A stretch of DNA of 64,000 bases from Atractiella rhizophila (lineage: Eukaryota): assembly GCA_021432655.1 (NCBI GenBank), contig MU271230.1, positions 1 to 64,000 on the forward strand. The letters run 5' to 3'. How positions within the stretch are numbered: position 1 is the stretch's first letter; each line of letters begins with the position of its first letter. Positions 1 to 64,000 of this stretch are shown piece by piece. The notes beneath the pieces are model-generated. The model searched no databases, was not told the origin of the DNA, and saw nothing but the letters and a program-made list of their open reading frames with translations. The position numbers and the translations under genes were made by a program.

Positions 1-2272
1 GCAGCAGGCTGTCGGTTCGTCGAACCCTTAGTGGGGTGCGCCTGCTTTCCTTGCGTCTCCCTTCAGGTAGCGTAGCTTAGCGTTCGGAGCTCGTTTTTGT
101 GCAGGTTTCGTGCTTGCTTTGCAGCGCTTAGCTTGCATTCCGCGCGCCTCTTCACGTCGTACGAGGCACGTGCTACCGACCTCCGACCGCTTGGCTCCGC
201 TCCACCCAACTTGGCCGAAGAGTAATGCGCGTTTTCAATAGTTAGAGTGAGCTGAAGAACAGATTTGTTGGACTAGAGAGCTCGGAGAGGTTTCCAGAAG
301 GTGTAGTATCCTTTGTGATTAAAGGTATGCATTTCATCTTCATTGAGGGATAATGGGTAGCTTTAGTCACATGTCAGCATGTCATTGCCATTGCAGTGTT
401 CTGATACCCAATGGTTCGTAATGGACCGACGATCCATGGGCCAACTCCTCTGGTGCTCGCTCAAGTGCAATGCTAAGAGCAGCGGCCTCTAGGTTGCACT
501 GGAATGCCGCTCTCAATTTTCTGTATCCTTTAGTCAAGGTTATAATAAATTTCTATCTTTACCTTGAAACAGCTTCTACCTCCATCTTCGCATGACCCTT
601 TTCGGTTTGTTATGTCCGACACTATTCCTGTTCCTAGCAGTGTGCGTACTCCCTCCCTTGCCTTCTGCTTATTCTCTTATAATCACACTGTATGTTTGCT
701 TCGCAGCTGCTCTGTCCTCCTCATGCCTTCTGCTCTTGCCGTCTACTGCTACCTTTGAAAGGCAGCCGTGACAACACCTGTGTTCGCTGTCTCGTTGGCA
801 CCAGGAAATCGCCTGCATCCCCATAACTATATCACATCGACTGCCTATGTCACAACATGTGGATGAATCTGTCAGAGCCACACACATCATGGCCTCGTGA
901 TGGGCTTGAGGCTTGAGTTGAAAGCTTCTGGTGATGGAAGGACCAAGTTGTGGCATTTGATTTGGATAAATGATAGAAGTTGATTGTATATGTATAACAC
1001 GTGACTTAAGATTCAAAAGATAATAGATAGAATTTGGATGAAATATTTCAACTTGACTTAGAACGAGTACAAATAGACTCATATTCAGAATAGAATGACA
1101 AATGAACATTGCGAAATACCACCTCTTCATTGCAACCATTGTCCACCCTCCATTGTGTTGTGCCAATCATTAAAGGCATCAGACCCATCATTAGGGAATA
1201 CAAACACATAAACAGACTACCATCCAACGTCTCCATTCCTTTAGCAAGTGTCAATATCCTCAATGTTCAAATACTTCGGAATGCCAAATTTGTCGAACTG
1301 CTACTCTCTCGCATCTTGCATCTGCGTCCCATCCTTCCTCCTTCCTTCACCCACTCTCATTTCCTTTCTCCAGCACTGGAGCCTCGATCTAATCGTTGGG
1401 TATCAAGGGGGTTAAGCCTTTGCCGAAAGATCTGATGCTTGAACACGTGCTGAAGGAGATGAATCTATCGTTTCCATATCCAACACCCCACTGATCCAAA
1501 ACTAAGGATACGAAGTCAGTGCGCAGTCATGGTCACATATTTTGGTACCTTGCGCTACAGTTGTCTACACCTTCGGAACAATTGAGCCGGGTATCTCGTA
1601 AGCTGTCAGACCTGTTGAAGTTCAGCCCGCCACCACCACTCACGGCTTATTAAGAACGACGCGATGCCACATATTCGAGGGGATTCTATTTTCTTCTCGC
1701 TTCTTCTTGCTTACTTATTTCTTACGCGTTGGTGTACTTCTAGAATTTGTTTGCCACATCTTTCTCAGATATATAAACCGTGTTAAAGTCAGGCAGAAAT
1801 AAGGAGTAATGATATCTTTGTTTCCTCTCAACTAAAAAACTCGCATCATTATTCGCAGTCTTACAACAAGACCTTTCACTCAAAATGTAAAGTTAGAGTT
1901 GAGCTCAAGAGGGCGGAAGATTCCAGGCTAACTTGCAGTTCGCACTTGCTCAATCGTAGAAAGGGTTCGCACCATCCTGCTCGTGTTTCCTCCTCCTGTC
2001 TACTCCTCCTTCACTAATCAGTTAATCACTTCATCGCGCATGATGTCGATGACACTTTGTGCGGCTTTGGCAAGTCGATGATCGCTGAAGGAGGAATGCA
2101 GCGGCTGACTTTGCGGCGCCGAAAGCCGGATCAACAAGCGGGATCGACGACGTCATTCAAGTGTTCGAAAGTTGGTTGCTCCTGCATCAGTGCCGCAAGC
2201 GCCTAGCTCTTCGCTCAATTCCAACATTGTGTGGCTAGGTCGACCATCCGTTCCCGCAACGCGCCTCGTCAA

Positions 2273-2506
2273 TGTTGAAGCTTGGTTGTTTTTCTCTTTT
2301 CGTTTTTGGTTTCCTGTTCATCTTACGCATTCCGCGTCTGACTGTACCGTCCGCTATTGTAGTTTAGTCTCGTTCGCATTACCTGAGGTTCATCTTTTCC
2401 TCTTCCTGTCTTTCTGATGAACCTCAGGTAAGCATCCTATCACACGCTCACATGCAATACTGATCTTTTCCTCTTCCTGTCTTTCTGATGAACCTCAGGT
2501 TCAACA
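2273..2506 (+). repeat. 5' LTR of Copia-1
   Basis: TGTTGAA...TTCAACA terminal inverted ends; direct repeat of 8412-8645. Confidence 0.95.
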
Positions 2507-2518
2507 GGTTATGAGCCC
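2507..2518 (+). promoter_or_regulatory. Primer binding site complementary to the tRNA-iMet anticodon stem-loop (half-tRNA priming)
   Basis: GGTTATGAGCCC lies immediately after the 5' LTR and is the reverse complement of GGGCTCATAACC, as in Ty5/copia-type elements. Confidence 0.85.
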
Positions 2519-2660
2519 AAACGATCCCTACCGAATAAGTGTCCGCCTTCTCCCCCAAGCCTTCCTCCCCTTCCATCAATAGTCGTAAACACTCTCAAAC
2601 AAACGCGACACGTGTTAATCAACAAACCAACTCAACTCGGACGCCTTTGAGCAAGATTTC

Positions 2661-5600
2661 ATGTCTCGATCACCAAGATCAGACGAACCATCTCTACCCC
2701 AGGATCCATCAGATCACGGCATCGCAACTCCTGAACCATCCACAGCACCTCCACTCAATCGGAGCCCTCCTCCAGAACCAGCAGACATCCCGTTCATCAC
2801 GATGGATGCCCTACCTACTCCTCCATCAAACTCTTTCTCAACTCGCCGAATCCCCACCGTGCTAGAAGGTCCCAACTATCGAGCATGGAGGGAAGACGCA
2901 TATGAAACGTTGCGTAGCCAACAACTTTGGCTAGTCACATCCGGAGAGGAGAAGGAACCTCTCGAATCTCGTTACGGTGCCGCTTTGTATATCTTCGACC
3001 AACATTCTATTGCGTGGAAGAACAAAAACCTCCAAGTCTCCGCGCTCCTCTACGAATCCCTCTCTGATGGAATCAAAGCAAGGATCAAGGCGAATGACCT
3101 TAAGGAGAAAGCGAAAGAAGCGTGGGACTGGCTGAAAAAGGAGTATGACGCTGCCAACCACCTTTATGCTGTCACTGCTTGGAGTGCATTTGCACGAACT
3201 CATTTCAATGGAAGTACTCCCCAACACTGGACTGAACACATGGCGGTCCTGGAGAAGAATCTTACTGATTTCGTCAAATACGTTGGGGATGATAAGTTCA
3301 CGACCGCAACCTGGAAGTCACTCATCTTCTCGGCCCACCTCCAAGCCACCCTGCCAGACTCCCTCCGCGACAAAATGAAGCCGTACTTCTCAGCTTTACA
3401 GGCAACAAAATCTGCCCAGGCCTCCCTTATCGATTTCACTCCCGAGTGGATCTCCAACACTATCAACACGATAATGTTGGAGGAGGGCCTCAGTGAGGTG
3501 CAGAAGGCGCAGGAACAAGCGCTGACTACTAGGTCGGTAACGCCAGCAAGAGGGAGTGGAAAAAGTGGGAGTACGGGAGATCCAGACAAGTCGAGGAGGA
3601 GTGGGACGAATCGCCCTTCTTCCACCATCAACCGTTTCCCCCCGTGTCCTCACTGCAGTCTTCGCTCTCACACCCCTGATCGCTGTTGGGAACTTGAAGG
3701 AAATCGAACTCTTGCTCCTCCTGGATATCGATTCAAAGACGGAGCTGTCAATCCAAGGAGAAAGGATAGCACCAAAGAACTGATATCACCATCCATTGAT
3801 ACCTCTTCCATTCTTGACCAAGTCAACCTGGTCCTCAATACATCTGACTTCAGCTCCGACTTCGCTTCCAATGTGCAATCGTCCTCTCATTTTGCAATTC
3901 AAGACCAAGTCCGGCTCGTTGAAGAAGTCGAAGCCAGCAAGGCAAATCTCTCTTTCGACAAGACCGCTATTGCCATCATTGACTCTGGATGTACCTCTCA
4001 TGTCTTCCCTCTCGAGTACATTTCCAACCGTCAAGACCATAACGGATCCATTGAAGTTGCGGATGGAAGACAAATCTCAATTGCAACGAAAGGGTCCGCA
4101 GTCTACGTCACCTCCAACGAAAACGGGACGCCCCTCTCTGACATACCCCTGCACAATGTCCTCCACCTACCCTCCCTCACGAGTCCCCTAATCAGCGTTT
4201 CGAAACTTATCAGCCTCTCCTTACCGGCACACGAGCGCCTCAAGTTAGTCTTCAAGAATGGAAACTGCTCTATCTTTAATCAGAAAGGGCGGCTAGTAGG
4301 GATAGCAGAGGAGAAAGGGGGTTTATTCCTACTAAAGGGAGAAGCAAGAAAGGCGAGTGCTCACATCGATACCGTTTCGAAGGCCGTCGATCTAAAGACT
4401 TGGCACAACAGGCTGGCGCATGTCGGGATCGAGAAGATCAAAGATCTTATTTCGAAGTCGCTAGTGGGTGGTTTGGAGGTGAAAGAAACGAAAGAGAAGG
4501 AACTTGAGGTCGTATGTGAGCCGTGTGTTATGGGAAAAAGGCATCAGGGATCGTTTCCATCAAAACAAAGCGCTGAGCTGCCACCCACACTGCCAGGCGA
4601 GTCTGTAGTATCTGATCTCACTGGCCCTGTGCAAGTTTCTTCCTTGGGTGGTGCCTGGTACTCCATCGTGCACGTTGATGTCGGTTCAAGAGTTGTTCAT
4701 CAGCAATTCATCCCTGACAAGTCAAAAGCCACAGTCCTGCCCTCCTTCGAACGCTTCAGATCTATCCTTCAGGCCAAAACACAAAGAAACGTGAAGAGAT
4801 GGAAAGTAGATGGCGGAGGAGAGTTCGTAAATCACTTGTTAAGGTCATGGTTCGAGTCGAATAATGTCGAATGGAAAGCAACAACAACTTACTGTCATCA
4901 AGAGAACGGAATCGCTGAACGCATCCACCGCACCCTTCGTAACCTCGCCAAATCGATGCTTTATCACGCAAAGCTCCCTCTAATGTTCTGGGCTGAGGCT
5001 CTCTACTTTGCCGGACATGTGTACAATCGCACACCTCACACTTCACTAAAAGGTAGAGTACCTCTGACGACTCTCGAAGGACTCCAACCCTCAGTAGGCT
5101 ATCTGCGAACATTTGGATGCACGGCATGGGCATTGATTCCTGAGGAACGCAAAAAAAAGTGGGAGGACAAAGCAGTACGCTGTATTTATCTGGGACCCGA
5201 CTGTCAGGCTTGCCCCTACGCATTACCGAACCATTCGGAGTCACGTGACCTACTTTAGTACATGGTAGGATCAAGTGCCTACCCGTCGCCGCTTTGCGCA
5301 CGTTCGCGCTGACCGCCGCCTTCTCCTATCTCACTCGAATCGCCGCTCAGCAAACCTTATACATTTCGCCGGTCTGCACCGTCGCCATTATTGCCTTGTT
5401 ATCTTTTTCTCACTTGTACTGCTCAGTATATCTTATTTCCGAGTATTCCCTTTATTGCTTTCCTGATCTAGCTATCTTACTTGTTTCAAGAAATATATGT
5501 TACAGTTTATAGCAGTGCCTTTGCATATGTATATATACATTGAGATGTAGTGGTGGTGACCTCAGAGTATTCTCTTAGGTTTACCTCCACTACGTGTTAG

Positions 5601-8216
5601 TCTTCTCATGCTATACTATCCGCTTAGGTTTACCTCCACTACAGACGCATCGCCTATCGGCGACCGCACATAGTGTCAGCCCTGACACCGACGTAATGTT
5701 CAAATCGCATCGTTGTTGGGATCCCGTCAAGCGACATCTCATTCGTGCTCGCCATGTTATCTTTGCCGAAAATTATTTTGAAGGAAGGACTGGGTCAGAC
5801 CGACTAGACGACTATACCTTCTGGTCAGAAGATAACATCGACGAGTTTCCTCAAAACGCACCTCTGGACGCTGGCCTTCCCGACTCACGAATACGTGTCG
5901 CACCCCCTGCTCCTAACTCCATCGAAACAATAGCTCCAACTCCCTCCATTCCAGCATCATTCGGCGAAAGCGAAAGAAATGTTGCAGAGACAGATAATTT
6001 GGGTACAGGCAGTTGCGAGGGCGCTTCACGCGAGAGGGTGGACGTAAGACCCGCTTTTCAGGAAAGTGATATTCCTCTGCATCAGCACCATTACCCTGAC
6101 ACAGCGATGGAGCCATCACTCATGCCTGCAAGTGACGGTATCCCTCCTCCTCTCGCCCCCTCCCCTTCAACCGAAGGTCCTCCGCCCCCTCCATGTTCTG
6201 GATGGAGACGAATCCCAATAAGCGCATCTTCAACAACGACTACGTCGTCGATCCAAAGTACAAAGACATCCTATGGTTCGCCTCCACCAGTATGCGCACT
6301 GAAGGGAGCCAAGATGCTCCTGAGAGATTAAAAACGGGCAGTTGCATAGGGGCCGAGCACGTAGTGGTGCACGTAAGACCCGTGCAACAGGAAAGTGCCT
6401 TTATTTCGCCTGAAATACACGAACCTAACATCAGCGCTCCAATGGCTATCCAAGTGGATGAACTTTCCGAAAAGGACATACGAGAAGCTATACGCCAGCG
6501 ACACTCCCAAGGATCCTCTCCTCCTCGTCCCAGCGACTCCATCGACTACATGTTCTCCACGCGCGCACTTCAGGACCACGGTTGGACTCTCCGAGAACCA
6601 CGGAGCTTCAAAGAAGCACTGAAAAGTAGCGAAGGATCAGAATGGCTCCAGCCATGTCAGAACGAGTGGGAGAAACAGTTCAAAAACAAGACGATTGAGG
6701 GCGAACCCATAGATCTCCCCGAAGGAGAGACAGCTACACCTCTCATGTGGGCGTTCCGACACAAATACGACATTAATGGAAAATTAGAAAGCCTCAAAGC
6801 ACGCATTTGTGTCAGAGGAGATCTTCAAGCCCCTACTGGAGACCCAACCTTCACTCCCGTAAGCAACAGCGAAACCATCAGCAGCGTCATTGCTCTCGCT
6901 GCTCGGGAGGATCTATCCATCTACCAAGCAGACTATGAAACTGCCTTCCTCAACTCCCCCATCAACACGTCAAAAACTCGAATCTACATCCGTCAACCCC
7001 CTGGCCTAGAAAAGCCTGGTACTGAAGGAAAAGTTTATCTGCTAAAGAAGGGTCTCTATGGACTACTGGAAGCAGCCCGTTTGTGGTTTGATACTCTCAA
7101 GGCAGACTCGCAAACGAAAGGTTGGACCCCTTTATGGTCTGACTCCTGCGTCTTCACAAAAACAGTACACGGCAGGCTATACATCCTCGTCATCTATGTC
7201 GACGACACTCTGCTGCTAGGCAAAGACCGTGTTGTTGTCAAAATGCTTCAAAGAGAGCTAGGGACATCATTCGCAATGCGAACACTTGGAGAAGTTGGAA
7301 AGTTCCTGGGAATGGAGGTCAAACGCGACTGGGAAAGACGCACGATCAGTCTGACTCAAAGATTGTATACATTGTCAATCTTGGAGAAATTTGGATTCAC
7401 GAACAGTTATGCGAGTGTCCCTGCGAATCCCAAGGTAAAGCTCAAACCATTTGATGGCGTCTGGTCTGAGGATGACCTCGCCAACAAACCTCCATGGTCA
7501 TTTCTAGAAGCCACAGGATGTTTGAACTGGCTATCAATCTGCACACGTCCGGACATCACCTTCGCTCTCTCCAACGTACAGCGTTTCGCAGCCAACCCAG
7601 GCCCAGAACACTACAAAGCAGTCAAGCAAATTTTCCGCTACCTCAGCGCAACCTCAAACAAAGGACTGCTGTTTAATGGGAACGATCGCAGACCCCTTCA
7701 TGCGTACGCTGACGCCTCCTTTGCCTCCCTTCTTCCATCCCTCAAATCTCAAGAAGGACGGCTCATCATGCTCAGCGGAGCACCCATCACTTTCAAATCG
7801 AAGCCTCAAACCGTCGTGGCACTGTCTTCCGGAGAGGCAGAATATGGTGCAGCTGCGAAAGCAACTGCAGATCTGCTGTGGACAAGAGGGTTTTTTGAAG
7901 AATTAGGAGCACTTGAAAGCGTTCACAACGTCTCGCCAGGAGAAGACATACCCCCCCACGACAGTCTTCGAAGACAATCAAGCGGCGATCAAGATCTCAA
8001 CCAACGGAGTCCACCATGCACAAAGCAAGCCATTTCTGCTTGGCTACCACATGGTTAGAGACAACGTCCAGAAAGGCAATATCATTCTACGGTATGTGCC
8101 AACGCGACATCAGATGCAGACGCTCTCACAAAACCACTTGCCAAGGACTCCTTTCACCAATGCATCCACGCTATGGGAGTACACGATATTGGAACTCGCA
8201 TCATTTTCTCTTAATT
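2661..8216 (+). pseudogene. Copia-1 gag-pol polyprotein, interrupted by a solo LTR and frameshifts
   Basis: Zn knuckle CPHC..H....C, protease IIDSGCTSH, WHNRLAH/CEPC, integrase core (ENGIAERIHRTL), RT YVDD, RNaseH DASFA/EAEY. Split over ORFs 2661-5258, 5594-6331, 6193-8058 and 7913-8218. Confidence 0.93.
5202..5687 (+). mobile_element. Solo LTR of the Gypsy/chromovirus family, nested in the Copia-1 integrase C-terminal region
   Basis: TGTCAGG...CCTGACA ends, TSD CCGAC (5197-5201, 5688-5692), homologous to the LTRs at 36583-37072 and 44159-44648. Confidence 0.95.
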
Positions 8217-8411
8217 GACACTCTGTTCTTTTCATCCGTGTGCGCTCTCACTTCTTCGTTCAGTCTTCACAATAGTTGTGTAACAGAGCATTTCTTTTTT
8301 TCTTCATATTCACATCCATTTGAACACACACACCTTTACATCACAACCCATCCCACATTCCTATTCTCCATTGCAACTTCTCCCAATTTCTTGTAGCGTA
8401 CGGACTGGGAG

Positions 8412-8645
8412 TGTTGAAGCTTGGTTGTTTTTCTCTTTTCGTTTTTGGTTTCCCGTTCATCTTACGCATTCCGCGTCTGACTGTTCCGTCCGCTACTGTA
8501 GTTTAGTCTCGTTCGCATTACCTGAGGTTCATCTTTTCCTCTTCCTGTCTTTCTGATGAACCTCAGGTAAGCATCCTATCACACGCTCACATGCAATACT
8601 GATCTTTTCCTCTTCCTGTCTTTCTGATGAACCTCAGGTTCAACC
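8412..8645 (+). repeat. 3' LTR of Copia-1
   Basis: Direct repeat of 2273-2506; the terminal A is changed to C; followed by TSD GTCAA. Confidence 0.94.
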
Positions 8646-11212
8646 GTCAACTGTCCACACAGCAACTTGTTCGACGGCAGCCATTCCAGCTCCTCTCCTC
8701 CGACAACCAAAAGCCTTTTCGTCCTCCCACCTCTTGACTCCGAACTCACTCTCCCACGCAAATTCGAACCATTCTTCGACTCCTTACCAACCACCGCCTT
8801 TCTCCACTCGCAAATCCTACTCCACTGCTAACACCTTCTAACCGTCTCCTTCGCCTTCACTTTCGCTCTGGACGTGCTGCACCCCGACGTACTCCCGATG
8901 CATACACGAAGCGGATCTACTCGTACCGCGCGAGCGAATGCCGCAGGATCTCTCCCCCTCTTCCCCATACTCCCTCCTTCCCTTTTGTCCTAGTAGTCAC
9001 TGAAGCCGTCTTGCGGACAAGACAGTTTTGAAGGTGGCAGAGGGAGGTGGAGGGACAGCGAGATGGATTAGTCGAGGTGGGCTTGGTGAGGAAGAAAGCG
9101 TAGGAGGGCGGGCGGGTTTCTGTTGGAAGGAGGCGTGCTGAGGAGCAGGGGTTGAGAAGCATAGGGGCCGCGAGTGGTGGAGAGGAGCGGACGACATCTC
9201 ACCCCGTACCGTCTGCCTGTTCTTTCGCCTGCACGACATCGCATAGCCAACACCCGGTTTCTCTGTAGGATATTGGCATGAACGACCTCTATCTTTAATC
9301 TCCTGTACACCGAAAGTCCAGCCCCTCCCCTATCCTCCCTCCTTCCACTTTGGCAACTCGGCGAGGGACACGTGAGCGACCCACTTTCGCTTTCATCATT
9401 CATCTCTCCGACTTCCCCCTGCCGTCTCGCGGGAACCATTCGGGGAAGGGCTTCGTCATTCGCTAATGTCTTTGTTAGGAGAAGGGGCGAGTGGGATTCT
9501 GGAATTGAGGAGGGGAGGGGAATTTCGTGGAAAGCGGGAGCAGATGTTGAGATGGAGAGGTATGTTGAGGAATTGGGAGGATGAGAGGATGAGCATGAGG
9601 ATGGATTGAAGAAGGTATCGTGGAGCAAAGGGAGACGAGAAGGGAAATGGCGAGGGAGAGAACCGGTGCAGCAATGGTGCTGCTTCTTTCGGAATGAAGA
9701 AGTACGAGCAGGTGTGATGTGAAGAGACAACGATTGAGTGGCTCTCTCGTTGACGGATAAGGATGGGGAGATGGAACCGGGAAGGTAACACTAATCTACT
9801 TGGCTGTCAGTTTTCCATACTTAACCCTCTTTCACCGTCACAACGCTGATCCCATGCGATGCGATGCAACAAGGACGCAGGAGCTAACATTGTCGAATCT
9901 CTGGCGCGTTTTCCAAAAGGGACGACTCTCAACTTCTTGTCAGCAGTGCTGGCTTCCTCCAGGATATTCGCCTATGCGATACAGTAGGAGCGTCAAAGAC
10001 GAAACATATAGTTTGTACGCCTTCCTTTTCTAGGACAAGTGGAGATTGATGAAAGTGGTGGAAATCAGACGCTGGGTGAACCCCACACCCGGAGGCGATT
10101 CGAAACATGGCACACCTAATGCTTCCTACTGCCGGTTCAAGCTTCAAGTGCTGCTACTCTCATATCACCCTGTATCAGAGCACGAAACAGCTCGATCCTT
10201 CAACAATCCTAGCAGAACTCATGCAACAGCCCTCATCACGATCCCTGTCGGAGGTTATAAAACGCTGCCCATTTTCCAGCGCGAACTCCATTTTGTCATC
10301 CGTTGTGCTGGAGTGCCATTTTTCATGGGATTGTCATATTCTATCCAGGCCTGCATTGCTGTTGCGCTGCTGCTAGATGGATTCGGAACGTGATGAAGGA
10401 TACTGAGTGCACAGGGACACATAGCTGAAGGCGAAATGGAAGACAGAGGAACGAAGGGGGAAGAGGGAGCAATTTGCTGGATGTCATTTGTGAGTAATTC
10501 AGACTGCAATATCTCGCAAGTACACTTCTCCCAAACCCAAACTGAGACTGATATTTCCACTTCAAGGCCTTCTTCTACCCCGCCAAATGGCGCGAACCCC
10601 TCACATCCATCATCTCTCCTCTTGTTCTCTGCTTAGCCTTCTATCCACGAGGGGACCACCGCGGCATTCATTATCATGTTCCCTTCAGCAATTTGTGAAC
10701 TAAGTCAAGTCGACGGGTCATTGGAACGTGGGGAAAGGGAGCAGTATCAAACCGAGGTGTTGACGACTGGAGGTACGGAAATCTTTGCTGCCAGCCAGGT
10801 TCAACGTCCGTTCCCCACATCCACCGCTTGAATCACTTCATTCATTCTCACAGCCACCCTCTGCGCACGCCATCGTGAAAACCTGCCATCGTTCTCCTGA
10901 AGTCCAAGTTTTCCGCCTCATGCAACAACGCCTTCTACCGCCAACAACAAACGATCCATCTGTCTCACCATTCTCCTTCATTCTCCCAAGAACTTGTTCA
11001 TCTAGCTAGTCTCGCTGTTCGGGGGATCTTTGTCGTCAAATCATGGTCTCACTTCTCAGGATGGAAAGGAAGATGAGAAGGAAGATGAGAAGGCTGACGA
11101 TGAGGATGGCAAAGGCTTATGATGCGATTAAGGCACAATTTATTCTCCACCTTCAGCTTTCTTCTCTTCTAACGTGGGTTATGGGGTGTAGTCTGCCGTG
11201 TCTTCTCAAAAG

Positions 11213-12790
11213 ATGAAGGCACTGGTCCATTTCTTCACCCCAGACTATACAAATTTGATCTGCCTCTCCATTCTTCCGTCTTTCCTATCTCGCCTGCCTC
11301 CGTCGGCTCACACGCTCCGGATTTCGTTTGTCCTTTCTCGTTCAATCGACTGGACTCTGCGAATGCGCTCAACATTATCCAATTTATCACTTGAACGGGT
11401 CGAGAATGCGGTTGACAAGGATGGTGCAATCAATCTTCGCGTTACTGTCAACAGCGAAAATGTCACAGCAACCTTTTTGGACGTTGAAGGGCAGTTGTCG
11501 GCTGACAAAAGGGGTATAAGAGCTTTGCGTGATTCACATGGCGACCAGTATTGTTATTCTCGCATGTTTCCTCGTGTTCGCGAGAATGCTATATTCGCCC
11601 CCATAGCCTCATATTCCAAAGGGTATTTCGTCCCCGTCAGTGGCGACGATTCGTCATCCTTCCCGTCCCTCCACAAAGCCAGTATCATCCAGCTCTCTTT
11701 TCCACCTCCACGTATTACTTCATGCTCAATCTCATCCTTGCCTGTGGAGCTCCTCTGCCTCATATTCAGTTTCTTCGACAATGTTTCCACCCTTTCTGAC
11801 GTATGCAAGCTCTGGAAGGCCGTTGCAGTTCCCTACTGGCGTGAACCTGGTGCTGTGATGGAAAAGTATAAGCGATTGAAACGCTATCCGAGTGCCGGAC
11901 GACTGTGGGACAGTCTGTGGTTGACCGAAAGCATGGATGTTGAGATGGTGAAGGAGGTAATCGCAGGCTCGCCGAATGTCACGGAAGTGATGATGTATGC
12001 ATTTTGGAGTGAAGAGGAGGCGAAGATTGTGTTGAACGCAATCGAAGGCTTGAAACGGGTGGATGACGTCACGTTTGCACGGTGGGGTTCAAGAAAGTGG
12101 AGGAAGGAGGAGATCGAGAACTTTGTGCGGAGGATGGGTGACAGGATCAGACGGCTCAAAGTTTACGATGTGGAAGACTCTCCCGTTTCAGCCTCAGCAG
12201 ATCTTCACTTATCCTCTCGCCTCGAATACCTAATCCTCTACGAGTGCCCGCCTCTCTCATCGCTCTCCCTCCCACACCCCGTCAAGCACCTCGCACTCTG
12301 CAATATGTGTCCACTCCCTTCCTCCATCTCAGACTACCCTCTGCCGCCTCTTCTGTTCTATCTCCAAATCGTGCTTGCCCCCTTCTCCACTGATGGAAAG
12401 GCCTCCATCCTACCCACTCCGCTCGACTTATCACACCTCACACACCTCAGCCACCTGTTCCTCGACGGGGGCGAAGAAACGTCAAACCTCGTTTCCCCAG
12501 CATTATTCAGTACCCTCACAAATGCAAAGGCGATACGTGCCATAATACTCCAGTACTGTGTGGTGGACTCATTCGACTTCTCAGACTTTGTCCACTGGTT
12601 TTTTGGGGATTGGCGGGTGAGGGGAGGGGATTGGGTGGATAGACAGGCGGTGGTGGTGCGTCTTGAAGTTCGTTTATTCTTTGGAGAGTGGAGCGAGGAG
12701 GAGATCGTGATTGGGAGGTGTACGATGAAGCAGTACCCATGGAAGGGGCATTCAGGTGTCTGGGAGTCTGGAGAGGGAGGAGTAGTGTAG
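11213..12790 (+). CDS. F1: F-box-like + LRR-like (RNI-like) protein with an unknown N-terminal domain
   Basis: Open frame of about 525 aa. F-box motif SLPVELLCLIFSF...LSDVCKLWKAVA followed by LxxLxL repeats. ATG chosen by the shared CAAAAG-ATG context. Confidence 0.85.
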   Translation: MKALVHFFTPDYTNLICLSILPSFLSRLPPSAHTLRISFVLSRSIDWTLRMRSTLSNLSLERVENAVDKDGAINLRVTVNSENVTATFLDVEGQLSADKRGIRALRDSHGDQYCYSRMFPRVRENAIFAPIASYSKGYFVPVSGDDSSSFPSLHKASIIQLSFPPPRITSCSISSLPVELLCLIFSFFDNVSTLSDVCKLWKAVAVPYWREPGAVMEKYKRLKRYPSAGRLWDSLWLTESMDVEMVKEVIAGSPNVTEVMMYAFWSEEEAKIVLNAIEGLKRVDDVTFARWGSRKWRKEEIENFVRRMGDRIRRLKVYDVEDSPVSASADLHLSSRLEYLILYECPPLSSLSLPHPVKHLALCNMCPLPSSISDYPLPPLLFYLQIVLAPFSTDGKASILPTPLDLSHLTHLSHLFLDGGEETSNLVSPALFSTLTNAKAIRAIILQYCVVDSFDFSDFVHWFFGDWRVRGGDWVDRQAVVVRLEVRLFFGEWSEEEIVIGRCTMKQYPWKGHSGVWESGEGGVV

Positions 12791-13330
12791 ATGGCACAGT
12801 CCGATTCATGCTCCGCCTGTGGAGCTACTGGATGAGACTCCCAACTCGTTCTCAACAGTCCACGACTGACGTCCTGCGGAGACAAAGAAATTGTAAGGGG
12901 GACTTGAGCACTCGTTTTGGTGGCCAGGTGAACCCTTAGATTAGAAGTTAGGAGGATAAGGATGCCACTATAGCATCCTGACATTCAAATAATGTTAACC
13001 AGCTATCTCGTTGCAAGATGTACAATAAAAAGATCTTTCACTCAGAGAATGTGAAGTCCTCTGCACTGTGAAGAGAAAATAAAAGACGGCATACAGATGA
13101 AAACAAAAAAAGGAGTCCCTCACATAAGTAGAATCAAATCTAAGCCTGGTCATTGCGCTCCGTTCATCCTCGTCCACATTCAAGTTTCCAGTCGATCAGG
13201 TGCTGCATCGTCATTCAGTTTGCCGTTTCGCTATTGAGGATAGATTTCGTAATGTGGAAGCAAGTGGGTAGGTTGAAGAGCCTGTTGGATTGACAGTTGA
13301 GTGGATGGGCCGCAAAAGCAGTCTAGTGAG

Positions 13331-13804
13331 TTATTGATTAACGAGTGTCACAGGAAGACTCACCTTCGCATTCACACACGTATTGATCCCTGCAATGCCA
13401 CTCAGCCCTTCACTACAATGGTCACCGCCTTCCATTCGAAATCTAGATCTTCTGTACCTTCTCGACGTCACGCCTACTATAGAACTTACATTGATGAAGG
13501 GGATTCGGTTGCTCTGCCCCATAGCGTGTGGCAGGGACTTGACCCTCTCTTGGTTCTCTGGCGCGATATCAGCCATGAGCACACCTGCAATGACACAGAA
13601 GATCTTGATTGCAGGTTGAAACTTCAAAAGCAAGTTGGATACCGTTTGAAGGGTACAAATCCGCAACGTGAAAGCACTTATGGAAAGGATGGAAAGGTGG
13701 AGGAACAGGAGTGCGGGAAGGAACAGGAGAGGGAGGACGAACCTGGATCGGTAACTCTCCACTCTGGCTCTCCGCCTACTCCAGCTTCCACAATTCTCCT
13801 GCAT
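13331..13804 (-). other. Possible small intron-containing gene or gene remnant with a hydrophobic, signal-like segment
   Basis: ORF contains FVLPLLFLPALLFLHLSILSISA; minus-strand GTAAGT/GTGAGT donor-like motifs; no recognisable domain. Confidence 0.2.
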
Positions 13805-14383
13805 TCTTCTACTCGATATAACCTCATAATCACGTCAGCCTTTCCTATCACAAGATCTAACTTCCCGCCTTCGGTGCGCTGGAGGTGAATTCATTCACCT
13901 TCTGTTCAGAAGTTCAAAACCCTCATCGGCGAGCTCCTCAATACATCCCTTCCCAAACGTCAACGCCTTCATCACCTCTCCACTCCATTCATCCTTCTTC
14001 CGGCCTCCCGTCACGCTGCTACGTCCGAATGATCAAGGGGACACGATACGACACGATACCCTGCTCCGCCGCGCCTATGTGCTTCTGTTGTCTTAGATGG
14101 AAGAGGTGCTTTGAGAGAATTCTCAGGCCGTGTTTGCAAAGGGAATGATTGGGGGTAGCTGGACTAGGAGATGCGAAGAGGAGGGGATGTTGGATGCCTT
14201 TTGGAGAGGATGAGGGGGACAATTGGAGAGTCTGCACCGGCCCATGTTGAGTGCACTTGCGCTGTCGCTAGAGCATTGGTGCTCCAAAGACTCTCGTTCA
14301 TCTGCAGGCAGTTGTTCCAATCAACCACCCCGAATGGTAGAGCATAAAAAACATCGTAAAGAAAGAATGAATGCAGAACTTAC

Positions 14384-14560
14384 CTCGGTTAATGACTTTA
14401 TGCGTCACACACTCCACCAGAACAGTCTTCCTAATTCCAGGTTCACCATGAGACCAGATTATTCTTCGCCCTCCTACTCAAAATCTCCTGATCCTATGCT
14501 CACTTCTAAGACCTCGTCCATCTTTCCCTCCACCGCAAGCGTGGCAATTCAACTGCATCT
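14384..14560 (-). pseudogene. HSP104: Hsp104/ClpB NBD1 gene fragment, frameshifted
   Basis: Hand translation across frameshifts gives EGKMDEV..ILSRRAKNNLV..GEPGIRKTVLVEC..VINR followed by a GTAAGT donor. This matches ClpB/Hsp104 [30 protein letters not shown]. Confidence 0.75.
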
Positions 14561-14712
14561 TCATGGAGAGCAATCGAACCTCGCCTTCCCGTCGTACTCT
14601 CCACCCCGCTGCCGCCTCTTCGAGCTTTCGCCACCATCTCCACCATCTCCACCATCTCCACCGCCTCCTTACTCCCTTTGCCTCTAGCCACATGTGATCG
14701 TCTGCGGTGAAC

Positions 14713-15381
14713 TGTGAGATACAATGGTCAATCCGCTCACATGCGGCAATACCTTCCTATTCTGGAAGCGGCTCCCGCCTAACTTGGAAGTGACATTGAC
14801 CACTGTATACCTCACAACTCCCCCGTCTCTCTACACCTCTCCTGTCGGCTCCAAGCGCGTACAATCGATCGGGAGAAGAAGGGAAGATAACCGCATGGTA
14901 TCTTAGCCTTATCCAGAAGCTGGAAGGCAAGATCCGTCGATTCCCTGGTGAGCCTCGTTTGATTCCCTTCAGCTTCCTCTTCGTTCCATGCTTTCAGATT
15001 ATTCTATATTTCTATCTACTTATGTATTACGGGTTTTCCCACGATGTTGTTTGATCTTTTATCCGATTCATTGGCCTATAAAAGAGGCCTCACTTGTTAA
15101 TGTAAATTCATCTTATTCCTCATCATCTTACTTCGCACTCATAGCAGAAAGCGCGGTAAGAATCGAGGTAAGTTCCCCGGGCCGTAGAAGCGCCCCTGTA
15201 AGATCCACTGTCTTATTTCTGAGACCAAATAGCTTGATAAGCGGCCCTGCACTTCACTGTGTGGCTAGCATAAGCTGGTTCCTGTCTTTCCTTTTCGTTT
15301 AAGCTCTCATTCATTGATTGAGCATCCTAGTTCTCGCTCTAATCGAGCTAAAGGAACTCGCTTTTGCAGTAGAGTCTCACA
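14713..15381. mobile_element. Solo LTR of a third family
   Basis: TGTGAGA...TCTCACA ends, near-perfect TSD TGAAC/TGAGC, internal TATAAAAG. Absent from the paralogous site near 28455-28500. Confidence 0.75.
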
Positions 15382-15699
15382 TGAGCTGTGATCTCGCTGA
15401 CTCGCTTGAGAGTGGCGGAGAATGGCGACAAAAGAAGAACCCTCTCCTTCAGCTGTACTTGAGCTTGAGTCAGGTGTACGGGAAGGGGATGGAAGCCGGA
15501 GGAAGAACGAGGCAACGGGGAGATGAATGAGTGGCTAGAAAGCGGCGAAGAACATCGATTACGTCACTCAATGGGAAGTCAAGGTCGGGAACGTGGGAGT
15601 GCTAAACGATGACATTCGGGATACGGTACGGGCTGTTCTTTCAACGGCACTCCCTTCTCATGTTTCATCCACTTTGTCCGGCTAGGTCCACCACCGCTC

Positions 15700-17420
15700 C
15701 ACACGTCGCATCCTCGACCGTCTCAACCATTCCACCTCCTCTACTTCCACAACCCAGAGCTGCCCTTTATCCCTCCCCTCCCCCCACACTTCCCGATCCG
15801 AAACCACTCTCCCCGCACAAGTACGACTACTCTTCGACTCTTCACTTGCTCACCCATCTCTCCCTCAAATTTCATCCCGCTCCCCGCCCTCTCCAGCTTC
15901 GTCGTCGCTGCACTTTCGCTTTGATGTACCATCGCCACCAGACGCAGCGCATAGCTGCTAACGCGCGTTCGAAGCAGACTCACTCGTACTTCACAAGAAC
16001 GAATAAAACATCTTCCTCTTCCGTCTTCTGTCCGCCCCATCCTTCCATTTTATCCAACCCGGATATGGCAGAGCAGCTGGAGTAGCCCCACAGACAGGTC
16101 GGTCGGAGGATGCCGCAGAGGGAGGACAAGGAGGGACAGGGAAGGAGATGGATTGGTCGAGGTTGGGGGGAGAGGATTTGTTTTAAGCAGTATGCATATG
16201 TTGAGGACGAGAACCGTGAGCACGGTAGGAGTGAGGAGCGGTGGGGAGGAGTGGGAAACAAATCACCACTTACTATCTGCGCTTTTGCCTGCGTGAATGG
16301 CTAGCCAATCAACGAGTTCTCTGCAGGAGCTGGCATGGACGACTCCATCTTCTCAACCATCTTGTCCCTCCGAAATCGTGCCCCTCACCTCTGCTCTCTC
16401 CCCTCCTTCCGCTTGACAACGCGTCCAGTGAGCTATCCTTTGCCTTCGTCATTCACCTCTCCGACTTCTCCTCGCCGGTTCGCTGGTACAACTTGAGAAT
16501 AGTCGAGGAAAAGGAGGCACACCTCCTCATTCTCCAATGTCTTGGAGTGGTGACGGGCAAGATTCCGGAATTGAAGAGGTGGAAGGGATTGATGGAAAGC
16601 CGGAGCAGACCCCGAGATGGAGATCTGATGTCGAAGGAAAGGCTGGATGAGAGGATTAGGAAGATTGAGGAGGTTCCTGAGCAGGAGATGTTGTCGAGTT
16701 GGCTGGCAGTATCGGAGAGAGCTGGTGCAGCATCGGTGCTACTTCTTTCGGAACAAGGACTACCAGCGAGAGTGAGGGGATGAGACAAGGACTGAGTGCT
16801 CAGTGGTTGCCGATTAATGATGGGGAGATGGAGCTGGGAGGGTTATGCTTGACGTGACGTTGGTGTCCGTCTTTCTTACTTTACATTCTTTTCTCTCCAC
16901 AACGCTAATGCCATGTCATGCGCGATGGAGCAGGAAGCAGCTGTGCGACAATGTCGAAGATCTGTGACCTTATCCAAAGTGAAACGACTCGCAGAAGCAG
17001 TGCTGGATGTCCACAGAATATTCACAAAGGGTATCGAGAGATGGAAATCCTGGTTTGTACACGTTCCATTCCGAAGACAAATTGATATTGACGGCGGCGG
17101 CTAGACTCAGACTCTGCACAACTGACCATCCGGAGGTGATTTGAAAGATGGAACGCTTTCCGCTTTCACTTGCCCTTGAAGCTTCAAGCATTGATCGCGT
17201 ATCAAAGCATATCAATGCACCAAAATCCCGTGAGCAAACCATCCCATCAGAACACACTTTGCAATGGTCTCCTCATTATCACTGTGGGAAGCCATAGAAC
17301 ACTTCACCTTCTCCAGGGCCAACTCGGTATTGTCAGCCATTTTGTCAGAGTGTCATCTTTCGCGGGATTGTCGTCTTCTTATCCAGGTCTGCATTGCTGT
17401 TGCGCTGCCACCATATAGAT
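15700..17420 (-). pseudogene. Gene X copy 2 (3'-truncated subtype)
   Basis: Homologous to the other X copies; peptide remnant IFQITSGWSVVQSLSLAAAVNINLS. Boundaries approximate. Confidence 0.5.
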
Positions 17421-19435
17421 TCGGAAACTGACGTTCCGCGTATTAGGAACATCTGTCGATGACGGTCCTCCTCTATCTTCCTCCATCCTGATACCACTTC
17501 ATCCACCGCCGTCAAAAGGTCACACAATCCAAATCTCCCGCATGTCCTTCGCCGACCCATTCCGCTCACCCTCTGACCGCCTCCGACATACACAGCAGGT
17601 CCTAAACCGACGCCGCAGAACTAGCAGAAGCCAGGCACCTACGTTAGCCACTCCAAACCATCCGATTGTCCCACCAACAAGTACGCAGCGCTCCAAGACT
17701 GAATCCCTTCCGCTTAGGAGCCCTCCATACCCTCCAACTCTACTCCGGTACTCCGCCTCCAGAGGTTTCGTAAGAAGGGGCAGACGTGATACTGTTACGA
17801 ATGAAGGAACGGGACATCATGGTTCTCAACTTAATTGTGGGATCAATGGGCCAATCAGAGGGAGACCTTTCTGGATGCTGCTGGCAGCATCACTCTCGTC
17901 CCTCCACGGACTTACAAACCCAGAGTCATGGCAGTAAGCAGCTTGAGGTCCATAATGGGTTCTGTAACAATGATATCGATAAAGGGGGATGAAATATGAG
18001 TGGACGGTCATTGGAAACTTCTTTTTGCAGAGGTGGATGGAAGAGGATTGTGTGGAATGGCTTTGGAGGACGGTTCGAAAATGCCTTATCACTTAAAGAC
18101 CTCAGCATATCAACCTCAGCCCTCGCTCCCATCCTATGTCCTACCAAAAGGCAGCCGAGGCTGACGCATAGCATGTTGTCAGAATGGATCATCGCCAGCG
18201 TGTTCCTCGTCACCATTGGACTGCTCACCATTTACTGAGGCATCATCGATGACCTCACGCTGTTTGAGAATAGGGTCAGAAGTACATTCTCTTTCATCCT
18301 TGGAAAGAATCTTGGGATAGTCGCTGATTGTTTGTCTCTCCCAGTCATCGAGGTGGGAAACAGATACTTATTTCCTTTCGAATGGCCTCATCACTTCCTG
18401 ACTTGATGCGAGGCAGAAGATGAGCTTGGAGTCATCTCGATCGGGCGAGTCCTTCCTCCTCTCCTTCGACGAATGACCGCCGTTTGAGACAGCAGCAAAA
18501 CCTCACAATCCTGTATAGTCTTACAGCTCACTCTCTCAGGACAGGAAGAGGGACGTGCGCGAAGGAGAAAGATGACTGAGCTGGTCATGTAAGGTATTGT
18601 AGTTCGAACGTGAAATGAAGGATGATGAGAGATGAAGTGTAGGATGACAAAAGTGATAAAGGATACTGAGTAGTTAGGGACACATAGCTGAAGGCGAAGG
18701 GGAAGTCAGAGAAACGTAGATGGAAAAGGGAGCAATTTGCTGGATGTCATTCGTGAGTAATTCAGACTACAATATCTTGCGAACATATTTTTCTCAAACC
18801 CGAACTGAGACTATTTCCTCTTCAAGGCCGTCTTCTACTCTGCCAAATGGCGCGAACCTCCTCTCTCCTCTTGTCCTCTGCTTGGCCTTCTATGAGAGAA
18901 CCACCGCATTCGTTATCATGTTCACTCCCTCCTCCAGCAATTGTGAACTAAGTCAGCTGGTCATTGCAGTGTGGGAAAGCGACGCAAGAGTATCAAACCA
19001 AGGTGATCACGACTGGAGATACAGAACCTTTGGAGCCAGCCAGTCCAACGTCCGTTCCCCACATCCACCGCTTGAATCACTTCATTCCTTCTCAGAGTCA
19101 CCTGCGGCACACGCCATCTTGAAAACATGTCGTCGTCCTCCTGAAGTCCAAGTTTTCCGCTTGAATAACAACGCCGTTCTATCACCAACAAACGATCCAT
19201 TCTCCCTAGAACTTGTCCATCTGGGTAGTCTCGAGCTCGGTAGATCTTTGTCGTCAAATCATGGTCTCAGTTGGCAGGACGGAAAGCAAGATGAGAAGCA
19301 AGATGAGAAGAATGATTTGGAAGAGAACGCTGACGATCAGGATGGCAAGGTCTTATGATGCGATTAAGGCACAATTTATTCTTCACCTTCAGCTTTCTTC
19401 TTCTCTTCTAACGTGGGGTATGGGGGTAGTCTGCC

Positions 19436-21091
19436 ATGTCTTCTCAAAAGATGAAGGCACTGGTCCATTTCATCACCCCAGAGTATCCAAGTCCGATCTG
19501 CCTCTCCATTCTTCCGTCTTTCCTATCTCGCCTGCCTCCGTCAGCTCACACGCTCCGGATTTCGTTTGTCCTTTCTCGTTCAATCAACTGGACTCGGCGA
19601 GTGCCCTCAACATTGTCCAATTTATCACTTCAACGGGTCGAGAATGCGGTTGACAAGGATGGTGCAATCAATCTTCGCGTTATTGTCAACGGCAAAAATG
19701 TCACAGCAACCTTTTTGGACGTTGAAGGGCAGCTGTCGGCCGTCAAAAGAGGTATAAGAGCTTTGCGTGATTCACATGGCGACCAGTATCGTTATTCTTG
19801 CATGTTTCCTCGTGTTCGCGAGAATGCTATATTCGCCCCCATAGCCACAAATTCCGAAGGGTGCTTCGTCCCCGTCACTGGCGACGATTCGTCATGCTTC
19901 CCGTCCCTCGGGGCAGCCAGTATCATCCAGCTTTCTTTTCCACCTCCACATATTACTTCATGCTCAATCTCATCCTTGCCTGTGGAGCTCCTCTCTCTCA
20001 TATTCAGTTTCTTCGACGATGTTTCCACCCTTTCTGATGTATGCAAGCTCTGGAAGGCAGTTGCAGTTCCCTACTGGCGTGAACCTGATTCTGTGGAGGA
20101 AAAGTATGAGTTGTTGAAAAGCTATCCTGGTGCGGGACGACTGTGGGAAGGACTGAGATTTGACAAAAGTATGGATGTCGGGATGGTGAAGGAGGTCATT
20201 GCAGGCTCACCGAATGTCATGAGAGTGCGGATGGGCGCATTTTGGAATGAAGAGGAGGTGAAGATTGTGTTGAATGCAATTGAAGGCTTGAAACGGGTGG
20301 ATGACGTCACGTTTGGATATTGGGGTTGGAGAAATTGGGGGAAGGAGGAGATCGAGAACTTTATGCGAAGGATGGGTGACAGGATCAGACGGCTCGCAGT
20401 TTTTCTCGTGGAAGACTCTCCCATTTCAGCCTCAGAAGGCCTTCACTTATCTTCTCGCCTCGAACACCTGGGCCTTTACAAGTACCCGCCTCTCCCATCC
20501 CTCTCCCTCCCACACACCCTCGAGCACCTCGAACTCTGGAAGGTGTGTCCACTCCCTTCCTCCATCTCAGACTACCCTCTCCCGCCTCTTCTAGAATATC
20601 TCCGGATCGAGCTAGTCCCCTTCTCTGCTGACGGAAAGACCTCCGTCCTACCCACTCCGTTTGACCTATCACACCTCACGTGCCTCACCGTGCTGATCCT
20701 CGACGGCGGCGAAGAAACGTCAAACCTCGTTTCCCACGAGTTCTTCAGCACCCTCAAAAATGCAAAGGCGATCGAGAAGATAACAGTCAAGTACTGTGTG
20801 GTGGACTCGTCCGACTGCCCAGACTTCATCCACTGGTTCTTTGGGGATTGGCAGGTGAGGGGGATTGAAAAGGGGGATCGAGTTGATGGAGCGGAGATAG
20901 GGAAACATCTTGAGGTTCGTTTATTCTTTGGAGAGTGGAGCGAGGTGGAGATTGTGATTGCGAGGAGTATGATGGGAAAGTATCCAAGGAGCAAGATGTC
21001 AGGTATTCGGGGCAAGACGACAGGTATTTGGGAGCCTGGGGAGGCAATGAGTAGTGTAGAAGGCACAATCCGACCCAGGCTACACCTCTGA
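19436..21091 (+). CDS. F2: F-box-like + LRR-like protein
   Basis: 551-aa ORF; F-box SLPVELLSLIFSFF..LSDVCKLW; N-terminal third nearly identical to F1. Confidence 0.85.
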   Translation: MSSQKMKALVHFITPEYPSPICLSILPSFLSRLPPSAHTLRISFVLSRSINWTRRVPSTLSNLSLQRVENAVDKDGAINLRVIVNGKNVTATFLDVEGQLSAVKRGIRALRDSHGDQYRYSCMFPRVRENAIFAPIATNSEGCFVPVTGDDSSCFPSLGAASIIQLSFPPPHITSCSISSLPVELLSLIFSFFDDVSTLSDVCKLWKAVAVPYWREPDSVEEKYELLKSYPGAGRLWEGLRFDKSMDVGMVKEVIAGSPNVMRVRMGAFWNEEEVKIVLNAIEGLKRVDDVTFGYWGWRNWGKEEIENFMRRMGDRIRRLAVFLVEDSPISASEGLHLSSRLEHLGLYKYPPLPSLSLPHTLEHLELWKVCPLPSSISDYPLPPLLEYLRIELVPFSADGKTSVLPTPFDLSHLTCLTVLILDGGEETSNLVSHEFFSTLKNAKAIEKITVKYCVVDSSDCPDFIHWFFGDWQVRGIEKGDRVDGAEIGKHLEVRLFFGEWSEVEIVIARSMMGKYPRSKMSGIRGKTTGIWEPGEAMSSVEGTIRPRLHL

Positions 21092-21989
21092 AACTACTGG
21101 ATCAGACTCCCGACTCTCGCATCGCTCTCATCACCCCACGGCGGCAGGACATACGTGCAAACGCACAGAATTTGCCAGGGGGACTCAACCACTTGTTTTG
21201 CTAGCCAGGTCCAACGCTTAGATTGAGAGGTAGGACAATGCCACTTGCGCTGAGACATCAAGTCCGTTACTCTCATGTTCAAACAAGATTAGATTTGTTG
21301 AGTAAATGTTCTTTTGACAGCAACCGTGAATAAAAAATGGCTTTGTATGATCAGTGCGAAGCCGAGTCCCGGAATTGACAGATGGGAAGGTGGCAAGATA
21401 GGAGGCAAGGACCAAAGTGCGAAGGTTCCAATCCACGTTGCATATTTGCACACGCTATAATGCGAATGAAGTCCTCTGCACCCTGAATGTCAGAGTACAA
21501 GTTGCAAGTATCTTCGTGCATTTGAGGCAACTGTTGGACCGATCTGCAGACAAAAACGAGAACAGGAGGCATTTCACACACAATCCCCAAAGCTTCCTTT
21601 CGATGGTTCGCTTCTTCAATGTCCATTTCGCCACATCTATCTTCGTCCACATCCATTTCTGAAGGAGAATGGAGATCTCGACTCGATGGGCCGTGGCGTC
21701 GCATGGCACATGCTCTTTCACCATCCAGGAGTGGCACGTCAATGAGGAAGGGAGGAGATTGAGGAGCTCGTTTTGTATCGAACAGCTGCGCGGACTAGCC
21801 ATAAAGCAGTCTATTTTACATATTGAACGAAAGGGAAAAATTTGAAGATGCACACGTTTGAACCGTGCATATCGACATTTCTGCGATGGTCAGGTTATTC
21901 CTCTGTAAGTCGGTTCCACGATCGTCAGTTTTTATTGCTGACTTGAGATACCAAAGTTTCACGACTTCTGTCTGGATATGCAGACTAAA

Positions 21990-24480
21990 ACAGACCCGAC
22001 CACGTCTTCTGTGGTAGGACTTCGGCGTAAAAGACTATTATAGAGTCGATGTACATAGTTGCACACAGACGAAATCGCGTCTAAAGAGCCTTACTCACTT
22101 CTTCTTCTTCATGGTCTTATCAATAACCTCCGCCATCAGACCTTGGCCAACAACACTCATACCAGCACCATAAACTCGAAGAGACGACGTACTAGGTGCG
22201 AGACTCTGCTTGAGCTACTCTACCTTCCCGGCATCAGCAAGCACGAGGGCGTAAAGGTATTTTGAGCATCGGATCGTGATCTCGATGACGGGTTGAGCGG
22301 AATGAGTGCTTTGGATTTCTTGGTGGGAGACGCGACTGAAGGTTGTTTCCTTTGTGTCAGGATGTGTACGCTTCATGCGAGTGGCTGCATTGTGGTGTCA
22401 GCCTTTGTATGAGTAAGTGGGGGGAGGAAAGGAAGGTGGCCTTTGGCAGTAGGAGCATGTACTCGGATTCCCATACCTATAAAACGTCAAACAGGGGCTG
22501 CTTGAGGGCTTTAATTCACCTTCATCACCAATCTGCTGTCAAAACCGATAAGAGAGCAGAAGACTTACAGGGTAGCTTGGAGCACGTGCACAATCTTCAA
22601 AGGGTAGATACTTGTCTACTCCTGATTACTTCTCCTGCATTAACCAGCTTGTCATCCGCATGATGACCACGAAGCTTGGAAGTCGATGATCGGTGGAATG
22701 CGGCGGCTAACTTTGCGGAGTGCTGGAGCAGCGATCGACGACGTCGTTCACGTTGGAGCGCAAGTGCCAGGTATGCGACGCATTACTCTTCCTCAACCTC
22801 AGCACCCAGCCCGTTCTTTCATTCTAACCTTGCCCGGCTACTGCTCGTAGTGCTCCACCATCCCCTGAACCCATGACGCGTACCTCGACCGCCCAACAGC
22901 GCCGCTGTTCCATGACAGCCATCCCTCTCCTTCCCCACCCAAAGCTCCTCACTGGCATCCCCCCACCTCCCAATCCCAACGACTCGCACCCCGCACAAGA
23001 ACTCTTCGACAATCTTCCAAGCCACAACCCTCCACGCACAAGTTTCATCTCCACCTCCGCTTCTGCCTCTGCTCCTGCCTTCGCTTTCGGCTTGACGGAC
23101 CACTACACGACGTACCAGAACCTCCCAACACGCGTTCGAAAGCAGACGCACTCGTGCCGCTCTCAGTGAATACGCGTCGTCCCTATCTTCTCTCTCCTTC
23201 TTCCTTCGGTGTATCTAGACCATCCAGTGGCTGGAGTAGTCCAGAGAGAGGTTGATGGGGAAGGCCGCAGAGGAGGACATAGAGGGTGACCAGTTGATCG
23301 AGGTGGGTTTGGTGATGGAGAAAGCGTAGAGAGCGGGTGAGGAGGATTTGTTTCAAGGCACTTACATATTCTGAGGAGGAAGAGGCGAGGACGAAGCGGC
23401 AGGAGCGGTGGAGAGGGGTCGAAAACACATCCACCACCTACCTACCGTTTGTCTACTCTTCCTCCTGCCGGACATCATGTAACCATTCTACGGGCTCTCT
23501 GGAGGACATTAGGATGGACGACTTACCTCCTCTCAACCTTCTTGTATGCCGCAAATCCTGTCCCTCCCTCTGCTCCCCCCTCGTTTCGCTTCGTCAACGT
23601 CGCGGGAATGCGTCGAGTGACCAATCATTCGCCTGCGCCATTCATCACCCATTTCCCCCGCCGGCTCGCTGGAACCACTTGGAATATTCAGGAAAGGGCA
23701 CGCTTCTTCATTCTCTAACGTCTTTGTTAGGAGAGGAGGAGAATGGATGGAAAGTGGGAGCAGACGTAGAGATGGAGTGCGCTGAAGAGTATGCGCAAGG
23801 ATTGAAGAAGGGTGTCGAGGAGGAAAGGCCGCGAGATGGGAGGGCAGCATATGAGTGAGGGCTTCTTGTGGAATGAGGTGACCATGTTGTCTGTCTTCCC
23901 TACTTTCGCATTATTTACTCTGCACAGCGCTGATTCCTTGTGACGTGATGGAGCAGCAAGCAAAGAGTGGGACATCGTCGAGGCTCCGCCATGCTGTCCA
24001 ACCTGGGACTGGGATAACTCGCACATTCTTGTCAGCAGTGCTAGCAGCCCACAGAATATTCACATCTGTGGTAAAGCGAGGGTATCAAGCGACGAAACCA
24101 TAGTTGGTATTCCTTCCTCTCCTAACACGAAGGGAGATGGACGATGATGGCTAGACTCAGACGCTCGAGAAACCAGTCATTAGCACACGTTATACTTCCC
24201 GCTGCCCGTCAAGCTTCAAACGTTCTCGCATATCGACGAATATCAACACACGTAACTCTCCATCCTCTGACAATCTTATTTGAATGACGGACTTGCCGAG
24301 CACGCGAAGTTTAGTAGCTCGCAAAGATCCCATCACTATCACTGTGCGATGGAACTTCTCCTCTTCAGCCCCAACTGGCTTTGTTAGCCGTTTGTCGGAG
24401 GGTCATCTTTCGCAGGATGTAGTATTCCTCTTCAGGTCTGCATCGATGCTGTTCCGCTACTAGATGGATTCGGAAACTGA
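21990..24480 (-). pseudogene. Gene X copy 3
   Basis: Homologous to 58060-60660; remnants DVFSTPLHRS..SSSEY..LKQIL and TKTLENEEACP. Boundaries approximate. Confidence 0.5.
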
Positions 24481-25875
24481 CGTTGCATATTTGAGACAGC
24501 TTTTGACGACTCCTCTGTGCTCCTCACTCCGACTACTCTTCTATTCACAGCCATCTATCTCAGGTACGGACCATAATCAAATATCTTAACAATCCCAATT
24601 CCCCTTACTCCCTTTGCCGACCCCTTCCCATCACCCTGCAACCCCTCCTACATCGTCCATGGCCTCACAAGGTTCAGGGACAGAGTCAAAAAGTCCGTTC
24701 TCCTTCGCTTTTCACAAGAATCCCAGGGTATTAGCTGATCGTTCTATACTCCCAGTCCCCGAAACGAGAAACATTCTTCCATTCGAACGACTACATTGGC
24801 TTGATGTGAGGAAGAAGACGAGTTTGAAGCCGCCTCGATTGAACCACGTCCTTCTTCCTTCAACGAACGATCGCCCTCTGAGATGGCAACAAGTGCAATT
24901 CCTCAGAATCCTTGCTCATCGGCTTCAGGGTGGGAAGCAGGAAAGGGAACAGGAATCTCCGTCTCCACATAAGGCAAATGAGGTCGGACCTGAATGAGGG
25001 AGGATGACGGAGGGGAGGAAGACGCAAGTGATGGAGGAATATAGTTTAGTAGCGACGGGTGCAGGGTGGTTGACAGGGAAGCTGAAGGAGGAGAAAGGGG
25101 AGAGTGAAACAGGTGCACTTTGGTGATTGTCATTTGTGAGTTTTTCACACGCCAATATTTCCGCGCACACTTCTCTCAAACTGACATTCTCTCCTTCATT
25201 TACGGACGTCTCCGAGTCTCTCCGGTTGTCCTCCACGAGTGGATCATCTATCCGCGAGGAAACAATGGTAGCTTTCATAGTTATAATCCGTACCACCTCG
25301 AACAAATTGTCAACTACGCATGGTCTTTGGAACGTGGGAAAGTGGAACGTGGGAAAGGGGATGGAGGATTATCAAACCGTGATATTCACAACTGCAGCTA
25401 CGGACTCTTTCAGCGTGGTAGTTTCAAGCTCTGTTCCCCACATCCTCTGCTTCATCCCTTCATTGATTTACAGAGAGTTAATTCTTGCCCAAGGTGACCC
25501 AAACATCAAACAGCCTCCTTGTGATCCGAGATCTCCACATCAATAAAGCACTTCCATTCCAAACAACGAAACACACCATAGATCTCCCTATCTTCACTCG
25601 TCCTCCCACGAACCGCTCATCCAGGCAGTTTCGCCGCTCACAGTTTGGGACCTCGGTTCAACTTTTCGTCAGTCCTCCAGTTTCAACCGCGTCAAGAGAG
25701 AAGAGAGAGGAGGACGGTGTCTACTGATGCGGCGATTCAGGCACTATTCCATCTCCACCCTTGGCTTTCAGTTTCTGATCTGACGTACATGGAAACTAGG
25801 CTGCTCTATTTGCTCAAAAGTTGACCGAGTAGCAAGCATCCAGCTTTGTGCCATAGTTCTCCAGAACCAGACTCG

Positions 25876-27465
25876 ATGGCACTTGTCCATGTTATCACCA
25901 CAGAGCATTCTCCCGATTCCATGCACCTCTCCATTCTTCCCTCTCTCCTGTCTCGCCTACCTCCGTCAATCAACATGCTCCGGATTTCGCTTATCATATC
26001 TCGATCATGGAGGACGCGGGACCTTGCAAGGCCGTCATCAAAATTGTCTTATTTATCACTTGAACGGGTCGAGGATGCGGTCGACAAGGATGGTGCAATC
26101 AACGTTTGCATTACCATCAACACCGAAAATGTCTCAGTAACCGTTTTGGCTGTTGAAGGGCATACCTCGTCTGTCGAAAGAGACGTCAAATCGAAGATCA
26201 ACCCGCTTGCTTTTTATGGCGATCGCACATTTCCTTTCGTTCGCGAGAATGCCATATTCGCCCCCATAGCCTCATACTCCGAACAAGAAGGCTTCACCCC
26301 CATCAGTGACGACGAATCGTCAACCCTCCCATCCCTCCCGACAGCGAGCATCATCCAACTCTCTGTCCCACCTCCAGATGCTATTCGACCCTCCATCTCA
26401 GGCTTGCCTGTGGAACTCCTCTCTCTGATATTCAGTTTCTCTGATAGCATTTACATTGTCGCTGATGTGTGTGGTCTCTGGAGGGAAGTTTCAGCTCCTT
26501 ATTGGGGCGAACCTGATTCTTTGGTGCAAAAGTACGAGCTGTTGAAACGCTATCCTGGTGCTGGACGACTGTGGAACGAACTGAGGATTAACAAAAGCAT
26601 AGATGTTGAGATGGTGAAAGAGGTCATCGCAGGCTCCCCGAATGTCACGAGGGTGTGGGTGGATATGTTTTGGAATGAAGAGGAGGCAAGGATTGTGTTG
26701 AATGCAATCGAAAGCTTGAATCAGGTGAATGATGTCAGGTTTGGACGAGGATCGAGAAAGTGGAGGAAGGATGAGATTGAGGACTTTATGCGGAGGATGG
26801 GCGACAGGATTAGACTATTCCGAGTTTACGATGTGGAGTCTGCCGCTTCAGCCACAGCAGGTCTTCACCTATCCTCTCACCTCGAACACCTAAACCTCTA
26901 CAAATACCCACCTCTGTCATCGCTGTTCCTCCCATGCACCCTCCAGTACCTATCTCTCTCCAATCTATGTCCACTCCCTTCCTCCATCTTAGACTACCCT
27001 CTGCCGCCTCTTCTGGAACGTCTCAAGATTGAGTTGGCCCCCTTCCCCACTGGCTTGAAGATTTCCATCCTACCCACTCCACTCGACTTCACACACCTCA
27101 CACACCTCACCGAGCTGATCCTTGATGGGGGTGAAGAAACGTCAAACCTCATTCCTCGCCACTTCTTTAGCACCCTCCAAAATGCAACGTCGATTAAGGA
27201 GATAACAGTCAAGTACTGCGTGGTGTACTCGCTCGACTTCCCAGACTTCATCCGCTGGTTCTTTGGGAATTGGCAGATGAGGAGAGTTGAGAAGAGGGAT
27301 CCCGTTGTTCGAGAGGAGATAGGGTGGCATCTTGAGGTTTGTTTATTCTTTGGTGAGTGGATGGAGGAGGAGATGGTTATTGCGAGGAGTACAATGAAAG
27401 CGTACAAAATGAGCAAGGACTCAGGAGTTTGGGATGCTGAGAAGGTGGTGGAATGGTGGCCGTGA
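25876..27465 (+). CDS. F3: F-box-like + LRR-like protein
   Basis: Open frame with F-box GLPVELLSLIFSF. The ancestral start at 25821 is now TTG followed by TAG; the next in-frame ATG (MALVHVIT) keeps all conserved sequence. Confidence 0.78.
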   Translation: MALVHVITTEHSPDSMHLSILPSLLSRLPPSINMLRISLIISRSWRTRDLARPSSKLSYLSLERVEDAVDKDGAINVCITINTENVSVTVLAVEGHTSSVERDVKSKINPLAFYGDRTFPFVRENAIFAPIASYSEQEGFTPISDDESSTLPSLPTASIIQLSVPPPDAIRPSISGLPVELLSLIFSFSDSIYIVADVCGLWREVSAPYWGEPDSLVQKYELLKRYPGAGRLWNELRINKSIDVEMVKEVIAGSPNVTRVWVDMFWNEEEARIVLNAIESLNQVNDVRFGRGSRKWRKDEIEDFMRRMGDRIRLFRVYDVESAASATAGLHLSSHLEHLNLYKYPPLSSLFLPCTLQYLSLSNLCPLPSSILDYPLPPLLERLKIELAPFPTGLKISILPTPLDFTHLTHLTELILDGGEETSNLIPRHFFSTLQNATSIKEITVKYCVVYSLDFPDFIRWFFGNWQMRRVEKRDPVVREEIGWHLEVCLFFGEWMEEEMVIARSTMKAYKMSKDSGVWDAEKVVEWWP

Positions 27466-28224
27466 ATGACAGAGTTCACGAGGGGACTTTTGCAATCATT
27501 TCACTAGCCAGGCAAATGCCTAGATTACAATTGGGAGGATACCACTAAGGCAGCCCGACGTTCAAACAATTGTTAACTAACTTGTTGACAAAATGTACAA
27601 TAAAGGCCTTTCGCTGAGAGGAAGTCCTTTGGACTGTGAATAATACGATCTACAGGAGAAAGCAAAAGAAGCTCTCATAAGTCCAGTCAAGTCCAAAGCT
27701 GGCCATTTAGCTCCGCCTTCAGCGCATTGGAGATGAACTCATTCACACTCAGCTCAGAACTTCGAATTCAAACCCTCCTCCGGTGACTTCCTCAACACAT
27801 CCTCCCAATCCCCAATACCTTCAGCGCCTTCATCTCTTCCACCCTATTTTCCTTCCCCTCGCCTCCATCCACGCCGCTAGGATCAAATGGTTGAGGGGCA
27901 GGATATAACGCAATACACCAATCCCCCACAACTTTTGAGCATCTCTTTCTTTTTGACGGAACAAGTGCCTTTGGAGAACTCTAAATCCGCTTCTGCAAGC
28001 CTGAATGGAACGGTTGTTGATAAAGCTGCTAGACTAGGAGATGCAAAAGAGTGGGGATGCTAGATGTCATTGGAGAGGATGAAAGGGGAGAATGGGAGAG
28101 GAGGGATGGTCCGCAGCGGTGGCTGCTCTACTTCATCTGCATCTGTAGGCAATTGTCAATCCAAGCTTCTGAATGGTAGCACATAAAATACCATCGTAAA
28201 GAACGAAAGGAGGCAGGTGTCTCT

Positions 28225-28380
28225 CTGAGGCAGACACTCCACCACAGTGGTCTTTCCGATTCCAGATTCCCATGACACCAGATTATTCATTGCGCTCCTA
28301 CACAAAATCCTAACCACCATCCCTTCTAAGGCCTTCATCCAGCATTACCTCCGCCACAAGCAAGGCAGTTCGCCGCATTC
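28225..28380 (-). pseudogene. HSP104: Second Hsp104/ClpB NBD1 fragment
   Basis: ORF track peptide VVRILCRSAMNNLVSWESGIGKTTVVECLPQR (degenerate Walker A); paralogous to 14384-14560. Confidence 0.72.
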
Positions 28381-28799
28381 TTATTGACAGTATCAAACCC
28401 ATCCTCCGCCGTCTTCTTCCAGCTTTCGACACCTTACCCTCTCTGGCCTCTAGTCACATGTGGGGAGCATGCAGTGCTCTGTGTTGTTGCAAGTCGCTTG
28501 AGAGAAAGGTGCGGCGTGTGGAGGAGAATGGCGACAGAAGACGCCCTTAAGAGTTGGTGCGGCGCTGGAGTCAGGCGTACAATGCGGGGAAGGAGCTCGA
28601 AGGAGAGAAATAGGGTAGCCGGAGGAAGGTCAGGGGGGAGGATGTGGAGACGAATGGAGCGGCTAACTCGTAACTTACGGCACAAATGATCGATTACATC
28701 ACTCACCTTGAAGTCACGGTTGAGTGCTAAACGACGGTATCGGGATACGGTACGGGCTGTTCTTCAACGGCACTCCGTTCTCCCTTCTCCTCTTTCTTT

Positions 28800-30440
28800 C
28801 ACTGCGTGACAACTTTGTCCACCATCCTCTCCAACAACATGCCCCTCGACCGTCCCCACCGCAACTTGTTCCTTCGCCGTTGTTCTCCTCATCTCCTTAC
28901 AAACCATACTCTTCTTCAGCCACTCCCTCCTCGCGATCCCAAACCACTCTCACCCGCCCCAGTACGAATCGCTCTTCAATTCCTCATCCGACCATCCACC
29001 TCTCCACTCAAATTAGATCTCCTTCTCCGTCTTCGCTGTCGCCTTCGCTTTCGCTCTGACGTACCTCCACCCAACGTACCGCGCAGGCTCCCAACTCGCG
29101 TTTGACGCGGATCTACTCGCGCCGCATAAGAGCCAATACGATCTCATTTCTCCCTTTCTCTCGCCTTCATCCTCCTTCCGATTTATCAGGGTAGCGTAGC
29201 TTAGCTGGAGTCCTCGGACGGGTTTGTTCGGAGAATGGCAGAAGGAGGATAAGAGGGGTAGGAGAGGGAGATAGATGGTGAAGCTCGCGGGCGTGAGAGA
29301 GGTGCCACGGGGAGAGGATTTGTTGGAGGGGCATGCATATCCTGACGATGAGAGGGGGTGAGCACGGTAGGGGAGCAAGCGGTGGAGAGGGGTTGTAAAC
29401 GCGTCCACGAACTACCACTTCTCCTTCTCTGCTCTTCGGCCAGCTGGACATCGCATAACCACTTAGCGGGTTCTCTGCAAGAATTAGCATGGATGTCATT
29501 CCCCCCCTCAACGGTCCCCTACATCCAAATCCTGCCCCTCCCCTTCCCTCTGCCTCCTTCCTCTTCGACAACGTGGCGAGGAAGGTGTCGAGCGGCCGAT
29601 CTTTTGCCGTCGCTATCCACCTCTGCCACTTCCCTGTCCAGCCCGCTGGAACCAATCGGAGATATATGGAGAAGGAGCACGATTCCCCATTCTCTAATGC
29701 CTTGTTAGGAGTGGGGACGAGCAAGATTCGGGAATGGAGGAGGAGGAGAAAAGGATGGGAAGAGGTCTGGGAGTGGAGATAGAGAGCTGGCATAGAGGAA
29801 GAGGAAATGAAGGAGGAGGATGAGGAAGGGTTGAAGTAGGTCTGGAGGAGGGAATGCAGCCGAGAAGGGAGGTAACGTGGAGAAAACCGGTGCAGCAGCG
29901 TTGCTGCTTCTTTCGGAACGAGGACTACTGGTGAAGAAGATGAGATGAGGGTTGCTGGTTACCGAATGCGGAATAGAGAGGGCTAACCGGGAAGGTAGCG
30001 CTAAGCGCCATGTTCTCCGTCTTCCCTACTTTCACACACTATCCACAATGCTGATTCCCTGCGATGCGACGGAGCGGGACACAGGACGCGTTGCTGTTGA
30101 AGCTTTCCTTATCCAAAGCAGAACGACTCGCAGAAGCAGTGCTGACTACCCATCAGAATGTTCACATCTGTGGTAAAGTGAGATCATTAAAAGACGACTG
30201 GCTGTACACTTCCTTGCCTAAGACAACGTGAGATTGACGATGGTGGCTACACTTAGACTGCGGACAACTGGCGATTCGAAAGACGAAGCACCTTGCTGAC
30301 CTTCACATTCCAAGCGTCGCTTGTATATCATTGTATATCGATGCAAAAACAGTCCAATGCGTCAACGATCCTATCAGAACTCGGACTTCCCTACCACGCT
30401 AGGTTGAGTGCCGTGTAATGGCTTCATCATGGTTGCTGTG
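28800..30440 (-). pseudogene. Gene X copy 4 (same subtype as copy 2)
   Basis: Remnants LDTFLATLSKRK, GGMTSMLILAENP, TTPLHR..SSSGYA; shares its left junction with copy 2. Confidence 0.5.
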
Positions 30441-31480
30441 GGGGAATTGCACCTATTACTTCCGAACAGCCACTTCATCGGACCTTGCTCCTCTACTTCC
30501 ACTAACGTCCACCCTCTGAGGCGGAAACAGACCTGCCTGAGTCTCCTTTCGAGTTTTCTTGATCACTCGCTTAAGAGAGTGAAGAAGGAAGTGTGGGAAT
30601 GAGAACGATGAAAATATCCGTCTTAGCATTGTGGTACTGGAGTTCGGATGTGAATGAAGGAAGGATGAGGGATGGAATGAGGGCACGGAAGTGATGGGTG
30701 GCGCCAGTAAAGAAGTGGCGAGTGATAGAGCGGCTGATGGGGAACAGAAGAGGAGAAAGGGAACAGTGAAGGAAGGACAGCTCGCCGGATGTCATTCTTG
30801 ACTGCTTACACACTTCGCTCACAATGAGAGTACGACAAGGTCGACACATACTTCGAACGACTCTGAGTTTCTGAGCTCTCTCTCTCAGTCTTCCGTAAGT
30901 CACCTATCCGCGAAGGAATGATGGCAGCGTTTGTCACCATGTAACCCGCCTCCCCGGTCGATTTACTCGACTAGTTTTTGCAGAGAAAAAAGGGGGAGGA
31001 GTATCAAACTATTAATTTACGGGTGCAGGTACGGACGCCTGCCCTCAAAAGACCATTCATTATTTTGATTTCCCACTTGTTTAGCAGGGACGTCTAACAA
31101 CGTCCGATCCCCACATGCTCTGCTTGAATCCCATCGTTCATTCACAGAGGTTAATTCTACACGACCTCCTCCTTCAGTCCGAGTTCTCCGCATCAATAAA
31201 GGCATACAACACACATCCGTTCCCCCAACAACAGCGCGAGGAATTGCTTTTCTAGGTCGTCTCACAGCTCACAGTTTCGGACTCGAGAACTCATTGCAAC
31301 TTTTTGTCGATCTTGGTCAAAATTTCGATCCTGTCAGGATGGGAATGAAAATAGGATGGGCAAGGATGAGGGTGGCGCCTGCTGATGATTCGACCTACGC
31401 GTGATTTCATCTCCACCTTTGATATTCTTTTTCTTCCTAACATGGGTCATGGGTCCCAGTCTGCTATCTCTTCTCAAATG

Positions 31481-33132
31481 ATGATGGAACGGCAAACATC
31501 TAGCGCACGCCAGGGCTCTCGGGCACCAGACTCAACGGCACTTATCCATGTCATCACCCCAGGCTACAGGTCGTCGATCCACGTGTCCATTCTTCCCTCT
31601 TTTCTATCCCGCCTACCTCTGTCAATTCACACGCTCCAGGTTTCGTGTACCTTACCTCGTCCATTCAACGAGCACTGGAAGCCTGGACAGGTGTCCTCAA
31701 AATTGTCTTATTGTCACTTGAACGGGTTGAAAATGCCGTCGACAAGGATGGTGTAATCAACCTTCACATTACCGTCAACCATGAAAATGCCACCGTAACC
31801 TTTTTGGAGGTCGAAGGGCATGCGCCGACTGTCGAAGAAGATGCCAAATCAGATGTCGACTCGCTTGCATCAGATGGCGATCCATATACTCACACATTTC
31901 ATTTCTTTCGCGAGAATGCCATATTCGCCCCCATTGCCTCGTACTCCGAAGATGAAGAGCGCTTCGTCCCAATCGGTGAGGACGAATCGTCATCCCTCGA
32001 ATCCCTGTCGATAGGTAGCATCATCCAACTCTCTGTCCCGCCTCTAGATGTTATTCCAAGCACCATCTCAGACTTGCCCATCGAGCTCCTCTGTCTCATA
32101 TTTAGTTTCTCCGACGATGCTTCCACTGTTTCTGACGTTTGCAAGCTCTGGAGGGATGTTTCAGCTCCTTACTGGGGCGAACTTGATTCTGTGGCGGGAA
32201 AATACTCCCGGTTGAAATGCTATCCTCGCGCTGGACGGCTGTGGAACAAACTGAGGTTTGATAAAAGCATGGATGTTGGGATGGTGAAGGAGGTCATTGC
32301 AGGCTCGCCGAATGTCAAGAAGGTGTGAATGCATCCATTTTGGAATGAAGAGGAGGCGAAGATTGTGTTGAATGCAATCCCAGGCTTGAAACGGATGGAT
32401 GACGTCACGTTTGCACGGTGGGGTTCGAGAAAGTGGAGGAAGGAGGAGATCGAGAACTTCATGCGGAGGATGGGTGACAGGATCAGATGGCTCGAGGTTT
32501 ACGATGTGGAAGAATTCGCCCCTTCAGCCTCAGAGGGCCTCCACTTATCCTGTGACCTCGAATACCTATTCCTTTGCAAGTACCCACCTCTGCCATCGCT
32601 CTCTGAGTCCCTCCCACGCACCCTCAAGTACCTCAAACTCTCCAATATGTGTCCACTCCCTCCCTCCATCTCAGACTACCCTCTGCCGCCTCTTCTCTAT
32701 GGCCTCACAGTCGAGCTCGCCCCCTTCTCTGCCGATGAAAAGACCTCCATCCTACCTACTCCGCTCGACTTATCGCACCTCACACACCTCACCGAGCTGA
32801 TCCTCGACGGGGGCGAAGAAACGTCAAACCTCATTCCTCGCCACTTCTTCAGCACCCTCCAAAATGCAACGTCAATTGAGGAGATAACAGTCGAGTACTG
32901 CGTGGTGGACTGGTCCGACTTCCCAGATTTCATCCGGTGGTTCTTTGGAGATTGGCGGGTGAGGGGCATCGAGCAGGGGCATCGGGCTAGCGGAAATGGG
33001 ATAGGGTGGTTTCTTCATGTTGGTTTATTCTTTGGAGAGTGGCTTGAGGAGGATCTCGCCTCTGCAAGGAAGATGATAGGGAAGTACGAAGTACTCCTCA
33101 AGTCAAATGTTTCAGAGTCTGGGGAGAAGTAG
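31481..33132 (+). pseudogene. F4: F-box/LRR-like pseudogene
   Basis: 1-nt deletion near 31712 and an in-frame TGA at 32326-32328 (TGG in F3/F5/F6); otherwise collinear with the paralogs. Confidence 0.85.
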
Positions 33133-34298
33133 TAGTGGTACAAGGTATTGTTCCATTCAGGCTCCAAATATGATGCGGCTCCAGACTCTCACATCACTCT
33201 CAGTTGCGCGAGCAAACGGAAAAGCGCTCACGAAGGACACTCGTAGTCCGACGGCTGTTAAGTGTGAACAACACCTGTGACACAAGGGAAGGAAAATAGC
33301 ATCCGCTTCCCCCTCTTGATGGTTGGAAAATCTTGTGGTTCCTTACAAGTTGTCTTACGTCTGGGTTGAAGAAGAACGATTGAGAACAGAAAGCTGCCTA
33401 CAGCAGGAACCAAGCTGATTCAGTTTTCTCTCTTCCCCACTGCGGAAGAACCGCTCTCATGCAAGCTTCGTCAAAGCTTCCTTGCTGAAATAGCGACGTG
33501 ACGAACAGCAGCTCAGTCGGAGATATCACCGCCATTCAGATTGAGCCGTGCGTTGACTTGAGATGAATAAAGCTTCCATGCTTTCCGCTTGCATATTACC
33601 TGGATATGCACATGTGAACACTGTCCTTGATTAAAACGGAGCACGACATCTTCTGTGACAGCATTTCGGTGTAAAGCATATAATGGACTCGATGTGCATA
33701 GTTGCATACAGACGCAACCTGTCCCCGAGCCTCACAACTCACTCTTCTTCTTGGTGGTTTTATCAATGACCTCCACCGTAAGACCTTCACGAAAACAACC
33801 CCATTAACCCCAATCCTACTAACTCCATAAACTCGAGGGAAGCTCTACTTGCGTTTCTCTGCCTCCTCAGCAGCAGCAAACACGGGAGTGTAAGGTATTT
33901 CGAGCATCGGATCTTGGGCTTGGTGACTGGCGGAATCGAGGGCTTTGGATTTCTTGCTGGTGGAGGCGACTGAGGGTCGTCGTTTGCGTGGGGATATGTG
34001 CGCTTTATGCGAGTGGCTACATTGTGGTATTAGCGGTTGTATGTGTAGGCGAGGGGGAGGGAAGGACCTTTGGCATCCTTTCGTTGAGCAATTCGACGAG
34101 CGTGTGCTGGAGATTGCTATACGCACAAAATGGCAAACGCGAACTGCTTAATCAGTTTAATTCCCCTTCGTCACCAATCTGATGTCACTACCAAGCTCAC
34201 AAGAGAGCAGAAGCCTTCCGAGGCTAACTTGAGTTCCCACTGGCATAATCTTCAAAAGGGTATGCACCCTAGTGTCTACTCCTCCTGATTATTCCATT

Positions 34299-34521
34299 TG
34301 TTGGAGATCCGTGGATGTCACTTGTTTGTTCTATTTGCATTGCGTTCCGGATGCCGTGCCAAACATGTGCACTTCACCGCTAGTCCGGAATTATAAGTAT
34401 GCTTGATGTGTTTTCTTTCCTTTTCTTTCTCCCCAATCACATATTCGTTTATATCATTTGCACTCACTCATAAGTGATTGGGGATTGTTAGTGCAAAGTG
34501 GTAGAAAGCACATTTCTCACT
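34299..34521 (+). repeat. 5' LTR of Copia-2
   Basis: Direct repeat of 48282-48504; ends TG...CT. Confidence 0.92.
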
Positions 34522-34533
34522 TGGTAGCGAGAG
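34522..34533 (+). promoter_or_regulatory. PBS complementary to a tRNA 3' end (probably tRNA-iMet)
   Basis: TGGTAGC directly after the LTR, as in Ty1-type PBS sequences. Confidence 0.75.
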
Positions 34534-34563
34534 GTGATCGATCTGCTAAACGTCCATACGGAA

Positions 34564-36130
34564 ATGGCTACGGAAGGAAGTACCACGCCCACGGGTGCCA
34601 CCTCTGGAAGACAGGACCCTTTCAACACACCCCAGGAACCAAGGACGCACCTCCACTCTTCGGTTCAACATTCACAGTGCCCTACTCCGTTTCCTCATCG
34701 GCAAAAGTCGCTTCACAGATCACTATGCCTACAGCTTCAGTACAAACCATCGTCGCAAACGAGAAAATCCCTCCTCTCATGCTGCAAAACTCCACACGCT
34801 TCTTCAGATCTCTAAAGTCTATCCTCGATGCAAACAACGTTGGGATACTATTGGACGGTATCGTGACCGAACCGATAAGCCCATTGTCAGCAGAAGGGTT
34901 GACAGTGACCCAAATGCAAGAAAACATGGCAAAAGGAATAACGTCGAAGACAAAGACTCCTTCCGACGAGGAGAACACTGAGTTTATTCGCGCACTTTCG
35001 AATTGGAGGAGGATGGCCGCTGTGGCTATGATGATACTCAAGCAGTCTGTGGGAGAGACAGCGAGAGCATTCATTGAGGACCAAGTGGATCCCATCAAGG
35101 CCGTGAAGATCCTTAAGGACAAATACGAAACAAAAGAATACACAGATACAGCGTACCTCCTTCGACAATTCTCAAATTACACCCACGAATCGAGCAAACT
35201 TCCTCTGACCGAGTGGATCGCGAAGCTGCACGAGAGAAGGAGGATCTTCAACGAGTCTCAAGATGACCTTACGATCAACGACACTTTACTCTCCTACACC
35301 CTTGTTAACGGATTGAAGGACGAAACTAGAAGATGGCTGTCGTCCACAGGGGTGAACCCAGCAGACTTAGCGTCTGTCATCCATAGGCTTACAGCGGAGG
35401 AAATAGCCCTGAAGAACAGGGAGGAGGGAAGGATGGGCGAAAAATCGAACGTTGCTCTCCTCGCAAGGATGGGAAAGAACAAGGGATTTGGAAACCTCCC
35501 GTCGAGTGATCTTGCGTCAAGGATTTCCAGCCAGTCCTCCAGCTCCAGTTCAACGTCTACGGCGGTCGATCGTGGGGAGAATAAAAAGAGGACGGAACGA
35601 TCACAACGCCCTCTTTTAAATCGATGGCTCCGAACGCGAGATCCATCAAAAACTGGGGAAATTGGCCTCACGGAACCACCGAGAGAGGACAGTTTAGACT
35701 GGGTCCTCGCCAGTGTTACCATTGCGGAAGAGAGGGACACTATGGCCGGAACTGTAGCCTCGATCGAAAACAGCAAATGGCATCTCTTGCAGCAATCTTC
35801 AAGAAATACGACATTCATCTCCCACGACAAGAAGCAGCTGCATTCATTGCCACGGTTGCGGATGAACAGCACGCGAATCCAATCCGCACGTCTGATACAG
35901 ACCCATCGACTGGAAGACCATACTCTGAGCAACCAGGAGTGGTCTCTGAGCATGAAGCAGTGGATGGGGCATACTTCGTAGGAGTAGATGAAGACAGTGG
36001 CTTAGAGCAGAGTTTGGGGCTTATATGGTGTCCTTGGACGAAGGAGGGTCGTACTCGCTGGAGGAGGAAGACGAAAGTCAAGAGAAGGAGGGCATAGTTC
36101 TGATAACGGAAACAGAAGAAGAGAGCTCAA
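34564..36130 (+). pseudogene. Copia-2 gag (frameshifted)
   Basis: Copia gag-like ORF 34458-35981; CCHC knuckle CYHCGREGHYGRNC in a shifted frame. Confidence 0.85.
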
Positions 36131-36582
36131 TGTCAGGCTTGCCCCTACGCATTATCGAAACGTACCATTTGAAGTCACGTGACCTATTTCATCACGTCGA
36201 AGGATCACGTGCCTCCCCATCGCCGCTTTGCTCACATTCGCGCTGATCGCCGCTTTCCCTATCTTACACGAATCGCCGCTCAGCAAACCTTATACATTTC
36301 GCCGGTCTGCACCGTCTCTATTCTTGCTTTATTGTCCTTTCTCACCTGTACTGCTCAGTATGCCTTATTTCCGAGTATTCCCTTTATTACTTTCCTGATC
36401 TAGCTATCTTACGCGTTTCAAGCAACGTATGTTACAGTTTATGGCAGTGCCTTTACTTATGTATATATACATCAAGATGTAGTGGTGGTGACCTCAGAGT
36501 ATTCTCTTAGGTTTACCTCCACTACAGGTTAGTCTTCTCATGCCATACTATTCTCTTAGGTTTACCTCCACTACAGACGCAT
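36131..36582 (+). repeat. Older, 3'-truncated LTR of the chromovirus family
   Basis: Starts TGTCAGGC after TSD CTCAA; more diverged than the LTR pair; stops at ...GACGCAT where the next LTR begins. Confidence 0.9.
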
Positions 36583-37074
36583 TGTCAGGCTTGCCCCTAC
36601 GCATTACCGAAATGTCCCATTCGGAGTCACGTGACCTACTTCAGTACATCGTAGGATCAAGTGCCTACACGTCGCCGCTTTGCGCACGTTCGCGCTGACC
36701 GCCGCCTTCTCCCATCTCACTCGAATCGCCGCTCAGCAAACCTTATAAATTTCGCCGGTCTGCACCGTCGCCATTATTGCCTTGTTATCTTTTCTCACTT
36801 GTTCCGCTCAGTATATCTTATTTCCGAGTATTCCCTTTTTTGCTTTCCTGATCTAGCTATCTTACATGTTTCAAGAAACTTATGTTACAGTTTATGGCAG
36901 TGCCTTGGCATATGTATATATACATCGAGATGTAGTGGTGGTGACCTCAGAGTATTCTCTTAGGTTTACCTCCACTACAGGTTAGTCTTCTCATGCTATA
37001 CGATTCACTTAGGTTTACCTCCACTACAGACGCATCGCCTATCGGCGACCGCACATAGTGTCAGCCCTAACAGA

Positions 37075-37084
37075 AGAATACTCT
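37075..37084 (+). promoter_or_regulatory. Putative self-priming PBS (Tf1/sushi type)
   Basis: AGAATACTCT is the reverse complement of AGAGTATTCT (36949-36958), which lies 34 nt downstream of TATATATA in the LTR; there is no TGG tRNA-type PBS. Confidence 0.65.
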
Positions 37085-37116
37085 CCTTACCTTTTCAGAA
37101 CAGCAAAACTTAAAAA

Positions 37117-38320
37117 ATGTCGGAAGTTTGGGGAGACATGGAAACGCGCGAACCGCCGACGAGCGAAGAACGCATCCAGCACTTAGAAAGGATGTTCCAA
37201 ACTCTACACCTCACAACTGAAAAGCAATTCAAAAAACTTAAGAGGAACCCGGGCTTCTATAACGAGGAACAAGTATTAGCAAGATGTGAGGGAAAGAGCC
37301 ACAGGATAGAAAACCGTAGCGGACGTTGCCCCTCCAGATCTGAAACAGCGCAGCTGAAGGTACAGTAGCCCCAGGAACCGGGATACTCGCACACCTCGCC
37401 GCAACCCACTGCCTAGCCGCTGGCCACTGTTCCGCCGCGAGCCAGCTATGCTATGCCCGCAAGACAAGAGAGACACGAAACTCCTAAAACTCGACAGGGA
37501 AAAACGTCTTTTACATAAAACACCAGGCAGAAAGCAGCTACCCTACAAAGCTTTCTTCCAACTTACTCGTCTAAGAAGGCGTAGTTAAGCGGCTCTAAAA
37601 AGAAAGGTCAGAAGGTCGCTAAAACCCTTGAGAGGAACCCAATGAAACTCCACATCCCGTCCTAACTCAGGAGCAAACTTCTTTTTTTACTCCCGAAGTA
37701 GTAGTTTCAGTCGAACTAAACGGTTAAGAAGTTTGAACTACTACATCCAAAGATCCAATGGGAAAACAACCTCCCTTCTATAAAAACAGACACGTTACTC
37801 GAACACCAGACAGAACGTCTTTGCGCGAAATTTGAGGCTGTTTTTAACAAGGGTGCCTTAAACAAGGAGTAAAAGCTGTTCAGCCGCGTTTTAGGGTCGC
37901 CGCTTAAAAAGGCGTAGAGGAAGAAAGTACATTCTTTCCCATTTATCCTAAAAGCTAAAAAGCCAGCCCTTAACCGGACCTTGACATCTGCACATCTGCA
38001 TTTAAAGCGCATTTTTACAGCCTCGACACAACCCATGAGGAAACTTCTAACTTCCACCCCGTTCAAACTATGGACGTATACCACGTTGAACCTGTCAAAC
38101 CCCATGTCTTCCTCTTCCCATTCAGACTCCACAACCCAGACAAGCGCTATTTTTCCCCCTTCACCAGGGTGATAGAGATCCTCCTCCATCAGACCTTAGA
38201 TCGTTAACATTTTAAGCCAGTAAACACAAAACCTGCAGCCTGGGGTCAACGCGTTAAAGCTAGCGTAAGACCCTCCAAACGCGTAAAACAACCAACTTCG
38301 AACAATACTCCAGAACAAGC
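37117..38320 (+). pseudogene. Chromovirus ORF1/gag region, heavily mutated
   Basis: ATG 45 nt after the 5' LTR; one frame carries ten TAA/TAG stops between 37366 and 37917. Gag identity rests on position only. Confidence 0.55.
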
Positions 38321-39028
38321 NNNNNNNNNNNNNNNNNNNNNNNNNNNNNNNNNNNNNNNNNNNNNNNNNNNNNNNNNNNNNNNNNNNNNNNNNNNNNNNN
38401 NNNNNNNNNNNNNNNNNNNNNNNNNNNNNNNNNNNNNNNNNNNNNNNNNNNNNNNNNNNNNNNNNNNNNNNNNNNNNNNNNNNNNNNNNNNNNNNNNNNN
38501 NNNNNNNNNNNNNNNNNNNNNNNNNNNNNNNNNNNNNNNNNNNNNNNNNNNNNNNNNNNNNNNNNNNNNNNNNNNNNNNNNNNNNNNNNNNNNNNNNNNN
38601 NNNNNNNNNNNNNNNNNNNNNNNNNNNNNNNNNNNNNNNNNNNNNNNNNNNNNNNNNNNNNNNNNNNNNNNNNNNNNNNNNNNNNNNNNNNNNNNNNNNN
38701 NNNNNNNNNNNNNNNNNNNNNNNNNNNNNNNNNNNNNNNNNNNNNNNNNNNNNNNNNNNNNNNNNNNNNNNNNNNNNNNNNNNNNNNNNNNNNNNNNNNN
38801 NNNNNNNNNNNNNNNNNNNNNNNNNNNNNNNNNNNNNNNNNNNNNNNNNNNNNNNNNNNNNNNNNNNNNNNNNNNNNNNNNNNNNNNNNNNNNNNNNNNN
38901 NNNNNNNNNNNNNNNNNNNNNNNNNNNNNNNNNNNNNNNNNNNNNNNNNNNNNNNNNNNNNNNNNNNNNNNNNNNNNNNNNNNNNNNNNNNNNNNNNNNN
39001 NNNNNNNNNNNNNNNNNNNNNNNNNNNN
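38321..39028. other. Assembly gap
   Basis: Run of N. Confidence 1.
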
Positions 39029-39029
39029 T

Positions 39030-41492
39030 CCTTGGGATCACGCGATCAACCTCATACCCGAATCACGACCATATGCGGGACCGGTCTACCCCTTGAAAAG
39101 AGACGAACAAGCGGCGCTCGACCAATTCATTGACGCCGAACTAAGCGCCGGCCGTATACGTCCTAGCACAGGTGAACATGGAGCCTCAGTTTTCTTCACG
39201 CACAAAAAAGACTCATCTGAACTTCGTCCCCTTTTCGATTATCGGAAGCTGAACGAAGCCACAGTCAAAGACAAGACCCCACTCCCCATTCAGGCTGACC
39301 TCTTTTCCATGGTCTCAGGTAAAAAGTTCTTCAGCAAGATTGATCTGAGGAAAGGGTTCAACAACGTTCACATCAAAGAAGGAGACGAACACAAAGCGGC
39401 GTTTCGCACAAATCGAGGACTTTTCGAACCATTGGTGATGTATTTCGGACTCTGCAACTCGCCGGCGACTTTCCAAGCTTTCCTGAACTCTATTTTCCGC
39501 GCGATGATCGCCGCTGCGTTCATCTTCATATACATAGACGACATCCTAATTGCGACAGAAACTGAAGAAGAACACTGGGAACGCGTTCGAGAAGTTTGTC
39601 AAATTTTACGCGAAAATGGGCTTTATGTTAACTTACAGAAATGTGTCTGGTGTCAAAGCGAAGTAGAGTATCTAGGATTGATCATTACCAGCAGAGGGAT
39701 CGAACCCGATCCAGTAAAGGTTGCAGGAGTGATGGATTGGCCGGAACCAAAAAACATGAAGGAAGTCCAAATGTTCCTTGGTTTCGCTAATTTCTATCGC
39801 CGCTTTTGTGACAGATTTAGTCACATCGCAAGACCTTTATATGAACTGACCAAAAAGGAGGTTTCCTGGGTCTGGGGGGTAGATGAGCAACGTTCGTTCG
39901 CCGCTTTGAAGCAGCTCATGATTTCGGCGCCCGTTTTAGCGCATCCTGAACAAATAGGACGATTTCTGCTTGAAGTAGAAGAACAAGTAGTCAAAGCCTT
40001 GAGAGAGATCCTAGACGAACCAGTCGACGCAATTCGCCGACGGGAGTGGCAAGAAGTCGATGGCGCTGTCTATTTTCGCGGTAAACTCTACATTCCCCGC
40101 GATGACGAAATCCGCCGCTCGATTTTGCAAGACCTGCATGATTCGCAAATCGCCGGTCATCCAGGCGTGAAATCAACGACAGCTCTAGTAAAAAGGTACT
40201 ACTGGTGGCCAGGATTGGCGCATTACGTTCGCCGATATGTCGGCGCCTGTCACACTTGCCACAGAACGAAGAACTTTCCTTCCCCACCCATCGGGTTTTT
40301 GCAACCAAATGACATTCCCACACGTCGCTGGCAAATTGTCAGCATGGACTTGGTTGGACCACTCCCAGAATCTGGGGGGTTCGACACAATTTTCGTCATA
40401 GTAGACAGACTCTCAAAACGCACCCATCTCATCCCCACCCATTCGACGATGGATGCAGAAGGCCTTGCAAGACTTTTTCGCGATCATGTATGGAAGTTAC
40501 ATGGACTTTTCGACGTCGCAATTTTTGATCGTGGCAAAGAATTCGTGTCCAAATTCACATCTGCACTTTTTCGCCTATTAGGTATCAAAGGTTCACCATC
40601 GACAGCCTATCACCCACAGACTGATGGTCAGACTGAACGTATGAACCAAGAAGTTGAACAATATTTGCGCATTTTTTGCAACCACCTTCAGGACAATTGG
40701 GTAGAAGGACTCCCCAACGCAGAATTTGCGCTCAACAATCGCGTCAGTTCGGCGACGGGCGTAACTCCATTTTCACTCGACTGTGGTCAACATCCACGCA
40801 TGGCTTTTGAACCCATCTCCGACGAGGACGTTCCCGCGGCGGCGCATTTCGTCGAAAAGATGCAAATCGCCGACCGGGAAGCACGAGCGGCACTTGAGCA
40901 AGCAGCAGATCTGATGGCAAAACATTATGACAGAAAACGCGCACCGGCGCCCGAATATCATGTCGGCGATTTCGTCTGGTTGAGCGCGAAAAACATCAAA
41001 TCGACGAGACCTGTCAAAAAGTTGGACGACAAATGGCATGGCCCCTTTCGCGTTTTGCAAGTTTTGGGTCCCCTCAACCTTAAACTCGAGTTGCCATCCT
41101 CATGGAAGATACATCCAGTGTTCCACGTGGGCCTAATACGAAAAGTCAACGAAGACGACATCCCTGGCAGAGTTCAGCTGCCCAAACCACCTCCAGAATT
41201 GGTGAATGGAATTGAAGAATTGGAAGTAGAAAAAATTGTTGATGGGAAATGGTTCGGTACCCGAAATAGAGTTTTCAAATATCGCGTTCGATACAAAGGG
41301 TATTCACCATCTGAAGACGAGTGGATCAACATCACAGATCTAGAAAATTCCCAGGATGCTATAAAAGACTATCACACTGCACACCCTCTCGCAGTTCGTC
41401 CCGATTCCATACCGAACTCCGCAACAAATCGCCCAAATACGCGTTTTCGTAACCTTCGACGAAAACGCGCTGAAGGGTCTTCCTCACTTTAA
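39030..41492 (+). CDS. pol: Chromovirus pol (RT, integrase, chromodomain; RNase H core deleted; 5' end in the gap)
   Basis: RT KIDLRKGFNN..YIDDIL; integrase HDSQIAGHPG..CHTC, SMD/FDRG/QTERMN, GPF; chromodomain EVEKIVD..YRVRYKGYSPSEDEW. Confidence 0.93.
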   Translation, partial: PWDHAINLIPESRPYAGPVYPLKRDEQAALDQFIDAELSAGRIRPSTGEHGASVFFTHKKDSSELRPLFDYRKLNEATVKDKTPLPIQADLFSMVSGKKFFSKIDLRKGFNNVHIKEGDEHKAAFRTNRGLFEPLVMYFGLCNSPATFQAFLNSIFRAMIAAAFIFIYIDDILIATETEEEHWERVREVCQILRENGLYVNLQKCVWCQSEVEYLGLIITSRGIEPDPVKVAGVMDWPEPKNMKEVQMFLGFANFYRRFCDRFSHIARPLYELTKKEVSWVWGVDEQRSFAALKQLMISAPVLAHPEQIGRFLLEVEEQVVKALREILDEPVDAIRRREWQEVDGAVYFRGKLYIPRDDEIRRSILQDLHDSQIAGHPGVKSTTALVKRYYWWPGLAHYVRRYVGACHTCHRTKNFPSPPIGFLQPNDIPTRRWQIVSMDLVGPLPESGGFDTIFVIVDRLSKRTHLIPTHSTMDAEGLARLFRDHVWKLHGLFDVAIFDRGKEFVSKFTSALFRLLGIKGSPSTAYHPQTDGQTERMNQEVEQYLRIFCNHLQDNWVEGLPNAEFALNNRVSSATGVTPFSLDCGQHPRMAFEPISDEDVPAAAHFVEKMQIADREARAALEQAADLMAKHYDRKRAPAPEYHVGDFVWLSAKNIKSTRPVKKLDDKWHGPFRVLQVLGPLNLKLELPSSWKIHPVFHVGLIRKVNEDDIPGRVQLPKPPPELVNGIEELEVEKIVDGKWFGTRNRVFKYRVRYKGYSPSEDEWINITDLENSQDAIKDYHTAHPLAVRPDSIPNSATNRPNTRFRNLRRKRAEGSSSL

Positions 41493-41700
41493 GGGGCCCA
41501 ACACCCCTATATGCCTTGCCGGGTGAAATCCTAGTCTTTGATACTTAGGTCAAGGCAAGGCGCCGACTTGTTCCTCAACGGACAAGTCGGCGACTTGGTC
41601 GTTGGTGAGCCCATTCGCCGCCCGTCAAAGACGAATGCTCGTTGCGTTCTCGCACCATCGCCAATGTCGCATTCATGAAAATTGTCCTCAATCGCGAGGT
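41482..41700 (+). ncRNA. Structured cis-RNA motif, copy 1 (unknown class)
   Basis: Five or more stems conserved with copy 2 through compensatory substitutions. Confidence 0.6.
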
Positions 41701-41708
41701 CCCCTCCC

Positions 41709-41924
41709 CCTCACTTTAAGAGGTCCTACTCCTCTACATGCCTCGCTGGGTGAATCCCTAGTCACATTGTTGAACATAGGTCTAGGCGAGGCGCCGGTCT
41801 GTTCCTCAACGGACAGATCGGCGACCGGTTTGTCGGTGAGTTACTCGCCCCATTTTCACAAACGGTTGCTTACTGCACCAAAAACAATACCGGTCAAACT
41901 TCAAAAACCCCTCAATTGCGAGGT
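41709..41924 (+). ncRNA. Structured cis-RNA motif, copy 2 (unknown class)
   Basis: Diverged tandem copy (period 227 nt) that preserves the same stems. Confidence 0.6.
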
Positions 41925-42331
41925 ACACAACGACTTCCCCTCATCCTACACTCTGTTCTGGTTTTGATGATTATTGTCTCCTATTTTTGCTTTTACCTTT
42001 GCTTCCCCATGCTTGATTGCTCGACAACACATTCTTCCACAAAGAAGGCAGACCGGCGACGAGCACACAAATCGCCGACCCGTTATACTGCGCGTTGTGT
42101 CCACGAGCGCGTGGCCCAGGCCTGTTTGGTTGCGAGCTCCAAAATAAGCTTGGGTAGCTAGTGGGAGGAACGCCTGAGGGTCCTCCCCTAGACAGGGGAG
42201 TGTGAGTCCTGCATCACCCTCTTTGCCATTGTTCTCCCCACTCACTACAATCCTTTTGCCACTACGACACATTTACATCTGTCGCCGCCCGGCAATTCGC
42301 CGCTAATACGGAGACGCAAAACGCATACATT

Positions 42332-44034
42332 TCAGAGATCAAAATCACCACTCTGGACTGACTCCTCACTATCGCTGCTGCTCGAAGAAGAAACGGAATA
42401 TGCATCATAATTGGAATTGCCATAGGCCTCTTGGGCTAAAGAAGGGTTTAAGTCGCCTAGTCGAAACTCAATTTCGCCGATACGACGTATTTTCTGCAAC
42501 TGGCGATGGGTCAGGTGCCCTACGATGCCTAAACAACATCTAGATAGTCAGACAGATCGCCGAAAAACGGATGAACTCACCCTACCAGTCACATCGGCGA
42601 TCACACCTTCCACAGCCGAATCTTCACTAGCCCCATCCTCCGCGGCTCGATCATCCTGCCTCCTTTTATACAATTCCATCTGCAACTCAGCGGCCTTCAG
42701 AGCGTCCGCCGCCGCTTGTGCATTCAATTTGGCGGCAGCTAGCATGGTTTGCGCGAAGTCCAGGCTGAATGCCTCAGAGTACAACCGGGCGGCGCTCAGC
42801 AATGATTGCGAAGGAGAATCCTCGTCGACATCCGAAATGTTCTCGTAATTGCTTTCGATGAAAGCCGATGGACGTTTTTTCCCGTCGCCGATACGTTTAG
42901 GATGGAATGAAGTCGACATTACGACTAGCATCGAGAGTTCCCGCAAATATCCCAATGGCAAAACCTCACACNNNNNNNNNNNNNNNNNNNNNNNNNNNNN
43001 NNNNNNNNNNNNNNNNNNNNNNNNNNNNNNNNNNNNNNNNNNNNNNNNNNNNNNNNNNNNNNNNNNNNNNNNNNNNNNNNNNNNNNNNNNNNNNNNNNNN
43101 NNNNNNNNNNNNNNNNNNNNNNNNNNNNNNNNNNNNNNNNNNNNNNNNNNNNNNNNNNNNNNNNNNNNNNNNNNNNNNNNNNNNNNNNNNNNNNNNNNNN
43201 NNNNNNNNNNNNNNNNNNNNNNNNNNNNNNNNNNNNNNNNNNNNNNNNNNNNNNNNNNNNNNNNNNNNNNNNNNNNNNNNNNNNNNNNNNNNNNNNNNNN
43301 NNNNNNNNNNNNNNNNNNNNNNNNNNNNNNNNNNNNNNNNNNNNNNNNNNNNNNNNNNNNNNNNNNNNNNNNNNNNNNNNNNNNNNNNNNNNNNNNNNNN
43401 NNNNNNNNNNNNNNNNNNNNNNNNNNNNNNNNNNNNNNNNNNNNNNNNNNNNNNNNNNNNNNNNNNNNNNNNNNNNNNNNNNNNNNNNNNNNNNNNNNNN
43501 NNNNNNNNNNNNNNNNNNNNNNNNNNNNNNNNNNNNNNNNNNNNNNNNNNNNNNNNNNNNNNNNNNNNNNNNNNNNNNNNNNNNNNNNNNNNNNNNNNNN
43601 NNNNNNNNNNNNNNNNNNNNNNNNNNNNNNNNNNNNNNNNNNNNNNNNNNNNNNNNNNNNNNNNNNNNNNNNNNNNNNNNNNNNNNNNNNNNNNNNNNNN
43701 NNNNNNNNNNNNNNNNNNNNNNNNNNNNNNNNNNNNNNNNNNNNNNNNNNNNNNNNNNNNNNNNNNNNNNNNNNNNNNNNNNNNNNNNNNNNNNNNNNNN
43801 NNNNNNNNNNNNNNNNNNNNNNNNNNNNNNNNNNNNNNNNNNNNNNNNCACCTCTTCCTGCACCTCATCACAAAATTTGACATACAGAGGATAACACCTT
43901 TTCCCCCACTCCAGCACATCGGCGAATCGCCCAAAGTTCACCTCTTTCGCCTTTTCCACATCCCAATAAACAGTGCTCTCCCTCCTATCTTTGTTCGCCA
44001 GAACGAAGTCGAAGAGTTGCGCGTCGGTTGACAT
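42332..44034 (-). CDS. Putative antisense accessory gene of the chromovirus (gapped, possibly spliced)
   Basis: GCAAAA-ATG at 44034 is open into the gap (MSTDAQLFDFVLANK...). A frame of at least 137 codons with a coiled-coil-like segment follows the gap, then a candidate GT..CTGAC..TAG intron and a last exon of about 65 codons. Confidence 0.5.
42972..43848. other. Assembly gap
   Basis: Run of N. Confidence 1.
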
Positions 44035-44653
44035 TTTTGCAAGGAAAGAAGAGAGGGTGATGGTGGTAGAACTGGAAAATTTTTCGCCCAAGCTAGCCGC
44101 AAACCTTAACCTTAAAATTCCGTGACTCGCGTACACTAGCCAGAATTTTGGGGGGTGTTGTCAGGCTTGCCCCTACGCATTACCGAAATGTACCATTCGG
44201 AGTCACGTGACCTACTTCAGTACATCGTAGGATCAAGTGCCTACACGTCGCCGCTTTGCGCACGTTCGCGCTGACCGCCGCCTTCTCCCATCTCACTCGA
44301 ATCGCCGCTCAGCAAACCTTATAAATTTCGCCGGTCTGCACCGTCGCCATTATTGCCTTGTTATCTTTTCTCACTTGTTCCGCTCAGTATATCTTATTTC
44401 CGAGTATTCCCTTTTTTGCTTTCCTGATCTAGCTATCTTACATGTTTCAAGAAACTTATGTTACAGTTTATGGCAGTGCCTTGGCATATGTATATATACA
44501 TCGAGATGTAGTGGTGGTGACCTCAGAGTATTCTCTTAGGTTTACCTCCACTACAGGTTAGTCTTCTCATGCTATACGATTCACTTAGGTTTACCTCCAC
44601 TACAGACGCATCGCCTATCGGCGACCGCACATAGTGTCAGCCCTAACACTCAA

Positions 44654-47600
44654 ATGACACCATAGCAAGACCTTTCCATTTGGATAGCGCGGCGTCGATT
44701 CACTTGACCGTCTGTCCATGGCTTCTCCACGATTACAAGGTCTTGGAAAAACCTATTGGGATCCATGGAGCCTGGAGATCAAGGGGACAGGCTGTTGGAA
44801 AAGGGAACCTTAACATCGTATTCTTCCTTGAGGACAGGAAGACGAGCAAGGGGATTATTCGAAACGTTTACTACGCTCCTAGACTCAGCGTCAATCTCAT
44901 CTCCTCAAAGGTTCTCATGCAAAATGGAGTAGTTTTCGGAAACGATACGGAACGAGTTTATCTACACAGTTCGAATGGAGAAAGGTTTGGGATCGCCCAT
45001 ATTGGTGATACCCTAATCACACTCCAGGCGAGTTATCTACCTGCATCAGCACCCCTCTCCAATGATCCCACGACTATTCCTCATACGTCTTTTATCGCAG
45101 TGCCTCTTCGTATATGGCATCAACGTCTAGCACACCCAGCAACGAACGACTGCGACTAGCAATCAAAAATGAAATTGTGTCTCTGTCAGATGTAAAGGAT
45201 AGCTGCAATGCATCCCTTTTAGACAATTGCTTGACATGCGCAAGAGGGAAAGCTACATACGGAAGGAGTAAGGGACCTGCAAAGATTAGAGACCATGGAC
45301 CAGGGAGGACGTTGGGATTCGATACATGGGGTCCATCGACAGTTGCAAGTATACAAGGATTCCAATATGTTTTCGGCATCGTCGACGAGGCGTCCAGATA
45401 TATGATTGTAGGAGGAATGAAGCTCAAATCCGAGGCACCATCAATCTTGGATGGGGTCAGAGCAGCTATCAAAAGGGACCTTGACGTAGACGTCCGTAAG
45501 ATCCGCCACGACCAAGCCATGGAATTCATGTCGCTTGCAATGAAAAATTGGTGTGACAAACATCAGATTTCGAACATGAAGACCATGCCGTATGCACACG
45601 ATCAGGGCGGAATGTGGGAGCGACAATGGTATACCCTTTTCAACATGGTTCGATGCCTCCTCCTCGATTCCGGACTCCCTTTGTACCTTTGGTATGAGGC
45701 GTTGAAAGTTGCCGTCCATATGAAGAACATCATGCCTACAAAAGCAAACGAAAGAAATCAATCACCCTACGAAAGGTTTCATGGAAGACAGCCTGATATG
45801 ACGCACATCAGGGTATTTGGTTGTCTCGCTGCAGTTACCATCATGCCTGAGCAAAGGGATTCGAAGCTATTACCCCGAGCAAAGCTGATGTATTTCATTG
45901 GATATGTCCCTGACGGTTATGGATGGCGATTCTGGGACCCCGCAAGGCGGACAATAGTAGAAGGCAAATCAGCTAGATTCTTCGAAAACAAGTTCTATTC
46001 AGAAAGAGGCTATCAAGAAACAGAGAGAATACGGAACCTGGAGCCTGATGATTTCTTTGACATGCTGATACCACGGAATGATAAAGAAGAGGGAGAGAAA
46101 GGATGGCTAGAGGCAGAGCTGGGTGGACAACGTATAAACACAACCGAGATAGAGGCGGACGATGTTCGAACATCAAGTCCTGCGGTACCTGACACACCGG
46201 AATCTCCTACTCTGTCAAGAAAGCACTTAGACAAAACTCAAGCGGCTGTAGAACAAGGGGGAGAACCAGCTACTACCGACACGCTACAACCTCCAGAAGG
46301 GGACCCCTCGTTTGTCCAAGATCGAGTTGCGGAAATCGAAGCATCCATATGGAAGGCGAGGGTACACGAAGAAGAAATTGCGAGATTCTCCCCTCAACGA
46401 CAACAACGGCTGGGGAGAGGGATACGTCGCGCAGGGCAGAATAGGTGGGATTACAAGAAACTTCACGAGTGAGGTCTATATTACGCTCAAGTGTACGGAA
46501 ATGATGAAGTCGTCGCACCTGCAAGGGAATTGGTGGCGGAAGTGAAACGAAATCCATCAGTCTACAAGGTTACGCTTGAGGACGATATGGATAATTATGA
46601 AGACCACGAAGTCTACAGGACAGGCAGTATCGATGAGCCAACGTTCAAGCAAGCAATCGCTGGACCTGACCGCGATAAGTGGTTAGCTGCGATGGTGGCG
46701 GAGATGGCGGCACTCGAGTTGATGGTGATGTGGAAAGGTGGATTGAAGGAGTTGCCTGAGGGGAGAAAGGCTTTAGGTGTTAAATGGGTGCTGGTGGTAA
46801 AGCGTGATCCGAGAGGGGAGGTGATAAAGTACAAGGCACGCCTGGTCGTACGAGGGGATCAACAAAAGGCAGGCCTAGACTACACGGAGACTTGGGCACC
46901 AACCATGCGGACTGCATCTGTCAGAGAGCACTGTCCATCTCAGCCCAAAAGGGATGGGTCAGGCGACAATTCGACGTCAGCAACGCTTTCCTGAATGGTG
47001 ACCTCGAAGAACAAGTGTTCATTAAACAGCCACCCGGTTTCATCGACGAGGAACGCCCAAAAGGCGTTTACGAATTAGGGAAGGCGCTGTACGGGTTGTG
47101 TCAGGCAGGGCGACAATGGTGGAAGAAGATTCATGGAGTACTTACTCAGTTGGGTTTCGTATGGTCTACTGCGGACGAAGGCATGTACATTCTGCATGAG
47201 GATGGCAACACCCTCATCCTCTGTCTCCACGTTGATGATGGATTAGTCGTTGGAAGCTCACATGCCCTCATGGTCTCCATCTTTCAAAAACTGGGTGAAT
47301 TCTTCGCCTTAAGGGCTGGAACAGCGTCCGTGTTCTTGGGAATCCAGATCGAGGCGAAAGATGGATCCAGTATGGTCAAGATACACCAAGGAGGTTACGC
47401 TAGGAAGATAGTGCAGCGATACCTGGGGGACAACGTATCCCCAGTTCAGATGCCATGTGACTCCAACAAACGACTGTCCCCCGAAATGTCACCCAAATCT
47501 GCTGAAGAACGAGAAAGCATGCGACATATACCTTACCGAGAGGCCGTTGGAGCACTCATCTACCTTACGACATGCACTCGCCCTGATATCGCTTATGCCG

Positions 47601-48200
47601 TCTGCGAGGTTGTGCGTTACTGCGACAACCCGGGACTAGACCACTGGCACGCAGTCAAACGTATTCTTCGCTATGTCTCCGGCAGCCTAGATCACGGATT
47701 AGTATACGACGGATACATCTTCCCACAACCATCACTGGATGCGTTCATCGATGCAGACCATGCAGCGGACCCTACGACGCGACACTCTGTCTCTGGCGTA
47801 CTCTTCCGGAATGCTGGTGGGGCGATTTCGTGGATATCGAAACGCCAATTGAGCGTGGCTGTCTCCTAGACGGAAGCCGAGTACATTGCCATGTCCATTG
47901 GCACTTGGGAGGCGGTATGGCTGCGCAGGCTGTTCTCCAACCTGGGATTTCCGCAAGTGCAGCCGACACTGATACGGGGCGATAATCAAGGAGCGATACG
48001 GCTAGCTTCGCATCCGACAGCACACGCACGGACGAAACACATCGCTGTACACTACCATTTCATGCGGGAGAAGTCGACGATGGCACTGTTATTCTTCAGT
48101 GGATACCGACTCGTCAACAAGCCGCCGATGTCCTTACAAAAGGATTGGCGGTGTCAACTCACTGGCGTTTCTGTTCCACCATGGGGCTCACGAATGAGAC
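44654..48200 (+). pseudogene. Copia-2 pol (PR-INT-RT-RNaseH) with frameshifts and stops
   Basis: LDSAASIH, WHQRLAHP, CLTCARGK, integrase core, KYKARLVVRG, LHVDD, DADHA, TKHIAVHYHF; TAG at 47867-47869. Confidence 0.92.
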
Positions 48201-48281
48201 GGTATACGGTACGGGGGTTATGGGAACGAATAAAGCGGGAAGCGGATAAAGCGGGAAGCGGAGCGGCGAAGTGAGGGGGAG

Positions 48282-48504
48282 TGTTGGAGATCCGTGGATG
48301 CCACTTGTTTGTTTTATTTGCATTGCGTTCCGGATGCCGTGCCAAACATGTGCACTTCACCGCTAGTCCGGACTTATAAGTATGCTTGATGTGTTTTCTT
48401 TCCTCTTCTTTCTCCCCAATCACATATTCGTTTACATTATTTGCACTCACTCATAAGTGATTGGGGATTGTTAGTGCAAAGTGGTAGAAAGTACATTTCT
48501 CACT
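48282..48504 (+). repeat. 3' LTR of Copia-2
   Basis: Direct repeat of 34299-34521, preceded by the PPT and followed by TSD CCATT. Confidence 0.92.
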
Positions 48505-50641
48505 CCATTCCTACTTCATTAATCATTTCCTCGTCCGCACGATGTCCATGAAGCTTCCATGATCCTTCCTCCTTTGCTGTATTCAACATTCATTAGATAG
48601 AGCGGCTGAAGCAGTCCGCAGAAAGCTCGTCGGAGGATGCCGCAGAGGGAGGATAAGGTACGGCGAGGAGGGCGATGGGTTGTCGAAGTGGGTTCGTGAC
48701 AAGAGGTAGAGGATCTGTTTCAAGCTATGTGCACATCTCGAGGAGGAGAAGGTGAGGACCGGAGCGAGAGCAGTGGTGGAGAGGAGTGGAAACATCCCAC
48801 CACGTACCCTCTCTGCTCATTCGCCTACAGGCATCACATAACCGTTCAACGAGGTTCTCTGGAGGACATTCGCATGATGACCTCCCTTCTCTCAACCATC
48901 CTCTCCGCCCCAAATCCCGTCCCTCCCTATCTGCTAGCTCCCCCTTCTACTTCGACAAAGTAGCGAGGAATGCGTCGAGCATCCATCTTTCCTCTTCGAC
49001 AATCACCTCGCGGACTATCCTCGCCTGCTGGCAGGAACAATGTGGGATATTCGGTGAGGGACACGCTTCCTCACTTTCTCATGTCGTTTTAGGAGTGGGC
49101 ACCAGGGGCAGGTGAATGAATGGAATGTGGGAGAGTACACGTGGAAATGGAGAACTGATGTCGGGGAACGGAGGACGAGAGGATGAGGAAGGTTGAAGAA
49201 TGGTTTCGAGGAGGGAAGGAGTCGAGATGATAGATAGTGTGGGAGAGAGTCGTTGCAGCATCTTGCTGAACGAGGGTCCCCAGCGAGGGTGATGTGATGT
49301 GATAATGATTGAGCGGCGCCATGTGTGGCATGGGGAGATGGAAGCGGATGGTTATGCTAATCGAACATGTGGTGCGTCTTCCTCACTTTCATGCTATGTT
49401 GTCTTCACCACGCTGATTCTTTGCAGGATGGCTGACATTATTGAAGCTCTGCCGCATATTCGAAAGGGAACGACTCCCACTTTCGTATCAGCAATGCTGG
49501 CAACCCAGAGAATAATCACCCTGTGGCTAAGTGAGAGCATCAAACGACAAAACCATTGTTTGTGCCACTTCCCTTCCCAACACAAGTGGAAATGACGACG
49601 TAGTTGCATTCAGCTGCTCAATGAACTGACCATCCGAACGCGATTCGAAACGTTTCCCTTCAAGATTCAAGCATTATTCTCACATCAGGTATATCAACCC
49701 ACGAAACTGCTCATTGCCCAACAATCCTATCAGAGGTCTGGACTTCACTGCATGGTAGGTTTAGTACGATGCAATCGCTTCGTTGCTGTCTCTTCAGAGA
49801 AACGTATATATTTACTCCCTTCGACCAACGACATGCTTCCTGGCTTTTTGTAAGGGAGAAGATGACTTCGAAGGCACCTCAATTGAATGACATCCATCCT
49901 CCTCTCTTTCAATCAGCGGCTGCCCTGTGAGACACGGCAATAGTAATGCTTCAGAACGCTTTACAGTCTTCTTGCTCATTGACTTAAGAGATGGCATATG
50001 GAAGAGGAAGGAGAATTTCCGTCTCGGCTCGTGATGCAGAGCTGAAGGAGGATGAGGGGAGGAGGGGAGGAAGACGAAAGTATGGAAGACGCAGAGCCCT
50101 GGTGATACGTAGCTGAAACGAAGCGAAGGAGGAGAAAGGGGAAGGTGAAGGAGGATCAATTCACTGGATGTCATTCGTATGCTACATACACTCCTGCCTC
50201 ACTGCATGGGCCAACTCTCGCTTCAGTCGAAACCGACCTCTTCTGTACCTCTCGCAGCCTCACGTCTACTATCCAACTTCCTTCAGCCACCAGACTGGCG
50301 GTTGTTCCTTCGATCTGATGATTTTGACCCTCTCTTCCTGTTTGCCTCTTGCACCATATGTCAGCCATTGGCACATATGTGATGATCTTGCAAGCAGGTT
50401 CGCTAAATGTCTGTTGAATCCATGGGGCAGCTATCATGGACTAGATATCGGCGCATAGCTTCCAAAAGAAGCAATGAACAATCTGTACTGTATAATAGCA
50501 GAAACGGCAGAAAAGCTTGTAAACAATAAGAAAAGGTTGAAGGAATAGATGAACCGAAGTGCTAAAGTGGGTGGGAGAGGGAAGACAAACCTTCAACAAT
50601 AACCTTGTGATGACCACTCTAAGTTTGCCAACAAGGACCAG

Positions 50642-51393
50642 TTATTCTTCGTCCTTCTGGTCAATGTCCGAATAAGACACCCATTCACTATTGACAGGAC
50701 CCAGCTCCCCCCAGTGTGCAGGATGTTGGCTCAACCACATTCTTGTTGGCAAGTTCGGAGAATTCCTCAGACATCTTGCTCCCACACGTCCTCCCAAACC
50801 CTCAACGGCGCCTTCGTCACCATGCACCTCCGTGAGCCCTCTCTGTGCCGTCCTTCAAAGCTGTGATGGTTTTCTCGAGGAATGGAGGCTTGTTTCTGGA
50901 GGAGAGATGAAGGAGACGGGACGGAGACGGGAAGAAACCGTTAAGCGAGGGGAAGAGGATGAGAGAGAGCACAACGTCATCGGCATCATATACTACTGCT
51001 AGGGTAGCATGAATCTCCTTCCCCCACCCCTCCATCTTCCCTTTTTCTGATCTCTCCCTCTCCATCCTTCCCACGCGTTCCAACTCCTCCCAACTCAGGA
51101 AACTATCCTCCTCCGTTCTATCCCTTTTAAAACTCTTCCTCAACGCCTTGTCATCCGCCATCTCGTCGTAAGTCTAGAGAGGAGCGACTGCTCCATTCGT
51201 AGTGCTGAGAGTTGGGCGGAGTGCCTTGGGAGAGAGTCGCATTTGGAGTGCGGGAGAGTCGCGGTGTTGTAGCCTTCGACGATGGTGCGAAAGAGTTCTT
51301 ATTGTTTGGCATTTGGGACTGTCTCGGGGTTGATTCCGCGTTTCTCAACCAACCAGAGCTTAAATTCCGTTTCCTTCTGTATGTCTGTTCCAC
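50642..51393 (-). pseudogene. Possible fragmented gene of unknown function
   Basis: Three overlapping minus-strand ORFs (51151-51393, 50817-51161, 50642-50827) in shifted frames with protein-like composition; no motif recognised. Confidence 0.3.
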
Positions 51394-54250
51394 CCATACC
51401 GTCCATCAATTCTCACCAGCCAACATTACGGCCCAGAAAAAGGTAGGGAGGAACGTGGGGGGACCAACCAGATTCAGAAATAACCTCATACGTTCTCCAC
51501 TCCACACCACTCCTTCCTTCTTCTTCTCCTCTTTCCTCGCCTTCTCCTCCCATTTCCTCTCCTTCCTCCCCCAGGCTTAGCAGATGTCTCGTCTCATCAC
51601 TTTTCCTTCTTCTCTTTCTTTAGACACGACGGCATGAGGTCGAAGAGGAAACAGCGCGAGCGCCGTTCTGCCCCATCCCGTTTGGTTCAATACGAGGATA
51701 CCTTAAACAGAGGTAAGCAAAGACAGACCTGGCGATCGGGAACATTCCTCTTCCTTTCTCTATCTCTACAAGGGGAACAAGACTTCTCCCTCCTCCTCTC
51801 TGTCCGCCTCTCCCTGGTACAAGAACTCGAGCCTCGTCCTCTGTCTCCTTCTATGTGTCTGTGACGTTCGTGCGCCGCCAATACGCATGAAAACCCATCC
51901 GCAGGTAATGAAGAATGATGTATGCTCCCATCTTTGTTCTGCACTTCCTGTCTCTCACGTTCCAAGCTTCGGCTCCTGCTCCTACCCCTTCCTCTCTTCT
52001 CAACCTGAGTCCCGCCGTCTTCCTTTCTCCATCCTCCCGCTCTGTTCCTGTCTCTGTCTCTGCCACGATGGAATATCCCAGGACTAGGGTCTCGTTACAG
52101 TAATAGTAAGTCTTGTTTTGTCGCTTGCGAATGGATTGCGGATGCGGACAGGACTGTTCCGTTTGTTTTGTTGCACAGCGCTTTGCAAAGCGAAGAAATA
52201 TGCGCAAGTAGCAGCTCCTAGAGCTCCCTCCGTTCAGGCCTGATCAGGGCCAACAGTTCATGTGAACATTCTTCCGAACACTTTACATCGATGGATCAAC
52301 TCCCTTCCTAGCCGGAACAGGATCCCTTTGCAAGATTCTTGTCCAATGTCCGTAAAATACTTGTAGGTGCTGGAAGTTGATTAGAAAGGCGAATCACCAT
52401 GTTCAAACCGTTTTCGTGTGGTTGCACTGCTGTGTCTTGAGCATTGCTAAATCGTTGCAGACAAACTAAACTTGGCCAGCAGCCGATCACGACCGTCCCG
52501 AAATTGGTACATTGTTGTCGAATCATTGTCCCACTATTGTCAACTCCAATGACAGTTATCTGCGCTCGTCAACGATTGCTCCATGCTTGCTAGCTTATGT
52601 GTCAAGGAGGTGAGAAGAGCTTTTCTATTGTCCTCCAACTGAATTAAAACTGATGCCAATTGGCTTAGGTCGCCAATCATTGACGCATCATCCGTCTACA
52701 GTTGCCACATCATTCATGGACTTGTCCATCGTTGATCACTCCTTCAGAAACAATGAACCACTGCGATCACTGATGCATTCATGATGGTTAGTGCTTCTTA
52801 TTTCATTGTCAATGATGTACTGACTCTGATGGGAAGCGAGGCATATCATTGTCAACATCGAAAACGATAGAATAACGAAACATCTGTGTCCACAATCCTC
52901 GGTCAACGATGCTGCAGCTGTATTGCAGGAGTAGTTCAATGTTAGGAAAATATGTCAGAAGTGAAGGAGATAGAGATGAAGCGCTGAGGTACCTTGGAGC
53001 ATCGGTTCCAAGGAAATGCAATAATGGTACGCTGTCTCTCAGAGCTGAACTGGTACGCATTCTTCCTCTCTCTAGCTAGAGTGGCCTTGCACGTGAGGTT
53101 GCCGAAAGTTGGACTTCTGATGAGATTTGACGTCAAAGAAACGACGACTTGCCCTTCCCTCTCCATCCTCTCCTTCACGAGCCTTTCCCTTCCAATTCCA
53201 GTCACAGTGTGCAACAACTCGCCTCCTAGGACGTCACTCTTTGTCTAGACATCCCTCTCGATTGAATCAAGATGAGCATGAAGACCCCGATGGCCATGAT
53301 CAGCAGTTCAGAATAGGAAGCTTTACGAATGTTGAAGAACGCGTTGCAAGGATTGTGCTGTAAAGCTAGGGTGGGAGGTATGTTCTTCAAGTATTTGGAG
53401 CGTGTGGCAAGCAGGAAGCATGAAGGCTGGACATGAAGATTCACGAGCTGGACTCATCTTTTAACCACAGGATCGCACTTCACGTGACAAGTTCATCCTC
53501 ATTTTTCGCGTGTGAGCAGTTTCTTTCTTCTGTCATTACCTGGTATTGAGGTTTGCACGTAGTGTTACCATTAGTTTAACCTGTTGCTGTGCAATGTGAG
53601 TCTCTCTGCTCGCTTTCGCTTATCTAACCAGCCTGTTTTAGAAGTATTGAAAGTTCCTACACTGGCTTCTTTCTTTTACGTTTTGCCTCAAGGCCTTGGA
53701 TCAGGTGCGCCTTGCCTGCTCTCCGTTGTCACTTGCATTCAACTTTGTTCTTTAGCCATCCCATGTCATCTATGATTCACCATCTCCTAGTGTATCGAAT
53801 GACCGCTCGCATCCCCTCCACTCAGCTCCTGACCTCTCCACGACAGTTAGCAACGATTGGAGGGTGTGGGGACAACTGGAGGCTGCAGGAAAGTAGCAGA
53901 AGGAAGACGTAAGGAACAGGAGGAGCGACAGGGAGAGAAACAGGCTGTAGTAAAGGTGGTATACAAAAATTCAAGCGATTTCAACCAAATCTGAATGTGC
54001 TGGTGCCATCTTGGGGTCGAATGTTTAAGAAATTATCAGACCTTGAAAATTGTTATTTCGGATCTCATGCTATGGCTTCACGGTTTTTATATAATCTTAC
54101 AACTGTTTTCAAGTAGCGACAATCTTTGTTCAAGCATCGTCGAGCCGCAAAAGCATTGCCAAGATGTGGTTACTTAGCCATCACTCGCTGATGATTAATA
54201 CATTATCTCTCAGAATGGTTGAAGTATGGTTTGTTCATTGGCCAACTATT

Positions 54251-54316
54251 GTCGATCCCAGACCATGGTGCTTGGTCGACGTCGATCCCAGACCATGGTG
54301 CTTGGTCGACGTCGAT
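54251..54316. repeat. Perfect 30-bp tandem duplication (2.2 copies)
   Basis: GTCGATCCCAGACCATGGTGCTTGGTCGAC twice, plus GTCGAT. Confidence 0.95.
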
Positions 54317-54957
54317 GATTTTCACGGTTGGCAATAGTTGGAGAAGGATCTTAAAAAGAGCCCAGTTCCGGCTAGGTTCCCTCCTTTGGCGTCCACCAGC
54401 CCATCACCTACCCTCTGAGAAAGCGGCTTCAACCAGTATCTCTCTTCTTCCTCAGGGCAAACCCGTGAACTACCTCAACTTGCTATGGTTTTGTATGGGA
54501 ATTCACAAGTATGGAACCGGGTACGGACGTGCCCTCTTTCCTGCGTCCATCCACGTAACAACTTGATCAATCTAGGTCAGTCCACTTGCTCCGCTTCAAT
54601 CGTTTTGTTCATTAATTAAAGAAGGTCAATTCTCGATACCCACCGCAAACCAGACGTTCGTCCTGCTTCATGTATAAAGGCAAGCGACGTCCTTCAATCC
54701 CCAGCCACGAAACCATACATCGATCGTGCCTTTTACCTGGATTCTCCAGCTACATCTTGGTAGTCTTACACGTAACAGTTTGAAGCCTTGGATCATTTTT
54801 TCGTCAATCTTCGTTATAGTTTCGATCACGTCGAGATCCGAAAGGTGACGAGGGAAGATGGTGCCAGCTGATGATGCGACTCAGGCATGATTTCATCTCC
54901 ATTTTTGGCTTTCTTCTTCTCATCTAATGTGGTTTATGGGCTGTCTCTTCTCAAAAG

Positions 54958-57392
54958 ATGGCTGAGCAAACATCTCGCCTATCTCATGGCACTCAGGAAC
55001 CAAAATTGACAGCACTGGTCCATGTCATCACCCCAAATAACGATCCCGATTCGATTCACCTCTCCATTCTTCCGTCCTTCTTATCTTGCCTACCTTCGTC
55101 GATTCAAATGGTCCGGATTTCGTTTGCCTTATCGCGACCAAATATGAGGTTGAACCTTGCAGCGATGTCACCAAAATTGTGTTATTTATCACTTGACGGG
55201 TCAACAATGCGGTGCACAAGGATGGTGCAATCAATCTTCATGTTACCATCCATCCCAAAAATGTCTCAGTAACCTTTTTGGATATTGAGGGGCATGCATC
55301 GACTGTCGAAAGAGATGTCAAATCAGAGGTCGACACACTTGCTTCATATGGCAATCCATTTATCCGTGCATTTCCTTGCTTTCGCGAGAATGCTATATTC
55401 GTCCCCTTAGCTTCATTCTCCCAACACGAAGGACGCTTCCTCCCCATCGATGAAGACGAATCATCGTCTCTCCCATTCCTCCCGACCGCTAGCATCATCC
55501 AACTCTCTGTCCCACCTCCAGAAGTTATTCCATGCACAATTTCGAGCTTGCCTGTGGAGCTCCTCTGTCTCATATTTAGTTTCTCCGACGTCGCTTTCAC
55601 CGTCTCGGAAGTGTGCGAGCTTTGGAGGAAGGTTTCAGCACCTTATTGGAGCGAACCTGATTCTGTATCGGGCAAGTACACTCGATTGAACCGCTATCCT
55701 GGTGCTGGACGACTATGGGACACCCTGGAGTTTTACGAAAGTATGGATGTTGGGATGGTGAAGGAGATCATTGCTGGCTCGCCGAATATCACGACGGTGT
55801 GGATGCATGCATTTTGGAATGAAGAGGAGGCGAAGACTGTGTTGAATGCAATCGAAGGTAAATGGCTGGATGAAGTCAGCTTTGGAAGTGGTTCAAGAAA
55901 GTGGAGGAGGGACGAGATCGAAAACTTTATGCGGATGAAGGGTGATGGGATCAGACGGCTCCAAGCTCACGACGTGGAGGAATCTCCCGCTTCAGCCTCA
56001 GCAGGCCTTCACTTATGCTCTCGCCTCGAATACCTTGACCTCTACAAATACCCGCCCCTTCCATCGCTCTGCCTCCCACACACCGTCAAGCACCTCCAGC
56101 TCTCCAATATGTGTCCACTCCCTTCTTCCATCTCAGAGTCCCCTCTGCCGCCTCTTCTGCAAGACCTCACCCTTGTGCTCGCCCCTTTCTCCACCGATGG
56201 AAAGACCTCCATCCTACCCACTCCGCTCGACTTATCATCCCTCAGACACCTCACTGTGCTGTTCCTCGACGGGGGCGAAGAAACGTCAAACCTCATTTCC
56301 CGCGAGTTTTTCAGCACACTGAAAACTGCCACATTGATAGATTGTATAACACTCAACTACTGTGTGGTGGACTCGTTCGACTTCCCAGACTTCATCCGAT
56401 GGTTCTTTGGGGATTGGCGGGTAAGGGGGATCGAGAAGGGAGATCATGGTGATGGAGAGGAGATGGGGTACTATCTTGAGGTTCGTTTATTCTTCGGAGA
56501 GTGGAGCGGGGAGGAGATCGTGATTGCGAGGAGTACGATGGCAGAGTACAGAAGGAGGAAGGGGTCAGGCATTTGGGAGCCTGGGGAGGGGGACTTGACG
56601 TCAACTGCGGACTCATCACTCTCACTCTCAAAACCTGACGACTTTTTTGAGTACACGATGGAACCCCCAGTAACCGACGGTCTTCTGGAAGAGATGTGTC
56701 CCCTCCCTTCCTCGAACTTTATGCGGAGGATGGGTGACGGGGTCAGATGTCTCAAAATTTACGATGTGGAAGACTCGCCGGCTGCAGCCTCAGCAGGCTT
56801 TCACTTATCCTCTCGCCTCGAATACCTTGACCTCTACAAATACCCGCCTCTCCCATCGCTCTCCCTCCCACGCACACTCGAGCACCTCGAACTCCGGGAT
56901 ATGTGTCCACTCCCTTCCTCCATCTCAGACTACCCTCTGCCACCTCTTCTGGAAGATCTCACAGTCGTCATCGCCCCGTTCTCCGCCAATGGAAAGACCT
57001 CCATCCTACTCTCTCCGTTCGACTTATCGCACCTCACACACCTCACTCGCCTGATCCTCAATGGGGGCGAAAAAACGCCAAACCTAGTTTCCCACAACTT
57101 CTTCAGCACACTCAAAAATGCAACTGGGATTTTTGAGATAACCCTCAAGTACTGTGTGGTGTACTCGTTCGACTTCCCCCAATTCATCCGCTGGTTCTTT
57201 GGGGATTGGCGGGTGAGGGGAGCTGAGGAGAGGGATCGGGTTGATGGAAATGGGATAGGGCAACATCTTGAAGTTCGTTTATTCTTTGGAGAGTGGAGTG
57301 AGGAGGAGATCGTGATAGCGCGGAGGACGATGGGAGAGTACGCGACAAGGGAAACGAGCAGGTGGTCAGGTGTTTGGGAGGCGGGGGAATGA
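54958..57392 (+). pseudogene. F5: F-box/LRR-like gene with an early frameshift and an in-frame duplicated LRR half
   Basis: 1-nt deletion near 55196 (CTTGACGG versus CTTGAACGG). The 726-codon downstream frame contains the C-terminal LRR block twice. Confidence 0.82.
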
Positions 57393-58059
57393 GGACGAGT
57401 ATTGGTGAAAGCACAATGGCGTTTGAGGTCGGACTCTAGACTCTCATATCACTCTCACTCGCAGTACCCGACGATTGTCTTGGACACGACTGAACCTTTT
57501 CTCCCGCCATGCTACCATCTCGATTGGGACGAGTTGGGATGATATCGATACCAACCTATCAACTGCTATGGATTGTAACGGAGAGCGGCACCTTTCGGCA
57601 AATCCGAAATGAGACATCGTCATTCACACCCCTGTCATCCTAGGTGAAGGAATGAGGAGGCAGTTCCACCACTTGTCCCCATTTGGATTGCGTCCAAGGG
57701 ATTAAAGGTAGTATGTGTGTACGACATTTTGAATGTATTTAGTTCGAAGACTACCTGTGATCGGAGGGAAGGACGTTTCCTTCATCTGTTGATGCTTGGA
57801 ATGCCTAGAGTTTCTTATTGTTGCCTTACATCTGTGTTGAAGAATGAAAAATGGTGCATAGAACTTGGGATTGAGCTGGTGATACTCCGCTCACTGGCAG
57901 GCGAGCTCTTTCCCTAATATATAATACTTCCATCCAAGCTGCATCACGTCTGCTCTGCCACTAAGTTGGAGAGATAGCACAACTCTTCCTGGATTGAGTC
58001 ATTGTTTGGCGAGATCACCAACTAAAGTAAAGCTTCCAGCCTTGCGCCTGGTGCGCTCG

Positions 58060-60660
58060 ATAAAACTAGCACAGCGTCTTCGGTAACAACACTTCGGCGT
58101 GACACATATGATGAATCGATGTGCATAACTGCATACATACATAATCCCGACCAATGAGCCTCACAGCACACTTCTTGGAGCTCTTATCGTCACTCCCATT
58201 ACTCTTACTCTGGCCCAACACCGCAAACTCGAAGAGAGAACTTACTCGGATGGAGACTCTGCTTGAGCTTCTCCGCCTTCGCGCTATCAGCAAGCACGAG
58301 TGTAAAGATGTTTCGAGCATCTGATCTTGGACTTGGTGACGGGTTGTGTGGAATCGAGGGCTTTGGATTTCTTGGTGGGGGAGGTGACGGAGGCTTTGGC
58401 ATTTGCGCGGGACATGTGCGCTCTAAGCGAGCAGCTACATCGTGGTATCAGAGCTTGTAGTTGGTGAGAGAAGGGGAGGGGACCTTTGGCATACTTTCGT
58501 TGAGCAACATCAAGGAGCATGTACTGGCAAGTTTCAGATTCCTGTACCCAAAAAATGGCAAATACCAACTGCATCAGGTCTTCAATTTCCCCTTCGTTAC
58601 CAGTCTAATCTCACCTGAAACCTATGGGAGAGCAGAAGCCTCAAGAGGTTACTTGGGCTCAGCACTCGCGTAATCTTGAAAAGGGTACGCTCCGTACTCC
58701 TGATTATTCCTCCTTCACTAATCAGTTCGTCGTCCGCATGATGTCGATGACACTTTGTGAGGCTTTGGAAGTCGATGATCGGTGAGGGAATGAATGGAGC
58801 GGCTAACTTTGCAGAAAGCGGGATCGACAAGCCGTATCGACGACGTCATTTATGTATTCGAAGTCGCGACACGTTGCCCTGCATCAGTGCCACAGCGCCT
58901 AGCTCTTCTCTCAATTCCAACGTTGTCCGGCTAGGTCTACCATCCGTTCCCGCAACGCGCCTCAACAACCGTCCACACCGCAACTTGTTCAGCCATCCCA
59001 GCTCCTCTCCTTCGACAACCCAAAGTTCTTCGTCCCTCCCACCTCGCGGTCCCAAACCACTCTCCACCACGCAAATACGAACCACTCTTCGAGTCCTCAC
59101 CAACTTGAACCATCACCTCCCTCCACACTTATATCCTGTCTCCACCCACCTACATCGTCAACGCCGTCTCCTTCGCCTTCACTTTCGCTCTTGACGTGCC
59201 CCGCACCCGACGTACCCATGTGCTCCCAACGAGTACACGAAGCGGATCTACTCCCACCGCGCGAGCGAATACCACAGGAACACTCTATCCTTTCTCCTTC
59301 CCTTTTGTCCGGATGGAGCCGCTGGAGCTGTCTTTCTGTCAAGATGGTTTGAAAGGTGGCAAAGGGAGGTGGAGGGACGGCGAGATGGATCAGTCGAGGT
59401 GGGCTTGGTGATGGAGAAACCGTAGGAGGAGGGCGGGCAGGTTTCTGTTGGACGGAGGTGTGCTGAGGAGCAGGGGTTGAGGAGCATAGGGGCGGCGAGT
59501 GCTGGAGAGGGGACAACATCGCACCACTTACTGTCCGTCTGCTCTTTCGCCTGAGGGCATCACATAACTGACCGCAGTTCTCTATAGGACATTGGCATGG
59601 ACGCCTCTCTCCTCAACGGTCGTGTACACCCAACATCCTGCCCTCCCTATCCTCCCTCCTTCCACTTGACAACTTGGCGAGGGACACATCGAGCAACCAA
59701 CCTTCCATTCAGCTCTCCGACTTCCCCCGGCTTGCTCTCTGGAACCATTCGGGGAAACGGCTCCGTCGTTCTCTAATGTCTTTGTTAGGAGCGTGGACAG
59801 GCGAGACTCCGGAGTTGAGGAGGGGAGGGGAATTATGTGGAAAGAGGGAGCAGATGTTGGATGGAGAGGTGATGTCGAGGAAATGGAAGATGAGAGGATG
59901 AGGATGGATTGAAGAAAGCATCGAGGAGAAAAGAGTCGAGATGGGAGGTGGCATGGGAGAGAACCGGTGCAGCATTGGTGCTGCTTCTTTCGGAATGAAA
60001 AGTACTAGCGAGCGTGATGTGATGAGATGACGATTGAGTGACACTCTCTGGTTGACGAATGAGGGATGGGGGGATCAAACTTGGAAGGTAACACTAATCT
60101 GCTTTGCTGTCAGCCTTCCATACTTAACCCTCTTTCGCCGTCACAACGCTGAATCCATGTGATGCGATGGAGCAGGACGCGTTGTTCACTTTGTCAAAGC
60201 TCTGCCAGATTATCCAAAGGGGGACGACAGGCACTGTCATCCAAGCAAGGCTGGCTTCCTGCGAACACACACATTGCATCAAAAGTGGTTTGTACACATT
60301 TCTTTGCTAAGGCAAGCAGAGATTGACGACGGCTAGACTCAGGTACTCCACAAGCTGACCATCCACAGACAATTCGAAGACGGAACACCTTCCGCTTTCC
60401 GCTGCTCTTAAAGCTTCCAGGTCCACTCGCAGATCAAGGTGTATCGACTCACGAGAGCTCCGTGCGCCAACAATACAGATGGGATTCGCTGCCCTGCTAG
60501 GGTTAGCACCTTGCAAGGACCAACGTCACTATCACTGTGGAACGTTACAGTACCCATCGCGCCAAAACTTTTTTTGTAGGACTGTCATTCTTGCGTGGGA
60601 TTGTAGCATTCCTGTTCAGGTCCACATTGCTCCTGTTCTGCTACTTACTAGATGGATTCA
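58060..60660 (-). pseudogene. Gene X copy 6 (most complete uninterrupted copy)
   Basis: Remnants PKEAAPMLHRFSP, HLDSFLLDAFFNPSS, FPEWFQRASRGKSE, VAGTDGRPSRTTLELREELG, KKSKALDS. Confidence 0.55.
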
Positions 60661-61900
60661 GAGACTGACTTTGCATGGAACAGCTTTTGATGGCCGTCTC
60701 TCCACTATGTTCCTCCCTCCTACGACTTCTCTATTCACCGCCATCAATCCACACATCTACCATAAAACAATGCCATGCCAATCGCAATCCCCCTCCGACT
60801 TCGTCCATGGCATCACACGGTTCAGCACAAAGTCAAAGAGTTCGTTCTCCTTCGTCTCTCACAAGAATCCCAGGGTATCAGCTGACCGTTCCTTACTCCC
60901 AGTCCTCAGAGTGAGAAACATATTTCCATTCGAACGACTACATTGAGTTGATGCGAGGAAGACGACGAGTTTGAAGCCACCTCGATTGAACGATGTCCTT
61001 CCTCCCCTTCAACGAACGATCGCACTGTGAGATGGCAGCAACAAGAATTCCTCCTTTACGGTCTTCTTGCTCACGGGCTCCCGGGTGGGAAGCAGGAAAG
61101 GGAATGAGGAGAATCTCGGTCTCTGCATGTAAGGCAAACGAGTTCAGAGCTGAATGAGGGAGAATGATGGAGGAGAGGAAGATGTAAGTGATGGAGGAAT
61201 AGTACAGTTAGTAGCGGTGTAGAGTGGTTGATAGGGGAGCTGAAGGAGTAGAAAGGGAAGAGTGAAACAGTTGCACTTTGCTGGTTGTCATTTGTGAGTC
61301 ATTCACGCTTCAATATCTTGCACACACTTCTCTCAAAATCAAAACCCGAACTGACAGTCTGCCCTCCATTAAGGCCTACCTCAGCTCCATCGAACAACTC
61401 CGAGTCTCTCCTGTTGCCTTCCACGAGCGGACCATCTATCCCGAGCGCTAGGGAACCATGGTAGCTGTCATCGTTATAGTCTGTGTGACCTCGAACAAAT
61501 TGTGAACCAACTCAAAGGTCTTTGCAATGTAGGAAAGGGGATGGAGGATTATCAAACCGTGATGTTCACGATTGCAGGTACGGACGTTCCAAACCCGTTC
61601 CCCACATTCTCTGCTTCATTCACCTCACTCATTTACACAGGTCTTTGTAGTCCAAGTTCTCCATGTCAATAAAGCACTTCATAATCCAGACATTGAAACG
61701 ATCCATCGAACTCTCCATTGTCCTTGATTCTCCCACGAACTGTTTATCTCGCCCCTCACAGTTTGGGACCTCGGTTCAACTTTTTCCTCAATCTTTATCA
61801 TAGTTTCAACCGATCGAGGAGGACGGCGTCTGCTGACGCAGCGATTTAGGCACGATTCCATCTCCACCTTTGGCTTTTAGCGTCTCATCTGACCTGCTTT

Positions 61901-63580
61901 ATGGGAACTAGTCTGCTCGATTTGTGCAAAAAGATGACGGATCAGCAAACATCCAGCTTTTGCCATAGTTCTGCGGAACCAGACTCGATGGCACTTGTCC
62001 ATGTTATCACTCCAGAGCAATATCCCAATTCGATCCACCTCTCCATTCTTCCCTCTTTCCTATCTCGTTTACCTCTCTCAATTCACACGCTTCGGATTTC
62101 GTTTATTTTATCTCGTTCATTGGACTCAAATTGGGAGCCTGGAGAGATATCAAAATTGTCCTATTTATCACTTGAACGGGTCAAAAATGTTGTCCACAAT
62201 GATGGAGCAATCAATCTTCACATTACTATCCACAATATCACAGTAACCGTTTCGGAAGAGCATGTGTTGGCATTCGAAAGAGTTGTCAAATCAGAGGTCG
62301 ACCTGCTTGCTTCATATGGCGATCCATATCCTCGCACATTTCGCACATTTCCTTTCTGTCGCGAGAATGCCATATTTGCCCGCATAGCTGCATACTCAGA
62401 ACATGAACGACACATCCTCCCCATGGGCGAGGACGAATCGCCATCCCTCCAATCCCTCCAATCCATCCACTCAGCTAGCATCATCCAACTCTCGGTCCCA
62501 TGTCCAGGCGTTATTCCAGGCGCCATCTCACGCTTGCCCATCGAGCTCCTCTCTCTAATATTCAGTTTCTCCGACAAAGTTTCTACCCTCTCTGAAGTGT
62601 GCAAGCTGTGGAGGGAAGCTTCAGTACCTTATTGGGATGAACCCAATTCTGTGGCGGAAAAGTATGAGCTGTTGAAAAGGTATCCTGGGGCCGGACGTCT
62701 GTGGGACGGACGGGAATTTGACGAAGACATCGGTGTTGAGAAAGTGAAGGAGGTCATCGTCGGCTCGCCGAATCTCACAACTGTGTGGATGCGTGCATTT
62801 TGGGATGAGGAGGAGGCGAAGATTGTGTTGAATGCAATTGAAGGCTTGAAACGGGTGGATGATGTCATGTTTGGAAGTGGTTCAAGAAAGTGGAGGAAGG
62901 AGGAAATCGAGAACTTTACGCGGAGGATGGGTGACAGGATCAGATTGCTCAAAGTTGACGACGTGGAGGACTCTGCCGCTTCAACATCAGCAGGCATTCG
63001 CTTATCCTCTCAACTCGAATACCTACTCCTTCACAAGTACCCGCCTCTTCTATTCCTTTCCCTCCCACGCGCTGTCAAGCACCTCGCGCTCTCCAATATG
63101 TGTCCTCTCCCATCCTCCATCTCAGAGTCCCCTCTGCCGCCTCTTCTGGAACATATCACGATTGTGCTCGCCCCCTTCATTGCCGATGGAAAGACCTCCA
63201 TCCTACCCACTCCGCTCGATTTATCACATCTCACACACCTCACTCAGCTGATCCTCGACGGGGGCGAAGAAACGTCAAACCTCGTTTCCCGCGCGTTCTT
63301 CAGCACCCTCAAAAATGCAACTGCGATATTTCAGATAAGACTCGAACATTGTGTGGTGGATTCATTCGACTTCCCAGACTTCATCCCCTGGTTCTTTGGG
63401 GATCGGCGGGTGAGCGGACTCGAGATGGTTCATGCAGTGAACATGAAACTTGTTGTTTTGTTATTCTTTGGAGAGTGGCGCGAGGAGGACATCGCCTCTG
63501 CAAGGACGCTGATGGGGGAGTACACAAGCAGCAAGAGGTCAAGTGTTTCGGAGTCCGGGGAGCAGGAGAAGTACTGGTAG
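61901..63580 (+). CDS. F6: F-box-like + LRR-like protein
   Basis: 559-aa ORF (the conserved-context ATG is at 61934); F-box RLPIELLSLIFSF..LSEVCKLW; LRR strands. Confidence 0.86.
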   Translation: MGTSLLDLCKKMTDQQTSSFCHSSAEPDSMALVHVITPEQYPNSIHLSILPSFLSRLPLSIHTLRISFILSRSLDSNWEPGEISKLSYLSLERVKNVVHNDGAINLHITIHNITVTVSEEHVLAFERVVKSEVDLLASYGDPYPRTFRTFPFCRENAIFARIAAYSEHERHILPMGEDESPSLQSLQSIHSASIIQLSVPCPGVIPGAISRLPIELLSLIFSFSDKVSTLSEVCKLWREASVPYWDEPNSVAEKYELLKRYPGAGRLWDGREFDEDIGVEKVKEVIVGSPNLTTVWMRAFWDEEEAKIVLNAIEGLKRVDDVMFGSGSRKWRKEEIENFTRRMGDRIRLLKVDDVEDSAASTSAGIRLSSQLEYLLLHKYPPLLFLSLPRAVKHLALSNMCPLPSSISESPLPPLLEHITIVLAPFIADGKTSILPTPLDLSHLTHLTQLILDGGEETSNLVSRAFFSTLKNATAIFQIRLEHCVVDSFDFPDFIPWFFGDRRVSGLEMVHAVNMKLVVLLFFGEWREEDIASARTLMGEYTSSKRSSVSESGEQEKYW

Positions 63581-64000
63581 TGGTACAAGGCATTGTTCCA
63601 TTCAGGCTTCAAATACGAGGCGGCTGGGTCAGACTCCAAACTCTCACATCACTCTCAGATGCCCAAGATTCAAGGAGGTGCGAGCGAACAAGAAAGCGAT
63701 CGCGAAGGGGGCTCGTGGATAGATTCGTGGTTCGGCCGTTGTTGAAGGTGAACAATGGTGACGCAATGGAAGGAGGATAGCATCCGCTTCGCCTATTGAT
63801 GGTTGGAACATCTATGTGGTTCCTTCCGATTGCATTACATCTGAGTTGAACAATGAAGAACGATTGAGAACAGAAAACTGCCTACAGCATGAACCAAGCT
63901 CTTTAGTTTGCTCTCTTGCCCGCCGCGCAAGAATCGGTCTCATGCAAGCTTTGTCAAAGCTTCCCTGCCAAAATGGGCGGCGAAGTGAGGAAGGGCAGCT

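Follow-up and report, generated by a model that had tools for sequence, protein, structure and literature searches.

In FBXL-type receptors of SCF ubiquitin ligases, such as human FBXL17, FBXL2 and Skp2, yeast Dia2 and the plant proteins TIR1, COI1 and MAX2/D3, an F-box is located directly before a solenoid of leucine-rich repeats (LRR). Plant NLR and receptor-like LRR proteins show hypervariable solvent-exposed positions in the xxLxLxx motif on a conserved scaffold, and are encoded in tandem clusters subject to birth-and-death and conversion. The available passages on fungal F-box genes describe them as expanded and fast-evolving, in Agaricomycetes and in the context of fruiting-body development; these passages mention neither a hypervariable LRR face nor Atractiella. 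In the available parts of a study covering the F-box families that have expanded in Caenorhabditis and plants, the genes are described as having multiplied through tandem duplication, with an F-box kept by purifying selection and a faster evolving substrate-recognition domain, which in C. elegans is FTH, FBA, LRR or WD40, with FTH and FBA_2 given as examples (PMC8120010).

The window analysed here comprises the first 64,000 nucleotides of contig MU271230.1 of Atractiella rhizophila. Six paralogous loci, all on the plus strand between positions 11213 and 63580, were recovered by tblastn of the copies against this window (Table 1); since F5 holds an extra C-terminal LRR block, they comprise seven LRR blocks, the same numbers as given in an earlier note on this DNA. 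As in the FBXL-type receptors, an F-box directly precedes an LRR solenoid, and the copies probably encode ubiquitin-ligase target receptors. On balance, we lean towards reading the locus as a repertoire of adaptors, i.e. an FBXL-like tandem array with varied concave LRR faces and unequal crossing-over dynamics. The F-box would dock each protein on Skp1-Cul1, and the concave LRR face would bring in the protein to be ubiquitinated.

Table 1. Features of the F-box/LRR array, with positions in the window.
Feature	Position	Strand	Description
F1	11213..12790	+	intact ORF, 525 aa: N-terminal domain, F-box, LRR
F2	19436..21091	+	intact ORF, 551 aa
F2 N-terminal domain, residues 1-146	19436..19873	+	beta-rich; AF2 model
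F2 F-box, residues 178-216	19967..20083	+	Pfam PF12937, 27.9 bits (cut-off 24.3)
F2 LRR solenoid, residues 236-515	20141..20980	+	irregular, 10 strands; AF2 model
F3	25876..27465	+	intact ORF, 529 aa
F4	31478..33132	+	pseudogene; translated in three frames and compared at the DNA level with F3 and F6
F5	54958..57392	+	disrupted or aberrant copy
F5b	56715..57389	+	duplicated C-terminal LRR block, repeats 4-10
F6	61901..63580	+	intact ORF, 559 aa
F1/F2 high-identity tract	11066..11844	+	92-97% identical, profile in 100-nt windows
Non-coding spacer copy	16070..17470	.	self-blastn
Further spacer copies	9072-10388, 23298-24515, 28689-30278, 48599-49651, 59394-60420		65-71% identity, self-blastn
Nested LTR retrotransposons	34299..48504	+	LTR pairs by self-blastn and Pfam domains
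Inner retrotransposon	36582-44648		gypsy-type with chromodomain, 491-bp LTRs

F2 was used as the reference copy for numbering, models and alignments. Conservation within the family is highest at the canonical F-box residues. The hallmark residues LPxE..L..F..VCxxW, kept as in the FBXL-type receptors, each occur in at least 90% of the 44 members or in all of them, with P182, E184 and W206 invariant in all 44. F-box-like matches were obtained at E ≤ 0.01 for 32 of the 44 members, with F1 (27.1 bits) and F2 passing the Pfam cut-off, and alignments of the family profile with FBH1, Skp2, FBXL17 and FBXW7 fall on their F-boxes. The solenoid model of F2 reached pLDDT values of mostly 84 to 97 at residues 221-390 and 45 to 92 nearer the C-terminal end. 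All 14 proteins retrieved with it by Foldseek at E ≤ 0.001 are LRR proteins, and the VIA-align Z was 17.3 with RanGAP, 16.8 with FBXL17, 16.2 with FBXL2, 15.5 with Rad7 and 14.2 with both Skp2 and TIR1. Similarity to the FBXL-type receptors (structural Z 14-17) extends over 264-296 residues, at Foldseek E-values of 5.5e-4 to 3.8e-3. The combination of F-box and LRR proposed earlier is thus recovered from the Pfam matches and the resemblance of the model to FBXL17, FBXL2 and Skp2.

The array family differs from the FBXL-type receptors in several respects. It occurs in tandem arrays in a single species, its repeats are irregular (anchors 20-43 residues apart) with invariant Pro/Ser-rich loops, and an LRR family match at the sequence level is lacking, the Pfam LRR models giving no match in any copy. 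Furthermore, a beta-rich N-terminal domain of approximately 146-170 residues without a detectable relative is added; in F2 it has no Pfam match, a best Atlas score of 0.79, a best structural Z of 3.6 and pLDDT values of 50-79 in the full-length model and 59 when folded alone. The missing Pfam LRR match counts against the adaptor reading, as do the F-box-like scores of F3 (18.7 bits) and F6 (23.5 bits, slightly short), which lie below the cut-off of 24.3. The marginal F-box scores (18.7-27.9 bits), a best E-value of 0.0065 against solved F-box structures and the fact that the top structural match is RanGAP, not an F-box protein, would also suit LRR proteins acting outside SCF complexes as scaffolds or inhibitors, with the F-box-like helices as a structural cap or dimerisation element. 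This is improbable given the conservation of the canonical F-box residues, the lowest omega of all segments in the F-box (see below) and the identity of the weak sequence matches to solved structures, seven of seven being F-box segments.

The differences between the copies are concentrated on the x positions of the LxxLxLxx strands, as the earlier note had claimed. These 50 positions (offsets 2, 3, 5, 7 and 8 relative to the hydrophobic anchor in the 10 predicted strands) were chosen after the alignment, yet from canonical motif offsets and DSSP strands. Among the 44 members, their mean entropy is 2.41 bits, whereas the remaining 205 LRR positions average 1.22 and the 30 anchors 0.67 (Mann-Whitney P = 5e-12); although they make up 17.5% of the LRR columns, they supply 30 of the 40 with the greatest variability (hypergeometric P = 5e-19). 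The seven blocks of the window behave alike, with a mean pairwise residue difference of 0.60 at x positions versus 0.26 at the others (P = 1.7e-12); x positions here account for 24 of the 40 columns that vary most. The protein alignment contains all strand variants quoted earlier (LEYLIL/LEHLGL, VKHLAL/LEHLEL, LFYLQIV/LEYLRIE, IRAIILQ/IEKITVK, VTEVMMY/VMRVRMG and the further ones) as well as the near-invariant spacers MCPLPSSISDYPLPPLL, SILPTPLDLSHL and LDGGEETSNL. Exposed-strand variation on a conserved LRR scaffold in a tandem cluster with birth-and-death and conversion is shared with the plant NLR and receptor-like LRR proteins. In contrast to plant NLRs, NB-ARC, NACHT and TIR domains are absent from the Pfam results on the copies and the family, and the presumed output is an F-box rather than an NTPase switch. 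The paralogs would keep a rigid scaffold, including the near-invariant Pro/Ser-rich loops, and present on their concave strands a paralog-specific set of residues, polar and aromatic ones, which suggests adaptors with distinct specificities.

The F-box is under purifying selection (NG86 omega 0.35, compared to 0.48 for the non-x LRR positions and 0.56 overall, or 0.63 under M0). At the x positions, dN is 0.46-0.58, versus 0.15 in the remaining LRR, at a gene-wide dS of 0.39-0.48, and codon pairs that differ only once give a normalised N/S ratio of 1.12 for positions 3, 5 and 7, 0.39 for the other LRR positions and 0.28 for the F-box (1.12 or 0.72 as alternative x-position estimates). Change at the exposed strand positions is close to neutral in rate and three to four times as fast as in the remaining protein. 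Site models for positive selection, as proposed in the earlier note, are strongly positive under uniform dS (2dlnL = 57 for M2a/M1a, 73 for M8/M7), but not with site-varying synonymous rates, where a class with omega > 1 gave no significant gain (2dlnL = 2.7, P = 0.26). With the synonymous rate of the x positions left free, their omega is 0.93-1.05 (profile-likelihood 95% interval approximately 0.6-1.8) and does not differ from 1. The uniform-dS signal was also obtained for the N-terminal and F-box half (2dlnL = 41), which points to model misfit or recombination and not to an LRR-specific signal.

Omega estimates near one, the dual-rate result and the agreement of the x-position dN with both the gene-wide dS and the divergence of the non-coding spacers would be expected if the exposed residues bound nothing in particular and drifted neutrally in a family under weak constraint and in partial decay. 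Only the needs of folding would then preserve the scaffold, and the hypervariability would be relaxed constraint instead of functional diversification; two broken copies out of six and the high overall omega would fit such a family as well. We regard this as unlikely, although it retains appreciable weight. The loops and the convex side, where an LRR ordinarily has most freedom to vary, hardly differ across the 44 paralogs, the F-box is under purifying selection, and four long ORFs (F1, F2, F3 and F6) are intact at a dS of about 0.4. Moreover, the composition of positions 3, 5 and 7 (1290 residues) is far from the base-composition expectation: D (4.1-fold), E (3.0-fold), W (2.9-fold), Y (2.4-fold) and H (1.8-fold) are enriched, whereas P (0.01-fold) and L (0.27-fold) are depleted. 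Many replacements must therefore be rejected and, with a mean omega of about 1, the accepted ones fix at neutral speed or faster. This shows that the exposed LRR surface is still under selection; the copies do not prove that selection rather than free drift drives the differences.

For an adaptor repertoire, a parallel is offered by the F-box expansions in Caenorhabditis and plants, which, as far as described in the available parts of that study, share tandem duplication, a constrained F-box and a faster substrate-recognition domain with the array family; omega > 1 is reported there and is model-dependent here, and the domain is an LRR instead of the exemplified FTH and FBA_2 (PMC8120010). By analogy with these nematode and plant families, a role in defence against foreign or selfish proteins is a candidate function.

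The FBXL-like family is expanded and known only from Atractiella. All 57 named relatives and all 10 of the weaker profile matches that were checked belong to Atractiella rhizophila; the family profile retrieved only 107 of 1.84 billion representatives at E ≤ 1e-3, and the metagenome scan confirmed no relative. A species-restricted, expanded and surface-variable family could also consist of F-box mimics delivered into root cells, which hijack the plant SCF and whose variable face tracks host targets. Atractiella rhizophila, a root-associated fungus, features in the literature on root and rhizosphere communities, and the GALA F-box/LRR effectors of Ralstonia are a precedent (PMC2244805). We give this very little credence, since the translations, inspected by eye, show no obvious N-terminal signal peptide and a conserved N-terminal domain of 146-170 residues stands ahead of the F-box.

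The array anatomy agrees with the tandem birth-and-death suggested earlier: gene and non-coding spacer were duplicated together, the six copies include two broken ones, and retrotransposons were inserted. No reading frame is conserved among the copies of the spacer. The array probably grows and decays as units of 5.6-9 kb cross over unequally, and now and then genes are converted, turn into pseudogenes or are separated by inserting retrotransposons. The F1/F2 tract in the 5' half is, judged from the sequences, probably a gene conversion: identity falls sharply at approximately 11845, dS between both copies is 0.07 in the N-terminal region versus 0.29 in the LRR, and the trees of the two regions conflict. 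Between F4 and F5, the array is interrupted by nested LTR retrotransposons (Pfam gag, RVT_1, rve and Chromo), the outer one being copia-type with 223-bp LTRs; identity within the two LTR pairs is 96.9% and 99.8%.

The disruption of F4 and F5 was overlooked in the earlier note. F4 carries a 1-nt deletion (approximately 31708-31711) and an in-frame stop (32326-32328), the only one in the joined frame. F5 combines an internal duplication with a 1-nt deletion (approximately 55194-55197) inside the N-terminal domain, and the earliest in-frame ATG of its long ORF (55743) lies downstream of the F-box; the partial second block continues the reading frame after the full LRR (junction ...MCPLPSS|NFMRRMGD...). 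The NCBI model P0001 (752 aa) matches F5 at 55206-57389 with 96% identity; some 22 codons are left unaligned in a gap, which is read as a putative intron of the model. F1 is identical (100%) to residues 31-562 of P0002, which has an additional upstream exon of 30 residues; the description of the copies as intronless therefore holds for the homologous gene body but not for the F1 model. F3 is identical to P0009, listed as the window's own protein, and F2 had no exact counterpart among 152 annotated proteins fetched. Transcription data consist of contigs from a single run (X2) of unrecorded type, in which skips of 51-82 nt with GT..AG or CT..AC ends indicate spliced cDNA. A contig of 584 nt from this run covers 26579-27162 in the LRR of F3 with zero differences.

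The DNA of the window is fungal and carries six paralogous F-box/LRR loci (F1 to F6), which were located within 52 kb by tblastn and lie all on the plus strand. The intact open reading frames of F1, F2, F3 and F6 comprise 525–559 codons. Two of the six copies (F4 and F5) are disrupted as judged from the DNA. F4 has a 1-nt deletion at approximately 31708–31711 (relative to F3 and F6) and an in-frame stop codon at 32326–32328. F5 has a 1-nt deletion at approximately 55194–55197, and its long ORF has no in-frame ATG before position 55743, which is 3' of the F-box; the break appears to be bridged by an intron in the NCBI protein model P0001.

Features of the array and parts of the F2 protein, which served as reference
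Feature	Position	Strand	Remarks
Copia-type LTR retrotransposon	2273–8644		in the spacer upstream of F1; 233-bp LTRs, 98.7% identical
F1	11213–12790	+	intact ORF; tblastn of long ORFs against the window
F2	19436–21091	+	intact ORF; tblastn of long ORFs against the window
F3	25876–27465	+	intact ORF; tblastn of long ORFs against the window
F4	31478–33132	+	disrupted; tblastn of long ORFs against the window
Nested LTR retrotransposons	34299–48504		between F4 and F5; copia-type outer, chromodomain gypsy-type inner element
F5	54958–57392	+	disrupted; tblastn of long ORFs against the window
F5b, second partial LRR block	56715–57389	+	in frame after the first block of F5
F6	61901–63580	+	intact ORF; tblastn of long ORFs against the window
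Beta-rich N-terminal domain	F2 residues 1–146		AlphaFold model; pLDDT 50–79
F-box helices	F2 residues 183–229		AlphaFold model
Predicted LRR solenoid, 10 parallel strands	F2 residues 236–515		pLDDT mostly 84–97 to residue 390, lower C-terminally

The F-box architecture proposed in the earlier note was borne out. For the F-box (Pfam PF12937, F-box-like; PF00646), with a curated F-box-like cut-off of 24.3 bits, F1 (27.1 bits) and F2 (27.9 bits) scored above the threshold; F6 was just below it (23.5 bits) and F3 further below (18.7 bits). A match at E ≤ 0.01 was obtained for 32 of the 44 Atractiella rhizophila paralogs in the family alignment. F-box helices carry the motif LPxE(L/I)L..(I/F)F...VCxxW, and P182, E184 and W206 of the F-box are invariant in the 44 members, with L181, L186, F190, V202, C203 and L205 conserved in at least 90%. 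With the family profile, alignments to the F-box of FBH1 and of Skp2 were obtained, and all seven weak sequence matches to solved structures are F-box segments. A Skp1 gene is absent from the window.

The AlphaFold model of F2, calculated with the 44-row alignment (mean pLDDT 70), has three parts. According to this model, an LRR solenoid directly follows the F-box, an FBXL-like arrangement. All 14 Foldseek matches of the predicted solenoid at E ≤ 0.001 are LRR proteins, and VIA-align placed it next to RanGAP (Z 17.3), FBXL17 (16.8), FBXL2 (16.2), Rad7 (15.5), Skp2 and TIR1 (both 14.2). The Pfam LRR models gave no match at E ≤ 1 in five window proteins or at E ≤ 0.01 in the 44 members, and the FNIP-repeat match was weak (18.6 bits, cut-off 21). 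Among known kinds of protein, SCF substrate receptors of the FBXL class come closest. NLR and STAND immune receptors, in contrast, possess an NB-ARC or NACHT NTPase domain; both Pfam families are absent from the five window proteins and the 44 members. A further difference concerns fungal NLR-like genes with highly conserved internal repeats, which are near-identical tandem repeats: Tandem Repeats Finder detected only three short repeats in F2 (period 9–21), none with an LRR period. For the N-terminal domain, no Pfam match was obtained, and the best Atlas feature score (0.79) was at chance level. Modelled alone, it reached a poor pLDDT of 59 and a best structural match of Z 3.6; thus neither a fold assignment nor a relative was obtained with this poor model, and novelty of the fold is not implied.

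Sequence variation is concentrated on the exposed positions of the LRR strands, which form the predicted concave face. These x positions are offsets 2, 3, 5, 7 and 8 of LxxLxLxx on 10 strands, 50 in total. Their mean entropy in the 44 members is 2.41 bits, compared to 1.22 for other LRR positions and 0.67 for the anchors, and of the 40 LRR columns with the highest variability, 30 are x positions (P = 5e-19). At positions 3, 5 and 7, 26 of 30 columns reach 2.4–3.9 bits, the lowest value being 0.32. The seven LRR blocks of the window (one per copy plus F5b) differ pairwise by 0.60 on average at x positions and by 0.26 elsewhere, and 24 of their 40 top variable columns are x positions. The intervening loops are near-invariant. 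The contrast between variable strands and constant spacers described earlier is thus confirmed, and every spacer and strand string listed for it was found in the alignment of the window copies.

Evidence of positive selection depended on the codon model. Pairwise omega (NG86) was 0.56 for the whole gene, 0.35 for the F-box, 0.63 for the N-terminal domain and 0.48 for LRR codons other than x. At x positions dN was 0.46–0.58 compared to 0.15 elsewhere in the LRR, and dS was 0.80 compared to 0.32. Site models were fitted to the seven recombining blocks with our own codon-likelihood program (GY94, F3x4) rather than PAML or HyPhy. With a uniform synonymous rate, M2a was strongly preferred over M1a (2dlnL = 56.9; 11% of sites at omega 4.4), and M8 over M7 (72.6) and M8a (57.3); x positions made up 7 of 9 sites with a posterior of at least 0.95 and 16 of 21 with at least 0.8. 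Under the same assumption the N-terminal and F-box half was "positive" as well (2dlnL = 41.2). This signal was lost when synonymous rates were allowed to vary. A random-site model with three synonymous-rate classes fitted better than M2a (lnL −3790.1 versus −3803.0), and adding a class with omega > 1 to it gained little (2dlnL = 2.7, P = 0.26). In a fixed-partition model the synonymous rate of x codons was 2.1–2.3 times that of other LRR codons (P = 1e-4 to 1e-3). With this rate free, omega at x positions was 0.93–1.05 and not different from 1 (profile-likelihood interval approx. 0.6–1.8); with the rate fixed at 1, it was 1.8–2.3. Hence, these seven recombining blocks neither demonstrate nor exclude an omega > 1 at x positions. 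Since the very strong M1a/M2a and M7/M8 signal disappears in this way, claims of positive selection on such arrays need a control for synonymous-rate variation.

A tree-free count of single-difference codon pairs gave normalised N/S ratios of 1.12 for positions 3, 5 and 7 and 0.72 for all x positions, compared to 0.39 for other LRR positions and 0.28 for the F-box. In our reading, evolution of the exposed positions is close to neutral in rate and 3–4 times faster than that of the scaffold. The 1290 residues at positions 3, 5 and 7 of the 44 paralogs show a 1.8–4.1-fold enrichment of D, E, W, Y and H and a depletion of Pro (0.01-fold), Leu (0.27-fold), and Ala and Cys (0.41-fold) relative to the base-composition expectation; these figures are descriptive because the rows are related. 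Given this skew, positions 3, 5 and 7 are filtered by selection. As many replacements are rejected and mean omega is nevertheless about 1, we infer that the accepted replacements are fixed at neutral speed or faster. We favour working adaptors with a functional, diversified surface over degenerating wreckage, which would agree less well with a conserved F-box, with invariant loops and with four ORFs that are still intact at a dS of about 0.4. The interpretation of the earlier note as a whole is partly supported.

In the LRR of all copies, synonymous divergence follows amino-acid conservation from codon to codon. The difference at 4-fold sites is 0.139 for Leu anchors and 0.228 for other LRR codons (20141–20980 in F2 and the corresponding LRR codons of the remaining copies), 0.262 for the N-terminal domain, 0.375 for the F-box and 0.366 for x codons. 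Conversion tracts cannot act at the scale of single codons and so do not account for this pattern; the low synonymous divergence may reflect selection on codon usage where the protein is conserved, or third-base changes that date from earlier 2-fold codon states.

Recombination has occurred among the copies. Trees of different regions disagree with one another, and F1 and F2 share a probable conversion tract of 92–97% identity (11066–11844) that ends abruptly. A gene-conversion run test of 15 pairs (uncorrected) lends weak support: F5a–F6 gave P = 0.0015, F2–F6 and F3–F6 approx. 0.02 and the other 12 pairs at least 0.064. The copies are spaced 5.6–8.2 kb from start to start, except for F4 and F5 (23.5 kb), which are separated by the nested LTR elements. 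Stretches between copies are repeated at 65–71% identity, and no reading frame is conserved between copies of these segments, so that the duplicated unit is read as the gene plus a non-coding spacer. A co-duplicated partner gene was rejected on the same grounds. A Pfam search with two long spacer ORFs gave no match. Part of the spacer after F1 (13865–14550) recurs after F3 (27713–28371).

The outer copia-type element between F4 and F5 has 223-bp LTRs of 96.9% identity. The inner gypsy-type element (36582–44648) has 491-bp LTRs of 99.8% identity and was therefore inserted recently; runs of N are present in this region at 38321–39028 and 42972–43848. The sequences flanking the copia-type element upstream of F1 (1993–2267 and 8648–9958) correspond to the spacer that lies 5' of F6. 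A 490-bp segment (5202–5688), probably a solo LTR, splits the pol gene of this element and is 94.7% identical to the LTR of the inner gypsy-type element.

The family has at least 57 annotated relatives in a single species: each of the 57 proteins retrieved with F2 carries the name Atractiella rhizophila. F1 equals the NCBI model P0002 over residues 31–562, and F3 equals P0009. The 44-member profile retrieved 107 proteins at E ≤ 1e-3 (44 at E ≤ 1e-30) from 1.84 billion representatives, and all ten of the weaker or longer matches looked up were from Atractiella. A metagenome scan with the family alignment gave 324 pattern matches, none of which was confirmed by tblastn.

Large F-box families with a variable surface are known in nematodes and plants, and a role in tracking pathogens or selfish elements is suspected for them. 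The non-self receptors known from fungi are NLR-like and carry WD40, ANK or TPR repeats. The closest evolutionary pattern to the Atractiella array is that of the tandemly expanded nematode and plant families, whose lineage-specific tandem expansion is matched by six loci in 52 kb. PMC8120010 describes tandem expansion, a conserved F-box and a fast-evolving substrate domain for those families, and PMC10282164 F-box expansion and fast evolution in mushroom-forming fungi. In the literature searched on Atractiella, on fungal and Pucciniomycotina F-box proteins and on non-self recognition (mostly abstracts), no description was found of this family, of fungal F-box proteins with a hypervariable LRR face or of a fungal recognition system with F-box output. 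With a family of this kind in a basidiomycete root endophyte, the surface-variable F-box pattern would reach into the fungi. The Atractiella family unites a conserved F-box with a rigid LRR scaffold and with a predicted concave face in which D, E, W, Y, H and R are abundant, and the array might serve as a natural set of specificity variants for finding SCF substrates. It is conceivable, though we consider it improbable, that these fungal arrays serve in conflict or immunity as a repertoire based on SCF ligases. The concave face of each paralog would then recognise a different foreign or selfish protein (of a mycovirus or transposon, a toxin or a competitor effector) and send it to the proteasome, and new specificities would keep arising through birth-and-death, conversion and diversifying selection. 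Such a repertoire would be an analogue of plant NLR clusters with an F-box output.

Contigs of two sequencing runs of no recorded type (X1 and X2) were compared over 11000–30999, a range that contains F1, F2 and F3. X2 contigs contain intron-like skips with GT..AG or CT..AC ends, and X2 therefore holds cDNA. One of them covers 584 nt of the F3 LRR with zero differences, a hint of F3 transcription that gives no measure of its level. X1, from another sample and year, is a presumed RNA run (7% of sampled words present). Its F3-like contigs at 26545–27466 are 98.6–99.6% identical; one carries a 2-nt deletion at 27367, close to the C-terminus. They could represent a strain variant or a close paralog. 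A single X2 contig in the F2 LRR coding region (20540–20593) has a 52-nt skip with GT..AG ends and a short side of only 28 nt. Were this splice genuine, it would cause a frameshift and end the protein prematurely, after approximately residue 368. In the spacer after F1, X2 contigs at 13124–14762 represent spliced, apparently minus-strand transcripts (skips 13309>13364 and 14301>14384, ..AC ends). The suggested minus-strand exons at 13000–14950, when joined, contain no ORF of more than 146 aa, and the transcript may be a non-coding or antisense RNA. X2 also has plus-strand GT..AG skips upstream of F2 and F3, at 18752–18827, 24692–24756 and 25135–25217, and the NCBI model of F1 has an extra 30-residue exon; together these suggest 5' exons or spliced leaders for F1, F2 and F3.

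Follow-up and report, generated by a model that had tools for sequence, protein, structure and literature searches.

Tandem three-hairpin units at the pol stop codon of a fungal chromovirus form a candidate cis-acting RNA structure

In a Ty3/gypsy chromovirus, a three-hairpin core (hairpins P2, P3, and P4) is present as two ancient copies in tandem, and the module that they form starts at the pol stop codon. Within the window (the whole stretch of 64,000 nucleotides analysed here), this module is very probably a selected, cis-acting RNA structure of the sense strand and can be considered a candidate new RNA family. It is compact (~110–130 nt) and has kept its pairing through ~19% divergence between the copies. 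Structured cis-acting RNAs for export, stability, and packaging are well studied in retroviruses and hardly in fungal LTR retrotransposons.

The host element was assigned by Pfam searches and LTR comparison: its LTRs enclose a reverse transcriptase (RT), an integrase, and, at the C-terminus, a chromodomain. In a position-by-position comparison (36583–37072 vs 44159–44648, offset 7576), the LTR pair shows 1 mismatch over ~490 nt. The pol domains were matched by RVT_1 (E-value 9.6e-34), Integrase_H2C2 (1.5e-19), SH3_Tf2-1 (1.7e-15), rve (5.8e-10), and Chromo (2.8e-08), and RT_RNaseH_2 was covered at 35 of its 100 profile positions. The copy in the window looks defective, as its RNase H is truncated and an intact gag was not found. 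In a large protein database, the nearest named relatives of pol are fungal, and the nearest longer relatives are at most 55% identical. The element is laid out as follows:

~36131–36581: extra LTR-like copy directly upstream of the 5' LTR, 85–90% alike
36583..37072, + strand: 5' LTR, ~490 nt, TG...CA, from its identity with the 3' LTR and repeat families D1–D3
39033..41492, + strand: 3' part of the pol ORF with RT, short RNase H remnant, integrase, SH3, and chromodomain, from the ORF table and Pfam
41490–41492, + strand: pol stop codon TAA
42548..44037, − strand: antisense ORF of ~495 codons, ATG at 44035–44037, stop at 42548–42550
44159..44648, + strand: 3' LTR, with a G-rich polypurine-like run (...TTTTGGGGGGTG) just before it

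The 2,666 nt from the pol stop to the 3' LTR are occupied by the antisense ORF, so that the sense RNA would have a 3' UTR of ~2.7 kb; the pol stop (41492) and the antisense stop (42548) belong to convergent ORFs. The middle of the antisense ORF falls in a run of N (42972–43848). Over the N-terminal 62 residues, the ORF product shares 95% identity with P0121, and over the C-terminal 140 amino acids it shares 86–89% with P0121 and P0122, which are named as hypothetical proteins of Atractiella rhizophila. The pieces of the ORF and P0121 had no Pfam match, Atlas yielded nothing usable for the ORF, and its product is an orphan protein. According to one report (PMC11963269), pol and the 3' LTR are far apart in Retand elements, and the intervening sequence holds tandem repeats and an ORF that runs antisense to gag-pol. 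The present element resembles them in carrying two units (41482–41935) and an antisense ORF (42548–44037) between pol and the 3' LTR. Retand elements, however, are plant non-chromoviruses whose antisense ORFs mostly carry a TRP28 domain, whereas no Pfam match was obtained here, and their repeats are described as region-expanding arrays, in contrast to the present pair of units, which have diverged but keep their RNA pairing.

The first-pass annotation, which was made from the letters alone, had described a multi-hairpin motif that immediately follows a chromovirus pol and is present as two diverged copies, and Pfam, repeat search, and alignment agree with it. The repeat search returned two direct-repeat families with spacings of 231 and 227 nt and 81–82% identity, and alignment of the units with MAFFT gave 81% column identity overall and 86% over the core. 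No third unit was found. The pol stop, correctly placed by the annotation inside a conserved 5' motif, falls in the first 12 nt of unit 1, the module starting 8 nt before it; TAA (41490–41492) lies within CCTCACTTTAAG, a motif with exactly two occurrences in the window. The parts of the module are:

41482..41708, + strand: unit 1, with core 41482–41609 and fast-evolving linker 41610–41708
41492..41508, + strand: P2 of unit 1, 5 bp AGGGG/CCCCU with a 7-nt loop, pair probability 0.89–0.97
41513..41561, + strand: P3 of unit 1, 8-bp outer helix GCCUUGCC/GGCAAGGC and inner CCUA/UAGG helix, pair probability 0.86–0.89
41562..41591, + strand: P4 of unit 1, 12-bp hairpin with invariant loop CUCAAC, pair probability 0.67–1.0
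41604..41609, + strand: GGUGAG of unit 1, with partner CUCACU at 41483–41488 (P1, closing a four-way junction) or UUCGCC at 41614–41619 (P5)
41709..41935, + strand: unit 2, with P2' 41719–41735, P3' 41740–41792, P4' 41793–41822, GGUGAG 41835–41840, and CCUC/GAGG 41910–41923

The first base of P2 in unit 1 is the final A of the stop codon. P3 of unit 1 contains an internal loop with a conserved GGGUGAA and a UUGA in its apical loop.

It had been proposed that the stems are kept through compensatory changes, and this was borne out for P2, P3, and P4 between unit 2 and unit 1, with further support from contigs of other sequencing runs. With RNAalifold, the stem given as AGGGG/CCCCT in one copy and AGAGG/CCTCT in the other corresponds to P2 and holds one double change; GCCTTGCC/GGCAAGGC versus GCCTCGCT/GGCGAGGC corresponds to P3 (one double change and one C-G to U-G change); and GCCGACTTGTTC/GGACAAGTCGGC versus GCCGGTCTGTTC/GGACAGATCGGC corresponds to P4 (two double changes and one A-U to G-U change). 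The CTCAAC loop of P4 is indeed identical at 6 of 6 positions between units that are 19% diverged. Of 25 pairs picked from the ensemble of unit 1 only (probability ≥0.6), 19 are unchanged in unit 2, 4 have changed in a compensatory manner, 2 on one side, and 0 are broken. Random placement of the 35 substitutions left no pair broken with a probability of 0.00015 and yielded at least 4 compensatory pairs with a probability of 0.0028, both occurring jointly in 0 of 200,000 placements. The signal is weaker with the raw minimum free energy (MFE) structure of unit 1 (42 pairs: 4 compensatory, 4 one-sided, and 5 broken; P=0.008 for at least 4 compensatory). When the partners were slid by 1–3 columns, pairing fell from 94% to 31–50% and compensatory pairs fell from 4 to 0. 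Moreover, the folding energies lie below those of shuffled sequences (z of −3.8 and −4.85).

As the annotation had it, every non-Watson-Crick pair of P1–P4 is a G-U pair when read on the + strand (6 of 6, with zero A-C), which points to the sense RNA. Unit 2 folds at −55.2 kcal/mol on the + strand vs −47.5 kcal/mol on the − strand, and unit 1 about equally on both (−55.3 vs −57.5 kcal/mol).

Other pairings of the first-pass annotation fared less evenly. The hairpins GGTGAG/TTCGCC and GGTGAG/CTCGCC are both present in the window but are not kept in relatives: there, other sequence takes the place of the unit-2 3' arm beyond 41842, and C41618T weakens the unit-1 version. The alternative helix P1 is seen in alifold and core-only folds and has a probability of ~0 in full context, where P5 reaches 0.21–0.44; no covariation was found for either. 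Folded alone, the core of either unit closes into a multi-way junction, and this junction appears in the core-alone fold only. CCTC/GAGG does occur in both units but is invariant and without covariation, and therefore uninformative on conservation. The suggested pairing of TTGA with the TCAA loop has its complementarity in both units but no true covariation and is only suggestive.

Copies of the family in other sequencing runs carry further changes that respect the stems. On this stretch, 589 contig pieces of run X1 were placed with similar depth over both units, and the unit pair is therefore a family feature. The P4 pair 41571–41582 has changed from U-A to C-G, with 41571 T>C and 41582 A>G together in one contig of run X3, and these changes also occur in at least 13 and at least 14 X1 contigs, respectively. 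At pair 41747–41785 a U-G wobble has become a Watson-Crick U-A (41785 G>A) in at least 6 X1 contigs. The X1 figures come from 40 of 179 variants, and pair-breaking variants could exist among the others. One X3 record (record 9) has 14 changes in all, with 0 breaking P2–P4 pairs of either unit. In the contig of one relative, the cores changed at 5 of 253 positions vs 9 of 99 in the linker (Fisher p=0.004). A record of run X6 (record 13) has 9 differences, and among the 8 listed, 5 fall in 135 coding nucleotides and 1 in a 128-nt core. Relatives are alike up to 41842 and divergent beyond, as seen from the loose ends of 4 X1 contigs and 1 X5 contig; X1 depth drops ~five-fold past this position, and most X1 family copies seem to diverge from there.

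Known families and more distant relatives were searched as well. The annotation had recommended a comparison with Rfam, and cmscan with Rfam 15 (4227 models, hammerhead, HDV-like, twister, viral xrRNA, and tRNA-like included) over 40500–43000 on both strands returned 0 matches at E≤10, so that no known family was hit. The annotation had recognised no hammerhead or HDV core, in line with the lack of a match to any Rfam catalytic-RNA family, for which reason a ribozyme is the least likely of the functions it had proposed. A tRNA or tRNA-like structure was likewise rejected, since ARAGORN found 0 genes in 41300–42100 and arms of 5, 8 or more, and 12 bp misfit a tRNA.

Protein scans yielded 575 relatives in metagenome contigs (the best 80 of the 575 only 37–48% identical in pol), 1 locus at 41% identity in viral contigs, and 0 confirmed relatives in genome contigs. 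A covariance model of the module (R1, in which the inner P3 helix is one column off) found no module match in 81 loci, namely the best 80 of the 575 metagenome relatives and the viral one; only two wrong-strand matches of ~11 bits (E ~2–3) were returned. In the vicinity of the pol stop of 72 loci, 0 of 17 CTCAAC occurrences had a closing stem of at least 5 bp, and CCTCA was found at the pol stop in 0 of the 72. A 16-mer of the P4 loop gave matches in 21 viral contigs, all of them stemless chance matches, and a 35-letter degenerate P4 pattern had 0 matches in genome contigs and 0 in viral contigs. In 54 more distant chromovirus loci, folding after the stop is not unusual (mean z −0.41 vs −0.39 in coding sequence), and a structured stop element is therefore not a general need of chromoviruses. 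By these comparisons the module is lineage-specific. A search of the literature found no description of such a tandem hairpin element within the library covered.

Regarding its function, the reading we favour, though tentatively, is that the module may be an RNA stability element or protein-recruiting decay shield at the pol termination codon. The sense RNA would hold one long ORF end followed by the ~2.7 kb 3' UTR, and with a UTR of this length behind the sole long ORF end, long-3'UTR (UPF1-dependent) decay would therefore be expected. The hairpins together with the YCCUCA motifs, of which each unit has three copies, would attract an RNA-binding protein of the host to the position just behind the ribosome as it terminates, and this protein would keep the decay machinery away. 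Unit 1 would be partly unwound by the terminating ribosome because its first bases are codons, and unit 2 would serve as a permanently folded copy. Protein binding, decay protection, and this reason for the duplication are inferred.

Two reports (PMC4764554 and PMC5580461) describe the RNA stability element (RSE) of Rous sarcoma virus (RSV) as a retroelement cis-RNA immediately 3' of the stop codon that precedes a very long 3' UTR. The present module likewise lies at the pol stop (starting 8 nt before it) with ~2.7 kb of 3' UTR behind, a likeness by position only. Unlike the module, the RSE is ~400 nt long, has pyrimidine-rich PTBP1 sites rather than tandem covarying hairpins, and belongs to a vertebrate host. 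The RSE acts via pyrimidine-rich single-stranded sites and not via stable hairpins, and no PTBP1-like shield is known from fungi. Further counterpoints to the decay-shield reading are the lack of unusual folding behind the pol stop in the 54 distant chromovirus loci, the apparent divergence of most X1 copies past 41842, which bears on the length of their 3' UTR, and the defective look of the present copy.

It is unlikely, and still worth weighing, that the module is a packaging or dimerisation signal, whose hairpins (above all the CUCAAC loop of P4) would be bound by the Gag/nucleocapsid of the element and in which kissing of the P3 and P4 loops would link two genomes, the apical UUGA/GUUGA of P3 pairing with UCAA/UCAAC of P4 within a unit, between the two units, or across two RNA molecules. 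The unchanged P4 loop fits this, and so does the P3 apical loop, which is complementary to it over 4 nt in one unit and 5 nt in the other. In addition, T41542G, a variant of the family (in X3 and at least 6 X1 contigs), extends the unit-1 match from UUGA to UUGAG, and the presence of two copies would mean multivalent binding. A 4–5-nt match in a 9–14-nt loop would, however, arise by chance in about 1 of 10 cases by our own estimate and does not covary, and complementarity to the 5' LTR or leader is no better than in shuffled sequences. Retroviruses and Ty1/Ty3 have their known packaging signals chiefly toward the 5' end. Export is quite improbable: as an element of the constitutive transport element (CTE) type, the structured repeats would recruit an export receptor for the unspliced genomic RNA. 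The location in 3' untranslated retroelement RNA, the duplication, and the conserved internal-loop (GGGUGAA) and apical-loop sequences speak for it, but the Rfam scan revealed no sequence or model similarity to known transport elements, and the exact start at the stop codon would be left unexplained. DR1/DR2 of Rous sarcoma virus and the CTE of Mason-Pfizer monkey virus, which act in export, stability, or packaging, likewise lie toward the 3' end of a retroelement RNA and are structured and repeated, or internally repeated, but differ in their position relative to the ORFs and in architecture, and the Rfam scan showed no similarity to them. Also to be regarded as a long shot is an xrRNA-like role, in which the tandem structures would stall Xrn1 and a stable 3' fragment containing the antisense of the accessory ORF would accumulate. 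At the start of the flavivirus 3' UTR, xrRNA and dumbbell elements are duplicated in tandem behind the stop of the last ORF, and their copies, like the units here, are diverged in sequence and alike in fold. The duplicated compact multi-helix structures just behind the stop of the last sense ORF and the closed junction of the isolated core agree with such a role. On the other hand, the viral xrRNA families of Rfam had no match at E≤10, the closing helix P1 has practically no probability in the full-context ensemble, and no supported pseudoknot guards the 5' end (a candidate between the P2 loop and GUUGG, judged by eye, is lost in unit 2). In contrast to flavivirus xrRNAs, the module has three hairpins (possibly a four-way junction) and sits in a fungal, DNA-integrated LTR retrotransposon. 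By analogy, the pair could be the first RNA structure of this kind in an LTR retrotransposon to block decay: it would stall or keep out 5'–3' or UPF1-dependent decay, so that a stable 3' RNA would persist and, being antisense to the accessory ORF, would also regulate it. We give this reading a low probability.

Two further explanations do without a sense RNA function. The units could be a simple tandem duplication such as often occurs between pol and the 3' LTR, with quasi-palindromes kept paired by template-switch (hairpin-templated) mutation, in replication or reverse transcription, instead of selection. The restriction to two units and the lack of the module in all more distant relatives examined would suit this, but we consider it rather improbable: templated correction gives perfect Watson-Crick arms, yet six G-U intermediates are seen on one strand; three separate hairpins stay paired with 0 of 25 pairs broken; the linker evolves faster than the cores next to it; and in X6 record 13 the core changes at least as slowly as the upstream pol codons. 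Very improbable is a role of the other strand or of the DNA itself, as a terminator, 3'-end signal, or insulator that would limit sense-antisense overlap between the convergent pol and antisense ORF units. The module does lie between convergent ORFs, and for unit 1 the − strand fold is about as stable, but the six G-U pairs become A-C mismatches there, unit 2 folds worse, the R1 model scores 16 bits (−) vs 175–179 bits (+), and the antisense stop is ~600 nt away from the module.

If the decay shield or an exonuclease block were true, the same solution would have arisen independently in retrotransposons and in RNA viruses, and a small portable RNA part for use in fungi would be at hand. If the module were instead a packaging or dimerisation signal, it would offer a handle on chromovirus particle assembly.

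Several other candidates were tried and rejected. A readthrough or frameshift signal is disfavoured by a TAG met 13 codons past the TAA. A coding repeat was dismissed, as the 141-codon stop-to-stop frame over both units lacks an ATG and does not share the frame of pol, and ~8 of 22 aligned residues differ in its best-conserved part (estimated by eye). For a cyclisation or bipartite primer site with the 5' LTR or leader, the longest runs (8 with Watson-Crick pairs, 11–12 with G-U allowed) are within those of shuffled sequences. LTR-end-like sequence joined to 41603 in one X6 contig is taken as a nested insertion or assembly chimera and not as a primer-binding site.

TRF missed the unit pair and reported only an unrelated 13-nt array. 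Around the module, CCTCA occurs 7 times in 479 nt vs 1.05 expected and CCCCT 5 times vs 0.58, counts that are inflated by the duplication (for CCTCA, there are three independent sites per unit). A further hairpin, predicted from the MFE structure of 41440–41960, lies within the last pol codons:

41440..41469, + strand: P0, perfect 11-bp hairpin CGCGUUUUCGU/ACGAAAACGCG, 13 nt upstream of unit 1

Directly after the pol gene of an LTR retrotransposon on the + strand, two diverged units stand in head-to-tail order (41482-41708, then 41709-41935, at a spacing of 227-231 nt), as had been claimed from the sequence alone; they are 81% identical overall and 86% over their first 150 nt. Neither flank of the pair has a third unit, and the 64-kb window has no further copy elsewhere. 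CCTCACTTTAAG opens both units and in unit 1 spans the last three sense codons together with the pol stop, in agreement with the first-pass annotation, which had placed the stop within a conserved 5' motif. The two LTRs differ at 1 of 490 positions.

Terminal repeats of the host element (repeat and position-by-position comparison)
36583-37072, + strand, 5' LTR
44159-44648, + strand, 3' LTR

The long pol ORF, which ends with TAA at 41490-41492, matches RVT_1, Integrase_H2C2, rve, SH3_Tf2-1, and Chromo in Pfam, together with a remnant of RT_RNaseH_2 (35 of 100 profile positions). This domain set, including Chromo, identifies the element as a chromovirus, as previously proposed. Among named sequences, its closest pol relatives come from the fungi Berkeleyomyces, Lyophyllum, and Pleurotus, with at most 55% identity over the last 400 residues. 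The element is nested in a copia-type element, seen as a weak Retrotran_gag_2 match upstream and Pol_BBD downstream (34458-36100 and 44647-45159), and a second, solo-LTR-like copy (about 36131-36581, 85-90% like the LTR) adjoins the 5' LTR. N runs at 38321-39028 (708 nt) and 42972-43848 (877 nt) mask the protease/early RT region and the central part of an antisense ORF, respectively. The RNase H domain seems to be mostly deleted (39870-40100, around residues 281-358 of an 819-aa pol piece), and 37073-38320 yielded no intact gag ORF, yet the LTRs are nearly identical. This copy looks like a recent insertion that is nevertheless non-autonomous.

Taken singly, both units fold far more stably than shuffled sequence (z of -3.8 and -4.85), and three hairpins are present in every fold; their pairs have probabilities of 0.58-1.0 within a context of 521 nt.

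Hairpins kept in both units
P2, a 5-bp stem and a 7-nt loop
P3, an 8-bp outer stem, an internal loop in which GGGUGAA is invariant, the inner helix CCUA/UAGG, and an apical loop
P4, a 12-bp stem and the loop CUCAAC, which is invariant

So that the test would not be circular, the pairs were defined by the unit-1 ensemble alone (probability of at least 0.6). This gave 25 pairs, exactly those of P2, P3, and P4, and these were read off unit 2 at the aligned columns. Four pairs had changed on both sides and two on one side while still pairing, 19 were unchanged, and none was broken. When the same 35 substitutions (22 transitions) were placed at random, zero broken pairs occurred in 0.015% of trials, at least four compensatory pairs in 0.28%, and both jointly in 0 of 200,000. 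A cruder test on the whole MFE structure of unit 1 (42 pairs) gave four compensatory, four one-sided, and five broken pairs (P = 0.008 for at least four compensatory), the broken ones sitting in inner P3 and in a small unit-1-specific hairpin. Shifting the partners by 1-3 columns lowered pairing from 94% to 31-50% and removed every compensatory pair. The earlier statement that the stems are kept by compensatory changes applies to P2, P3, and P4 and is not borne out for a GGTGAG hairpin. P2-P4 are very probably selected RNA helices that act in cis in the sense transcript.

The observation of the tandem module is confirmed and is strengthened by independent contigs. Eighteen sequencing runs in the run index match parts of the module stretch, and four of them (X1, X3, X5, and X6) were aligned to it. 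X1 provided 589 contig pieces, whose summed depth is similar across the two units; the retrotransposon family is highly repeated in this run, and the paired units are characteristic of the family. A gapless rhizosphere metagenome contig (X3 record 9, 41454-41833) carries 14 differences from the window, all listed, of which T41571C and A41582G together convert a single P4 pair from U-A into C-G and also occur in 13 and 14 X1 contigs, respectively, while none of the remaining 12 lies at a P2-P4 pair in either unit. Of the 14 changes, nine lie in the 99-nt linker, and the cores have five in 253 nt (Fisher p = 0.004). The P3-closing pair is C-G in unit 1, U-G in unit 2, and U-A with G41785A (six X1 contigs), and so shows the full series. 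T41542G (X3 and six X1 contigs), in the unit-1 P3 apical loop, extends the match between the P3 and P4 loops from UUGA/UCAA to UUGAG/CUCAA; the match in unit 2 is GUUGA/UCAAC. The variants listed are 40 of 179 rows, so X1 copies with a broken pair may exist, and linkage between changes is readable only within a single contig record.

The GGTGAG/YTCGCC hairpin had been described as conserved, which was not borne out. In the 521-nt context, GGTGAG/TTCGCC of unit 1 reaches a probability of 0.21-0.44 and GGTGAG/CTCGCC of unit 2 one of 0.55-0.85; C41618T, at full depth in X1, X3, and X6, weakens the former, and four X1 contigs and an X5 contig have a different sequence from 41843 on, so that the 3' arm of the latter is gone. 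A CCTC/GAGG stem, likewise proposed, is present in both units and, being invariant, is without covariation. GGUGAG can alternatively pair with CUCACU at the unit start (P1), a candidate helix closing P2-P4 into a four-way junction. RNAalifold selects P1, as do folds of either unit's core alone, and conservation in unit 2 stops two bases after its GGUGAG; in the full-context ensemble the probability of P1 is about 0, and the helix lacks covariation because both strands are invariant. Several X1 and X5 family copies are alike up to 41842 and then continue with a different sequence (GTCCAGCCC...TGGAC, itself a small hairpin), and X1 depth falls about five-fold past 41860; at least two subfamilies therefore differ downstream of unit 2.

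An antisense ORF is located between the module and the 3' LTR.

42548-44037, - strand, antisense ORF (ATG 44037, stop 42548), about 495 codons, N run within

This leaves the sense RNA with about 2.7 kb of untranslated sequence beyond its last stop. The ends of the ORF are 95% and 86-89% identical to two Atractiella rhizophila hypothetical proteins (515 and 569 aa), no Pfam domain was matched, and Atlas yielded nothing usable from a low-confidence model (pLDDT 0.42). The ORF probably represents an orphan accessory gene belonging to this retrotransposon family. In the module region, CCTCA occurs seven times in 479 nt (1.05 expected), three times per unit (unit start, P4 loop, and small 3' hairpin), and GGTGA four times (0.63 expected).

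All six non-Watson-Crick pairs in P1-P4 (two in unit 1, four in unit 2) are G-U on the + strand, as the first-pass annotation had read them, and would be A-C mismatches on the - strand; moreover, for unit 2 the + strand fold is more stable by 7.7 kcal/mol, and for unit 1 the two strands are about equal. This sequence pattern favors, short of proof, a function in the sense RNA, and a role of the other strand or between convergent genes appears highly improbable. Quasi-palindromes maintained by templated mutation, without any function, are somewhat less improbable but still quite unlikely, since the G-U intermediates are confined to one strand and the cores evolve more slowly.

For a module acting in the sense RNA, we tentatively suggest, by analogy, that it stabilizes the RNA from its place at the termination codon. 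The hairpins and the YCCUCA motifs would hold proteins close behind the ribosome as it terminates, and these proteins would protect the genomic RNA from long-3'UTR decay, as the 400-nt RSE immediately downstream of the RSV gag stop does via PTBP1 (PMC4764554). The module resembles the RSE in its position behind the stop but is not a member. A stability element would account for a module that starts precisely at the stop codon and for the length of the 3' UTR, and partial melting of unit 1 by the ribosome may explain the duplication. It leaves unexplained the need for stable hairpins instead of open pyrimidine tracts, and it gains no support from 54 distant chromoviruses, in which no special folding was found after the pol stop. 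A packaging or dimerization signal, with which the invariant P4 loop and the P3-P4 loop-loop match agree, is a less likely option. The tandem layout resembles that of flavivirus xrRNAs, of which the module is not a member; an Xrn1 block is improbable, and a nuclear export element equally so.

When cmscan was run against Rfam, as had been advised, no family matched the module region, and ARAGORN found no tRNA. Plant Retand elements also combine a long pol-to-LTR region, tandem repeats, and an antisense ORF (PMC11963269), but they are non-chromoviruses with a TRP28 antisense protein, whereas here a chromovirus carries an antisense ORF without Pfam domain; the abstract of that paper does not report conserved RNA pairing, which the module has. 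No description of a fungal retrotransposon element of this type was found within the literature searched, and the motif was absent from the distant chromovirus loci scanned (best 80 of 575 metagenome relatives, 37-48% pol identity). The earlier reading as an undescribed cis-RNA is supported in part: it holds for a structured, novel RNA (P2-P4, no Rfam match), with one of its five stems not conserved. The module is very probably a cis-acting structured RNA of the kind known from retroelement 3' regions, and it is restricted to one fungal lineage.

A perfect 11-bp hairpin with loop AACCUUCG, absent from the stems listed earlier, lies at 41440-41469, 13 nt upstream of unit 1 and within the codons for the basic C-terminal pol tail; an X6 relative carries T41447C in its stem. 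In X6 record 14 (41603-41640), an LTR-end-like sequence (last 30 nt, ...CCCTAACAG) is fused directly to 41603 (TGGTGAG...), a junction that may reflect nested insertion into the module, a derivative formed by deletion, or chimeric assembly.
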